Source: Sphaeroforma arctica JP610 | Taxonomy: Eukaryota | DNA: 64,000 bases | NCBI RefSeq assembly: GCF_001186125.1 | Contig: NW_014040269.1 | Span: 5,493 to 69,492 of the forward strand | Direction of reading: 5' to 3' | Part shown: positions 1 to 64,000 of the stretch, piece by piece | How positions within the stretch are numbered: position 1 is the stretch's first letter | How the letters are laid out: each line of letters starts with the position of its first letter | The notes under the pieces: generated by a model | The model's input: the letters and a program-made list of their open reading frames with translations, nothing else | Databases searched by the model: none | Told to the model about the DNA's origin: nothing | Position numbers and translations under genes: made by a program

Positions 1-258
1 TTTATGCTCAACCTTGAGTGACTATATATATATATATATACATATATAAATATATATAAGAAAACTAAACTAGTTTATGCTCAACCTTGAGTGACCAATA
101 GTGTAAGACTAATTCGTAAAGTCCTTAGTCTTCCTTGGTAATAGGCCGGACTAAGAAAGTTTCAGGAATTATATGTCCTCATAATAAATATTATTTGGAC
201 CGTCGTAGCCCTAATATGGGTAATAACCTATGCTAAACCAGAACTGATGGAACCCAGT

Positions 259-656
259 CCCTAATACTAAGTGCAGGGCAGTAGACCTATGAATGTGGAC
301 AAGTGTCATAATTGTATGACCTGACCTCATTCAAATATCTGATATGTTAAAATGGAAAAAGTATTAAATAATAAAACCATTAAAAACAATTTTAGAAAAC
401 TTATGTTCCTCGTGCTATTACGAGCACATTTAGGAGACTTCAGTATTAAGAGTACATTTAGGAAACTTGAGTTCCTCGTACTATTAAGAGTACGTTTATA
501 ATTTGCGTACTGTTTAAGAGAACGTTTATAATTTGCGTACTGTTTAAGAGAACGTTTATAACAGAGTCTAATGTGGAGGCCCGGCTTATTGCACCCTAAT
601 ACTAGGTGCAGGGCAGTAGACCTATGAATGCGGACAAGTGTCATAATTGTATGACC
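259..656. repeat. 63-bp direct repeat (259-321 and 594-656)
   Basis: CCCTAATACTA(A/G)GTGCAGGGCAGTAGACCTATGAATG(T/C)GGACAAGTGTCATAATTGTATGACC occurs twice with 2 mismatches. Confidence 0.9.
304..593 (-). mobile_element. Solo LTR-like copy related to the 5' LTR of Gypsy element 1
   Basis: TG...CA termini (TGTCATAA...TTATTGCA). Shares AATAAAACCATT, AGTTCCTCG-ACTATTAAGAGTACGTTTA and AGTCTAATGTGGAGGCCCGGC with 10306-10517. Contains internal tandem expansions. Confidence 0.6.
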
Positions 657-1511
657 CGAAATAAGACAAGTGTCATATACCATACTAAACCAAGTTAAAT
701 AACAGTTGTTAAATTTAAAAAAAAACTACCCTAACTTTTTAATAAGAGTAGCGATGCATTGGTTGACCCAGAGGTACCTTAAAAAATCAATCTCATTGAT
801 AGATAGACAACTTAAATTCTTCATATTGACGAGTAATAAACATTCACTTAATCTCGTCTCGACCGGACTGTTGGTTCCAAATTATTTCATCTTGTACCAG
901 AATTGGGTCAATCTAGCCACACGTAAGCGTTATACAAGTCCATCCATACCTAACAGACCCTTCTGGCAATATAGCATGCCACTTTAATGGTTTATGGTGG
1001 AAAAAAAATCAACAAAAAAAATAAGCGTTTACGTTCAAAGTTTATCCTAAATATAGTCCTATGGGTTTACAAATAGGTACTTTTTTTTATTCATTTTGTC
1101 AGTTGTGAATAGTTTCAAATCGCCTTTTCATTAAAAAAAAAAAGTCAATTTCTCAGGTGCAAATTTGGAAAATTTTCATGGTCGATTTGCTCCCGATATA
1201 CTATAAAACGCTTAAAAAACAATTTTTTTGCGTTTACGTTTAGAGTTTATCGCATACAGGCAAACCGTATTGAGCTTAGCTGCAACTGGACTCGCAGATG
1301 CTCTGTCTCAGAATTTTTTTTTTTTGAATTTTTAGCTCCTTTATAATTTGAAAAAAAAAACATTTGTTAAAAAAAAAATACAAGTTTTTTTTGTAAATAA
1401 AACAACCCAAAGTAAAAACACAAATGAGACTGTGTACAAATTTAGAAGGATGTTTATGACAGTGTCCATTTTATATTTATTACGAAAGAGTTTGTCCGTC
1501 TAAAGACTTTA

Positions 1512-1954
1512 GGCCTAGTCTTAACGGATTCGGATTTATGTTCGGATTTATGTTCGGATTTTTTTTTTTGGGGTGAACCTGTCTTTTAACCGTATCCATG
1601 ATGAATTTTCGGACTATTTCTTTGAAATGGACAAAATTCGTTCACATACAATCCAATCACAAAGCTTGTGAAGTTGAACACAAATCCTAGAGATTCCAGT
1701 ACGTATTTAAACCGCAAAAGTGAGTTTACGTAGAATAAAATCCGAATCTCGTAAATCCGATCCGAACGTAAAATTTCTTTAAGGGGTGCGACGCCCTAGA
1801 AAGTTTGCCCTCGTTCGGATTTATGTTCGAGAAAAAAAAATCGGATTTGTTTTTGCTTTTTTTTTAAATTTTAAAATTAGCCACCATCCATTCGTGTACA
1901 GAAAATCCGAACATAAATTAGAACATAAATCCGAACCCGTTAAAAGACAGGGCC
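1512..1954. mobile_element. PIF/Harbinger (Tourist-like) MITE
   Basis: About 50-bp imperfect TIRs (GGCCTAGTCTTAACGGATTCGGATTTATGTTCGG... / ...CCGAACATAAATTAGAACATAAATCCGAACCCGTTAAAAGACAGGGCC). TTA on both flanks (1509-1511, 1955-1957). Non-coding. Confidence 0.8.
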
Positions 1955-2499
1955 TTAACTCGAGTCCAGTTTTCTATAAATAGAATTAATAGTAGTACAA
2001 TGCACGTATCAACGGTTTTGAACGATATTCTTTTTTTTAAACATATTTTAAACTATTTTTTATTTTTTCTATTTATTTTAAAATAATGACATTTTTAAAA
2101 TTAGATATGTACAGTATTTTACTAAAAATATACCTTTTGTATGGCCGCCTTCTGTTCCATTTTCACTTTTTCGACTCTGTCTATTAGCTCTACTGCAATA
2201 AACCAATAGCATCGCCATCTCACCCACTGAATTTTAGATGGAGTTCGGGCCGTCCCGGAATTAATAAGTCTTCTATAGCGAAGTACGCGCCAAAAATTAG
2301 CACCGCCAACTTGTTCTATGAAATTAAACAGGGTGATTTTATGAATGAATTTTGAGGAAATTAACGTTTCTTGTACCACATGATGGTAGTAAATATGAAA
2401 ATGCTGTTACTTAAATTCAAAAGAGTAGGACAGGAGCGCGCTTTTTTTGTAGGGATATTAAGACGGACCTATAATTTTCGTTGTAGTATTAGCAGTTGC

Positions 2500-2784
2500 A
2501 TAAAATATACGTAAACTGCTCATTTGACCTCATAACGTTAGTAAAGCTCATACATACGTTCAATTTTTCTGGGCAAAGTACTCAAGTGAATATAACGTTA
2601 AAAAATAACTGAAATATTTCGGATTTGACCTCATACCGTTTGACCTCATAACGTTACGACATAAAATATATGTAAATGCTAATTCGACCTCATAAAGTTA
2701 GTAAAGCTTATACATTACGTTCAATCTTTCTGGGCAAAGTTCTAAAGTTACAATAGACGTTAAACAATAACTGAAATATTTCGG
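2500..2784. repeat. Imperfect tandem duplication, period about 160 bp
   Basis: CATAAAATATA...GACCTCATAA-GTTAGTAAAGCT...CTGGGCAAAGT...AACTGAAATATTTCGG at about 2500-2622 and 2660-2784. Confidence 0.8.
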
Positions 2785-2809
2785 TACTTTAAATATGTTT
2801 ACTTGTTAA

Positions 2810-3130
2810 CTTGCCTGGCTGGGCTCAGGCTTATTGATCCGCTCCCCCCTCCAGTTCCCAAATCGTACTACTTTTTCACGTTTACGAAATGATTTTAAAC
2901 GTAATTGCATTTTGCGCTATGAGACCTGGAGCCCCCCTCATCTCTCCCCTACTCAGGGGCTTAGGCTCAGGGCTAGACGGAAGCCTCATAGCGTAAACGT
3001 ACTACGTTTGCACGTTTACTAAATGCTTTTGAACGTAATTGCTAGGATTGACTTGCCTGGCCAGGCTCAGGCTTATTGATAATATAACCTAAGAAGCGGG
3101 GGGAGGGGCAGGCTTAGGCTTATTGATAAT
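2810..3130. repeat. Mosaic of short direct and inverted repeats (possible MITE remnant)
   Basis: CTTGCCTGGC--GGCTCAGGCTTATTGAT at 2810 and 3052. CGTACTAC...CACGTTTAC-AAATG-TTTT-AACGTAATTGC at 2864 and 2998. Confidence 0.55.
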
Positions 3131-3699
3131 AATGCTATAAATACATCGCGGTGCCCATTGCCTATATATAATCATCTCAGTACTGTTTTCGCAGAAGGAA
3201 TTTTATTTAGTGTTTCGTTGCTGCTCTATTAGAAACTACGGTATGTTTCGTTGGGGCGAATCCGAGAGACTCATAAAATTATATCTTTAGAAGAAGAAAA
3301 ATACTCATTATGTCCATAGTTATTGCATTTTTTTGTCTGAAGGAACGGAAGTTAAACCTTACCCGCCGGGCCTCCACATTAGACTTAGTTTTTCATAGAG
3401 CGACAACGAAACACTAAATAAAATCCCTTCGGCGAAAACAGTACTGAGAGGATTATATATAGGCAATGTCTCAGCCTCACAATCTCTCAGAGTATTGCTG
3501 TTTTCACAAGGTATACCTAACTTTACTAAAAAGCGTTTTTTTATTTCGAATTTAACTATACTTAGACTTAACCTTAGCGTTTGATTACTCTAAGACGTTA
3601 ATATCGCCTTGATAGACCGAATCTTACACATTTTAAAGTTAACAAAGATATTAATTACTTAGACTACCTATACGTATATGTAGATAACTACCACGAAAT

Positions 3700-6600
3700 A
3701 GGGTTTACGGGTTTTAGGTTTTTATCTTGATTATCGAAAGCATCTGAAGTCAACTGAGCGATTGTACCGGCTATAAAGCGTGTACGGTGGTATGTATATC
3801 CTCTCTTATCCGTTCTCCATATAATGTCTTTAAACTCAGAACGATTAAGAGGGGCATTAGAGTCGTGTCTTCTTGCGAGAATAATCTAAGTAGTCGGAAT
3901 ACAACTAGTGCCTATGTTTAAAGCACTGGAACCGTCGGGTGTATTAACGTCAGCTACAGAGATTATATATGGTCCTATCCATTTAGATGTTTATACAGTA
4001 GCATCGGAATTACGTTGACGGATGTTAACTCTGTCTCTAACCCGATACTCTGCTATCTTTTTGGTAGCGTTCCATTTATTTTGCCTTTTTAATAAGGAAA
4101 TATTGCGTGATTCTCGCAAGCAAGGATATACAACGTTATAAATACATTGTACCTTCTCTAACCATGGTAACTCATGGTGATTAGGTTCGTCCTTGTTAAA
4201 AGGTATTTTTAACTCACTATATCTGCCACGAAAATAGGGAGCGGATGTTGTACCTGTAACCGGATCAGCACACTCGTCCATCTGTGTTTGTACCCACTTA
4301 AGGTGGTACGGTCAATCATCTGCATCATCCGTTAATGCAGTACGTAAGAAGAACTTAAGTCTTCTATGGCGCGTTTCATTCGCGCCCTGTGTTTGCGGTT
4401 TATATGGTACACCCCTTTTATGGCATATGCCTGATACGAGTACTAACGATTCCATTCCGTCATCGCAGAACTCGCTACCGTCATCAGTGCACATTATACC
4501 TGGCCACCTGTGGTCAGCAAAGACTTGGCAGTATAATTCTGCCACGGTCTGCGTACTCTTGTCCTTTAAAGGATAGAGCAAGTTATACCATGACGCCACA
4601 TCAAAGAAGTGGCATACGTAACGATCGCCTGTGTGCTCGGACGTGGGCAAGTCAACCAGATCAATGATGACCCTGCGCCATGGAACATCTTCAGTCACAC
4701 TCTTAAGCGGTGCGAACCCATAGCGCTTAATCTGGTTGAGATCACAGTCTGTACATGACTGATATACTCTGTCAACAAAAGTTGCCAGCTTAGGGTGCGC
4801 GATCCCATTTCGCTTAGCATCTTTAAGTGCATATACTACGTTCTGGTGCTTCAGCTTTTGGTTTTGCGTCAGCCAAGCAAGAATATTTTCATCATTGTAC
4901 TCCTCCAGAATAAAGGTAGGGTGTTGAGAATCCACTTGCGTGGTCTCTAAGTCTGTAGTGTTTCCAGACTCCTATCCTTCTTTCGCATGAGTGTCATAAG
5001 TGCGCTCGTGTGCGTTTGATACACCTGACCTATTTAATAGTCGCATTATATGTGTATATGCTTCGGGATTATCTTTCATTAATTCCTTTAAAAATAGGGT
5101 TTGAAAGACTTCGGTCTTGGACTTTATGTTATTAAACAGAGTCCTAGCTAGAGACTGACGCTTCTTAACATTAGTGTCATTAGTAGATTGTATTTCTTGT
5201 GCACAGACTTCAAGTGCTGTGTTGCCTTTGAACTGCTTAACGCTCAATTTAGTAGAGAGTGGAATATCTGATTATTTGACCTTGTTAAGGAAGGTCTCAG
5301 AAGGGGTCCATTTGGTTGTTCCAATGGGACCTATACGACATATTATAGTATGTCTCCCGGGCGTCTTCTGGACGGCTCGGGTACCATGATATAGGAAAGT
5401 ATCTACTTCCCTATTTAAATATTTTGGCTCCCATTGTATCATGCTTATTAATGTATTGAGCCATGAATCTTTACTCCGTAATGGGCAACACAACGTGATG
5501 GTAGCTTTGTGTATATGAACATAATTTAGTATTTGGGCAATTAACTGCCATGGTGGATTAGCCCTCGCATTATGTTCGGAAAGGTCTAGTTCCAAGGCAT
5601 CTCCTAAAGGATGATTTAAAGTCCTGTAATTCTTAAGTTGTGCATTATGATGTGCAACAAACATGTCAACTGTATGTGGCCCAAATATCTTTTGAGCCAG
5701 TTCAAACCACCTGGGGTTACATTTCCAAGCAGTGGCTAGTAACTCACGTACGGATTTATTAAAGTCCGGTACAAAGCGTGATAACATATCCGGTAAATGG
5801 TTATGTATCCCTGGTAGATGTTTGATATCAAAATGAAACTTTGATATTGTATCCTGCCATCGGCTCAGTAATTGAGAGTCTGGCTTCATTTCCTTCATAT
5901 ATTGAAAGGACTTCTGATCACACATCAGCGTAAAAGCTGTTCCGTATAAGTAATCGCGGAAGTGTGCTAAAGCTGCTACTATGGCTAGTAGCTCATGCTT
6001 CACAGTTGAATAATTCAACTGTGATGCATTCATTGATCGGCTAAAGAATTGTATATACCTAGGTTTATTAACTATAACCTGGTATAGTACACCTCCGAGT
6101 GCTAAGTCTCATGCGTCCGTTGCTATTTCAAAAGGCACGCCATCGACTGGTCCTTGTACAACAGGGGCTTGTTGGACTGCGTGCTTGAGCGCTTTAAATG
6201 CGTCATCAAACTCTTTAGTCCACAAGTCTCCTAGTTTGCCTTTATGACATCTTAAGTGTCCAAAGGGTTTAAGATAATCAGCCAAGTGTGGTACTCCATC
6301 TGAAAAGAAGTTTACAAACCCACACATGCTGTTCACATCTCTTCCTGTTGTTGTTGTTCGCCAATCTAACAAGTGTTCCACCTTACCGGGGTCGATTTTA
6401 ATACCTTCCCCAGATATACGGTAGCCTAAGAGCTGTATTTCGCTCATGGCGAAGTGACATTTCTTCTCGTTAATCTTGGTTTTGTTCGTTGAGTCTCTTA
6501 AGGACTCGCCTGACTAATGTGGCATGTTCGCCCTTAGTCTTAGAAAAGATGACTATGTCATCTATATAGACTTGCACGCTAGGTATGTATGCAAGCATTT

Positions 6601-7575
6601 CCTCCATTACTTGTTGGAAGAATACTGGTAAGGAGTGCAACCTGAAAGGTGCACCTCTAAACCTGTATTGTTTACCTTTCCAGGTAAAACTAAAGTGCTT
6701 ACGATGGGGCTCATAAATTTACATTTGATGATACCCCTGTGTTAGGTCTATGGATATAAACACCGTAGCACCTTCCATTCGTCTCAGTAACTCGTTTATA
6801 CGAGGGATATGGATACTATGAGTAGGCAATAACTTATTTATTGGACTCATATCTAGACATACTCTGGCTTTCTTAAATGTTCCGTCAAAGTTGTGTTGAT
6901 CAACTGCCAATAATGCTAACTTAACTGGCGTTTGTTGGTAAGTGATTTCGATTACCCCATCGGATAACCATTCCTCAACTTGTTCTTTAACTACAGCTTC
7001 GTGTCTCCAAGAAACATAGTTTCTTGAAGGGCATTTGGGCTTAGTAAAGTCTACCTTGGTTGAGTCAAGGCTGACATATTCGTCGTTAAAACGGAATTTT
7101 GCCCAATCTGTGATCTTTATCTTCTTATTTACTAGAATCAGATCCATGATTTTGTCCGCAAAGTCAGTTATTAATGCCTTGACTGTGTCTGACGGGGGCT
7201 TATATGGTTTCAGGCAGTTATCGTCTGATTGATCCTTTAATGGATCTATGTTATTTGGTAACCCAGTTACGGTTATACCCAGAGTGAGTAAGTCACTCAT
7301 TCCGACTATTAAGTCGTACTTCTGTGATATCTTAACTATCACAGCTTGGGTAGTGATATATCTAGCATCGGCCAGGGAGATTTTAACATATGTGGCCATT
7401 GTATCACACTTAGAAGTTTTGTCATCTGCTAAGATTAGGTGAGTAGTTTGAGTTCGCCTTTCAATGTCTTTCATTAATGCAAAGCGGTCGGATATACATG
7501 AAATTTCTGAACCAGGATCAATCAATGCAAGGACTTTATTTCCATTGCAATATACAGGGATTATTACACGCTCGT
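3700..7575 (-). pseudogene. pol of Gypsy element 1
   Basis: ORF fragments 6719-7525 (PR/RT), 6109-6447 (RT/RH), 5272-6033 (RH plus MTase), 4312-4935 (INT core), 3991-4281. A degenerate chromo-like tail (FKDIIWRTDKRGYTYHRTRF...TSDAFDNQD) runs to about 3720. Confidence 0.9.
5330..5727 (-). CDS. Dam-type N6-adenine DNA methyltransferase domain within pol of element 1
   Basis: Uninterrupted and in frame with RNase H: WKCNPRWF...FGPHTVDMFVAHHNAQLKNY...GDALELDLS...ANPPWQLIAQIL...ATITLCCP...W. NPPW at 5548-5559. Confidence 0.85.
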
Positions 7576-9843
7576 CTAAAGAGTCGTTCTATTTCCTTTG
7601 TAACGATTGTACCTGAAAGTACTTTCACTCCAACTTAATGTCGGGCTTTTGTCACAAGACTTGGCGTGATAGCCATTGGTCTTCTCACACTTGTCACACT
7701 TAGTAAGAAAGTGTGTACATGTGGATGCATGTCTGCCATTCCAATAACCGTTAGGGGTCAATTGGTACATATCATACCCACACTATGCGTCGGCACATTT
7801 CTTAATCTCCTTAAATGGAGGTTCCTTGTCCTTCGCCTCCGCGCGTGCCCGTTTATTGGGCCGCGTTGATTGAGTGGAGTCGCGAGCACGTGTCTGGTTA
7901 GGACGCGTCTGATGAGGTTTCTCATATGACGTCTGGCGTGAGAGATATCCTTGATCAGTGAGCTCGCGCGGTTTCTTATGTACCGCCTTCCCCTTCGAGG
8001 CTACTCGCGTGTGCGGGAAAAAAGGTGGATACAGTATCAAAAAACTGTTCCCACGTAAGTCGGGATAGATGAAACTTTGTTTCATGTCCCTTGTCTCGAG
8101 CTTCAGTGGCGTATTTACGTCGCAACTCGGTGTACAGACTTTCACGGTCGTTGTTCCCTATGTTCTTACAGAAAACATGCATACCAGGAACTCGTACCAT
8201 CGCTGCGCATTGTCTTATCAAATTTCAGAATATAACTCTGAATAGGAGTATTCTCAACTGGTTCAGTTAAGATTGAACTCAATCCTGGACTTCGCATGTC
8301 CTTGCTTAATAAGAACGTAACCAACCAACACATAGCTGGCCAGTCACGACAAGTGTCGAGCTCATGCTGGTGTTGCTGCAGGATCAAATAACTTGTTCCT
8401 GTAGGGTCAAACGACTGCATTAAAGCAGAAATCCATTGCTGGGGAGCGATATCATTCGTCTCCAGCATGACCGTAAACGCATTAAGCGTACGGGTTAGCG
8501 TGTCGAGGTCATGGTTGTTTATAAACTCGACTTGCTTGCTGTTGGCATCCCAGTTCGACTTAAGTAGACTGATCTGTCCTTTGTACTTCTGGTTATCCCG
8601 GTGGTCTTGCCCACGTTGGGCCTGAAGTAGCTGATCGATGCGCTTCTGCTTGATCGCGATCATATTAACAAAATATGATACGTCATCAGCACGGTGCTCG
8701 GCATGGGCGATTTCCATCTTAATGGTGTAATCGTCGACCGACTTATTAAGTTCGGTCACCTCGTCAGAGTGAAAATCCTCTGCGGGCTGGTGTAATGCTG
8801 TGCGATCGATTAAATTCGACATCGTTAACACGTTTACGGGAGTGTTTATTACCCCTTGTAAAGTCTATGGTCGAGGCCTTTCGGTGCTCTGTTCCTTGGA
8901 TAGTAGTTGGTATTATAATCTTGAGTGATTCATGCGTCTGGATAACATATCCAGTCTTAACTGGTTTCCGACGATTGTCATCCCAGTTGGGTAAAGGTGG
9001 CGGAGTATTTTTACCTGCCTCTAGGTCTATAATACCCTCAAGGACGGGCGACTCGTGGCCGGGCGTTAGAACAGGCGAATAATTAGCCTGGAGTTCTGGT
9101 GGTAGTACCTCATAAGGTATAGATAAGCTGAGCACATCTGGCTCATCTGCCACAGGTGTAGCGCTCAGGCCTTTACGCTTTTCGGGCGTAATTGCCAGTC
9201 GACGTTCTGTTCACTTCTGTAAGGCTTCAGTAATGCCCGGAGAAACATGCTCGCGTAAGTGCTGTGTATGTTTTCCTGATCTATACATTCGATCTACATG
9301 TTCAACAGTCATGCCTTCCATAAAGGCGGCTAACTGATTCTTAAGATCAGTGTTTTCAGTAATTAACTTACCTATGCGCGTTGATTCAGTGGTCTCGGAC
9401 GTAGATTCGGGTTTGCCACTTGAGCTTGCCTCCTCTTCTGGTTCCGGTATAGGTACCTTCTGAGATTCGTCTTTGTCCCATATAATTGGGGACTTTTCTT
9501 TCTGAGTTTCGTCAGAAGAGTTGGTTGGGGCGTCTTGAGACGTATCGCTTGCCTCACTTCTTGGCTTCGTAAATGCAAGCTTTGAAGTTGAGGCAATAGT
9601 TGGCCCTCGGGCTCTATCTGTAGGAGTAGTTTTAATCGGAGTGGCTACATCCTCATCCGAGGCATTGTCTTGACTATTATTGTCGGAGACAAGTGCTTCG
9701 GCTACGGTGCGGTTAAACGCATCGGCAGCAGCTGCGGTTGCTTCTGCGGCAGCGGTAGCTGTTGCAGCGATAGCAACTTTTCTTTCCATCATTTTACGTT
9801 CGGCCTTGCGTTTCTTTGCAGGCGTATTGTCTTTCTTTGTCAT
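7576..9843 (-). pseudogene. gag-like region of Gypsy element 1
   Basis: Fragmented ORFs 9211-9843, 8764-9153, 8166-8831, 7783-8221 and 7576-7770 lie upstream of the protease. C-terminal Cys/His motifs (CDKCEKTNGYHAKSC). Confidence 0.7.
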
Positions 9844-10305
9844 AATCTTAACTTATGACATCAGTCTTATTCTCTTAAGGAATGACTGTGCTTAAGAAAA
9901 AATTCGTGGTAGTTATCTACCTTTACTTTTAAGTAGTCTAAATAATGAATACCTTTGCTAAATTTGAAATGTGAAGTTTCGGTCTATCAAGGCGATATTA
10001 ACGCCTTAGAGTAATTAAACGCTTAGGTTAAGTCTAAGTATAGTTGAATTCGAAATAAATAGACGAAATGAGGTATTAAAGTTAGGTATGCCTCGTGAAA
10101 ACCGCAATACTCTGAGGGATTGTGAGGCTGAGACATTGCCTATATATAATTCTCTTAGTACTTTTTTCGCCGAAGGGATTTTATTTAATGTTTCGTTGTC
10201 GCTCTATTAGAAACTACGGTATGTTTCGTTGGGGCGAATCCGAGAGACTCAAAAAATCCTATCTTTAGAAAAAAAGAAAAGAAGACTAACCAATAACTTG
10301 CCACT

Positions 10306-10517
10306 TGTCAAGAATTACCGACTTAGCCTTCATCAGACTGGCACATCTGGTTGGCTAAACGGAGGATAAACTAAGCAACGCTAATAGAATGCATTAATTA
10401 ATAAAACCATTTTGGAAACTTAAGTTCCTCGCACTATTAAGAGTACGTTTAGAGTTTACGTACTGCTTAAGAGTACGTTTATAACATTGAGTCTAATGTG
10501 GAGGCCCGGCTATTACA
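10306..10517 (-). repeat. 5' LTR of Gypsy element 1 with adjacent PBS-like site (10290-10303)
   Basis: Minus strand reads TGTAATAG...CTTGACA, a 2-nt spacer, then TGGCAAGTTATTGG. Homologous to 304-593. Confidence 0.7.
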
Positions 10518-11572
10518 CTGATAGTACGATCAAATGGATTGAGAGGCTGAAGAATGATCGTTTCTGTAAGGAGCAGACTGGTCAACCAAATCTACATATA
10601 CTTCCTGCTTTATTTGAATGGCTAAACAAAGACAACACACTCGGCGACATGTCTATGTGGAATCAGTAAATGCGACAGAAATGTATACAGATCGGTATTC
10701 TCGAGGACTGTGCACTAATTGATAGTATGGACGACTCAGATGATGTCCTATTACGATCAGGGGAAAGAATAGAAGTAAGTTATCGACATGGCATCGGTTT
10801 ATAATATTCATATGTGTTTTCCGAAAGTCCCGCAATAACCCGGGGAGTATAGGGTGATATTTTGACGTAACTGGGGATATAGCAAAGTATGTATATATTA
10901 CATTCGTCATAGCAATCAGTTATGTATTCTAACATAGACTGCCTTTTCCTACAACCAAGCAAACAGCCAAATATACGCCTGAGTGCACTCGTATTGCACT
11001 CCATTTGAACAATGATGTGGGAATACTTATTGGTGATGCTGCAGAGTGTAGGATGGAGAAAGCGGGCTGTGACGTGACTGCACAAAATGTGTGTTATAAC
11101 GATTACAAATCATTTCCAACGTTGAAGTTTATCGTTATATTCGAGGGTGGAATATACATCGTAGACATTGCAAAATCATTCACTGGATCTTCTACCGATA
11201 CTGGTATGCACAACTCAGAGAACTATGGACTGCGTATGGTAAATTGTGATGGCAGTACAAAGATTGCATATATGTTCGATAAGGGGTCGATAGATCGCTA
11301 CGAGCTGGATAAACTTGGCATATGCGTGTGTACACCTAGAAAAAATGATTGGTCAATATGCGTTTAGTGAGGAACGGTCACAGGCAGACCGTGATATAGC
11401 GCGCGAGAGAATTACTATCGAACGCAACATGGAGGAGTTACGCAATTATGCCGGTTTCGGGGGTCTGAATAAAACATTGTCTGAGATAGATATAGCTGAC
11501 CATGAAGCGCAGGTGGCACGAGGATTGGTGAACTTGGATGCACCAATCACAGATTGGTGGATGCCAAAATAA
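10518..11572 (+). pseudogene. ISL2EU/Harbinger-type DDE transposase (DDE_Tnp_4-like), 5' part interrupted by the LTR
   Basis: LIGDAAECRMEK...QNVCYNDYKSFPTLKFIV...FTGSSTD...YMFDKG...CTP, then (frameshift) QYAFSEE...DIARERITIERNMEELRNY. Upstream HTH-like region (KLSTWHRFIIF...). Confidence 0.8.
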
Positions 11573-11699
11573 GAGCAGGGTGAAGACTTAGTGGATTCGG
11601 ATATAACATTTGATGGAATAGATTTTGATGTTTCAGACGAAAGTGATAACGACTTAGATGTAGTTAAATGTTAAATAAAGCTTTTATTGATAATTTATT

Positions 11700-14264
11700 T
11701 ATGCTACTTGAGCTATTATTTCGTTATCAGGAAGCCAGTCTAGAACCTGGTCTACCTTTAATCCTCGTACTGCCTTCTATGCACTAAAGCTAGCTAACTT
11801 CAGGGTTCTAAATCCCATAAACAACTTGTGTTCCTCTTCGTCCATGTCTTCTCTAAGTACCTTCATATGCGACGAATGTAGAGGATTCCACCTAGACCTG
11901 TTAATAGCGCATGAGAAGTCCTTGCTCTGATCGACAAATTCTCTTGCCAGTGTTATGGCATGTTGATTTGGATTGAATTTTCTGGATTTGGGTCTTTTGG
12001 ACCAACTACACTGACCATCAGTTGATCCCGGGTCCCCGATTTCTTGGATACGTTCCAGCACAGCTCGTATGTGCACGCAATTCGAATGATTGTGACATGG
12101 GCTCACTTTAAGAATATTTGTTTTTCCTTCTCCTTCATCAGTGGCAACACGTTTCTGTTTAACTAATGGCAATAAACAGTTCGCATCCTCAATGTTGTCC
12201 ATAAACCACGACTTTGTTGATTTATCCCTATTGATTATCGCTACGCATATAACGCTCATCTTGTCGTGCCGGTAGCTGCGCGAAACCTTGCTCCTTATGT
12301 ACATTAACATGCGATGCTTCCTCTGTGGATCGTCGTTCAGCTTCACATAGCCAGTTTCCAAGTCGACGATGAAACGATGCTCTTGTTCCTTAGTTTGTCG
12401 GCGTGTATAAGAAGCTTTACCTTCTATTACTAACAACTACCTTCTCGATGACATCTTGATTGTATGCATTAAACGTAATATCATTGCATGTATCACGCAG
12501 ATCTCGGTCGGCAGTCAGCCTAGTTGCGAGTAAAGCAGTAGGTACCTCCGGAATAGGCATTCTTTTAAGTGTTGTACTTGCTGTGTGCAAGTTGGTCGTT
12601 AGGTAATCCACCATCAACGATTTGGATCCGAATCGCTGAGGTATTACAATATCTCTTTGTATAGCATACTGGTGAAGTGCAGGCTTCAGCATGCAAGAAA
12701 ATGATGCTATATCGCTCTCTACGGATGTAGTAGACCACAATCGGTGCCAATCCAATACGCGGACTCCACACGCACTCGCACGGAGGAAAACGAATGTCAA
12801 ATATTCCAAGCCGGTAACTTTTTTGATCATACCAGTCTAATGTATAATGATCAAAAAATAAACACTCTTCCATAACACGGTCGGCTACACCGAGCCTATT
12901 TCTCGTCTTGCTGGAGTCAGTATACTGTATAGCTGATCTATCTCATATCCACTAGTTATTACATCTTCACCCCATATATCTATTAGGCCGTCAGCTACGT
13001 ACACACAGTGATTGACCATACAAGAACTGGTTGAAAAAATCAGAAACTTTGTTATATTCAAGTCCCTATATATCTCGTTCACCCTTTCAGGTGCTTTTCA
13101 CTTATACATGAACGCCGATTCGACAGTGAGTGGCCCTTCTACGTTTGCAAGCCAAGGGCAGAATGTCTGTACTGTCACACTAGTACGAATTCTATAATCG
13201 CTCTGAATTAGTAAAGCAGCCATGGGCACTGTATTGTCAAACCCGTATACAATTACAGCACGCAAGAACTGCATCTGATAAACCGTTAGGAATTTTAATT
13301 CCGACTCGTCGCTCTGTAACTCAGCCTTGTCGAATAGACTATTAACTCTTGCCCTCTTGCAATTACGTCTGTAAAACACATTGGCGATACCACTTATCTA
13401 TTTGTTGTCAAGTATAATACGATCGCACCCAATAACTATATAGTCTGCATCGTAAGCCAATATAAAATCTATTTGTCCCTGTAGCTGTAGCGCGAGCAGC
13501 TGTTGCTCTGCCTCCATCGGCGATACTATGTAGTCAATATCTTTATCAATGCACAAGAGCATCAGCATCTCCGCTACTTCAATATCAAAGAACGCTACAA
13601 CATCCTTACACGCTTTGGTGACGTCTAACCCTGGTGTATTTCTCTTGTTCTGAACGAATGTATGTATTGAAATATTAATCAGTATAATTATTCGAAGTAC
13701 ACACACACTACTACAAATTTACGAACAAAAAAAAATATGCATCAACTGCATGCATCAGACATGCATCAGATCAATATACAGCATTTTAACACGCTTTGGA
13801 GACGTCAACACCAGGATCATGTCTATATTGTTCAGAACAAATGTATTAAAAAGTATTCAGTATAGTTACGCGAGGCACACACACATTATTATAAACTTAC
13901 TAGCAATTTTTTTTGCATGCGTCAACTACATACAACACACCTTAATATATTCTCAGATTGGAGCCATCGCCTTTTCCCTGTTTTCAGCACGCTTGTCATT
14001 CGCTAGCTTACCTTTCACCCTATATCCATCAAATACTATCATCAGTCTTAATGTTCCTTGGCCATATGACTGCAATCGTTGGAAAGTTGCCCCGTACACC
14101 AAGTAATAAAGGTTGATAATTTTGGTCGAGAACAACTTCTGTAGCGTGTGTGTGCATGAAACTATGTGCAATATAGCTCGCGTCTATGCCTAAAACACCA
14201 ACCAAGTGTGACAGTGGTGTCTTCACTAATAATGGGCGGTTCAACTCAAGCAGGCCTGCGCCAT
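11700..14264 (-). pseudogene. Transposon accessory gene: XPG/FEN1/Exo1-family nuclease plus SAP-like and SWIM-like domains
   Basis: ATG at 14264. GLLELNRPLL...LGIDASYIAH; IVFDGYRVKGKLANDKRAENRE; putative GT-AG intron 13650-13940; IDYIVSPMEAEQQLLAL...GQIDFILAYDADYIVIG; LIQSDY; SAP-like LKPALHQYAIQRDI...SKSLMVDYL; SWIM-like C..CVHIRAVL...STDGQCSW..P. Confidence 0.78.
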
Positions 14265-14490
14265 TGCTTGTGGTTACTTATATGCGCGTACAAATGAACT
14301 ACTTATGTGTGCACATATACACATAAATATATTTTTCTTATCAGTATGTTACAGTCAATATTAACTATCAAATTATTGGCGCGCACTTCGCTATAGAATA
14401 ATTTTTAATTCCGGGACGGCTCAGACGGGCCAGACCCTGTTTATTAATTCAGTGGGTGAAGTGCTATATTTTCATCTCTTTTGTCTAATA

Positions 14491-15112
14491 CGACACCCGT
14501 CACTATAAAATTATTAACGCCCGAGCCCTAGTATTCCTATGTATATGCCTATATGGTGAATTTGTTTTGAATTTATGTTCTAAAAATACAATTGCGGTTA
14601 ATGAAATCACAGAATAGGACAAAATCCCTTGGACCTGAAATTTACAACAGAAGGGGACAAAACCAAATTCAACATTGTTGAACTACAGTGCAATTTGTGC
14701 AAACCAAACGATTATATTTTACATAGCCCTCTTTTCTTCTCTTGTGTTTTATGTATATTATAAGAAGGCTGTGGGCTATGAAACGAGGTGTTTTTTAATA
14801 ATATTCAGAACTTCAGAAGTATGGATCCACGAATTCATGCTCACACAGGTTTAACAGAACATTGGCTCTCTCTAGCTAGTCTGAGGCGTTGTTTTGTATT
14901 TCAGGTGACATGTGTAGATTATGTACCGAAAACTGATACTTGAGTGTTGTAATAACTTGTATCGGTAATTTTTTTTGCGGTGTACATACTGAATAGTTCG
15001 GTACTTGTGGCCATACGTGGGCACATAAATATCAACCCTACCTTTGCGAACGGACCGGATGCGGTTTTGGACACGGGCTCGGGTGATAATAATTTTATAG
15101 TGACAGGTGTCG
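14491..15112. mobile_element. Tc1/mariner-type MITE
   Basis: 38-bp TIRs CGACACCCGTCACTATAAAATTATTAACGCCCGAGCCC / GGGCTCGGGTGATAATAATTTTATAGTGACAGGTGTCG, flanked by TA on both sides. Confidence 0.8.
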
Positions 15113-15149
15113 TATAGGCTAGGTCATGTATGTACATCTTTTGAATGTC

Positions 15150-15480
15150 CCTTTTCCCCCGCACAGGGGGGTATAAGAGTGCTGTGATGGGGGTGAGCCT
15201 ATGAGAGTGTGAGGTATATTTATTTTAAAATTTGCATAGTATTTTTAGATAAGCTCGAAATTTGAAAATTTGAAAATTTGTTGATCAATAAAAAGTGTGT
15301 TCAAAGAAGTGTGATTCTATTGTGGCTTCGAAAACCCTGTCAGTTGGCAACAATTGTTTAATGTTTCTGATTTTCTGCGACAGATATTTTCAATTTTTTC
15401 CCCGCAGGGGTATAAGGATACACTCATTACATTGTGATGGGTGTGGGACTGTGGGGTATATGTTCAAATTTGCATAGTTG
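15150..15480. repeat. Degenerate repeat, unit about 240 bp, whose sub-block recurs at 20750-20882
   Basis: TTTTCCCC-GCA-GGGGTATAAG...AAATTTGCATAGT at about 15152 and 15397. AAGCTCGAA...GTCAGTTGGCAA...TTTCTGATTTT-TGCGACA at about 15250 and 20750. Confidence 0.65.
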
Positions 15481-15601
15481 TAAAGCCAACTGGTCGTGAC
15501 ACGAAAGTACAAGGGTTTGAGAAAACTAAGATTTATTTGCCTTTGGTTGGTCCCAAGCTCTACAGTTGAAAAGTGAGCTTGGGAGAACCAAACCTTCGTA
15601 T

Positions 15602-18600
15602 TGATATCGGAGCAAACGCAAAGCCCGTTGGATTCGTCAAGATAGTTGGCCCGCGCAAATATCCAACTGCCACGTTTGCGATTTTTCCAAGTTAATACCA
15701 TTATAGGTACACAACAGCAGTAGGTCGTGGGTTAAGTATACCTGTTGGGGGACTCATAGTACCAAGTGACTGCCAAAAAGAAATAGGAATAGGGAAATAT
15801 TTGTCCGGTGGACGGGGAACACTAGATATAAGGCCAGCAATAGTATAAGGCCATGAGGAGGCATGCCAAGTAACTGGTGCTCATTTTTTAGAAATGTGTC
15901 CGGCGCATGTGGAATAACAATAGGCATAGCTATTAGCGAATGGAAGGAGAAAGGAAGCTATGAACATGAAGCCCAATGTGGCAAGATAGCGATAGCCTTA
16001 CAGTAGCGAGTAGCTAGGAAACGGCGGAAGAACTGGTGGTAAATGGGCCACGGTGGGTTAACTAATACGAAAGAACCCGTAAGGTTGAATTATTCAGCTC
16101 GGCAACGTTCGGTACCCCCCAATGCTGCACAATAACGGGGAAGATGATGACATGTGGAACTCGCATAGAGATCAACATCAGACACCACCCATTTCTTGAA
16201 GAAGAGGGAAATCCATGCGGGATTGATCATCAACTCACCTGAATATGCATGAGGGTGAGGAGATAGAGTTGCAACTAGCGAAGGATGCGGCGGAATCTCA
16301 TCCACCGGGCCCCAAGTAACATGTTTATGAACAAAAAGCATTCTGGGGTCCAATTGCGCAGGCTGGCGGGAAAGCCTATCTGCTACGTAATTCCATTTAC
16401 CGGGTATGTGACGGATATCCACGCGATGGTGGCGGATTTTCTCCACGAGACGCTTAAGGCGATCACCACGAGCAGTCTTAAGGAAAGAGAAATTAACATG
16501 GAAGAAAGTAAGCACATTAAGGTGATCCGTCCAGACAGTTAGGGCATGATAATTGGCAGTAATAGTCATCTCCTCCTTATCAACAGCATAAGCAATAGCC
16601 ATAATTTATAGGTCACAAATATGATAACGACGTTGGGCCGCATTCAATTTGGTACCTCGGTATGAGAATGGAAAAAGACGGTCGATGCCATTAATACAAA
16701 AACCGTCAACACGAGGGTCAACCACCTGAGATTAATCAGTAACCACGGTGGAATGGCAAGAGTATGTACTTGCAGGAGCCAGGAAAAGTTTCTCCCGCTC
16801 AGAAAGTGTTTCTTGCTGGGTTTACCTGACTCGTTTATGGGCCGGGAGTGTAAAATCAGGGGTCGTAGGGAAGGGGAAGGAACACTTCTGAGACGAAAGG
16901 CTACCGAGAGGTCGTTGCTGTGGCAGTGGGGTAGGGGTACGTTGGGCAGCAAGGCGGCGCTTTTGGCGGGATAGGCTTTTGTCTAAGGCAGCAGCAGCAG
17001 TATTGAGTCGCTTAGAACTCAAGGGTTGAACCCAATCCTTTGGGAAAGGTGCAGGCAACTCACCCTGACGAGGAATCCAGACAAAAAGTCCACAACCAAT
17101 GCCAATGGGGCATGCGTCAACAAACATGTGGAGATAATGGGCAGGGTCAGGGGAAACTAACATAATGGTACCTTGAATAGCCTCGTTAATCATCGTATTC
17201 GCAGCATGACAATCTGCAGAATAATGAAAACGTGTATTCTTAGACGTTAAGTCCGTCAATGGGCCATCATAATGGCCAAATTGGGGATATATTGAGACCA
17301 CCAATTGAGAGTGGCACAAAACACTTCGACTTTGTCCTTGGTTTTTGGTTGGGGCATAGAAACAATATCATTGGCGGTATTCTGTAATTGATGTATAATT
17401 ATGGATAGTTTGGCGACCATAAAATATTTTGGTACTTCCCTAAGGAGCATTGAAAGACACTTGGAAGCCCCCGTAAACGGATTTTCATTTTAACACAAAT
17501 ACGCGCATACGCAAGCTTATCATTCCAGTGCTGAGAAATTGCCTCGCGGCTATAGTGGGCCTTGGCGCCGTCATCGACAAAGTGCTTGAGGGCTTGGCGG
17601 AGGGCAGCAAATAAACCATCCACAAAGGCTTGCAAATCAACGGTCATCATTTTCACCCCGAAGACTCCATTGACAGGTTGCCAAACATCACCTGTAGACG
17701 TTATCCAGATAAGATACCGACGAGAGCGCTTTGTGCAACGCAATTGGTTAAAGCTGCATGCCATATACATTGTAGAAACAATGTCACCCCGCCGGATATG
17801 ATCTAAACATTCCTGCCCAGTAAGGCATGGGGTAGGAAACAACGTCAAAATTTTCATTGTTAACCTTATAATTTTGGCAATAGCGAACATCCTTGATAAT
17901 CTTAGGCTTCACACGGGGGTTCTTTCGTGCCAAAACAGCACTAGACATATAGGGTGAGAAATAATCTCCAGGTTCTATGACACCGCGAGCGTAGTCACGG
18001 GCGCATATCTCTTGTTCTCATTGTATATACTGTGGGTTCTTGAGCTTGTATATGATACGCTTAGGCCTGGCATTTGCCTTGATTTTTATATCGACCTCAT
18101 AATCACGGATAGTATTGTGATTGGATTCGTCGTAACGAATGCTATTGAACAAATCTTTGAACTCTTTGACCTGTTGTAGTGTTTTGTTCAAATAAAGAGC
18201 AGTAGCATTAACTCCCATCCCAGTTGTATTCCTCAAGGGTACCCGGAGAATCACGGCAACGGCGTTTGAATTCAACAACAGCAGCCTCATCAATAAGAGC
18301 TGGTACCAAGAGGCCAATATAAGGGTTAGACGGAGACGCCAAAGAAGATGGAGACGCAGACTGAATGACAGGTGCACGTTCTGAACTGAAGGCCAAATGT
18401 GGGTTGTTCGGTAGATTTTTTCCAGTAGGGTTTAGGGTTTTTGGTGCGCAAGAGAATATATCTCTGAGTAATGAAGCTTAATAAAAAGTCGCATCCATTA
18501 GGAATTTCATCAGAAAGGTAGAAAACAGAGTCCTTTGTTTCAAAATAACTCGTTTGGGAAGCATTAGTAAATATCTGTATAAGCACAGAGATATCAGTTT

Positions 18601-20743
18601 GTTGAGTAGGGGGTTGAAGCGTAACACCTCCGAACGGCTTCATTAATACATGCTCGATGTTCTGGATTTTCAGACCCTCAGATATTGCCAACTGTTTATT
18701 GACGAGATTTGGTATAGCGCTATCATTCACATAGTATAACACACAAGAAGAGACGAAGTAAGCAGGAACCACCGGGCCCACGCAATATCAATCGGCGCGG
18801 ATATTTAGGGTACCAGAGAAATTGTTATATGGGCGGGCATTGGGCAACTTGGTGACCAGGTTTGTAGCAGTTGTAGCACACATTCTCACCGTCAGCGTTT
18901 TGCCTGGAGTAACAGGGTTAGCTGTAGGTGTGCGGGAGCGTGCGGGGCGCACATCTTGGGACTGGGAGCGACCATGATTATCATTGAACGCAGGTGTAGT
19001 AGACTGGGAGCGGGAACCAACGCCAGAATCATTGCGTGAAGAGCTGGAATCATAATCGTCAGAACGGCCGTGTCGAGGACGAGAAATACCGGCACGGTCG
19101 CCATGAGAGTCAGAGTCACGACGGTTGCCACGGCCATTAACATACCCTCGGTCGCGACTGTCATGATCGACACGATCACGGTTGCGATCTGCACGATGGG
19201 TGTCATCACCACGGCGAGTGTTACCGCCAGCATTGTTCCGACCAGCACGACCTTGATCACGGGTAGTGGGGCGTCCTCGGTCTCTCTCACGAAGGCGTTT
19301 AATTGCTCGTGGTTCCGGAGGGTAATTGGAATACTTTCGAACAAACGATTCCTCCAGGATTGCAACACCGATAGAGCACCCTGCCTGCTGGTTATGAAAC
19401 CCAATGAAGAAAGCATTTTCCAAATTCTCCAACCAAATCTGGAAGAATTCAGCGATACGCTGATGAAAATTATCCAGGTAACGTTCAATCAGAGTGGAAT
19501 CGTGGCGTAGCACGTGGTAAAGGCGATCCATGTAAAAAGGGTCACTGGTCAACGGCAGGAGTAAAGCGTGGACAGAACGACGGTCCTGGCTAGCACCCTT
19601 ATGGAGATTCTCCAACAACATGTCGTTGATAATGAACTCATTTTGAGTAGACAGCTTGGGGGCAGTACGCTTCCATGCTTTCGTATAAGGGGTCACGATG
19701 GTAGAGCTCGGGGCGCTCAGGGACCCATGTTTTGAGGGATTCCTCGTACACGAAACCGTCGCCCCAGTCCTTAATCTCACCATTCTCATCGAAGGCCCTC
19801 AGCAGCACGTAACATCCAGCGGCTGATTTAGGAGGAATATTATCCTTCTCGTCATCAGATTCGTCTTCAGTTTCACGCTGTTGACGCTGTTCATTCTCCT
19901 TAGCTTTGACAGCCTGCTCCTAAGCACGCTGAGCTGCCCGCTCAACTTTCTGTTCGTCCGTAAGGTTGGTTTCCTCATCAACTTGGGCATTCTTATCTTC
20001 AATACTCCTGACCAATTCTTTAATTTTAGCCTGGGCACGTAAGAGTTCAACACGTAATTCCAAGGCAGACATCTGTGGGGCCTGTGTCTCCAAGTAAGCC
20101 TTAGCTCTCAGGGGTACACGGTTGGTTAATCCTTGGTGCACGTAAGCACCTTGGATTTCTTCCAGATCACGGTAAGCGAGCATATGAATTCACGCAGCCA
20201 ACAGATCCGGTAATAAGGGAGCCCCTTATCGGGTCCTTTGAGGGAAGCCGCGATTTAGAAAATACGGGATTCCTGCCCCATCTTGAAGAATAGGTGGCGC
20301 ATAGGTCCAAATTCCCGCAACACGTAAGCAATCAATTAAATCGCCGTTGTGGAAGGGGTAATGAACAGGTCAATCAAATGCCAATAGGAAGTGTCCAAAT
20401 ACTTCATTAAGGCATTGATCTTGGCACTCCGTCCGGAAGAAGTAGACGTATCATCCAAGCTACGGAAAGGTTTCTGTACAATCTAATTTTGAATTTTGCG
20501 TACCCAAGGCACAATAGGGCGATCGAGGTCGAAACGCAGCAGATAAGGCTCGTCATTGTCTTTCTGGGCATTGCCCTTGCCGTTGTTCTTTGGCATTGTT
20601 GATAAGAAAGCACACTCTACGTAACAGGAGAGCAAACGCAAAGCCCGTTGGATTGGTCAAGGCTGTTGGCCCGCGCAAATATCCAACTGCCACGTTGGCG
20701 GGGTTTCTAAGGTGTCACTGGTTTAGGACCACCAGGTTTTACA
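15602..20743 (-). mobile_element. Gypsy-like LTR retrotransposon 2 (degenerate): gag-PR-RT-RH-Dam MTase, no integrase visible
   Basis: About 80-bp direct repeat at 15610-15692 and 20630-20711. Zinc knuckle CYNCYKPGHQVAQC (about 18838-18880), RT HFVDDG, RNase H MFVDACPIGIGCGL, WTDH and RHIPGKWNYVADRLSR. Confidence 0.82.
15850..16230 (-). pseudogene. Dam-type adenine methyltransferase domain of element 2
   Basis: INPAWISLFF...DVDLYASSTCHHLPRY...* FNLTGSFVLVNPPWPIYHQFF...AIAILPHW...* ...PIVIPHAPDTFL, in one frame through two stops. NPPW at 16048-16059. Confidence 0.8.
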
Positions 20744-20899
20744 TAGTGGACAAGCTCGAAGATTGAACATATGACCAATGAAAAGTGCGTTTAAGAAATG
20801 TGATTTTATTGGCTGCGAAAAACCCGGTCAGTTGGCAATTGTATAGCGTTTCTGATTTTTTGCGACACAAATTTCAATTTTTGTGTTTTGTGTTCAGCT

Positions 20900-21330
20900 G
20901 GACAATCTACCAAACGTGATGATTCTACCAAACGTGTATTTTTTAAAAAAATAATAAAATTGTGTCCCTGTCGCATTGTTGGGAAAGATTAGTGAAAACC
21001 GTCAGTTCCATTTGCCGGAACTATGAATATCAGTTCGTTACAAAATCAGCTGGAAAGATGATTCTACCGAAAAGACAACTCTCGTGTATTAATTTTTACT
21101 TTTATTGTGTCCCTGTCGCATTGATGGGAAATATTAGTGAAAATCGTCAGTTACATTTGCCGGAACTTTGAATAACAGTTCGTCACAAAATCAGCTGGAA
21201 AGATGATTCTACCGAAAAACAACTCTCGTGTATTTAATAATTTTTTTATTGTGTCCCTCGTCGCATTGATGGGAAAGATTAGTGAAAACCGTCAGTTCCA
21301 TTTGCTGGAACTTTGAATACCAGTTCGGGA
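20900..21330. repeat. Tandem repeat, unit about 145 bp, about 3 copies
   Basis: TTGTGTCCCT-GTCGCATTG-TGGGAAA-ATTAGTGAAAA-CGTCAGTT-CATTTGC-GGAACT at about 20960, 21105 and 21249. Confidence 0.9.
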
Positions 21331-21456
21331 CAATAAATGCATGGCCCTCTGGATTTGGGCCTCGAGCAGAAATCAGGTTTCTTCCGACGACAATCGTAAC
21401 TTTTGGCAGATCCAAAGCAACCCAAATCCAGAGCGCCATGGCAGATTACATAGCCG

Positions 21457-24400
21457 TTTTAGGACAAACCTAGTTTGTCCACTTTTAGGTCTTAAACCTC
21501 AACCGAGTTTTGTTCCCGACTGCCACGCGACTATTGAACGGTCCATGTGCAGCAGAATATTCTGTTCATTATATGTAAGTTTTTCATCTTGTAATAAAAG
21601 TTTAGTTACTAAGAAACATCTGAAGGATAGGTATATATAGGTTATGGGCCTTTTATTGACTTACATATCCGTTCACTAATCTACGATGCTTTCTAGCTGA
21701 CCCAAAATCCCAACCATCTCTTGGTCGATCCTGACTGGATTACTGATCTTGATATGGCATCTACGGCCACCAGTACAAATGATCTTTCTCCTATTCTTCA
21801 CTACACCCCTCCTACTGAGGTAGTTACTGAAACCTAAAGGAATGGACACCTGCCCAGACGGCCTCCATGAAAGAGCTCTTTATAGATGGTCTTTCTGACG
21901 TCGACAAGTACCATACTCAGAACGTCTATCTCATGTCCTTTAAGAATCGCGATGGCATTACCATTTACCATATGCTAGAGTATCTTGAGAAGCTGCATGC
22001 GACGCCTTCGCTCTCCTCCAATGACGAAGCGATCCCAGGCGTTGCACGAACTACACCAGCCGCTTAACTAACAATCCAGGATGTTGTACGGATGATAAAT
22101 GAACTTAAGACAGCCACCTAAAAGCCTAACAATCGTCAAATGCTCTGTTTTGTGTGTCAGAAGTCGACACACGTCTCCTCTCTTTGTCCTAAGGCCTGCG
22201 GTCGTTGTGGCGACATGACCCACAACAGTAGATCCTGTACCGCACAGTCCCTGAAATGCACACAATGTTCAAAGAAAAAACATTTAGCGATTGTGTGCTC
22301 AAAACGTAATAAACATCATTTTCCCTATCCTGGCATCTCTACCATTGCACGCATAACAATACCCACTATTTGTAAAGCTACGCAATCTTCTCTATACATA
22401 ACACTGACTCACTACTTGTTGACGGAGGCGCCACAGTAAATTATATGCACTGCTTAGCACGGAAAATACTCACAAACATAGAAACGGGTAAATTTCTTTT
22501 ACGGCTGGCCGATAACAGCATTAAATACATCACTGTCCGCGGGCACATGACCTCAACTAGGCTCTACATACCTGGATCCAGATCTTACCCAAGGACTCTT
22601 CGCCCAAAACAATCTACAAGATTGTGGTTTAACCGTAAAGTTTACCGGCGATAGCCAAGAATGCTACCTTGGACTCCGCACGTCCTCCATTACGCTACTA
22701 CCAACTTCAAGTGGCTACTATGTCTCCTACGACTCACTACAACAACTATTCTCTCCTCCGAAGGCCTCACTTCTGACTACTTCACGTCCACTTTCTACCC
22801 TGCCCACCACCCGCGCCCCTCTACTGGCTAATCCATCTCACAATCCTACTGTCTTTCTCCCACCGTCTAACGTAGCTACGATAACGGCCAGCAACTCAGC
22901 GTCACCTACCAATTTATCTAGCATCACACCTAACCCTACCAATTTATCTAGCATCACACCTAACCCAACGCAACCTTCCCCCCCTCCAACAACATTAACT
23001 TCTCTTCCAGAAACTACCCACCCTCAATCTTCAACAACACGTACACCACACACTACTATGACATCGCAATCGCAGAGTCACTCTCCGTATGGCAAAGTAT
23101 TGAGAATATAACACTCACACATCCTTCCCCTCTTAACGTCACGACAGATAAGTGGGTGTTCAACTCCGAACTTCTTAAGGCGGCACTAGACTTCTTAGGG
23201 GATACACCTATACTTGACATATGTGCTTCTAAAGTCACTGCCTAATTTCCCCGATACGTGTCACCAGAAGGTGGTGGTATAGTATAGCCCTCGACTGGTC
23301 CGATATAGATCTCCTCCAGGAACTGGCATATGTTTGTCCACCATGGTCACTCATCAAGGACACACTCGCAGCAAATACAAAGGCAGCTAGTACATTAGTT
23401 CTTGTCGCACCCCTTCGCCCTGCAGCTCCTTGGTGGCCGGCACTCCTCTAGCACATCTACAAAGTCAACCCTTTATAGTTCAGAACACGGCGACTTGGTA
23501 CCTCTTCGGCTGGTAAACCCAGGTTGTGATCTCAACCTGGCTATTGCCTATGCGAAGGCTAACCCAGAATTTCCATAACATTGTAACACATGTATTGAGG
23601 GCAAACTTAAAGCTACCAATGTCCCCCATCAATCTACTTACACAATCTATGGACCCGGCGAGAGGTTCCACACTGACCTCCAGGGGCCCACTCCCACCAA
23701 GTCGATATGAAAATATCTACATTATGAATATGTTTGATGCAAGTACGCGTTACGGTCTTCACAAAGCCATCGCTAACGAGCAAACCATGTTTAATAATGA
23801 TAATCAATTACTTACGGACGTCCCAGCCTTCTGGGTACCGGACACTCTTACGGCCGATAACGACACGCCGCATACAACTCAGACGTCCGCCACCTTACTC
23901 TCCATCGCAGAATGCCAAAGTCAAACGTCCACATGACACACTGAACGGTTTGATTCGATTACTACTTATTGACTCCGGGATGCCCCCGTCCTGCCTGGGA
24001 AGATGCTCTCCTCTGGGCAGGCGATATTCGTCACGGGACTCTCGGAGAAAACGACAAGCTCCGCACTCCCGCACAAACATTTCTCCAAGAGGCTCACGCA
24101 CGCGATCCCAAAGCTCGGTTCGGCTGTGTAGTTATGTTTTAACTCCGCGGAAAAGCTGCCACACGCGCCACGAAGCATGAACCACAAGTGGGTTTTGGCG
24201 TCTTGCTCGGTCGTAGTTTTAACTCTACCCCCTACTGTTACCGAATACAGAAATTCGCTACGCAGCGGCAAATCGATACCCAAGATGTTCAATTTATTGC
24301 GGAAGAAAACGCACAGTGGTCTCCCGATGGGCGTACTGCCACCCTCTCCACGACTACTAGCTCGTATAATATACATCCTGACTGGTCCCTAACGAACAAG

Positions 24401-26480
24401 CCCCTCTGACACTGCTATTCCTTTTCAAGGACATATTCTTCCGGTTGGCCCCGCTTGTACCAGACGTTCAACAGGCCAATCTACCGCCTGAACCCCAAAA
24501 CGCACCACTGCCCCCCGCTTTCACTGATCCTTCCCCTTCACCTACCACTAGTTACACCCCACCCCACCTACTACACACCAGCCCACTCCGACCTCACAAC
24601 CCACCGCACACACCCCCACTACCTTACCCACAACCCACTGCACACACCCCCACTACCTTACCCACACCCCAAACGCTCCACCTCCCTCATCTTCCACTCA
24701 CACCTATGCCTCCTACCCCCTGCCACCCCTCCTTTCACTGTCACTTCTCACCAACCCATTCCACCACTGACAGCCCCTTACCGCCCACACCAGCCACACC
24801 TCCTGTAATATTTTTTACGCCGCCGCACCCATTCCCCAGTTCTTTAATCACTGTCCCTCGCCCCTGCCAACAACCACCACTCACATCTCTCCCCAGACCT
24901 GACACTCGTACACCACCGGCGCCTCCACCACCTAACTCTTCTTCATTCATCGATTCCCTCCCTCTACACCGCATGTCGCCTTTGTCGACCACATTTAGCG
25001 AGGCCAGGCCACCCGTCGACTCGGCCGAAGCCTCGATCGCCTACCTCCGTGAGCACCCTGCCCACATTTCTTCCGTGCGCACTATTACACCCACGACTCG
25101 CTCCAAAATCACCCTGTTTGAGGCTGCATCTTTCCAAGACCCTAACGTCACCAAATCTATTGCAAGCGCACAGAAATCCAAATCGTGGCCTGCATGGGCC
25201 GCTGCCATAGACACCGAGCGTGCTCATCATATCCGGAATGACCTCGCTGATGTCATCCCCCTGACGGACGTCCCCAAGGACTCAAAACATCATTCATAGT
25301 AAATATGCATTTGCACTTAAACATGACGAGCATGGCCAGCTGACCCGCTATAGGGCGAGGATGGTTGCTCGTGATGACGAGCAACAACACAGCGATAGTT
25401 TCACCGATACTTACGCACCGGCAGTCCATTCTACCGCATACGTCTCTTCTTTGTTAAAGCTACTTTTGAACGGAAAGTGGTCCACTACTTCGACGTTACA
25501 TCCGCCTATCTTTACAGCAAACTGAATTTTCCAGTCTATATGCTGCCACCAAAGGGGTCTGTCGAACTGGGTCACTAGCCTCTTAATCACGTCCTCAAGC
25601 TGAAGCGCGGCCTCTATGGACTTAAACAGTCCGGCCGACTCTGGAATTTAGACATTGGTGCCAAGCTTCGCCACGCTGATTTTCAACAATCGGACGCTGA
25701 CGAGACCATCTGAATTCATCGTTCCCAGGACCTTGTCGTCGTCATTTATGTCGATGAGATTCTTCCGGCCGTTGACCCACAGACTACGGACGATCAATGA
25801 CTCTACATACAACTCTCTACCCACTACAACATGACTAGCCTGGGCATAGCTCGTCATGTCGTCGGGTTCCGTGTTATACAGGATGGATCAGGGACTATCT
25901 CCCTTTTACAAGACGCATATATATACAGCGTATGATCGACACATTCCCATGTCCAGGACACTCCTCCGAAACCAACACCTGGCACTGACACACATCCAGG
26001 AGAACTAACTGGCGAGCCATTCTCTGGTCGATTCCGCAGTCTTCTTGGCGCCCTGAGCTTTGCTGTCAATATGACACGTGTCGACATAGTTTGCACACTT
26101 AGCCAACTCGCTGCATTTTCTGCTGCTCCATTGGTTCCGCACTACGATGCTCTCATTAGGATCCTACTCTAACTTGCAGGGACGATTAATTTTGCACTTA
26201 CATTTCATCCTCGTACATCCACTCAGACCTTGGATATCGCCCTGTTATCTTATGCGGACTCCGACTGGGCAACAAGCCCTCTCACCCGGAAATCACAAAC
26301 AGGTACTCTTATCTGTTTCAACTCTAACCCCATATATTGGCGGTCGCAAAAATAGAAAACGGTTTCCATCAGCTCTGGAGAAGCCGAATATATCGCAAGA
26401 TCTGATACAACCCGCTCTAAAGCCTGGATTCACAACCTAATGACGGCATTTGGCTACAAATTAACTCTTTCCAACCCGCT
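21457..26480 (+). mobile_element. Ty1/Copia LTR retrotransposon (degenerate): gag-PR-Dam MTase-INT-RT-RH; 3' end lost
   Basis: PBS-like GGTTATGGGCC (21640-21650) and three CCHC knuckles (22140-22300). Integrase: CNTCIEGK, HTDLQGP, PPYSPSQNAKV. RT: RARMVAR, DVTSAYL, LKRGLYGLKQSGRLWN, IYVDE. RNase H: YADSDWA...RKSQTG...SSGEAEYIA. Copia domain order (INT before RT). Confidence 0.92.
23147..23490 (+). pseudogene. Dam-type adenine methyltransferase domain inside Copia pol (not visible in the supplied ORF track)
   Basis: Manual translation: DKWVFNSELLKAALDFLGDTPILDICASKVTA*FPRYVSPEGG, then (frameshift) ALDWSDIDLLQELAYVCPPWSLIKDTLAANTKAASTLVLVAPLRPAAPWWPALL. CPPW at 23335-23346. Confidence 0.78.
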
Positions 26481-27036
26481 TGCATATGAGTCTCGGAAAA
26501 ATTCAACTGCTGACAGTAAAAATTCATTTTTGTTACACAAATTCTGGGTTTATATCTATGTATTGTTTCGGTCGTATGACCAAGGTCAGACTCTTTAACA
26601 ATATACTACTCCTTCCTATCACCAGTCATACCGCCCGTGTAGCCTATTGGTCCTAGATCATTACCAATACTTCCCCATTGGTCATGAGCATCCACTGATG
26701 ACTGTATTGCAGCTTTTGCCATCCCAAAACTACAGTATTCTCCATAATATAGCAGTTGTATGGACTAGTTTCGTGAAAATTGTTCAAACACAGGATCGTA
26801 CTTTTTGCACCTTTTTTACGACTTTGTTTGACCCTTGTGCATTCCGCACTGAGAACGTGAATCAATTGGATATCGTAAAGTCCACCCATAATACTACTTG
26901 TAGGGCCCGGCCCGCCCGCGGAATTTGCACTACCTACAGGGTCGTACATTTTAAACACACAGAACAAAACGCAAAACATAGATATATAGGCACAAAAAAA
27001 ACACACACAAAACTACAAATAAAGCATACTATAACC

Positions 27037-28994
27037 ATGTCTAATCCAGAGACTCTGGTAGTGTACAACACAATCACACGTGAATTCCTAAATTGGTTTA
27101 GACCTAACTACAACTTTGATCAACATACTGATTTTGAAAGCAAATAATGCCAAGTTGAGATAAATACTTTTGGCCATTCAGCCAGACGATCTCTGTCGAT
27201 ATTTCAATTAACTTGCATATAGTGTCCAGGTTTCTGGACCAGACGATAGGCCTACTTTGAGAAGGGCTAACGGTATTCTCTTCGATAAGAAGGCGATATC
27301 ATGGTACATGCCACGAAATAATGAGTGGGACATAGTAGATGATTAGTGTAAACCAATTAAATCACCGGCGCTGAACAATCTGTTCAAACAAGTTGCACGT
27401 TGGGAGCTTCGTGGCGAAGGTAAGCCAAGATCAGAGAAGAAACCACTTGAGTATAATGAGTATAAGAACATATTGAAAATCAATCTTGAACACGCCAGCT
27501 TCCAAAACTCAACTCTGCATGGATTGTGGACGTGGACGTTTCAACTTGTGTGCAGGGTCGATGATGCGTGTAACTTGAAGTACGAGTATTTGAAAAATAT
27601 AGCAGGGGTATTAAAACTGCTTATTTATAGAGGTCGTGCAGAGCAAAAATATAAGCAACAGAAATCAAGTATCAAGGCAGGTAGTACTAGGCAGCATGGA
27701 TTCTTATTTGTGTGCGCTTGTGGGTTTGACCGCCCATCTGATTGAAAGGTTCGACGATAGTGCTGATCCGTCCACGTAGATTTTAGAGTGAATGTTCACT
27801 GCCAATGGTCAAACTGGTAGGGATGATCAGTTGAAAACTGACTACTCAAGAAGTGCACTGAAGAGAATAGTAGCACTAGATGGGTTTGAGGCAATGGGAT
27901 CGGTACCTAACATATGTACACATAGTTTTAGGAAATGTCCATGCACATATGTACAACGTAGGGGAACTACCAAGGGGGACGTTAATGCTAGGGGTAGATG
28001 GGCTATAAAACTTGACGGAACGCCGAGATACAGACAAAGAAGGTAAGTGGACACATACACAAGTAACCTGCTGCCTTATCCAGACGCAAAGGTATCCGAA
28101 CAACTTTGCGGTCCTAGAGGACCTTGTATATATAAAGTACAGCAAAATGCAGAGATAATAGACACCGAGGAGATTTTAAGCGGTGTAATACCAGGTCTTT
28201 ATGACCTAACAAACATACACGAAGCGCACAAAAGACTATTTGCCACCATTAGGTTATACTTAGCGCTAACGGACAGTGTACTGATAAGTGTGGAATTTAA
28301 ACAGACAGTTATGGCACACATGAATGAGAACTTTAACATACATCCAGACACTGATTTGACAAAAGTTGTTGTCAAACAACAAGTACTAATAGTACGCGAT
28401 AGTAATGACAGCTTTCGCATACAAGAGATCGATGGCGCACCAGGGGTCGGGAATGTAAAACACATGAATGTGCAAGACTTGCACAATGAAATATTAGGAC
28501 TCACAGTAGAAGTACGCCACCTGAAACAAATGACGGAGGAGGATAAGCTGGAGTACATCGCACAAAATACTAGACTAAGAAAACTAGTGCTGACGACAAG
28601 GAAAGACATGGCAGCAGTTTTCCACCGTACGTAACTACCATACAGAGCACGACGTAATGCGCAGAACCAACAGCAGAACAATAATCAGCAGCAAAACAAT
28701 CCACCACAAAATGATCCACCACATGTCAATCATGAACACAATCTCGGACAACAGCCAAATGTACGGGAACCAATACTTAGCAAAGGGCCTAAAACACTAT
28801 GGAACCTTTGGCTCGAATACGAAGAAGGGCTAGATAACAATAAAGCCGCGAAGAACTTCACAGATAGGGAAAGAGGACAAGTTAAAACTACCTATAGTTT
28901 TAGAAATCCCTTTTGGAGATCGATGGAGAAAAATCTATCGAAAGGACACACTGCGCAGGCCGCAATAGAGATACTGTATACTGTCTACGTAGAG
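27037..28994 (+). mobile_element. Crypton DNA transposon (tyrosine recombinase plus GCR1_C-like domain), degenerate
   Basis: YR catalytic motifs VCRVDD (about 27553), THSFRK (27918-27935), RGRW and DTY...LPYPDAKV...LC. C-terminal LSKGPKTLWNLWLEYEEGLDNNKAAKNFTDRERGQVKTTYSFRNPFW. Cut at 28995 by an LTR. Confidence 0.85.
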
Positions 28995-31163
28995 TGTAGT
29001 AAACACGTCAAATACGGTCATAAATCCTACTGAGGCTCAGTGAGCCTCGGTCAGGTATATTTATTAAGTCACTGGACTGTTTACGTGAGTTCCGTAGAGT
29101 CTCACCATATGCGACTCTATGGAACTAAAACCTGCTAATTATGTATATCCTAAACCTAACCAGATTTATCCCATCAAGGAGTTTTATTACACTCCCCCCA
29201 AGCTTGAGCATCACTGGTGATGGGAGAGCTTCTCTAAAGATGAAATTCCTTAAAATCATTGTCTTTGATGTCGAGATTATATCCGCCTGTCGCGGATCAA
29301 AGCTGTGCCTGAAGCAACAGTGCGTAACGTATTGCAATTACCTTGGAATAACGGTCCTTGCCGACCGGAACACTGGCTATGCGACGAAACTCAGGCCGCC
29401 TTGCCTATGGGAACATTTTAGGTCGAAGACGACCCATTAGCTGGCTCATCACCTTGGAGGTGGGGTGCTCGCAATTAAGTCTGCTCGAGCTAGAGACTAT
29501 TCGTGGTGCCTAGAGAATAGGAACACTTTAGGGTATAACCGACCTACAAACTGGCGTGTGCCTTCATTGTTGAAACAATAAGTATTTTAATAAAATAAGT
29601 TTAGTAGGGTCCGAAGCTATTACATCCCTGGATTCTGCAACTCTCTTCTCTTCTTTCTCGTTTGATCTGCCTTATGGTATGCGGCAATGTCATTTGGGTC
29701 ATCGAAGGCTTCTGATGTCTCCCATATGGGACTGCTTTCCTTCCACCGAACTAAGTATTCCATGACGCCGGAGTGGTCATTCTGGCGGTGTCGGATGATG
29801 TGCCTGAAAGCCGAACCCTGTTCTTGCCACATCTCGTTCGCCAGAGGTGGATCCGTTGCTCTATGTACCAAGCGCAACAGTTCCACTCTGACCGGCTTGC
29901 CCTTGAACGTGCTTGGGGTGGTGCCGTCTTTGTTCGCCAGGATATATCCTTGACCCTGTTGTTGTTTGACCACGTACGGACCAAACATTGGTCGCATTGC
30001 CTTTGTCGTTCGGCCCTCCGACTTCACCAATAACCACATCACCGTCCTGGAACGTGACTAAGTCGTACGCATGGAGTCCATCGAACTGCTTCGCCAGTGA
30101 GTCTGCATACTTATCGGTAGAATAGTATCGTGTAACCTATCCATGCGATGGGCCCACGTCTCATTGGTGACTGGCTGGCTATCTGGCAGATCGTCGGTAA
30201 AATTTGTGAACGGAACATGCTTTCTTCCAAAGTACGCACTGAATGGGGCTGTCTTGTGCCTGCGTGAGATGCGGAGATTCTGACAGAGCATGATCAATGG
30301 CAGTCTGACGTCCCACGCCGTTGGAAGCGACCTGCAGAGTTTGCTCACCCTTCGTGGATGTCTCTGTGTCTACGTTCCGCAGTTCCCAAAACATGCGGCC
30401 GGTATGGTGGTGACCCGGTATGGTGGTGACTTTGCGGGCATGATGCCTACCTCTTGCGTGAGTAGCCGTGGAATCTTGTTGGAGAATTCGCCCCCTTCGT
30501 CTGACTGGAGCTTCCGTGGGAAACCATGTGCTCCGAACACTTTCATCAGTTCGGCTGTGACATCTTCCGCGGATTTGCTCTTAGTTGCAATCAAGGTAGA
30601 GTAGCCTGGGGCTATGTCTATAACATGGAGGATTTACTTATATCCTGTCGTGGAGATGAGTGGCATGGGTATTATGTCCACCTGTATGTGGTCCCATGGA
30701 TACTTCGCATCGATGCTTATCAGGGGGTGGGACCCTTTTCTCAACACTCGTTGCCCAAGGCATGGCCTGCAATTGCAGCGTATTGTTTTGGCCAAGTCTA
30801 GTGCATTCGGCCACGAGTGACCGTTCTCCCGAAGTTGGGCCACTGTATCCTTTGCACTGTGATATCCGATCTCGTGTTGGCTCAGTGTAAGTTGGGGGCG
30901 TCTTTTCATTTCATCGGCACTCGGGTGGTCTCCCATTGCTACCTCCGTTGTGGCGATCGAAATCAGCCTCGCTATATCTAACGGAGTCGATCTTTGATTG
31001 GAGCGGGGCTCTGCATACCCTAGGCTGCGCGAGAACGAGGTGGGTAGCTGATAGCCAGACTTTGGGCCAACTTGTGCTATAACCGTGTGGCCCCATGGTG
31101 TCTTTCCACAGGCGATCTTGCCATCCTTCAAGAAAGTATGCGCTGTTCTTGGAACTAAGATTG

Positions 31164-31170
<7 letters not shown>
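28995..31170 (-). mobile_element. Ty3/Gypsy chromovirus-like element 3, 3' portion (MTase tail-INT-chromodomain-PPT-3' LTR)
   Basis: HEIGYH...CRPC zinc finger, WDHIQVDI, QSDEGGEF, FGPYVV and chromodomain MEYLVRWKESSPIWE. PPT GGGGGGAG (29192-29199). LTR 28995-29191 with TGTAGTAAA...TTTTATTACA termini. Confidence 0.9.
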
Positions 31171-31194
<24 letters not shown>

Positions 31195-31622
31195 NNNNNN
31201 NNNNNNNNNNNNNNNNNNNNNNNNNNNNNNNNNNNNNNNNNNNNNNNNNNNNNNNNNNNNNNNNNNNNNNNNNNNNNNNNNNNNNNNNNNNNNNNNNNNN
31301 NNNNNNNNNNNNNNNNNNNNNNNNNNNNNNNNNNNNNNNNNNNNNNNNNNNNNNNNNNNNNNNNNNNNNNNNNNNNNNNNNNNNNNNNNNNNNNNNNNNN
31401 NNNNNNNNNNNNNNNNNNNNNNNNNNNNNNNNNNNNNNNNNNNNNNNNNNNNNNNNNNNNNNNNNNNNNNNNNNNNNNNNNNNNNNNNNNNNNNNNNNNN
31501 NNNNNNNNNNNNNNNNNNNNNNNNNNNNNNNNNNNNNNNNNNNNNNNNNNNNNNNNNNNNNNNNNNNNNNNNNNNNNNNNNNNNNNNNNNNNNNNNNNNN
31601 NNNNNNNNNNNNNNNNNNNNNN
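31195..31622. other. Assembly gap preceded by (AC)n
   Basis: Run of N. Confidence 1.
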
Positions 31623-31774
31623 CATAGAGAGGGTATTTTCACATAACCCGATGGTAATGAAAGTCTCGTTCCACATAGGATCGTGATTAATAAATATAGC
31701 AGGCGCGCCATTCCCAATGGCCCTTCTGACTGAGTTCACTTATTTCAGACTTAACACTCTTAATTAAGTGTAAC

Positions 31775-32430
31775 TTGGTTTTGACCACAGAATGCATACG
31801 GACGGGCCTACAAGGTGGCCGGAAGAAAGGCTTGTTGCAGCAACCGACTTGCCCGACCACAATTGGGGGGGGGGGGGAGGTTAACCTTGATTATCTTTCG
31901 GTTAACCCTGAAGCGGAGGGCTACAACACTATCCTGGCGGCATGGGTTCCCGCTTTTCGCCACCGACACATATATACGATCGGATCAGCATACGGCGACC
32001 TTCTTGATCAAATTCTGCGACGAACAACTCTGGCCGCGGGGACATATTCAACTGTATGTTATGGACAAAGATAGTACGATGCGTAGCGACGAGTATACGA
32101 AGTACGCTGCTGACAATGGCGCACGGATTCACTATGTTTCAACCGGGGAACATGCTGGCAATGGAATAATAGTTTCCTATGTACCTTGATTTACTGTACG
32201 AAGCGATGCCTGTCGGTCGGACTCCAGCATACTTGGCGCTGGGAGATACCTATTTTTTTCGCCAACTATAAGCCCCCTCCCCCACAAGTTTGCGAAGGAC
32301 TTGCTTGGCCCGGCGATTGTACTGGCCCACGTGGCCTCCATGATGCACTATATCCAAGACCTGTCAATTAACAAAGAGTACAGGGTTCATAATAAGAACC
32401 TTAAAGCGTATACCCCGCCGGTGGGCCTGG
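31775..32430 (+). pseudogene. Gypsy-type integrase fragment (element 4)
   Basis: VNLDYLSV...GYNTIL, MDKDSTMRSDEY...IHYVSTGEHAGNGII and GPAIVL...YRVHNKNLKAY (GPY/F-like). Frameshifted. Confidence 0.65.
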
Positions 32431-33439
32431 ATGAAATGCTTTCCAGGGGCACGACTGCCAACTTCATCTATGCCTATTTTCTGTTTCACGATTCCGATTA
32501 CGCCAACACAATCACGGAGACGGAACGTCAGGCACTTACCTTTGCTTTCCGAACTGTACATAAGCGGTTGCGATTCGTTTCCAGTATGATCTCAATTGTG
32601 CTTATGTGAAATGGACCCGCCTCTGTAGCCGTTATAGCCATGTGCGCACCAGTGATTTTACGCCGGTCTATGAGACTTTCATGGCCTCCAAGGCATCCGA
32701 AGTTCCCAACTATTCGTCTACGCTGAGCCAAGTCAAACGTGCCTACCGGTTTGCCTCTGATGCCTCCTACAGGGCTGAATAGCTCCTGGTTTGGGAGCTA
32801 AAGCATATCTCCACTATGCTGCTGGATGCGGCGCCTGGTTGAGCTATGTACACCAGCGGAGTGCGATTCTGACTACTCTTTCCTGATTCCTTTTGAGACG
32901 GGTGTTTTTGCCTTTTCAAATTCTCAAACAGTCCCCCGGCCAAGTTGATGGTCTTATTCCTGTGTGGACGGCCCTCATGCGGGAGTTCGGACCGGCTGAA
33001 TTTTCGAGCCATAACCACGAGTCTCCCCGGGGCTGTCTTATAAGGGTGGACAGAATGGCCCTAGGCTCTGCACCCAGGCGCATGCACCTAGACCCTCGGT
33101 CCTAAATCACCGGCTCATCAGCACATGGACCACCATTTATTGATGAGCCTGTCTGAACTTTAGTCTGTAAATTAAATAATAGTTCGATAATGCACTTCAA
33201 CCTTGAAGTATCTCGTCTGTACAGTGAAACTTTTAATAAACCTTTTGCTGTTTAGAAGTTCTGTGTCATCTGTGTAGCAGCTAAAACACAAGAGAGTGTT
33301 TTTCTGGTCTCTTGAAAAGTTGAAATGTCACGAAAATAAAATTAGAAATAAATATAATAATTTGTACATAAATACCAACATAGCCTTCCATACTCGCTTC
33401 TACATTTCTCTTTTGTATAAGAGATGCAGCTTCGTCAGT

Positions 33440-33964
33440 ATGTTGCGTCCTCTAAGTAGGTCTGAAATTGATGAGATCGACGATACTACCAACGATATCA
33501 TTGGGCGCTCGCGGGCCTTGCTCAATATACATGGTCTAGTAGCGAACCATCCGGCGCTTTTAAAAGCGTACTGGCCCCTGAGGGAACACGTCGTTAACTC
33601 CAACAGCCTGCCACCGAGATGCCATGAACTTCTCATCCTGCGGATTGCGTTTCGAATGGATTGTGCGTACGAGTGGGAGCATCATGTTATTCGAGGGAAG
33701 AAGGTGGGAATCACGCAGCAAGAATTAGATGAAATACGGAAGATAGACGGCAGCTGGCGTTGTACGACGGATGAACTAATGGTTATGTGCGCTGATGAGT
33801 TGTTTGATAAAACTGCCCTAGGAAAAGAGACGACAGAGACTCTGAATAGTTACGGAAAAAAGGGAATCCTCGATGCTATCATGACCGTTAATATATATCG
33901 CACTCTCGCCAATATGCTACTTACTTTTGAAGTGAACGCAGATGATTTAGCTTTAGAGCATTAA
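33440..33964 (+). CDS. Carboxymuconolactone decarboxylase/AhpD-like (CMD family) protein, 174 aa, intronless
   Basis: Intact ORF from ATG 33440: LNIHGLVANHPALLKAYWPL...LPPRCHELLILRIA...CAYEWEHHV...ILDAIMTVNIY, matching the CMD-family ExxILR/YEWxHH signature. Confidence 0.85.
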   Translation: MLRPLSRSEIDEIDDTTNDIIGRSRALLNIHGLVANHPALLKAYWPLREHVVNSNSLPPRCHELLILRIAFRMDCAYEWEHHVIRGKKVGITQQELDEIRKIDGSWRCTTDELMVMCADELFDKTALGKETTETLNSYGKKGILDAIMTVNIYRTLANMLLTFEVNADDLALEH

Positions 33965-34526
33965 CATGAAAACTGCTGTTTGTATAGAACTCTGACTTCG
34001 GTACGATAGGGCCGCTCGGCGATAAATCACAGCACGCCGTTGCAGCACTCATCAACGCTTCGACGACTTGGATAGAATAAATCGTATGTGCTGGAAGTAC
34101 AGCGCGGGGCAGTGTTTTCAGCCATATATGGACAAGTAGGACTTCCCCAGCATCCGCGGTATATTCAACAGAAATGCAGTGCAAGGCGTGGCATTGAGAA
34201 GTAGCCGAGTCATTACTCAAAAATATGCTATCGTCCCGTATAGTGGTCGTGAAGTATCAGCTCGCCGTTGGTGGGCAGTGCACCACCATGCATCGTTCGT
34301 CTGTGTGATGCGCAGCAGCATTTTTTTACGAGACCACAGCTGGATATGAATCCAGCAACGCACACTTCAAAGCTCGCTATTACGACACCTACACCTCGTC
34401 GCGCTGTTAGAAACGGAACAACACATTAAATAGTGTATAGGAACACTTAACGCAAGTATTTAATTATCTTTAAATTCTCTTATTCAACTCTACTTTCAAA
34501 GTCGAAATGCGTTCTACTTTTGCGAC

Positions 34527-55592
<21,066 letters not shown>

Positions 55593-55970
55593 GTTGTTCT
55601 TTTAGTAGTCAAGAAGAAGAAACAACGGCGTCTAGACTGCTTGTTTCAAGTAGAATGATATATGTTGCAGTTGTGCGATTTCCATACATATCTAGACAGG
55701 AGCCGACTTCGATAAGAGTACCAGCATACAGCTATGTAGTGTTCTACTGTTCATATGTGTTGCGAACTCCAAATTGATCTTTGCTTTTAACCTGCGTGAC
55801 TTTGTTTACAATACGAACCGAAAACCACTTTAGCGAGAGGTTCGAATATACTGTTTTGGAATACATATTTTAGAATTATTTATATATAAAATAATAAAAT
55901 AAATATATGCACTAAAAATATATTTTTACAATGATCTTTTTTATATATATAAAAAACAATATATATTTGG

Positions 55971-56417
55971 GGCACAGCAGTGAGAATCGGGTCGTTCCCG
56001 TTCATCCAAAATGTCGTTTCACAAATCCGGGACTTTTGGAGCGATGTATTGGCTATAGCACCCGATACCAACGGTGAAAACCTAAAAACTCGACTGTTTT
56101 GACCTCCATTCCTCCAGGCCTTTCGATCCTAATTAAGTCAAAATTTTATGGGTTAGAAATGCTTCATCCTGTGTATGCTAAGCCGAAAAAGTCCATTTTA
56201 CCTATTGTAAACATTTGGGCCGGGCAAAAGTCTATACATTGGGCCACCACATGTCCAGAATGTCGTTTTTGGAAACTCATCGGTTTTGGCATTGTTATGA
56301 TCTGCCAAAAGCAACCATTCATTTTGGAGAAAAAAATGAAGGCTAGTTTTGGAAATATTTCGGGGTGAAAATCAGGATGAACGACCTGGTTCCTGTTTTT
56401 TTCAAATACTGCTGTGC
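55971..56417. mobile_element. Possible MITE upstream of DMXL
   Basis: GCACAGCAGT...ACTGCTGTGC terminal inversion plus subterminal CGTTCATCC/GGATGAACG, in AT-rich flanks. No clear TSD. Confidence 0.45.
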
Positions 56418-56999
56418 AACCATATTTACTGCTATGTATTTAACTATTTTATTTTTAAACAAAAAAATACATTCATCCGTGAAAACATGTACTTTTTTTA
56501 TAGAAAAATTTGACATACATTGTATTACTGTATAAATACCACATCATCGGTAAATTTATTTAGAGGGCATGTATTATCATATACATAATCATCGCGATCT
56601 CATCTCGAAGTGCATCAACTGTCGATACGATGATGAAGCCAGTGCAACCTACAGGTGAGAAGCTGTATGATGTAATGTTCTTTCCGTTGAATTGCGCATT
56701 TATAGACACGCATAAATGCAACCGTATATCTATTAACCGTACAAACGTATAACCAACCCCACAAACCATACAAGTTAACATTGCTAGCCAAAAAGTAGCG
56801 AGCGTATCGGATGACTTACCAATCGACCTTGATTCCTGAAGGTTTCGACATATTGTTAGCGTTAATGAGCCCAAAATTGCACGCCACCCGAGAAAGGCGT
56901 GCATACCGAATCGTACACGCGTGTGAAGACGATCAGTTATTCGCCTACTTGTGCATACAAATTCAAATTGAAAAGTCTTACAGTGGTGCACAGGCATAT

Positions 57000-59900
57000 T
57001 CGAGGAGATGCTCTTACGCTAGGCTACCGGTGTATGCTTATAAAGTTGTGGTCAAGTGTTACCAACACTCTTTCTCATTCTGTTTGGAGGCGTGATCTAC
57101 TCAGTTGGTGGCGTGCAGAATGAAGCTCTATATCACTCCTGGTGTCAATATACAAAACTGGAGTGGTGTACGGCTATTTTATCTCTCTATTTATAATATG
57201 TTGCATCGGTGTGACACGTACTCTTCTTTATCTTCAAAGCGGTGTACTATGAAGCACACGGATTATTGGTTTGGTTCAGTCTTGGAGCTTTACTTCTGGA
57301 TTGTTCTTGAGCGTAGTGAGTGGTCGATTGTCGGACGAACGTCAAAAACTCGCCACAAATGGTAGCGTTTAGATATACACTCGTCGTGCAGATGAATGGT
57401 GACAATATGTGTTTGAATCTTTGGTATATGATTCTATCACAAGTGTAGCGAAAGATGTTCGAATGTTGTTACTGTACTCCCATATGTCTTGTGAAATGTA
57501 AGAGCTTCATGTGTACGCCGCTATGATATTCATGTGTATGCCGCTATGATATTCATGTGTATGCCGCTATGATTTTCATGTGTACGCCGCTACGATTTTC
57601 CACGAGTATTGGTGAGAAGTCTACTATGGTTGAGTTAGAGCCTCATACCTATGTATAACAGCAGTTGTATTATTATGCAAATTTTTGACCACTCACTGTA
57701 GAGAAAAACTGATGTACTTGGTCAAGGTCATTGCACTGAACAATGGCCTTGAGGCGCTCGTATAAACATGATAAGGATCGTCATATTACAGGACCAAGGT
57801 GACAAACAATGCAAGCCGAGGGACATTGTATATACATATGTGTTATAGGCTCATGGGTTGTGTTGAAGCTTCTCGTGGAACTGAGATTCTTCTTTGTTTA
57901 TAAACGTCTATACCACTACTGTTATACCTGTACACATCCTAGTAGGATACTAGCTGATGATCGAAACTGACAGTTACCTAAGAAATCCTAACAATCCTAC
58001 GAGAAGAATAAAGAGCGCGTACAATAATATTTAAATATATTTTGTTTCAAGAGACCTTTCGAGAACTTGCGCGTCCATGGGTGATGTGGTCTTTGTAGAG
58101 GTACTAGTATCAACCAAGGTGTCAAATATAGATTGTGTCCGTGTCATGATTATTAACTAGGTTGCACTTGGAAATATTTAGATACGTCGCGCAGTATGGA
58201 GCAATGACTGCTATCTTATTAGCATCGTCCGTGTTGCTCGTGTGCTCTAGTGATAACAAGTGTGCTGATCTCACCGAGCGCTTCAACTGTTTAAGATATT
58301 AATATCATCCCGAAAGTGTTTCACAAACTGTACAATGATGTAGCATATTGATGCAAGCGACGGTTTTAACTCACATGCCATACTTTATGTGAATTCTTCA
58401 GGGTTAGTCGAGGGCAAAGCATATCTGCCTCTGGGGAAATGGTTTATAATCAAGGCCGGGTGTATGATTTATCGTTGTAGATTCAGGTATATCAAATGGA
58501 GCGTTGTGTTCATCCTTCTTTGCGGAGTTTGTCAGCCCTTTTTATGAATCGTTTTATGACTACTAGCCCGTGCAGGAACAAACTTTAAAGATCAATTTCA
58601 CACTTCATCCAGGTTTGCAAGTGATGACACTACATATTCCCAATTTTTGCTCAACTTCGAGGATGAAGACGAACTTCAAATGGAAATGCGGGTATATTGC
58701 TTGGTTTTCTCAATTGATTTTATCCTTTTTTTTTACTTTATATGACCGCGCTATGTGAAATCTAGATATGTCATGAACCTTTAATAACAGGTTGGTCTCG
58801 CAGCATTGGTGAATAGCAACTTCCATCTTACACGAATGTTAACAAGCAACCTGGAGATGATCGTCGTTATTCGCAAACCTTGCCCGAAGGTTGCAGCTAA
58901 AGCATTTCGGTGGCAAAAACCAGATCATCATGGCAGCTTGGTTTCAGTGCAATTCGTATTGCAAATCAGTCATCGCACAACTACGTGAGTATATTCTTTG
59001 TCGACTTCGCGTACGAATTGAAATTAAGAGCTTCATTCATTTAGCTCTCGTCTGTTGCGAGTAATTAGCTTACGCTCCGCTGTCCTGTCCTTTACAATAT
59101 AATTAGAGGGCAAATTAAGCATAGCGTTCCGGCCATGCCTCAAAAATTGGCATCGGATTCTGCACCTGTCGTAAGAATGTTCGATGATGACCCAATTAAA
59201 GCAAATAGTTCTGGAAGCTCGGACTTAACAGCAAATTCTACAATGATGGTAGACCATGGTGAAAAGAAATTTCGGAAGGGCTTTTGCGAAATTACCGCAG
59301 CAATGGAAAGCTCTCGTAGGAGGATCGCAGAGACGATGTCAAGCCTTCGGATGAATGAGTTGATCAGCACAGGTATTGCCTTGTTAATTTTCACTTCCAG
59401 TGCAAAGAAATACTTTTTTGCTCAATGAACTCCACAATAGGCTTCAAGTTTTATATAAGTTTGATGACAGCTATTAATCATATTTATATACACAGCTTCA
59501 CGTGTTAATTTCGTAGAGACCATACGTATGAAACAGGCCATCGTATTGATTCGCCCTGGAAACCGCTAGTGTTTCTTAAAACATTCTATCAAGCTTAGAA
59601 TTTACTATTGCGTATTGAAGTTTACTGTCTGTCATCGGCGGCTCACCACTCGTGTTATCCCACAATGTATATTTAATATATACTTCATTCATATCTTGAT
59701 TCATCAGCTTCGACTTTCCACATGCGCCCAACGGACACACACAAAAGCTGCGAAATACCCATCCTGTTCTACCCTGGATACCCATGCTGTTCCACCCTGG
59801 ATAGAGAGCAGTGCAAGCTACGACTGCGGTAGGGTTATGAGAGCACCCTCAAATCAACAACCATCGAGCATGGGCAGATCAACTGCGCGAGCTGAATCAG

Positions 59901-60900
59901 CAACGCCAGGTGCGCATGGAGGTAGCTGAATCAGCAGACCTTTAGAATTTGCTAAGGAACTCGACAAAAGTTTTACTGAGAGCGTTGGAGATATCACTGG
60001 GAGACTTGAGAATGGTTGGCGAAAGTTTTCCCCAGTAGTGCTACGTGAGAGATCTATAATCTCGACAACAGTTTTAAAGTATCGCTGAGAATGCGTTCAC
60101 ATCTATCGTGTGTGGCTAGTACAGCTGGGCAAACATAAGCTCAACATAAGTTTTTAGCCGTCGTCTTCACTCGGTAAAATTCTTACAGAGTACCAGCTTG
60201 GAGCTCACACACCAGGCGTGTTTGAGGTATGTTTGTGTACCTTGATAGTCCCGAGTATTCTATGGAAGGTTAAAGAGGTCCACGGGTAACGCGTGTGTAT
60301 GCGAGAACGCGCATAGCTACATGAATGAAGGCGAGCAAGACCTCTACGAGCTACCGTCAGGTTGAAGTTCAAATGAGTGAGGGAGCTCATATTCACGTGT
60401 GACGAGGCAAAATGCTAGATACCTTTAATCGACTTTTACAACAGCTCCATTCACGAGGGCAATACCTTCGCATCCTCAGTGAGAATGATGCCGTGCAAAA
60501 TTCGAATATAAGAGTTCATGACATGCTTGATATTATATACACTCCCTGGAAGCTGACAGGCGTAATGAGAAATACCATGGAATTCTCCCGACTAGGACCA
60601 TATACTGTGAGTTTTTGTATGTACCAATTACAACAGATGAATCTTATAGTAAACTGCTAGTCACAAATGAGTCAAGGGCAGCCCGACGTTGATGCGGACA
60701 CAGGCTAGTCTAGAGCGAGCCTTGCTTGAATTTTGGTTATCGGAAGGACCGTAATATTATCAATCCACGAAGCAGTGAACCTAATCATATTAGACTGTGG
60801 CAACATCACTGAAAGTATAAATAGTGATGAAGGTGGACTCGCGTACACAATTGAACACAAGTACCCTTTGAGCGTATGTGAACGAATGCTTTATTTATTT
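57000..60900 (-). mobile_element. Highly decayed non-LTR retrotransposon (L1/Tx1-like, possibly with RNase H)
   Basis: Colinear degenerate motifs on the minus strand: WIDNI (about 60760), QDGYFAAF (about 59760), RWPVS (about 59535), NFAKA (about 59285), FAN-TTII (about 58870), EPITHMYIQCPSA (zf-RVT-like, about 57830), QTNN...YTAL (about 57260). Each motif is individually weak. Confidence 0.4.
57506..57600. repeat. 23-bp minisatellite, 4 copies
   Basis: CATGTGTA(C/T)GCCGCTATGAT(A/T)TT repeated. Confidence 0.9.
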
Positions 60901-61395
60901 TTTGTTACACGCAAATTAAACCAATGTGAACCGCAGCCTGTAGAGAATCCCCTCGTAGGTCAAACTAGGGAAGAAGCAAGCACTCTCGGTTTTTCAAAGT
61001 CATAGACGTAAAATAAAATAAACTTCGTCATTCGAAATTTGCTTTTAGTGCCATGGCAGATGCAAATGGGCATCTTTGATTTCTTTCAGCGAAGCCTGGT
61101 TGGGAAGGTAGAAGCCGAAGTACAAGCAGCCACCGTACCAATAATATGGTTGACCTAAACGCTTTACACTTTTGTCCGGGAGATGGCTGCTTTGGGCATT
61201 GGTAATCAATATTGAAAGGGCTTGCTGTATAGCATCCCATGGGAACTGAGCATTACTTTATAGTTAGACCTGGACTCGTAGTAGGAGACCTGCTATATCA
61301 TAATAACGCAAATTCCCAAAGAATTTGGTGCCCTCTGAACTCGAATATGTAGGCACAATAACCGATTGTATAGTAAATATATCATCACTATGGTG

Positions 61396-61620
61396 TGTAA
61401 CTTATGCATACTTCTGACATACAAATAACTTGTACATGCTTCTGACACACATGTAACTTGTACATACTTCTGACATGCATGTAACTTGTACATACTTCTG
61501 ACATACATGTAACTTGTACATACTTATGACATACATGTAGCTTATACATACCTCTAACACACATGTAACTCATGCATACTTCTGACAAACATGTAACTTA
61601 TGCATACTTCTGATATACAT
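61396..61620. repeat. 28-bp minisatellite, about 8 copies
   Basis: TGTAACTTGTACATACTTCTGACATACA repeated head-to-tail with no spacers. Confidence 0.92.
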
Positions 61621-61859
61621 CTGGCATGCATTTATCTGACTGCTATGCATAGCGTGCTATGTATATTTGATATAATTTTGGAATATGCTGGGAGCGAGCG
61701 CTAGCGAGATATTTTGATTTATTTGATGGAGGCAAAGGGAAGTAAATGAGGGCCGTTTGTAGGGTGTAGCCCTTCTCACTTTTTTGACACGTCAGATATT
61801 TGTGACATGTCTGTGAACGTCAAATCCTCTTGTCATTTATTGTGTGTTTACAGTATTTC

Positions 61860-62712
61860 AGGACAAACCTAGTTTTATTTTTTAGGTCGTAACCCCCAAC
61901 CGGGTTTCTCTTTCGCCTCGCACAGGGGTCATATTTGCCCCATGTGCACGACGACTGGTTTATTATAAAAAGGTTGTCTATATGAAATAAGCAAAACAGT
62001 CAATGAGAAAGTTGGTTGATAGGCAGATACCTATATAGGCTATAGGCCTTTTTATTGACACTCTATCAAATTCTACATCATGCTTTCTAGCTTATGATTC
62101 CTACGATTATATGATCGAGCTTGAAGAAGAGGCTTTAACATCGATCACTGGCTTGCCGGACTGGACATGGCTACGACATCCACCAGTAAGACAGATCTAT
62201 CCAAGATGATCTACGTTCCCATCAACGATGTCGTAGATGAATCATACGAGAAAGTTCGGTAGACTCTGAAGAAAAACTGGACATCGGCTCAGGCGGCATT
62301 TGTCAAAGAAACTGATTGCATCGACATTCTAAAGTCTCTTGACCAATACTACGAAGCTAAAAATATTACTGTAGGTACGATTTGTATCTCTCTACGCCTG
62401 CAGCTCGCACCAACCATCCGCGTGGTATACCCTTGGGTCCTTTGAATCTTCTCGAGTGACGCTTTAAACGCCAGTTTAAGAATACATATTGATGGTACTC
62501 TTCTCCGTACTCTCTCACGGATGCAGGGTGAGTCTCTGTGCAGCTGGTCTCGCCGAGTCGAAGATATTCTCCTCTGGGCGAAAATCCAAGGCACTACGTT
62601 CTACCTTATTTATTGACGACCTGGCCGTCGCTGACAAGCAGCAGAACAAGAACCTGTATCTTATGTCATTCAAGTCACAAGATGACATCACCATTTATCA
62701 CATGGCGGACTA
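61860..62712 (+). mobile_element. 5' fragment (LTR, PBS, partial gag) of a Copia related to the element at 21457
   Basis: AGGACAAACCTAGTTT, TATATAGG-TAT-GGCCTTTT and ATGCTTTCTAGCT are shared with 21460-21700. Gag LFIDDLAVADKQQNKNLYLMSFKSQDDITIYHM matches LFIDGLSDVDKYHTQNVYLMSFKNRDGITIYHM. Confidence 0.85.
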
Positions 62713-62713
62713 A

Positions 62714-64000
62714 CTACTCCCACGGTGGGTTCACCTATGCATTCACTTCATACGCCCACTTCTGTAGGAGCGCATTCTGTTCTTTGGTATAGTATTTATC
62801 TGTGTGTGCATTGTGTGCCGATGCAAACAGATCTACGGTGAGTTTTCCAAACCATCTTTCAGCTTTAGCATTCAGTATATAGCTTTATGGTTATAAGAAT
62901 GTTAGTTTCCAAGGCGGTGTCCTCTTGGCTGTTATGTGTTGTTTTGTTCGCGTCTTGCAATACCTCTGAAGTTTTAGTATTAAACGTGTCTTCGTGTATA
63001 CGCGACTACATATCTGCCATCTGGTTGTCCTTGCCTGGGACGTGTATGATGGAGAAATGGTGGTGGAATATTTTTGCTATCCATTTGGTTAACATTGGGT
63101 GTAACGTCTGTTGGCTGTTCATTTGCGTGAGCGCTTTATGATCCGTCCATAGAGTTATGTCCCCTCATTTGATGTATTCGGAGAAATGTTCCAGACTGTA
63201 TACCAGTGCTAGCAGCTCTTTAGTGTTTTGTCATAGCGTTGTTGTGCTGGATTCATGCCTTTGGAAAAGTAGAGAATGTCTCTTCTGACCCCATTGATGA
63301 CTTGAAATAAACATCCTCCTATGCTATAGACACTAACATCGTTCATGATTTGAAACTGTACCCCATCAACATGGTATACTTGTGTCGCCGAACATGCGAT
63401 GGCTTCTTTGAGTTCTACCTACTTCTTTCTGAGTTCCGGAGTCCATAACATGAATAAGTTCTGGTCCATTTTCCCTTTCATTAGGTTCCGGAAGTGTTTA
63501 GTTGTGTAGGCAAAGTTGGGGACATAGTCGCGCATATAGTTCGCGAGTCCCACCACTTTGTGCAGATCTCTTTTTGTTCTGGGCAGTGGCCAGTCCATCA
63601 TCCTTTTCTGTTTTTCAGAATTTGCTTTGAGTCCCTTTGTAGTGACTTTCACCCCCAGAATGTCGACCACTTTGACCGCGAATGCACACTTGTTGTGATT
63701 GAGTTGGAAGTTTGCTCCATTCAGTCGCTTGATTACTTCACGAACTGTCTTGCGGTGTTCTTCTTCTGTACGACTCGCAACGACTATGTCATCTACATAC
63801 ACTTGCACACCTTTGATGTCTATGAGCAAGTTTGCCATGACTCTCTGGAACTGTGCTATGAGTACGACTCGCAACGACTATGTCAGCTACATACATTTGC
63901 ACACCTTTGATGTCTATGAGCAAGTTTGCCATGACTCTCTGGAACTGTGCTATGAGTGAGTGTAGTCCAAATGACGCTGACTTGAATGATTATTGCGCTC
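62714..64000 (-). mobile_element. Ty3/Gypsy element 5 fragment: RT-RH-Dam MTase (truncated; continues past the window end)
   Basis: RT VQVYVDDIVVAS and DWPLPRTKRDLHKVVGLANY; RNase H KELLALV, WTDHKAL, HVPGKDNQMAD. Then WFGKLTVDLFASAHNAHTDKYYTKEQNALLQKWAYEVNA*VNPPWE, with DLFAS at 62819-62833 and NPPW at 62720-62731. Confidence 0.88.

Follow-up and report, generated by a model that had tools for sequence, protein, structure and literature searches.

Dam-like domains in degenerate copies of five LTR retrotransposon families of Sphaeroforma arctica, and their possible capture by a Ty1/Copia element

Do LTR retrotransposons of both the Ty3/Gypsy and the Ty1/Copia type carry a Dam-like adenine methyltransferase domain, and how could a Copia element have come by it? 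The question is raised by a stretch of 64,000 nucleotides of Sphaeroforma arctica JP610 (the window, that is, the whole DNA analysed), in which the original prediction had placed one such module at five sites, in divergent host elements.

Recovery of the domain

The host elements (A to E), their Dam-like domains and the adjoining repeats are given below; P0002 and P0003 are two outside proteins.

3386..3697, no strand assigned: inverted copy of the 5' flank of A (9903-10216), 88% over 315 bp
3703..9852, minus strand: element A, degenerate Ty3/Gypsy (Pfam; tblastn against P0002 and P0003)
5317..5727, minus strand: Dam domain of A, open and in the same frame as RNase H, 244 bits
15241..20886, minus strand: element B, Ty3-type, LTR-bounded (LTR pair; Pfam)
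15850..16233, minus strand: Dam domain of B, 17.8 bits, two in-frame stops (translation)
21456..26457, plus strand: element C, degenerate Ty1/Copia (RVT_2; translation)
23153..23475, plus strand: Dam domain of C, 24.5 bits, one stop and a frameshift near 23282-23286
29674..31161, minus strand: element D, Dam C-terminal tail, integrase and chromodomain
61820..62704, plus strand: second Copia remnant, 5' region and gag start (DNA matches to C)
62693..64000, minus strand: element E, Ty3-type RT, RNase H and Dam (RVT_1 1e-12), running off the window
62866-62693, minus strand: Dam domain of E (Pfam Dam 2.5e-11), NPPW at 62731-62720

A profile HMM of the Dam region of P0002 and P0003 only, scanned against the six frames of the window, matched 5772-5317 (244 bits), 23299-23460 (24.5 bits), 62863-62693 (20.3 bits), 31161-31057 (20.3 bits) and 16236-15889 (17.8 bits). 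The next match in the window scored 3.5 bits, and the top score of 20 codon shuffles was 6.0. The profile thus recovers exactly the five predicted sites and none other above noise, which, along with the Pfam match at E, upholds both the recurrence of the module and its Dam-like nature. The expected match to the Dam family PF05869 was obtained in part: the 62.7-kb copy (E) exceeds the cut-off of 28.1 bits (44 bits, E 2.5e-11), whereas the 5.5-kb copy (A) matches weakly (E 0.002) and neither the 16-kb copy (B) nor either half of the 23-kb copy (C) gives a match, and four of the five copies lie below the cut-off.

The domain shares the D-L-F-A ... Y ... W ... NPP motifs of phage Dam (PF05869), to which E is ~40% identical, but differs from it in being fused within a eukaryotic retrotransposon polyprotein. 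E matched 38 of 50,697 phage records (top E 4e-7), the best 10 of the 38 being all annotated as DNA methylases or methyltransferases, and the ESM atlas neighbours of the A domain include a PF05869 set at 0.92. An AlphaFold model of A (pLDDT 44) had no significant Foldseek match (threshold E 0.001), the Dam profile found 0 matches among PDB sequences, and PDB searches with the B RT piece and the C RT gave no useful match. Viral contigs searched with the C RT, A Dam and C Dam likewise yielded nothing.

The catalytic consensus of N6-adenine methyltransferases is (D/N/S)PP(Y/F/W). NPPW is present in A (~5559-5548), B (~16059-16048) and E, CPPW replaces it in C (23335-23346), and the D fragment is without the motif region. 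Pairwise identity among the domains of the window is 17-40%, so that the hosts represent distinct families, as predicted. All five copies are pseudogenes, their longest open frames spanning 152-336 aa; RT, RNase H, Dam and integrase follow in a single run in A only, and B is the only one of the five for which a direct LTR pair was detected.

Host elements and conservation of the domain

Four Dam hosts (A, B, D and E) are of Ty3/Gypsy type and C is Ty1/Copia. Element A comprises gag-like ORFs (labelled by position only), protease, RT, RNase H, Dam, linker and DDE integrase, with Pfam matches to Asp_protease_2, RT_RNaseH (2.8e-23) and rve (8.9e-6); the Ty3/Gypsy assignment of RT and RNase H in A and E was made by Pfam and tblastn. 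The C-terminus of the A integrase is cut near 3697 by the inverted copy at 3386..3697. A direct copy of 10134-10279 lies outside the inverted one at 3156-3301 (90% over 146 bp), the repeats of A being one 146-bp direct and one 315-bp inverted.

Element B consists of gag (CCHC), degenerate protease, RT, RNase H and Dam (RT_RNaseH 1.7e-6; zf-CCHC 0.003), its pol frame ending with the Dam domain. It is bounded by LTRs at ~20886-20742 and 15398-15241 (119 of 141 aligned bases identical), with a PBS-like site at 20734-20726 and a PPT-like site at 15405-15394. Pfam detected no rve match, neither inside the LTR-bounded stretch nor 3' of it, and no tyrosine recombinase was matched in the six frames of 10600-15900 or in the sense frames of B. 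In D, whose 5' part is lost at the N gap 31195-31622 and which has no RT in the window, the Dam tail (31161-31057; 47% identical to P0002, E 2e-9) is accompanied by an integrase core (~30699-30415; rve 7e-8) and a weak chromodomain (~29799-29674; Chromo E 8e-4, below cut-off; CBX7 chromodomains E ~0.005). E is broken off just past NPPW, ahead of any integrase, and no LTRs of D or E were found within the window.

P0002 and P0003 are intact single-ORF relatives with the order RT-RH-Dam-INT, to which A is 51-59% identical across the whole Pol. P0003, of 1400 aa, has Ty3-G Gag-Pol as its top PDB match (E 6e-63) and carries CPPW, while P0002 carries NPPW. Among these Gypsy relatives, identity is 67-68% for Dam, 61-62% for RT, 65-73% for RNase H and 56-58% for the integrase core, against 22-26% for the adjacent linker. 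Judged by sequence identity, conservation of the Dam domain equals that of RT and RNase H, in agreement with the predicted constraint on it.

Membership of the DIRS group was rejected, as DDE integrases are present in A and D and there is no recombinase match; with RVT_2 in C, the hosts are Gypsy and Copia, as the original prediction held. According to the available text of PMC3266345, DIRS1-like elements share the order RT-RNase H-methyltransferase, and the B pol likewise ends with the domain. They differ from the present elements in the DDE integrases and the Ty3-type RNase H of the latter, in the direct LTRs and the PBS- and PPT-like sites of B, which has no recombinase match in or beside it, and in the repeats of A, which do not follow the ITR-ICR order described there. 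A position of the domain after RNase H holds for the Gypsy elements but not for Copia C, where it lies between protease and integrase.

The Copia element and previously described systems

The RT of C is of RVT_2 type (Pfam E 4e-25 and 2.6e-4). Read from the translation, its order is gag zinc knuckles (22122-22330), protease (DGGA ~22415), Pro/Thr-rich linker, Dam, integrase, RT and RNase H, so that the Ty1/Copia order protease-integrase-RT-RNase H is present; protease and integrase were called from motifs by eye, neither having a Pfam match. The Dam domain abuts a remnant of the integrase zinc finger, and its two halves map in matching order to a profile built on the non-Copia domains (20.5 and 1.1 bits). 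It is nearest to P0002/P0003 (31-32% identity), which match only 23293-23448 inside C. Atlas neighbours of the C piece are weak (0.83-0.85) and serve as leads only. Alignment with the Dam profile and a CPPW shared with P0003 ruled out a C5-cytosine enzyme in C.

No 5'/3' LTR match for C was found within the window; in a public contig 26457 is followed by 21456, as would be seen at the 3' LTR of another copy. The second Copia remnant shows 72-89% DNA identity to C at 21457-21510, 21634-21660 and 21903-21974, and stands head to head with E, at the breakpoint of the E Dam.

Ty3/Gypsy elements with Dam (DAM-LTR retrotransposons) were described in a May 2026 preprint (Fernandez-Moreno et al., bioRxiv 10.64898/2026.05.21.726589), which names DIRS, Ty3/Gypsy and a hepadnavirus-like case as hosts and proposes that DAM-LTRs mimic active chromatin through 6mA. 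They were found mostly in AMT1-bearing species (9/13) with raised genomic 6mA, and in two ichthyosporeans they carried more 6mA and were more expressed. The preprint also reports that expression of Dam in E. coli did not raise 6mA, that eukaryotic DAMs are without the N-terminal catalytic part, and that DIRS retain the domain in lineages without genomic 6mA. Its description, a Dam-like domain with an NPP motif in a Ty3/Gypsy Pol that has a DDE integrase, suits A, D and E (the D fragment being without the motif region and E cut ahead of the integrase), and B apart from the integrase. In contrast, C is a Copia with CPPW, a motif absent from the preprint's descriptions, and D has a weak chromodomain, whereas the preprint's ichthyosporean lineage is without chromodomains and its chlorophyte clade has them. 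Screening by Pfam at E 1e-5 with RVT_1 trees, as done there, would leave C, B, A and P0003 undetected.

The words 'copia' and 'Ty1' have 0 occurrences in the main text of the preprint, and full-text searches of the open literature listed no Copia with an adenine methyltransferase. Of the novelty first claimed, the Gypsy-Dam fusion and the mimicry idea are already in the preprint, while a Copia-Dam was not found in print and, as far as the searches go, extends beyond the described DAM-LTRs. The available text of de Mendoza 2018 (PMC5890265) describes retrotransposon C5-cytosine methyltransferases in LINE, DIRS and Gypsy, and Symbiodinium Copia is there said to lack DNMT. Those elements likewise have a DNA methyltransferase captured into a retrotransposon coding region, though the domain of the window is of the N6-adenine type. 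Kuafuorterviruses were dismissed, the methyltransferase appearing only in a figure legend on the architectures of other elements.

Origin, role and significance of the domain

It is somewhat more likely than not (a probability of roughly 0.55) that a Ty1/Copia family captured a Dam-like domain from a co-resident Gypsy, probably of an A-type family, fused it ahead of the integrase and retained it by selection; the direction of capture is drawn from six sequences, without tree or root. The Copia lineage likely acquired its Dam separately from the Gypsy elements. It is rather improbable that C is instead an isolated chimera, with a piece of Gypsy Dam inserted in a dead Copia copy and never belonging to a transposing family. 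Such a chimera would suit the single copy in the window, its want of a Pfam match and a region that is a nest of interleaved elements, in which a Copia remnant adjoins the E Dam. It would also suit the searches for Copia-Dam relatives, in which the Dam-plus-integrase frame (0/635 candidates) and the catalytic half (0/11) gave no intact or long Copia-Dam protein, both being weak negatives. Metagenomes and viral contigs yielded no related locus; one metagenome candidate (L001; 19 of 64 parts scanned) was rejected, as it matches by chance, in a frame that does not code, within a GC-rich gene of patellin-like appearance. However, the C Dam lies on the Pol strand with no adjoining Gypsy RNase H or integrase remnant, one open frame (22964-23242) carries the linker into it, and its composition matches C (every Dam region best fits its own element, the margin for C being 5.5 log units or more). 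In other contigs, moreover, pieces of Copia gag (22094) or protease (22612) are linked to the Dam-end segment 23451-23495. The capture is further favoured by a contig of ~3x single-copy depth that aligns to 23287-23349, whose loose ends keep the frame and whose 20 flanking codons, by hand count, include 4 identical, 11 silent and 5 residue-changing. Against it stand the uncertain Copia identity of this contig, the sole contig joint between the first half of the Dam and the integrase, one side of which has 22 bases, and the failure to find an intact Copia-Dam protein or locus.

As to the role of the domain, there is about an even chance that the Pol Dam-like domain of these five LTR families, present here as dead copies, marks the new DNA copy and so mimics active chromatin. 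The domain would be carried inside the particle as part of Pol and would methylate adenine on the fresh DNA copy of the element; the insertion would then resemble active host chromatin, and at ApT the mark would be maintained by host AMT1, which would also promote transcription (as drawn from bioRxiv 10.64898/2026.05.21.726589). Lying directly after RNase H, as in DIRS, the Gypsy Dam probably remains part of the RT-RNase H protein, while that of C, just before the integrase zinc finger, likely travels with the integrase. Recovery of all five loci, the intact relatives and the conservation of their Dam domain, and the raised 6mA and expression of DAM-LTRs in the preprint argue for this combined account of capture and marking; the negative E. 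coli test, and the Cys that both C and intact P0003 carry in place of the catalytic Asn, argue against it. The same two observations, with the missing N-terminal catalytic part, are what would be expected if Dam served Pol, at least in CPPW lineages, as a module that binds nucleic acid or SAM without catalysis, and the host wrote any 6mA on these elements. The replacement of Asn by Cys requires two base changes, which makes simple decay unlikely, and the function of the DIRS methyltransferase is stated as unknown in the available text of PMC3266345. This alternative is nevertheless considered unlikely, since A, B, E and P0002 all retain NPPW, in domains 20-45% identical (the A/P0002 pair excepted), and E matches phage N6-adenine methyltransferases. 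Phage relatives of Dam are commonly protective. An active enzyme that guards the cDNA against host or viral nucleases, or methylates the transcript of the element, instead of mimicking active chromatin, would accord with the retention of the domain by DIRS where genomic 6mA is absent, and the atlas neighbours of C include the RNA adenine methyltransferase PCIF1 (0.83, a lead only); the prevalence of DAM-LTRs in AMT1-bearing species with raised genomic 6mA speaks against it and leaves it the most doubtful of the alternatives.

If the marking and capture account is true, Dam capture reaches a superfamily outside the 2026 survey, and one genome may hold several convergent 6mA-writing retrotransposon lineages, among them an LTR element that keeps Dam without an integrase. 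Pfam-threshold screens undercount Dam elements, as the copies under the cut-off show; C, having no Pfam Dam match, would be missed by them, and Pfam-invisible CPPW variants exist if the Copia capture is real. That a Copia of different domain order, in the same genome, took and kept Dam would tie the benefit to host chromatin and not to the type of element. There would then be a natural within-host comparison of Dam on RT with Dam on integrase, and of NPPW with CPPW, which may be read from existing long-read 6mA data.

Recovery of the Dam-like domain and the elements that carry it

The Dam-like feature in the window is real. With the domain of element A as query, 183 candidates led to two proteins from outside the window, P0002 and P0003, each of which is one open frame with the order RT, RNase H, Dam and integrase. 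A profile built solely from the Dam regions of these two proteins and searched across the window gave five matches (244, 24.5, 20.3, 20.3 and 17.8 bits), as against 3.5 bits for the next-best match in the window and 6.0 bits for the top of 20 shuffles. The five loci of the original prediction were recovered by a profile of outside proteins. They lie in the following elements, which are listed together with a host gene of the window:

Element A: 9852-3703, minus strand; Ty3/Gypsy, with protease, RT, RNase H, Dam (NPPW), variable linker and DDE integrase
Element B: minus strand, Dam at 15850..16233; LTR pair, PBS-like and PPT-like sites, gag zinc knuckle, diverged RT, Ty3-type RNase H and Dam (NPPW)
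Element C: plus strand, Dam at 23153..23475; Ty1/Copia (RVT_2 E-value 4e-25), in the order protease, integrase, RT, RNase H
Element D: Dam tail at 31161-31057, integrase and weak chromodomain; 5' part gone at an N gap
Element E: Dam at 62866-62693; Ty3-type RT, RNase H and Dam
Host gene: 34530-54100, minus strand; intron-rich Rav1/DMXL-type WD40 gene (Rav1p_C E-value 1.7e-11), its introns contain long (AT)n tracts as well as small gaps

The predicted kinship with Pfam Dam (PF05869) held in part, as element E is above the family cut-off (E-value 2.5e-11) and A matches at 0.002, while B and C are without a match. Independent libraries concur for the best-preserved copies, and the domain of element E also matches phage DNA methyltransferases. 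For the putative methyltransferase fold, a predicted model of the domain (pLDDT 44) gave no significant structural match.

P0003, a relative of A, has Ty3-G as its best PDB match. The integrase tail of A is cut at 3697 by an inverted copy (315 bp) of its own 5' flank, with a direct copy (146 bp) farther out, an arrangement that differs from the DIRS repeat order (PMC3266345); these odd ends are read as nested remnants. The flank repeats occupy 3156-3697 and 9903-10518, the 3' pair could fold as a hairpin with arms of 83 nt, and another piece of the 5' flank is found again at 383-594. The C-terminal 100 aa of P0002 and P0003 look by eye like a degenerate chromodomain, with no match in Pfam.

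The LTR pair of B is identical at 119 of 141 bases. Neither integrase nor recombinase was found in searches of this element, and 82 bp of its 5' leader (20630-20711) occur again at 15610-15691, past Dam, at the expected integrase position; the lack of integrase is either a family feature or a loss in this copy. The Dam tail of D shows 47% identity to P0002. Its chromodomain is under the Pfam cut-off (E-value 8e-4) and matches CBX7 at about 0.005, yet the top PDB row is an unrelated lectin repeat. The Dam of element E ends abruptly right past NPPW, at the start of an opposite-strand Copia remnant.

Constraint on the domain and the Ty1/Copia-type element

Among A, P0002 and P0003, Dam identity is 67-68% (two comparisons made), beside 61-62% for RT, 65-73% for RNase H, 56-58% for the integrase core and 22-26% for the adjoining linker. 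Dam is thus as tightly kept as the core enzymes and, as judged from protein identity rather than dN/dS, is under constraint. Since P0003 carries CPPW within an unbroken frame of 1400 aa, the Cys variant, which is also the motif of C, is more than mere decay.

The protease and integrase of C were identified from motifs by eye, and its Dam has a Pro/Thr-rich linker on one side and the zinc finger of the integrase on the other. Against a profile of the non-Copia domains both halves are collinear (20.5 and 1.1 bits), the first half weakly. Several observations support a genuine Copia family. No remnant of Gypsy RNase H or integrase was found in the flanks of the domain, and the linker continues into Dam within a single open frame. 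The base signature differs per element, and the Dam region fits its own element best in 5/5 cases, the tail of D being too short to count and the margin of element E being below 1 log unit; C leads by 5.5 log units or more, with chi-square p of 0.45 vs C, 0.003 vs A, 0.001 vs E and 0.10 vs B. Further support comes from contigs of 4 of the 24 listed runs. A contig at about 3x single-copy depth aligns to 23287-23349 in all four, its unaligned ends giving the same protein with the frame kept across the window's frameshift; by hand count, the 20 flanking codons comprise 4 identical, 11 silent and 5 residue-changing. Other contigs link 23451-23495, the Dam end, to gag pieces in two of the four runs and to protease pieces in one.

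The same reading is weakened by the 3x contig, which may belong to another element type, by the four runs, which represent one organism and some of which are possibly the window's own source, by the joint of the first Dam half to integrase, one side of which is just 22 bases, and by the protein searches, in which no intact Copia-Dam protein was found. On balance, the sequence evidence indicates that C probably represents a genuine Copia family with Dam. The closest domains to that of C are those of P0002 and P0003 (31-32% identity, as against 26% to A and E and 17% to B), a pattern that hints at capture from an A-type family.

In the ESM atlas, the domain of A (0.96) and weakly that of C (0.85) are near an unannotated eukaryotic cluster of 374 members, found most often in Preaxostyla; this cluster may be a further Dam-like family invisible to Pfam.

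Neighbouring features

The window is eukaryotic DNA (GC 42%) with assembly gaps, and it contains a nest of decayed transposons as well as the Rav1/DMXL-type gene. One of its host proteins has entries in NCBI and EukProt, and the resemblance to a lineage of the preprint discussed below suggests that the source may be an ichthyosporean. Between C and D, at 27040-29030 (plus strand), lies a decayed unit which we take to be Crypton-like, with recombinase-like motifs by eye (no Pfam match) followed by a GCR1_C domain (E-value 1.4e-5); it has no tie to any Dam domain. Decayed intronless frames at 11780-13720 (minus strand) match XPG_I nuclease (4.7e-9), and on the opposite strand 10930-11360 (plus) matches DDE_Tnp_4 weakly (0.026). 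A 50-bp inverted repeat (2249-2298 paired with 14371-14420) possibly marks the termini of a larger DNA element around A. A 145-bp unit is present three times in tandem at 20959-21363, in the interval that separates the 5' LTR of B from the start of C. Decayed frames at 31785-32606 (plus strand), with an integrase-core-like stretch by eye and no Pfam match, are probably a further element past the N gap. An intronless carboxymuconolactone decarboxylase family gene at 33440-33961 (plus strand; CMD 9.6e-10; singleton cluster) is possibly of bacterial origin.

Relation to published elements and the possible role of Dam

The comparison with print drew on bioRxiv 10.64898/2026.05.21.726589, PMC5890265, PMC3266345, PMC12695648 and PMC11673190. 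The preprint claims the first Dam in non-DIRS LTR elements, in five lineages that are Ty3/Gypsy-like or mixed with DIRS, from an hmmsearch screen of EukProt data at an E-value of 1e-5 (bioRxiv 10.64898/2026.05.21.726589); P0002 passes this threshold (7e-6), and A, B, C and P0003 fail it. 'Copia', 'Ty1' and 'Pseudoviridae' have 0 occurrences in its main text, and its supplements could hold a Copia case. No Copia element with an adenine methyltransferase was found in the literature search. Dam had been regarded at the outset as no standard domain of either Gypsy or Copia elements: the Gypsy case was described in the May 2026 preprint, of which the window's Gypsy elements are a further instance, and the Copia case was not found in print. 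The extensions not found in print are Dam in a Copia element, CPPW as a variant of the motif, and an LTR element that lacks integrase; they are based on one dead copy and partial contigs.

The Dam domain belongs to the Pol of several unrelated families and is conserved. Pol products of retrotransposons are packaged together with RNA, so a Dam fused behind RNase H or ahead of integrase would be there during cDNA synthesis and integration. DAM-LTRs occur mainly in species with AMT1 (9/13), and in two ichthyosporeans they show raised levels of both 6mA and transcripts; in the model proposed by the authors, 6mA is first placed by Dam on reverse-transcription intermediates and is then maintained by AMT1 (bioRxiv 10.64898/2026.05.21.726589). 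Methylation was not detected in their E. coli test (bioRxiv 10.64898/2026.05.21.726589). A non-catalytic role of the domain is unlikely, and a protective or RNA-directed one still less likely. Seeding of 6mA by Dam, with maintenance by AMT1, may be its role in these retrotransposons, with a probability of about 0.5.

What the first reader, a model, noticed from the sequence alone, without database searches (positions are those of the whole stretch)
4312..6033. Gypsy element 1: uninterrupted RNase H-MTase frame followed by a DDE integrase
Seen: ORF 5272-6033 runs without a stop from RNase H through GPHTVDMF...ANPPWQLI. A spacer of about 110 aa follows, then an integrase with all three D,D,E motifs and GPY. 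There is no tyrosine recombinase. This is the clearest single-element evidence that a DIRS-style RH-MT arrangement sits in an integrase element.
Basis: partly seen in the sequence, partly recalled or inferred. Interest (0 to 1): 0.75.

Follow-up and report, generated by a model that had tools for sequence, protein, structure and literature searches.

The report
Decayed Gypsy retrotransposon with adenine-methyltransferase domain
This is a broken copy of a Gypsy-type jumping gene whose enzyme string carries an adenine-methyltransferase-shaped domain between RNase H and integrase; the design is real and not an assembly error, but a May 2026 preprint already describes such elements, and whether the domain methylates anything is untested.

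Summary
On the minus strand lies a 7.4-kb Ty3/Gypsy element (3159-10517): gag, protease, RT, RNase H, a Dam-like (PF05869) domain, a linker and a D,D(35)E integrase with GPY, and no tyrosine recombinase. The copy is dead: 7 stops and a frameshift in pol, and the "uninterrupted" frame starts inside RNase H. It is not an assembly chimera. Two intact relatives (52-59% identical) hold PR-RT-RH-Dam-IN in one ORF, and other family copies lack the stop between Dam and integrase. RT/RH and Dam trees both group it with Abeoforma whisleri proteins, so it fits the "Ichthyosporean DAM-LTR" lineage of Fernandez-Moreno et al. (bioRxiv, May 2026). This scan also found DAM-LTRs before on other DNA. Small additions: the nearest solved fold is the RNA-cap methylase PCIF1/CAPAM, and most of the lineage carries a divergent chromodomain, which the preprint says it lacks. 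In passing, a Copia element in the window also carries a Dam-like domain; the preprint's text never mentions Copia. Most likely role: marking new cDNA with 6mA (about 45%, inferred). Verdict: already known, interest 0.2.

The parts
3159..10517 (-). Whole element: decayed Ty3/Gypsy DAM-LTR copy of a multi-copy family
   Evidence: Repeat-level contig cover from about 3160 to 10517, with unique flanks on both sides and variable loose ends behind 10517; domain order.
10137..10517 (-). 5' LTR, 381 bp, TG...CA (inner boundary inferred)
   Evidence: Outer end from loose ends at 10517; begins TG and ends CA on the minus strand; inner end inferred from the direct repeat at 3156-3301 = 10134-10279.
7654..9843 (-). 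gag region, broken by stops and frameshifts; ends in a Cys/His knuckle-like motif at 7698-7654
   Evidence: ORFs; motif positions. No Pfam gag hit, so the gag label is inferred from position and the knuckle.
7295..7561 (-). Aspartic protease (LIDPGS at 7525-7508)
   Evidence: Pfam Asp_protease_2 E 6.6e-06.
6418..6868 (-). Reverse transcriptase core (YIDD at 6568-6557), with a stop at 6719-6721 and a frameshift at 6478
   Evidence: RVT_1 E 4.5e-14; tblastn with P0001 and P0002.
5776..6130 (-). RNase H; a stop at 6109-6111 follows the first catalytic Asp
   Evidence: RT_RNaseH E 9e-27 when read through with X.
5293..5757 (-). Dam-like (PF05869) N6-adenine methyltransferase-fold domain: D-x-F motif (5673-5659), NPPW motif (5559-5548)
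   Evidence: The AlphaFold2 model of the intact relative P0001 has pLDDT 91.8 and matches N6-adenine MTases.
4860..5274 (-). Poorly conserved linker (22% identity to P0001), with stops at 5272-5274 and 4972-4974
   Evidence: At 5274 at least 99.5% of summed contig depth in each of 4 runs shows another letter, so that stop is nearly private to this copy.
3967..4857 (-). Integrase: eroded HHCC finger (4857-4744), D 4662, D 4485, E 4377, GPY 3975-3967; stops at 4312-4314 and 3991-3993
   Evidence: rve E 8.9e-06.
3724..3850 (-). Tail in the position of a chromodomain; it aligns with the chromodomains of relatives but is not recognisable on its own, and is cut off at about 3724
   Evidence: Tail alignment; no significant profile hit; hhalign probability 4%.
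3365..3724 (+). Inverted piece of the family's 5' end (3386-3697 = reverse complement of 9903-10216, 88%; 3365-3392 matches 10510-10483) that replaces the end of pol, the 3' UTR and part of the 3' LTR in this copy
   Evidence: Other copies run on differently before 3725 and join 3328-3330 to 10287-10290.
3159..3330 (-). Partial 3' LTR (last ~170 nt), about 90% identical to the 5' LTR over 144-146 nt
   Evidence: Contigs with 0 differences span the unique flank into it (records 1 and 25).

Best explanation
This is a dead genomic copy of a Ty3/Gypsy LTR retrotransposon of the DAM-LTR kind, whose intact relatives encode protease, RT, RNase H, a Dam-like domain and integrase in one frame, and whose Dam-like domain likely N6-methylates adenines in the new cDNA so that fresh insertions would inherit the host's active 6mA mark. 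Shown here: the domain order, the single-ORF relatives, the Gypsy-type RT, the MTase fold with the NPP[WF] motif, and grouping with Abeoforma whisleri elements in both trees. Inferred: the polyprotein is packaged and cut by its own protease, so the MT travels with RT-RH or with integrase in the particle and pre-integration complex. Integration is by ordinary DDE chemistry, not tyrosine recombination. The domain came once into this Gypsy lineage from a DIRS-type element (direction taken from the preprint; my trees are unrooted on this point). Host AMT1 would then keep up ApT methylation on the insertion (the preprint's model). I put the identity at about 0.93 and the DNA-methylation role at about 0.45. 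This copy makes no functional Pol. The host is probably an ichthyosporean (inferred, about 80%).
For: P0001 and P0002 (2 hits among 220 candidates) carry RT-RH-Dam-IN in one ORF and match the window collinearly at 52-59%. Of 30 proteins that I picked from the 150 listed, 10 have RH-Dam-integrase in one ORF and 3 more have Dam-integrase. The MT is as conserved as RT and RH (69% against 64% and 66%; linker 22%). NPPF or NPPW occurs in 121 of 174 Dam-like domains. RT/RH tree: element 1 lies in a 14-row clade (100/99) with Abeoforma P0144, apart from the DIRS-like rows (100/100). Dam tree: a 19-row clade (100/98) with 3 Abeoforma proteins. The model matches phage Dam proteins best in BFVD (E 7e-9, TMq 0.75). 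The preprint reports more 6mA and more expression on DAM-LTRs than on other LTRs in A. whisleri and S. arctica.
Against: The preprint found no 6mA gain when DAMs were expressed in Dam-deficient E. coli. Iyer et al. (PMC4738411) call the DIRS MT domains likely inactive. P0002 has CPPW instead of NPPW. The best solved-structure match is an RNA enzyme. The AU test did not reject holding element 1, P0001 and P0002 together with the DIRS-like rows (delta lnL 20.5, p-AU 0.195), so the position of the long DIRS branch is not fixed by my data. No clean target-site duplication and no tRNA-type primer site were found. The host was not identified by a host gene.
Confidence: 0.8

Rival explanations
1. Same element, but the domain is kept as a non-catalytic SAM- or nucleic-acid-binding module (for example holding the RNA template or positioning integrase). 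The 6mA seen on DAM-LTRs would come from host AMT1 acting on transcribed copies.
For: Negative E. coli assay; Iyer et al. expect DIRS MTs to be inactive; P0002 keeps the domain at 69% identity with CPPW; 53 of 174 domains lack NPPF/NPPW.
Against: NPP[FW] and the D-x-F-A motif are the commonest states, and the three Abeoforma proteins keep NPPW. The model aligns from residue 7-8 of T4 and E. coli Dam onwards, which suggests that the SAM-binding half is present.
Confidence: 0.3
2. Same element, but the domain methylates RNA like PCIF1/CAPAM: it would N6-methylate the cap-adjacent or another adenosine of the element's own RNA, or the RNA strand of the RT intermediate, rather than double-stranded DNA.
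For: The top PDB matches are all CAPAM (Foldseek E 3e-5, TMq 0.63; VIA Z 10.5, rmsd 2.8 over 129 residues, against Z 7.8-7.9 for T4 and E. coli Dam). Iyer et al. place DIRS MTs in the PCIF1 clade. A negative dsDNA assay is what this would predict. 'PCIF1' has 0 occurrences in the preprint (listing).
Against: No phage PF05869-type Dam turned up among solved structures (0 sequence matches), so CAPAM may win by default. In BFVD phage Dams rank above viral PCIF1-like proteins (TMq up to 0.75 against 0.57-0.66). CAPAM binds the cap with help from a helical domain that this 155-aa module lacks. Identity to CAPAM is only 11-15%.
Confidence: 0.15
3. An assembly or nesting chimera of a DIRS RT-RH-MT block and a Gypsy integrase.
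For: No listed contig piece spans the whole element, and the left end of this copy is rearranged.
Against: Independent single-ORF relatives; no N gap; one frame from 6477 to 3703; a protease is present and RT-RH is Gypsy-like; other copies lack the MT/IN stop.
Confidence: 0.02
4. A hybrid element with DIRS-like inverted terminal repeats that replicates by a DIRS-like route but integrates with a DDE integrase.
For: A 312-bp inverted repeat (88%) joins the two ends of this copy, similar in length to the longest DIRS ITRs (316 bp).
Against: The inverted piece cuts off the end of pol. Other copies continue differently before 3725 (26 records in X1, 4 in X16; read by eye, their letters continue the integrase tail as in P0001 and P0002). 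Contigs join 3328-3330 to 10287-10290, as a normal LTR would. The ends read TG...CA.
Confidence: 0.03

Closest known systems
Ichthyosporean DAM-LTR lineage (Fernandez-Moreno et al., bioRxiv 10.64898/2026.05.21.726589, 22 May 2026; Pirum gemmata, Abeoforma whisleri, Sphaeroforma arctica)
   Same: Ty3/Gypsy organisation with a Dam domain in Pol; NPP motif; both the Dam and RT/RH domains group with A. whisleri proteins; no recognisable chromodomain in this subfamily.
   Different: This copy is a pseudogene with a rearranged 3' end. The preprint says the lineage lacks chromodomains, but 11 of 16 clade members that I tested, including Abeoforma P0144, score against a chromodomain profile built here (E 6e-8 to 1e-3). 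The main text does not state the Dam position for this lineage, and I could not see Fig. 2B or the supplements.
DIRS1-like tyrosine-recombinase retrotransposons (RT-RH-MT pol; Piednoel et al. 2011, PMC3266345)
   Same: MT domain of the same family directly after RNase H.
   Different: No tyrosine recombinase; has a protease, a DDE integrase and TG...CA LTRs; RT-RH is Gypsy-type.
Chloro-Ochrophyta DAM-LTR clade (same preprint)
   Same: Dam flanked by RT and integrase.
   Different: Described from chlorophytes and an ochrophyte; none of its sequences could be identified among my unnamed hits, so the relation was not tested.
Phage Dam family PF05869 / phrog_111, and PCIF1/CAPAM
   Same: Same N6-adenine MTase fold and NPP[FWY] motif.
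   Different: The phage enzymes are stand-alone proteins; CAPAM has WW and helical domains and acts on capped mRNA. Here the bare ~155-aa core sits inside Pol.

Membership tests
Ty3/Gypsy LTR retrotransposons | pol order protease-RT-RNase H-integrase | tested here: met
Ty3/Gypsy LTR retrotransposons | RT/RH of the Gypsy type | tested here: met
   Trees (DIRS-like rows apart, 100/100); bit scores 176-265 against 32-77. Caveats: the references are database hits labelled by architecture, not curated elements, and the AU test did not fix the DIRS attachment point (p 0.195).
Ty3/Gypsy LTR retrotransposons | D,D(35)E integrase with GPY/F module | tested here: met
   rve E 8.9e-06.
Ty3/Gypsy LTR retrotransposons | Two direct LTRs, TG...CA | tested here: inconclusive
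   One apparently whole LTR (10137-10517) and one partial direct copy (3159-3330, about 90%); the rest is replaced by an inverted piece.
Ty3/Gypsy LTR retrotransposons | Target-site duplication, primer-binding site, polypurine tract | tested here: inconclusive
   The 5-bp flanks match at 3 of 5 positions; no TGG after the LTR and no self-priming match of 6 nt or more; the PPT region is lost in this copy; no host tRNA set was available.
Ichthyosporean DAM-LTR lineage | Dam (PF05869) domain with NPP motif inside a Gypsy Pol | tested here: met
Ichthyosporean DAM-LTR lineage | Dam domain in one clade with the ichthyosporean elements | tested here: met
   19-row clade, 100/98, with three A. whisleri EukProt proteins. 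I assume these are among the preprint's sequences; its tables were not seen.
Ichthyosporean DAM-LTR lineage | No chromodomain | tested here: inconclusive
   None detectable in element 1, P0001 or P0002, though a remnant aligns in position. 11 of 16 clade members, including Abeoforma P0144, do score, so the feature does not define the clade cleanly.
Ichthyosporean DAM-LTR lineage | Ichthyosporean host | tested here: inconclusive
   No genome is held. A host ORF is in NCBI, UniRef, nr, EukProt and MetaClust with its name withheld; the Atlas gave only generic WD40 clusters. The only named members of the element's clade are from Abeoforma.
Ichthyosporean DAM-LTR lineage | Raised 6mA and expression of insertions | not testable with these tools
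   Needs modified-base long reads; no RNA holder was listed.
DIRS1-like elements | Tyrosine recombinase ORF | tested here: not met
   Six-frame Pfam scan with stops read as X: none, and the length is taken up by gag-pol.
DIRS1-like elements | RT-RH-MT order | tested here: met
DIRS1-like elements | Integration without a DDE integrase | tested here: not met
   A DDE integrase and a protease are present.
DIRS1-like elements | ITRs with internal complementary regions | tested here: inconclusive
   An ITR-like inversion exists in this copy, but other copies do not appear to share it; the junctions could not be examined more closely.
PCIF1/CAPAM | N6-adenine MTase fold with NPPF-type loop | tested here: met
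PCIF1/CAPAM | WW domain and helical cap-binding domain | tested here: not met
   The ~155-aa module follows RNase H directly; no WW or PCIF1 Pfam hit in the element. Not a member; a lead on how it may work.

The most novel reading that the evidence does not exclude
The Dam-like domain of DAM-LTRs is a particle-borne RNA methyltransferase of the PCIF1/CAPAM type. It marks the element's own RNA (cap-adjacent m6Am) or the RNA:DNA intermediate instead of chromosomal DNA. That would explain the failed E. coli DNA assay and why DIRS elements keep the domain in hosts without 6mA.
Probability: 0.15. Interest if true: 0.7.

Novelty: already known. Interest (0 to 1): 0.2.

Why it matters
If the model holds, DAM-LTRs are transposons that write an activating epigenetic mark on their own new copies, and the function of the DIRS-type MT domain has long been unknown. 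This locus adds little to that question, because the kind and most likely the lineage were described in May 2026 and the copy is dead. What is useful: intact single-ORF relatives (P0001 with NPPW, P0002 with CPPW) form a natural pair for an activity test. The structural closeness to PCIF1/CAPAM says RNA and hybrid substrates should be tried. The lineage's chromodomain has been overlooked. The same window shows the domain in a Copia element, which the preprint's text does not cover.

Tried and rejected
Whole-genome copy survey: no genome is held. Single-sequence AlphaFold2 of the window's MT gave pLDDT 44 and was discarded; the 24-row alignment with P0001 first was used instead. A sequence search of the PDB with the MT profile found 0 matches. 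The window's own MT got no PHROG hit, while 4 of 5 alignment members hit phrog_111. Rfam on 2800-10800 found 0 matches. No RNA holder was listed among sequencing runs, which is no evidence on expression. The first Dam tree (36 rows) supported the RH-Dam-IN group only at 76/94; with more rows and without the decayed elements 2, 4 and Copia it rose to 100/98. The AU test against a DIRS placement was not significant. Chromodomain in element 1: no significant hit. Host identification by a host gene failed. There is no CpG or ApT depletion in the element (observed/expected 0.91 and 0.99). A closer look at the 3330/3365/3724 junctions could not be had, so whether the inversion is a real rearrangement or an assembly error in this copy is open. 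The wide VIA search of the PDB was not run. Earlier findings by place returned nothing. Rejected: DIRS membership, assembly chimera, ITR-bounded hybrid.

Full report
OBSERVATION. The element lies on the minus strand. It holds the C-terminal part of RNase H (Pfam E 2.8e-23) and then a Dam PF05869 match (E 0.0022, below the curated cut-off). The quoted motifs are present. Downstream comes an integrase with D 4662, D 4485 and E 4377 (35 residues between the last two) and GPY at 3975-3967. A six-frame Pfam scan of 3156-10517 with stops read as X found protease, RT, RNase H, Dam and rve, and no tyrosine recombinase. So the outline holds. 'Uninterrupted' holds only for part of RNase H plus the MT: the first catalytic Asp of RNase H is cut off by a stop at 6109-6111. 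From the protease onwards pol has 7 stops and one frameshift at 6478. This is a pseudogene.

ANATOMY. Contigs of 4 of the 24 listed runs were laid on 2900-10700. Cover is at repeat level from about 3160 to 10517, with unique flanks on both sides and variable loose ends behind 10517; 59,536 records were laid from X1 alone, at 90-100% identity. Summed depth is no copy number, but the family is clearly multi-copy. The minus strand begins TG at 10517, and the repeat shared with the left end stops at CA at 10137, giving a 381-bp LTR (inner boundary inferred). The left end keeps only about 170 nt of the 3' LTR (about 90% identical). Between it and pol sits an inverted piece of the family's 5' end (3386-3697 against 10216-9903, 88%), which looks like a DIRS inverted terminal repeat. 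It does not appear to be a family feature: it cuts off the pol tail, other copies run on differently before 3725 (26 records in X1, 4 in X16), and contigs join 3328-3330 to 10287-10290 as an ordinary LTR would. Whether it is a true rearrangement or a local mis-assembly is open. No clean TSD (3 of 5) or primer site was found. At 5274, 3992 and 6721 nearly all family depth shows another letter (at 5274, 99.5-100% in 4 of 4 runs), so those three stops are close to private to this copy. The other stops are not among the rows shown (402 rows hidden). Insertions seen in other copies at 6478 and 7646 suggest that pol is one frame and that gag and pol are fused (inferred).

NOT A CHIMERA. A search with the MT region among longer proteins gave 2 hits of 220 candidates, P0001 and P0002. 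Both are single ORFs with RT-RH-Dam-integrase, P0002 with a Pfam protease as well, and both match the window collinearly at 52-59%. A profile search added P0003 and P0122-P0126 with the same order (25 hits in all). The exhaustive search found 10,161 proteins at E <= 0.001. Of 30 that I picked from the 150 listed, mostly the long ones, 10 have RH-Dam-integrase in one ORF and 3 more Dam-integrase. There is no N in the element. Against P0001 the MT is 69% identical, RT 64%, RNase H 66%, the integrase core 58% and the linker 22%, so the MT is kept under the same constraint as the core enzymes.

PHYLOGENY. In RT/RH trees (55 rows; 44 rows) element 1 joins P0001 and P0002 (100/100) inside a 14-row RH-Dam-IN clade (100/99) on the Gypsy side. 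The DIRS-like rows (RT-RH-Dam with no protease or integrase; my label, from architecture) form their own side (100/100). Its RT-RH scores 176-265 bits against 21 Gypsy Pols and 32-77 against 14 DIRS-like Pols. Against this, the AU test did not reject grouping the three with the DIRS-like rows (p 0.195); the long DIRS branch is loosely attached. Five other RH-Dam-IN proteins (P0151, P0158, P0159, P0168, P0192) fall outside the 14-row clade in the RT tree, as repeated capture would predict. In the Dam tree (46 rows) the clade reappears with 19 rows (100/98) amid DIRS-like domains; an earlier tree with the decayed window copies had only 76/94.

THE DOMAIN. An AlphaFold2 model of P0001's MT from a 24-row alignment has pLDDT 91.8. 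In BFVD the best matches are phage N6-adenine MTases (E 7e-9, TMq 0.75), followed by giant-virus PCIF1-like proteins. In the PDB the top six are CAPAM/PCIF1 (Foldseek E 3e-5; VIA Z 9.5-10.5, best rmsd 2.8 over 129 residues), then Erm/KsgA (Z 8-9) and E. coli and T4 Dam (Z 7.8-7.9). The alignment to Dam runs from residue 7-8 to 259-270 of those chains, with 112-114 residues aligned. This suggests both halves of the catalytic domain are present and only the target-recognition part is missing, whereas the preprint says that eukaryotic DAMs lack CD-1; only end points are given, so this is a hint. NPPF or NPPW occurs in 121 of 174 domains, and D-x-F-A is the usual first motif. P0002 has CPPW.

WHAT IS KNOWN. 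Fernandez-Moreno et al., bioRxiv 10.64898/2026.05.21.726589 (whole main text read; figures, reference list and supplements not seen) report DAM domains in Ty3/Gypsy LTR elements. They define five lineages, one of them 'Ichthyosporean DAM-LTR' in Pirum, Abeoforma and Sphaeroforma arctica. They find more 6mA and expression on these than on other LTRs, find no activity in E. coli, and propose that DAM marks RNA-DNA intermediates and host AMT1 maintains the mark. Iyer et al. (PMC4738411; passages) place DIRS MTs in the PCIF1 clade and think them inactive. Piednoel et al. (PMC3266345; passages) define DIRS1 structure. A review of m6A/m6Am RNA methyltransferase structures (PMC8287941; passages) describes CAPAM. 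Other papers were seen as search listings only. The unseen supplements may list this very family. Earlier notes of this scan report DAM-LTRs in other genomes and cite the same preprint; I had found the preprint before. The host is probably an ichthyosporean. S. arctica is my guess, from the Abeoforma kinship, a host ORF held by NCBI and EukProt and my recall of which of the three species has an NCBI annotation; this was not tested.

ONE CORRECTION TO THE LITERATURE. The preprint says the lineage lacks chromodomains. With a profile built from 36 chromodomains of the homologue set, 11 of 16 clade members score at E 6e-8 to 1e-3 in a search of those 16, including Abeoforma P0144. The five misses are P0001, P0002, P0145 (E 0.18) and two proteins without a GPY/F tail. 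Element 3 of this window also has one. Element 1's subfamily keeps only an eroded remnant in the same place (hhalign 4%).

MECHANISM AND VERDICT. Intact members should replicate as ordinary Gypsy elements, carrying the MT into the particle as part of Pol (inferred). The likeliest use is N6-methylation of new cDNA or the hybrid so that insertions enter active 6mA chromatin (about 45%). Rivals are a non-catalytic module (30%) and a PCIF1-like RNA methylase (15%). Chimera and ITR-hybrid readings are at 2-3%. The finding is real, already described in kind and probably in lineage, and represented here by a dead copy: interest 0.2.

Noticed in passing
window 21800-26600 (+); Dam-like region 23117-23520: A decayed Ty1/Copia element (zinc knuckles, protease-like motif and integrase-like region read by eye; RVT_2 E 9e-26) carries a frameshifted Dam-like domain (E 1e-11, CPPW motif) between the protease-like motif and the integrase-like region. 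An intact Copia polyprotein with Dam exists too, P0271 (gag-knuckle-Dam-protease-IN-RVT_2), with Dam before the protease. 'Copia' has 0 occurrences in the preprint's main text, and one paper search and one search of earlier findings listed no Copia-Dam report. This may be newer than the finding itself.
   Followed up: partly
window 15610-20732 (-); Dam-like 15829-16260: A second, very divergent LTR-like element with short direct repeats (82-103 nt, 15610/20630). Its RNase H-like region is followed by a Dam-like domain with NPPW (E 5e-16) close to the element's end; I saw no integrase after it. Its Dam is a long branch outside element 1's clade.
   Followed up: partly
window 29620-31190 (-): A third Gypsy element: the tail of a Dam-like domain next to the N gap (31195-31622; weak, E 4e-6, 0.08), then integrase (rve E 1.4e-5) and a clear chromodomain.
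   Followed up: partly
window 62580-63990 (-): A fourth element, cut by the window end: RT-RNase H-Dam (NPPW, E 2e-12), grouping with the RH-Dam-IN clade in the first RT tree. It has a 94-nt tandem duplication in RT (63768-63955).
   Followed up: partly
window 27100-29030 (+): A decayed ORF set ending in a GCR1_C domain (E 1.4e-5), which looks to me like a Crypton-type DNA transposon (label recalled; Pfam gave no tyrosine-recombinase hit). It is 17 kb away and unrelated to element 1.
   Followed up: no
window 379-594 (+): A piece of the same family's LTR end (matches 10403-10518 at 73-90%) with internal ~30-nt repeats: a remnant of another insertion.
   Followed up: no
window 2249-2298 and 14371-14420; 14488-14528 and 15075-15115; 1505-1562 and 1902-1961: Three pairs of short inverted repeats (41-60 nt, 85-93%), possibly ends of DNA transposons or MITEs.
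   Followed up: no
window 33278-33961 (+) and about 34500-53200 (-): Host genes: a single-exon ORF held in NCBI and EukProt (looks AhpD-like, recalled) and a long, many-exon WD40-repeat gene (looks DMXL/rabconnectin-like, recalled).
   Followed up: no
proteins P0162, P0191, P0258: Other Dam-like fusions among the hits: an AP-endonuclease-Dam-RT-RH-integrase zinc-finger protein (P0162), dUTPase-Dam (P0191) and RH-Dam-Tudor (P0258).
   Followed up: no

What the first reader, a model, noticed from the sequence alone, without database searches (positions are those of the whole stretch)
10518..14264. ISL2EU-like transposon whose partner gene is an Exo1/XPG nuclease-SAP-SWIM fusion rather than YqaJ
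Seen: a DDE_Tnp_4-type transposase (+) converges tail-to-tail with a spliced gene carrying XPG-N/XPG-I motifs (GIDAS, IVFDG, SPMEAEQQL, YDADY), then SAP-like and SWIM-like segments. No YqaJ domain follows. Both genes lie inside one inverted-repeat pair. Known: ISL2EU elements pair their transposase with a YqaJ (lambda-type) 5'-3' exonuclease, and Harbingers with a Myb/SANT protein. Inference: non-orthologous replacement by a different 5'-3' nuclease fold, implying that end resection matters for this group. This may be an undescribed subfamily.
Basis: partly seen in the sequence, partly recalled or inferred. Interest (0 to 1): 0.8.

Follow-up and report, generated by a model that had tools for sequence, protein, structure and literature searches.

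The report
Dead transposon carrying EXO1-like nuclease gene
This is a broken copy of a two-gene jumping element whose cut-and-paste enzyme travels with its own EXO1-like DNA nuclease; a distant relative fuses both into one protein, so the nuclease likely helps the element move, a pairing I did not find in the papers searched.

Summary
The gene pair is real, but this copy is dead. A PHIS-type transposase remnant (10518-11674, +; DDE spacing met) converges on an XPG/EXO1-like gene (14264-11699, -) with a SWIM-like module and no YqaJ. Both carry stops and frameshifts, and a retroelement cuts off the transposase 5' end.

The pairing is not chance. Sequencing contigs hold at least two more copies, 77-86% identical, one colinear across both genes. 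A sister copy keeps the XPG-side and SWIM-side frames in one frame. A 1580-aa metagenome protein joins XPG-N, XPG-I, the SWIM-like module, THAP and DDE_Tnp_4 in one ORF and aligns along both window genes.

Weak points: the enclosing inverted repeat (2208-2302 / 14368-14465) spans about 8 kb of other DNA. SAP, SWIM, splicing and the AT target duplication are unconfirmed, and no trees were possible.

Likely role (inferred): trimming the 5' strand at element ends, as TnsA does in Tn7. The closest named relatives are ichthyosporean proteins. This scan noted the pairing before in algae and diatoms. Verdict: new variant of the ISL2EU-like kind.

The parts
2208..2302 (+). Probable left terminal inverted repeat; outer end uncertain, preceded by AT
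   Evidence: BLASTN E 1.4e-11 to 14371-14420; 75 identities in 91 aligned; shuffle control. Belonging to this copy is inferred; no THAP trace in 2210-3400.
3365..10517 (-). Nested retroelement (protease-RT-RNase H-integrase order) with high-copy terminal repeats; cuts off the transposase 5' end
   Evidence: Pfam protease, RT_RNaseH and rve; repeat map; repeat ends at 10517 with diverse flanks in contigs.
10518..11674 (+). 5'-truncated, pseudogenised PHIS/ISL2EU-like DDE transposase with an acidic tail
   Evidence: DDE_Tnp_4 weak hits; DDE spacing; 96 of 326 pairs identical to P0009 1228-1580, score 242 against a shuffle maximum of 50; stops at 10667 and 11570 are sense codons in sister contigs.
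11699..14264 (-). Pseudogenised XPG/EXO1-like nuclease - SAP-like - SWIM-like gene
   Evidence: 197 of 724 pairs identical to P0009 5-802, score 227.5 against a shuffle maximum of 49.5; ATG at 14264 and stop at 11699-11701.
13956..14256 (-). XPG-N part (GIDAS, IVFDG), frameshifted
   Evidence: Aligns with the Pfam XPG_N region of P0009; no Pfam hit of its own.
13650..13940 (-). Putative intron, overlapping a 180-nt tandem duplication (13596-13728 / 13777-13906)
   Evidence: GT and AG ends in frame; duplication. Not shown by RNA.
13199..13538 (-). XPG-I region and H3TH-like QSDY motif
   Evidence: Pfam XPG_I E 6e-9; aligns to human EXO1 137-187. The H3TH label is recalled.
12600..12692 (-). SAP-like segment (unconfirmed)
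   Evidence: No Pfam hit. The matching P0009 segment hits Rho_N (E 0.014) and SAP (E 0.094); 26 of 1000 shuffles reach the window-P0009 score.
11990..12300 (-). SWIM-like module (C..C-x-C-x-H, then STDGxCxW)
   Evidence: Conserved in relatives; no Pfam hit; Atlas lead of only 0.84 to a SWIM cluster.
11699..11990 (-). Family-specific C-terminal module (RGLK/RxD motif) in place of YqaJ
   Evidence: Shared with P0003, P0004, P0007, P0008 and P0009.
14368..14465 (-). Probable right terminal inverted repeat, followed by AT
   Evidence: A contig in run X7 matches 14376-14425 and goes on with letters like both arms (table 7).

Best explanation
This is a dead copy of a low-copy, two-gene PHIS (ISL2EU-like) DNA transposon whose own second gene encodes an XPG/EXO1-like nuclease, which likely works beside the transposase to cut or trim the 5' (non-transferred) strand at the element ends. 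Shown: both genes, their decay, their linkage in another copy, and a one-ORF fusion in a distant relative (about 0.9 that the nuclease belongs to the element). Inferred: the DDE enzyme nicks and joins the 3' ends; the SAP-like and SWIM-like modules would hold the nuclease on DNA and on the transposase; the nuclease would remove the 5' flank or flap, giving cut-and-paste instead of a cointegrate, as TnsA does for TnsB in Tn7; YqaJ would fill the same role in animal ISL2EU (about 0.5 for this role).
For: A colinear second copy sits on one 4731-nt contig in runs of two studies, with piece spacings of 848 and 1447 against 846 and 1435 in the window and 77-85% identity. Further pieces about 86% identical (919, 483 and 1185 nt) come from at least one more copy; the 483-nt piece spans both stop codons. 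The 1185-nt piece has 17 extra bases at 12421-12423, its only indels in 12084-12488, which puts the XPG-side and SWIM-side frames in one frame. P0009 has XPG_N, XPG_I, THAP and DDE_Tnp_4 in one protein, and L001 shows residues 644-1580 as one open frame. P0009 aligns along both window genes far above shuffles. The four acidic positions aligned to EXO1 150, 152, 171 and 173 stay acidic, and motifs for the other three are present in both proteins (numbering recalled). Five of the 6 listed changes shared by both sister contigs in the DDE core are synonymous (small, selected sample). Four Sphaeroforma arctica proteins and one Abeoforma protein carry parts of the SWIM-like module or its tail at 35-55% identity. 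TnsA cleaves transposon 5' ends, and uncleaved 5' ends give cointegrates (bioRxiv 10.1101/2022.08.05.502904, passages).
Against: There is no biochemical or RNA evidence for the role. The second copy is matched to the middle of the nuclease gene but not, in the rows shown, to its catalytic XPG part (22 rows not shown). The fusion rests on one protein, and its XPG half was seen only as a protein record. Termini and target duplication are not fixed: the arms start AG rather than the usual GG, and the flanks read A-AT and AT-A rather than A-AT and AT-T (against PMC4482050). Spy elements, sister to ISL2EU, mostly have one ORF (PMC4122938, passages), so a related transposase can apparently work without a partner nuclease. 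The neighbours of the Sphaeroforma and Abeoforma hits could not be read.
Confidence: 0.5

Rival explanations
1. The nuclease belongs to the element but acts after excision: it would resect the broken donor ends 5' to 3' so that homologous recombination refills the empty site from the sister chromatid, raising copy number.
For: The closest solved relative is EXO1, a resection enzyme (established knowledge), and YqaJ/lambda exonucleases also resect 5' to 3' (recalled). The linkage evidence fits this equally well.
Against: The host presumably has its own EXO1 (not checked, no genome held). Fusion to the transposase fits a role at the element ends at least as well. Copy number here is low.
Confidence: 0.27
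2. The second protein is needed mainly as a DNA-binding or scaffolding partner, like the Myb/SANT protein of Harbinger; the nuclease activity is accessory, for example clearing excised or aborted intermediates.
For: The SWIM-like module gave the clearest family-specific hits. Kolobok lineages swap several unrelated accessory enzymes (PMC9587614, passages).
Against: The acidic active-site positions are kept in two proteins only 27% identical.
Confidence: 0.15
3. A chance neighbourhood: a host EXO1 pseudogene or a captured passenger lies beside an unrelated transposase fragment in a repeat-rich region.
For: The region is full of nested repeats, and the left inverted-repeat arm is 8 kb away with no THAP trace next to it.
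Against: The colinear second copy, the single-frame sister copy, the one-ORF fusion with homology along both genes, and several diverged paralogues in one named genome.
Confidence: 0.05

Closest known systems
ISL2EU group of the PHIS superfamily (Han et al. 2015, PMC4482050; Han et al. 2014, PMC4122938)
   Same: DDE_Tnp_4-type transposase with the PHIS spacing; THAP before the DDE domain in the relative P0009; two genes; inverted repeats; possible AT duplication; second gene encodes a 5' nuclease.
   Different: The partner is an XPG/EXO1-like nuclease with a SWIM-like module, not YqaJ. The 25 families in the paper are all from animals; Table S2 names YqaJ, and the supplements searched hold XPG 0 times. 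One relative fuses both genes.
PIF/Harbinger, Nuwa and Pangu groups (PMC4482050)
   Same: Same transposase superfamily; two-gene layout.
   Different: No Myb/SANT partner here (Pangu's second ORF has no known motif in the paper); 3-bp target duplications not seen.
Kolobok lineages with swapped accessory enzymes (KolobokD, E, P, H; PMC9587614)
   Same: [quoted passage not shown]
   Different: Different transposase superfamily; no XPG nuclease in that paper (0 occurrences).
Tn7 TnsA + TnsB (bioRxiv 10.1101/2022.08.05.502904, passages)
   Same: Functional analogy only: a separate nuclease handles the 5' strand for a DDE enzyme.
   Different: Bacterial, different nuclease fold, needs TnsC/TniQ; no homology claimed or tested.
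Host EXO1 (Rad2/XPG family)
   Same: XPG-N/XPG-I core with acidic active-site positions kept; best PDB hit.
   Different: Only about 50 residues align by phmmer (E 0.007); carries SAP-like, SWIM-like and family-specific modules; multi-copy and tied to a transposase.

Membership tests
PHIS superfamily | DDE core spacing D(19-29)K(29)D(18-40)D(11-19)P(18-28)R(3)E (PMC4122938) | tested here: met
   Window 23/29/26 with DKG-16-P, 24, 3 (one frameshift bridged with X); P0009 22/29/39 with DKG-16-P, 23, 3.
ISL2EU | Second ORF with a YqaJ exonuclease domain | tested here: not met
   No YqaJ hit in the window gene or in P0009; the gene ends about 100 codons after the SWIM-like motif; an XPG domain is present instead.
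ISL2EU | THAP (and HTH) at the transposase N-terminus | tested here: inconclusive
   The window copy is cut off at 10517; no THAP trace in 2210-3400. P0009 has THAP at E 7e-4, under the cut-off. No HTH_Tnp_4 hit.
ISL2EU | 2-bp AT target duplication in A|AT|T | tested here: inconclusive
   AT lies outside both arms if the ends are 2208 and 14465, but the right flank is AT-A, the ends are not fixed by other copies, and the left arm may be from another copy.
ISL2EU | TIRs of 6-259 bp, usually starting GG | tested here: inconclusive
   An imperfect repeat of about 95 bp exists; it appears to start AG.
ISL2EU | Transposase falls in the ISL2EU clade of a DDE tree | not testable with these tools
   No ISL2EU, Spy, Nuwa or Pangu reference sequences could be fetched (blank; one search gave one bacterial transposase).
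PIF/Harbinger, Nuwa | Myb/SANT partner gene | tested here: not met
   The partner gene is XPG-type along its length; no Myb/SANT Pfam hit.
Rad2/XPG nuclease family | XPG-N and XPG-I domains with acidic active-site residues | tested here: met
   XPG_I above cut-off in the window; XPG_N above cut-off in the aligned relative P0009; acidic positions kept.
EXO1 subfamily | Groups with EXO1 rather than FEN1, GEN1 or XPG in a tree | tested here: inconclusive
   Only EXO1 entries were hit in the PDB, weakly; no tree was built.
SWIM zinc finger | CxC-Xn-CxH metal ligands / Pfam PF04434 | tested here: inconclusive
   Three Cys and one His are kept in the window, P0005 and P0009; no Pfam hit; Atlas 0.84 is a lead only. 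Consensus recalled.
SAP domain | Pfam PF02037 helix-extension-helix | tested here: inconclusive
   Window segment: no hit. P0009 segment: SAP E 0.094 and Rho_N E 0.014, under the cut-offs.

The most novel reading that the evidence does not exclude
ISL2EU-like elements are two-enzyme transposases, the eukaryotic counterpart of Tn7 TnsA+TnsB: the DDE enzyme handles 3' ends and an obligatory 5' nuclease docks through the SWIM-like module. The XPG/EXO1 type, seen in unicellular relatives of animals and apparently in diatoms and green algae, is the older form, animal YqaJ is the replacement, and P0009 is a natural single-chain version ready for testing.
Probability: 0.33. Interest if true: 0.82.

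Novelty: new variant of a known kind. Interest (0 to 1): 0.6.

Why it matters
The job of the second gene in ISL2EU transposons is not explained in the parts of the papers I read. Two unrelated 5' nuclease folds in the same slot, plus a natural fusion to the transposase, point to a needed 5'-strand processing step and make that directly testable with one protein. It also extends ISL2EU-like elements beyond animals and warns that some 'EXO1' or hypothetical genes in protist annotations are transposon genes. This particular copy is dead and would not itself be the test subject.

Tried and rejected
No whole genome is held, so copy counts, empty sites and host EXO1 could not be checked. Word-index protein searches with the SWIM-like frame and with the X-read nuclease frame gave 0 hits of 266 and 4684 candidates; P0009 1-790 gave 1 of 7998. 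Locus scans found no relatives in viral contigs or prokaryote genomes (0 of 45 stretches); the metagenome scan confirmed 1 of 61 stretches, the P0009 locus itself. Plasmids: none for the window transposase and one weak bacterial transposase for P0009; phages: none. Two of the 9 representative hits (P0006, P0010) were dropped as unrelated by their Pfam content. No RNA holder was listed, so splicing and expression stay open. Fold models were poor (pLDDT 32 and 49); fold searches gave no clear match and listed no SWIM structure, and a profile search of the PDB was blank. The 14488-15115 inverted repeat was rejected as the element's ends, since it encloses neither gene. A target duplication or left junction for the nested retroelement was not found. 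L001's downstream flank does not resemble the window's repeat. One search was an uninformative comparison. Earlier-scan look-ups by place and sequence were blank.

Full report
SETTING. The window is repeat-rich eukaryotic DNA; no whole genome is held. The closest named proteins are from Sphaeroforma arctica and Abeoforma whisleri, so an ichthyosporean host is likely. That is an inference from protein hits; that these are unicellular relatives of animals is recalled.

TRANSPOSASE. Two + frames hit DDE_Tnp_4 weakly, at profile positions 13-62 and 100-158. With one frameshift bridged by X, the core fits the PHIS spacing given in PMC4122938 (passages): 23, 29, 26, then DKG-16-P, 24 and 3. The gene ends at 11672-11674. 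Its 5' part is missing: a repeat with contig depth thousands of times the local depth ends at 10517 with diverse flanks. It borders a protease-RT-RNase H-integrase element on the minus strand. A sister contig matches from exactly 10518 and has 262 further bases upstream, so the cut is specific to this copy. Two of the four stops (10667, 11570) are sense codons in sister contigs.

NUCLEASE GENE. It runs from 14264 to 11699 on the minus strand and ends 24 nt from the transposase stop. XPG_I scores E 6e-9. All 5 PDB sequences hit are human EXO1, best E 0.007 over 51 residues, with positions 150, 152, 171 and 173 acidic. XPG_N, SAP, SWIM and YqaJ have no Pfam hit in the window. A 291-nt in-frame GT-AG intron at 13940-13650 is plausible and overlaps a 180-nt duplication, but no RNA shows it. 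The gene has frameshifts and stops outside that intron. After the SWIM-like motif only about 100 codons remain, and they form a module shared with relatives rather than YqaJ.

INVERTED REPEAT. Nothing near the given coordinates encloses both genes. A pair at 2208-2302 / 14368-14465 does (E 1.4e-11; 75 identities in 91 aligned; score 95 against a maximum of 40 in 200 shuffles). AT lies outside both arms, which fits the ISL2EU duplication, but the flank and the first bases depart from the pattern in PMC4482050. No THAP trace lies next to the left arm (score 28 against a shuffle mean of 34). I put about 0.6 on the left arm belonging to this copy.

OTHER COPIES IN THE SAME ORGANISM. Twenty of 24 listed runs hold the stretch or part of it; I laid 6 of them. 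One 4731-nt contig in X5 and X7 (two studies) matches 10535-10593, 11381-11635, 12426-12467, 12547-12592 and 12816-12876 in order. Its spacings are 848 and 1447 against 846 and 1435, and identity is 77-85%. It bridges the transposase and the middle of the nuclease gene; a match to the catalytic XPG part is not among the rows shown. Pieces of 919, 483 and 1185 nt at about 86% come from at least one more copy. The 483-nt piece spans both stop codons. The 1185-nt piece (X11 only, a possible source run) has 17 extra bases at 12421-12423 and no other indel in 12084-12488, which places the XPG-side and SWIM-side frames in one frame. Contig depths are about equal to the window copy's and the divergence is too high for alleles, so this is an old, low-copy family.

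RELATIVES ELSEWHERE. A full HMMER scan with the SWIM-like frame gave 9 hits among 1.84 billion proteins. Seven are credible: four S. arctica proteins, one Abeoforma protein and two unnamed metagenome proteins; two were dropped as unrelated. P0009 (1580 aa, E 4.6e-4) carries XPG_N (above cut-off), XPG_I and THAP (below cut-off) and DDE_Tnp_4 (E 2e-14) in one chain. Contig L001 (58% GC in the ORF) encodes residues 644-1580 as one open frame. A frameshift-aware alignment runs P0009 5-802 along the whole window nuclease gene (197 of 724 identical; score 227.5, maximum of 15 shuffles 49.5) and P0009 1228-1580 along the transposase (96 of 326; score 242, maximum of 30 shuffles 50). So the two window genes match the two ends of one natural protein. 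By Atlas features, P0009 1-790 is nearest to an XPG cluster commonest in diatoms (0.93, 111 members) and one commonest in green algae (0.91, 55 members); this is a lead, with no genomic context. Earlier notes of this scan report the same pairing in algae and diatoms (15 findings in at least 4 genomes, 8 shown); I could not check their loci.

MECHANISM. Shown: linkage, fusion and kept acidic residues. Inferred: function. DDE transposases join 3' ends and must deal with the 5' strand. In Tn7, TnsA cuts it, and uncut 5' ends give cointegrates (bioRxiv 10.1101/2022.08.05.502904, passages). EXO1-family enzymes are 5' exo/flap nucleases (established knowledge), and animal ISL2EU elements carry a YqaJ exonuclease in the same slot (PMC4482050). 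My best reading (0.5) is that the nuclease removes the 5' flank or flap at the element ends. Rivals are donor-site resection to favour refill by recombination (0.27), a mainly scaffolding role (0.15) and chance (0.05). Against an obligatory role, Spy elements, sister to ISL2EU, mostly have one ORF. That animal YqaJ proteins also carry a SWIM module is recalled and untested; a search for it gave 4 papers, none on this topic by title. The direction of the nuclease swap is open.

LITERATURE. Seen: PMC4482050, parts 1-2 of 4 of the main text and term searches of its 3 supplements (YqaJ 13, XPG 0, SWIM 0; 18 of 25 rows of Table S2); passages of PMC4122938, PMC9179366, PMC12730594, PMC9587614 and the bioRxiv preprint. 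Searches combining XPG, EXO1 or SWIM with transposon terms gave 0, 1, 0 and 2 papers, none on this pairing by title. A broad search listed only DNA-repair and algal papers in its top 30 of 2495. ISL2EU appears in 46 papers, 40 listed, of which I opened five. Sphaeroforma with Harbinger gave 0. Repbase, subscription journals, the PMC12730594 supplement and bioRxiv supplements were not seen and could already describe such families.

VERDICT. It fails the YqaJ criterion, so I do not file it as a canonical ISL2EU; it is built like one, with a different nuclease. New variant of a known kind, interest 0.6.

Noticed in passing
window 3365-10517: A retroelement in protease-RT-RNase H-integrase order is flanked by inverted, not direct, copies of a very high-copy repeat (3365-3697 against 9903-10510); further pieces of the repeat lie at 383-594 and 3156-3301. 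It may be a rearranged 3' LTR or a separate insertion.
   Followed up: partly
window 14488-15115: A 628-bp MITE-like element with 41-nt inverted ends (93% complementary) and high contig depth.
   Followed up: partly
window 16090-19800: A second decayed minus-strand retroelement with a weak RNase H-like hit, lying between two related repeat pieces (15282-15691 and 20630-20882).
   Followed up: no
window 2499-3130: Short tandem and dispersed repeats (2499-2622 / 2660-2784; 2806-2908 / 2995-3080) between the left inverted-repeat arm and the retroelement; origin unknown.
   Followed up: partly
L001 3-2816: The 3' part of a single ORF joining the SWIM-like module, one Pfam-detected THAP domain and a second THAP-like Cys/His stretch seen by eye, and a DDE transposase (P0009); host unknown, 58% GC.
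   Followed up: yes
window 33278-33961 (+) and 52543-53205 (-): Probable host genes: a carboxymuconolactone-decarboxylase-family ORF (E 1e-9) and a WD40 ORF.
   Followed up: no
window 259-679: An 86-nt direct repeat (259-344 / 594-679) flanks a 250-nt piece ending like the high-copy repeat, resembling an unusually long target duplication.
   Followed up: no

Follow-up and report, generated by a model that had tools for sequence, protein, structure and literature searches.

DAM-LTR retrotransposons have been described by Fernandez-Moreno et al. in a bioRxiv preprint of May 2026 (10.64898/2026.05.21.726589), which distinguishes five lineages, Ty3/Gypsy-like or mixed with DIRS, classified by RVT_1. 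In that survey, almost all DAMs carry the NPP triplet, and the ichthyosporean DAM-LTRs are without chromodomains. DNA 6mA is enriched on DAM-LTR insertions in two ichthyosporeans and in Euglena, and DAM-LTRs show more 6mA and higher expression; an assay of retrotransposon DAMs in E. coli was negative, and the model put forward, itself unproven, assigns the upkeep of the adenine mark to the host AMT1. The terms "copia" and "Ty1" do not occur in the main text of the preprint, and 46.1% of the DAM proteins were left without transposable element features, so that Copia cases could hide among them.

DAM domains are also known in DIRS elements, where, according to the accessible portions of two reports (PMC3783388 and PMC4738411), the methyltransferase follows RNase H in elements that have a tyrosine recombinase and neither protease nor DDE integrase. 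In the accessible part of their article, Iyer et al. (PMC4738411) derive the DIRS-type domain from PCIF1, an RNA enzyme, and consider it likely inactive. The capture of DNA methyltransferases into retrotransposon pol has a further parallel in C5-cytosine enzymes, which the available text of PMC5890265 places in LINE, DIRS, and Gypsy elements, with Symbiodinium Copia lacking DNMT. As far as the accessible text of PMC6673714 goes, the nearest Copia precedent is CopiaMBD of a centipede and spiders, in which a methyl-CpG-binding domain adjoins the integrase and is under purifying selection. A literature search, with most subscription papers and Repbase outside its scope, gave no case of a Copia element with an adenine methyltransferase.

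The locus considered here lies in a stretch of 64,000 nucleotides of Sphaeroforma arctica JP610 (contig NW_014040269.1, positions 5,493 to 69,492), hereafter referred to as the window. Between 21831 and 26460, its plus strand bears a dead copy of a Copia-type element, whose translation falls into 11 segments, with 10 frame changes and 13 stops, and shows the domain order gag-protease-Ser/Thr/Pro linker-methyltransferase-integrase-reverse transcriptase (RVT_2)-RNase H (Table 1).

Table 1. Features of the Copia-type element (window coordinates)
Feature	Coordinates	Strand	Evidence
gag region, three CCHC-like zinc knuckles, two stops	21831..22436	+	translation
Aspartic protease of Copia type (DGGAT at 22421), frame changed once at ~22545	22376..22700	+	
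Ser/Thr/Pro-rich linker, ~125 residues (S, T, or P at 68 of 126)	22730..23110	+	translation
N-terminal half of Dam-like methyltransferase domain, one stop, ends at frame break	23111..23281	+	HMM, hhalign, sister contigs
C-terminal half of methyltransferase domain, CPPW (23335), two stops	23284..23496	+	HMM, hhalign, sister contigs
Zinc-finger region of GAG-pre-integrase type, degenerate (W..RL..PG, CxxC), with start of integrase core	23496..23707	+	translation
Integrase core and C-terminal part, broken	23709..24406	+	Atlas, sister contig
Reverse transcriptase, RVT_2 (Copia) type, broken	25265..25930	+	Pfam PF07727 fragments
Ty1/Copia-type RNase H, DSDWA at 26257	26173..26460	+	motif in translation

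Copia is defined by the order protease-integrase-RT-RNase H, and it is this order, together with the RVT_2 type of the reverse transcriptase, that identifies the element. In particular, three fragments within 25265 to 25710 matched RVT_2 (PF07727; E values of 1.3e-4, 1.7e-6, and 1.5e-6, each under the curated cut-off), and none of the three matched RVT_1 in Pfam. The stretch from 23709 to 23933 resembles rve/rva_4 integrase cores (Atlas score of 0.90, with 10 of 10 named matches agreeing), and one sister contig aligns to the integrase from 23984 to 24366 with 63 differences in 383 letters. Thus, the original assignment to Copia was borne out. For the zinc-finger region, the Pfam scan returned no family, and Atlas led from 23579 to 23707 to gag_pre-integrs (score of 0.92; PF13976 on 16% of the members of the cluster). 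The gag region gave a weak Pfam match to zf-CCHC_5 (E value of 0.0014, under the cut-off), and the protease and RNase H regions were without a match in the Pfam scan; here we rely on DGGAT and DSDWA, which we take to be the Copia aspartic protease motif and the Ty1/Copia-type RNase H motif, respectively. Sister contigs also align within the protease region (22409 to 22454). No repeat that could represent a pair of LTRs was found between 20300 to 21900 and 26300 to 28500, in a copy that is decayed and has other elements on both flanks.

The segment between linker and integrase had been predicted to be a Dam-like methyltransferase from its translated peptides, all of which were found in place: TPILDICASKVTA, a stop, and FPRYVS occur in one frame, with ILDICAS at 23210, and ALDWS, LAYVCPPWSLIKDTL, and LVLVAPLRPAAPWWPALL occur in another, with CPPW at 23335; RLVNPG (23507) and CNTCIEGK (23582) come after them. 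The segment, 23111 to 23496, therefore spans two frames, with three stops, and a 5-letter stretch is repeated at the frame break at ~23282. As for the W-x-x-RL motif proposed to lead into CNTCIEGK, its letters are present, but the tryptophan (23496) is in a third frame and RL in another, so that the motif as a unit is something we infer. The heading of the original prediction was right in placing the methyltransferase before the integrase zinc finger, and its text, according to which it follows the integrase, was not.

The reference for the homology assessment was built up from an element of the same window. The minus-strand Gypsy piece 5275 to 6108 encodes RNase H followed by a weak Pfam match to Dam (E value of 0.0022), and, used as a query, it yielded 2 out of 219 candidates, namely, P0001 and P0002, open Gypsy polyproteins of ~1400 residues with PF05869 matches (E values of 7e-6 and 8e-5) and DAM domains 59 to 68% identical to that of the window Gypsy. 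Against an HMM built from these three domains, the C-terminal half of the Copia segment scored 29.1 bits, a value reached by none of 2000 shuffles (6.1 for the best of them); for the N-terminal half, the score was 3.2 bits, reached by 5 of 2000. With hhalign, the C-terminal half aligned to profile positions 51 to 103 (95%, E value of 2.8e-8) and the N-terminal half to positions 5 to 42 (12.8%, E value of 0.0022), the two halves being collinear on the profile. Furthermore, the acidic residue that comes behind the first strand is kept, ILD.CAS matching D.FA. No Pfam family, PF05869 included, matched either half when the two were scanned separately as pieces of 48 to 72 residues, the segment had no match in PHROGs, and PDB sequence searches gave nothing significant. 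The AlphaFold models were of low confidence (mean pLDDT of 53.5 and 43.6); fold comparison of these low-confidence models gave no Foldseek match at an E value of ≤0.001 and a best VIA Z of 3.4, with several methyltransferases among the tied Rossmann-like rows. On the basis of the HMM and hhalign comparisons with Gypsy Dam (PF05869) domains, the segment is a Dam-type methyltransferase homologue, as had been proposed. Its last strands appear to be missing in the window copy.

The original prediction had also considered a module swap from Gypsy. The Copia segment is just 17 to 31% identical to the five Gypsy-type methyltransferase domains compared, which leaves a recent swap from the neighboring Gypsy families unsupported; the methyltransferase tree, of six sequences and no outgroup, cannot name a donor. 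Like DAM-LTR retrotransposons, the element is of LTR type with a DDE integrase and a compact, DIRS-derived Dam (PF05869-like) module; it differs from them in its RVT_2 reverse transcriptase, in the module being located between protease and integrase, and in CPPW. With RVT_2 and the Copia order, it falls outside the five described DAM-LTR lineages. It shares with the DIRS-type domain, by homology through the Gypsy domains, membership of the Dam PF05869 family (PMC3783388 and PMC4738411, in their accessible portions), but it is not a DIRS element, as its methyltransferase domain is flanked by a protease motif and an integrase core. Judging from the available part of PMC6673714, what it has in common with CopiaMBD is an epigenetic domain adjoining the integrase in Copia pol; the cargo of CopiaMBD is a methyl-CpG reader, whereas here it is a methyltransferase homologue.

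Whether this arrangement is a family trait or a one-off was approached with public contigs of the same organism as sister sequences. Of the seven records of run X14 matching 23120 to 23790, six are other, diverged sequences; the methyltransferase is matched by records 2, 3, and 4 and the integrase by records 2, 5, 6, and 7, so that, at 80% identity, an integrase match is present in one of three methyltransferase contigs and a methyltransferase match in one of four integrase contigs. Record 2 (1400 letters) has both pieces, at a distance of 463 letters where the window has 406, and this joint recurs in three of four runs. On the methyltransferase side, 22 letters are aligned, below the 31-letter rule for a bridge, and the bridge therefore rests on these plus an adjoining 30-letter loose end, which encodes PRFVSPEGG where the window has PRYVSPEGG. 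At the same identity, record 4 has no integrase match in 1087 letters downstream and record 7 no methyltransferase match in 2481 letters upstream, which would mean either a greater divergence or a different construction of these two; the 421 letters that record 3 has downstream, and the 7 and 55 letters that records 5 and 6 have upstream, do not suffice for a decision.

Beside their matches, records 2 and 3 have loose ends, and these were compared with the window by eye, codon by codon: 5 of 29 codons are identical, 18 differ synonymously, and 6 carry replacements. Such a predominance of synonymous changes indicates, as far as codon comparison can, a pattern of purifying selection acting on the protein during the divergence of the copies. 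Moreover, the last 9 to 10 codons of the N-terminal half are conserved in two sister contigs, and records 2 and 3 cross the ~23282 break in one frame. Beyond 23495, record 4 goes on to encode LFPAMVVKR, at a point where the window jumps directly to the zinc finger; from this extension and the 57-letter difference in record 2, a deletion of about 57 letters may be supposed to have removed the end of the domain from the window copy, and ~20 to 25 residues would normally lie between methyltransferase domain and zinc finger. Since three other contigs carry diverged versions with mostly synonymous changes and one of them, record 2, carries the integrase as well, a one-off nested insertion is unlikely, and we regard the presence of the methyltransferase in pol as a probable family-level architecture of this Copia.

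The same contigs bear on a passive origin, in which a DIRS or Gypsy DAM piece fell into one ancestral Copia and the resulting chimera was duplicated without ever being used. Nested and broken elements abound in the window, and at 62715 another methyltransferase is cut into by one of them, a gag piece; only a single contig links the two parts, out of frame; and the frame changes on either side of the methyltransferase domain. Set against this, the copy has 10 frame changes in total and no other part of it is free of them, the segment amounts to a complete domain in the same orientation, lacking any neighboring remnant of RNase H or repeat, and the window and the linking contig differ, over 9 codons within the methyltransferase, by 7 synonymous changes and 1 replacement, with 1 codon identical. 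We consider such an origin improbable.

The claimed further occurrence of the family at 61860 was confirmed in part. A gag-like match of 35 residues is present at 62606 to 62710 (+), where the changes by codon position of the plus frame are 7, 8, and 21, third positions being the most affected; the rest of the element is absent, with no protease, methyltransferase, or integrase of the focal Copia family beside the match. With just these 35 gag-like residues matching, the region was set aside as a second copy on which the architecture could be tested. In the same part of the window (62300 to 62900), a Gypsy DAM domain (NPPW at 62731, minus strand) is cut off by the plus-strand piece with its match to the focal Copia gag.

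An intact relative of the Copia element was found in none of the protein, viral, or metagenome collections searched. Protein searches, made among longer proteins only and weak as evidence, returned no relatives among 48 candidates with the C-terminal half of the methyltransferase and none among 2 with the zinc-finger piece. Pattern matches were confirmed in 0 of 600, 0 of 27, and 0 of 3 cases in viral contig scans and in 0 of 222 and 0 of 84 in metagenome contig scans, and tblastn of the Gypsy methyltransferase domain against phages gave no match.

In the window copy, the catalytic triplet reads CPPW instead of Asn-Pro-Pro, the cysteine being encoded by TGT, and the original prediction had allowed for a mutation after insertion. 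The intact Gypsy polyprotein P0002 presents CPPW at the equivalent place, while close relatives, with domains 59 to 68% identical, have NPPW; since, in addition, an Asn codon needs at least two base changes to become TGT, a mutation after insertion is the less likely explanation. Thus, CPPW is a natural variant of the Dam module and need not be a sign of decay. The alignment of record 3 runs through the motif, with 12 differences in 63 letters. The string "CPPW" does not occur in the main text of the DAM-LTR preprint (10.64898/2026.05.21.726589).

CPPW is also where the main rival explanation has to be weighed, namely, that the domain belongs to the family but is catalytically dead and, through binding to a host partner or to nucleic acid, steers integrase or packaging, much as is proposed for that of CopiaMBD, with 6mA chromatin, the RNA of the element, or RNA polymerase II as candidate partners. 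CPP in place of NPP would fit such a domain, as would the negative result of retrotransposon DAMs in E. coli (10.64898/2026.05.21.726589), the view of DIRS-type domains as inactive and derived from PCIF1 (Iyer et al., PMC4738411, in its accessible part), and a position adjoining the integrase, as in the available description of CopiaMBD (PMC6673714). However, the occurrence of CPPW in an intact Gypsy with NPPW relatives suggests that the change may be tolerated, and the acidic residue of ILD.CAS has been retained. We judge a dead, binding-only domain rather unlikely.

Our preferred reading, to which we give somewhat better than even chances, is that of a dead Copia copy with a Dam-type homologue between the Ser/Thr/Pro linker and the integrase zinc finger, likely as a trait of its family, the working copies of which would mark their own cDNA. 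The methyltransferase domain would be translated as part of Copia pol, presumably in a single open frame, and a cleavage in the Ser/Thr/Pro linker may free it from the protease. It would then stay on the N terminus of the integrase inside the particle, since no more than the ~20 to 25 residues mentioned above would separate the two; for the domain remaining joined to the integrase, we see an even chance. The fusion in one open frame postulated originally did not find support in the available copies, the window copy being broken and record 2 being out of frame between the two parts because the 464 letters between the codon starts of methyltransferase and integrase are not a multiple of three. 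There, the domain may methylate adenines on the cDNA of the element or on the RNA:DNA hybrid, and, by analogy with the preprint model, the upkeep of the mark by host AMT1 may keep the new insertion in open chromatin and transcribable. An activity of the domain on the DNA of the element is, in our estimation, possible without being the likelier outcome.

An activity directed to RNA, i.e., to the genomic RNA of the element or to a cap-adjacent adenine as in PCIF1, instead of to cDNA, would agree with the placement of the DIRS-type domain in the PCIF1 clade (Iyer et al., PMC4738411, in the text accessible) and with the lack of DNA methylation in E. coli (10.64898/2026.05.21.726589). Conversely, DAM-LTR insertions are rich in DNA 6mA in the two ichthyosporeans and Euglena (10.64898/2026.05.21.726589), and a position against the integrase would suit a DNA substrate; we hold this alternative to be very unlikely. 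Apart from this alternative, it is possible to hypothesize, albeit tentatively, that Copia captured a DAM independently and fused it to the N terminus of the integrase and not to RNase H, that the integration complex carries the domain along to the insertion site, where adenines would be marked or read by it, and that CPPW arose in both superfamilies.

Other elements of the window have the domain in a different context. The Gypsy element at 4300 to 9850 (-) is ordered RNase H-DAM (NPPW at 5559)-integrase, and the Gypsy elements of the window thus follow the RNase H-DAM arrangement found in DAM-LTR retrotransposons. At 15250 to 20900 (-), an element with gag-protease-RT-RNase H-methyltransferase (NPPW at 16059) shows no integrase or recombinase after the latter, and its terminal direct repeats change their order between the two ends, reading A-B at one and B...A at the other. 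A Gypsy integrase at 29600 to 31160 (-) follows the C-terminal end of a DAM, the rest of which is hidden by an N gap, and has a chromodomain-like tail with YLVRWK, which we take to be a chromodomain-like motif.

Further features were noticed along the window. At 14488 to 15115, inverted repeats of 41 letters, 93% complementary and 546 letters apart, possibly correspond to a MITE. Three tandem units of 145 letters, followed by a 20-letter inverted repeat (21340 to 21440), occupy 20959 to 21440 between two retroelements. A decayed Crypton-like element lies at 27000 to 29100 (+), with a GCR1_C domain (E value of 1.3e-5) and pieces that, from their motifs, we presume to be recombinase-like. An intronless ORF of the carboxymuconolactone decarboxylase family (PF02627, E value of 9.5e-10) at 33281 to 33961 (+) adjoins a WD40 gene that is spliced and runs on the opposite strand.

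Taken together, the feature is real, probably a trait of its family, as judged from short pieces of three contigs, and a new arrangement of the recently described DAM-LTR kind. If so, the capture of DAM domains would extend from DIRS and Gypsy to Copia, the other main LTR superfamily; a survey based on RVT_1 would not classify such elements, and Pfam misses the domain in the window copy. The domain would be decoupled from RNase H, its site in DIRS and in several DAM-LTR elements, and this decoupling therefore tests whether it works in reverse transcription or in integration. Since the same genome has Gypsy elements with the domain, it offers a natural comparison of 6mA between Copia and Gypsy, each with and without it. 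If the architecture is indeed a trait of the family, new insertions of this Copia would arrive with an adenine mark, or would read one.
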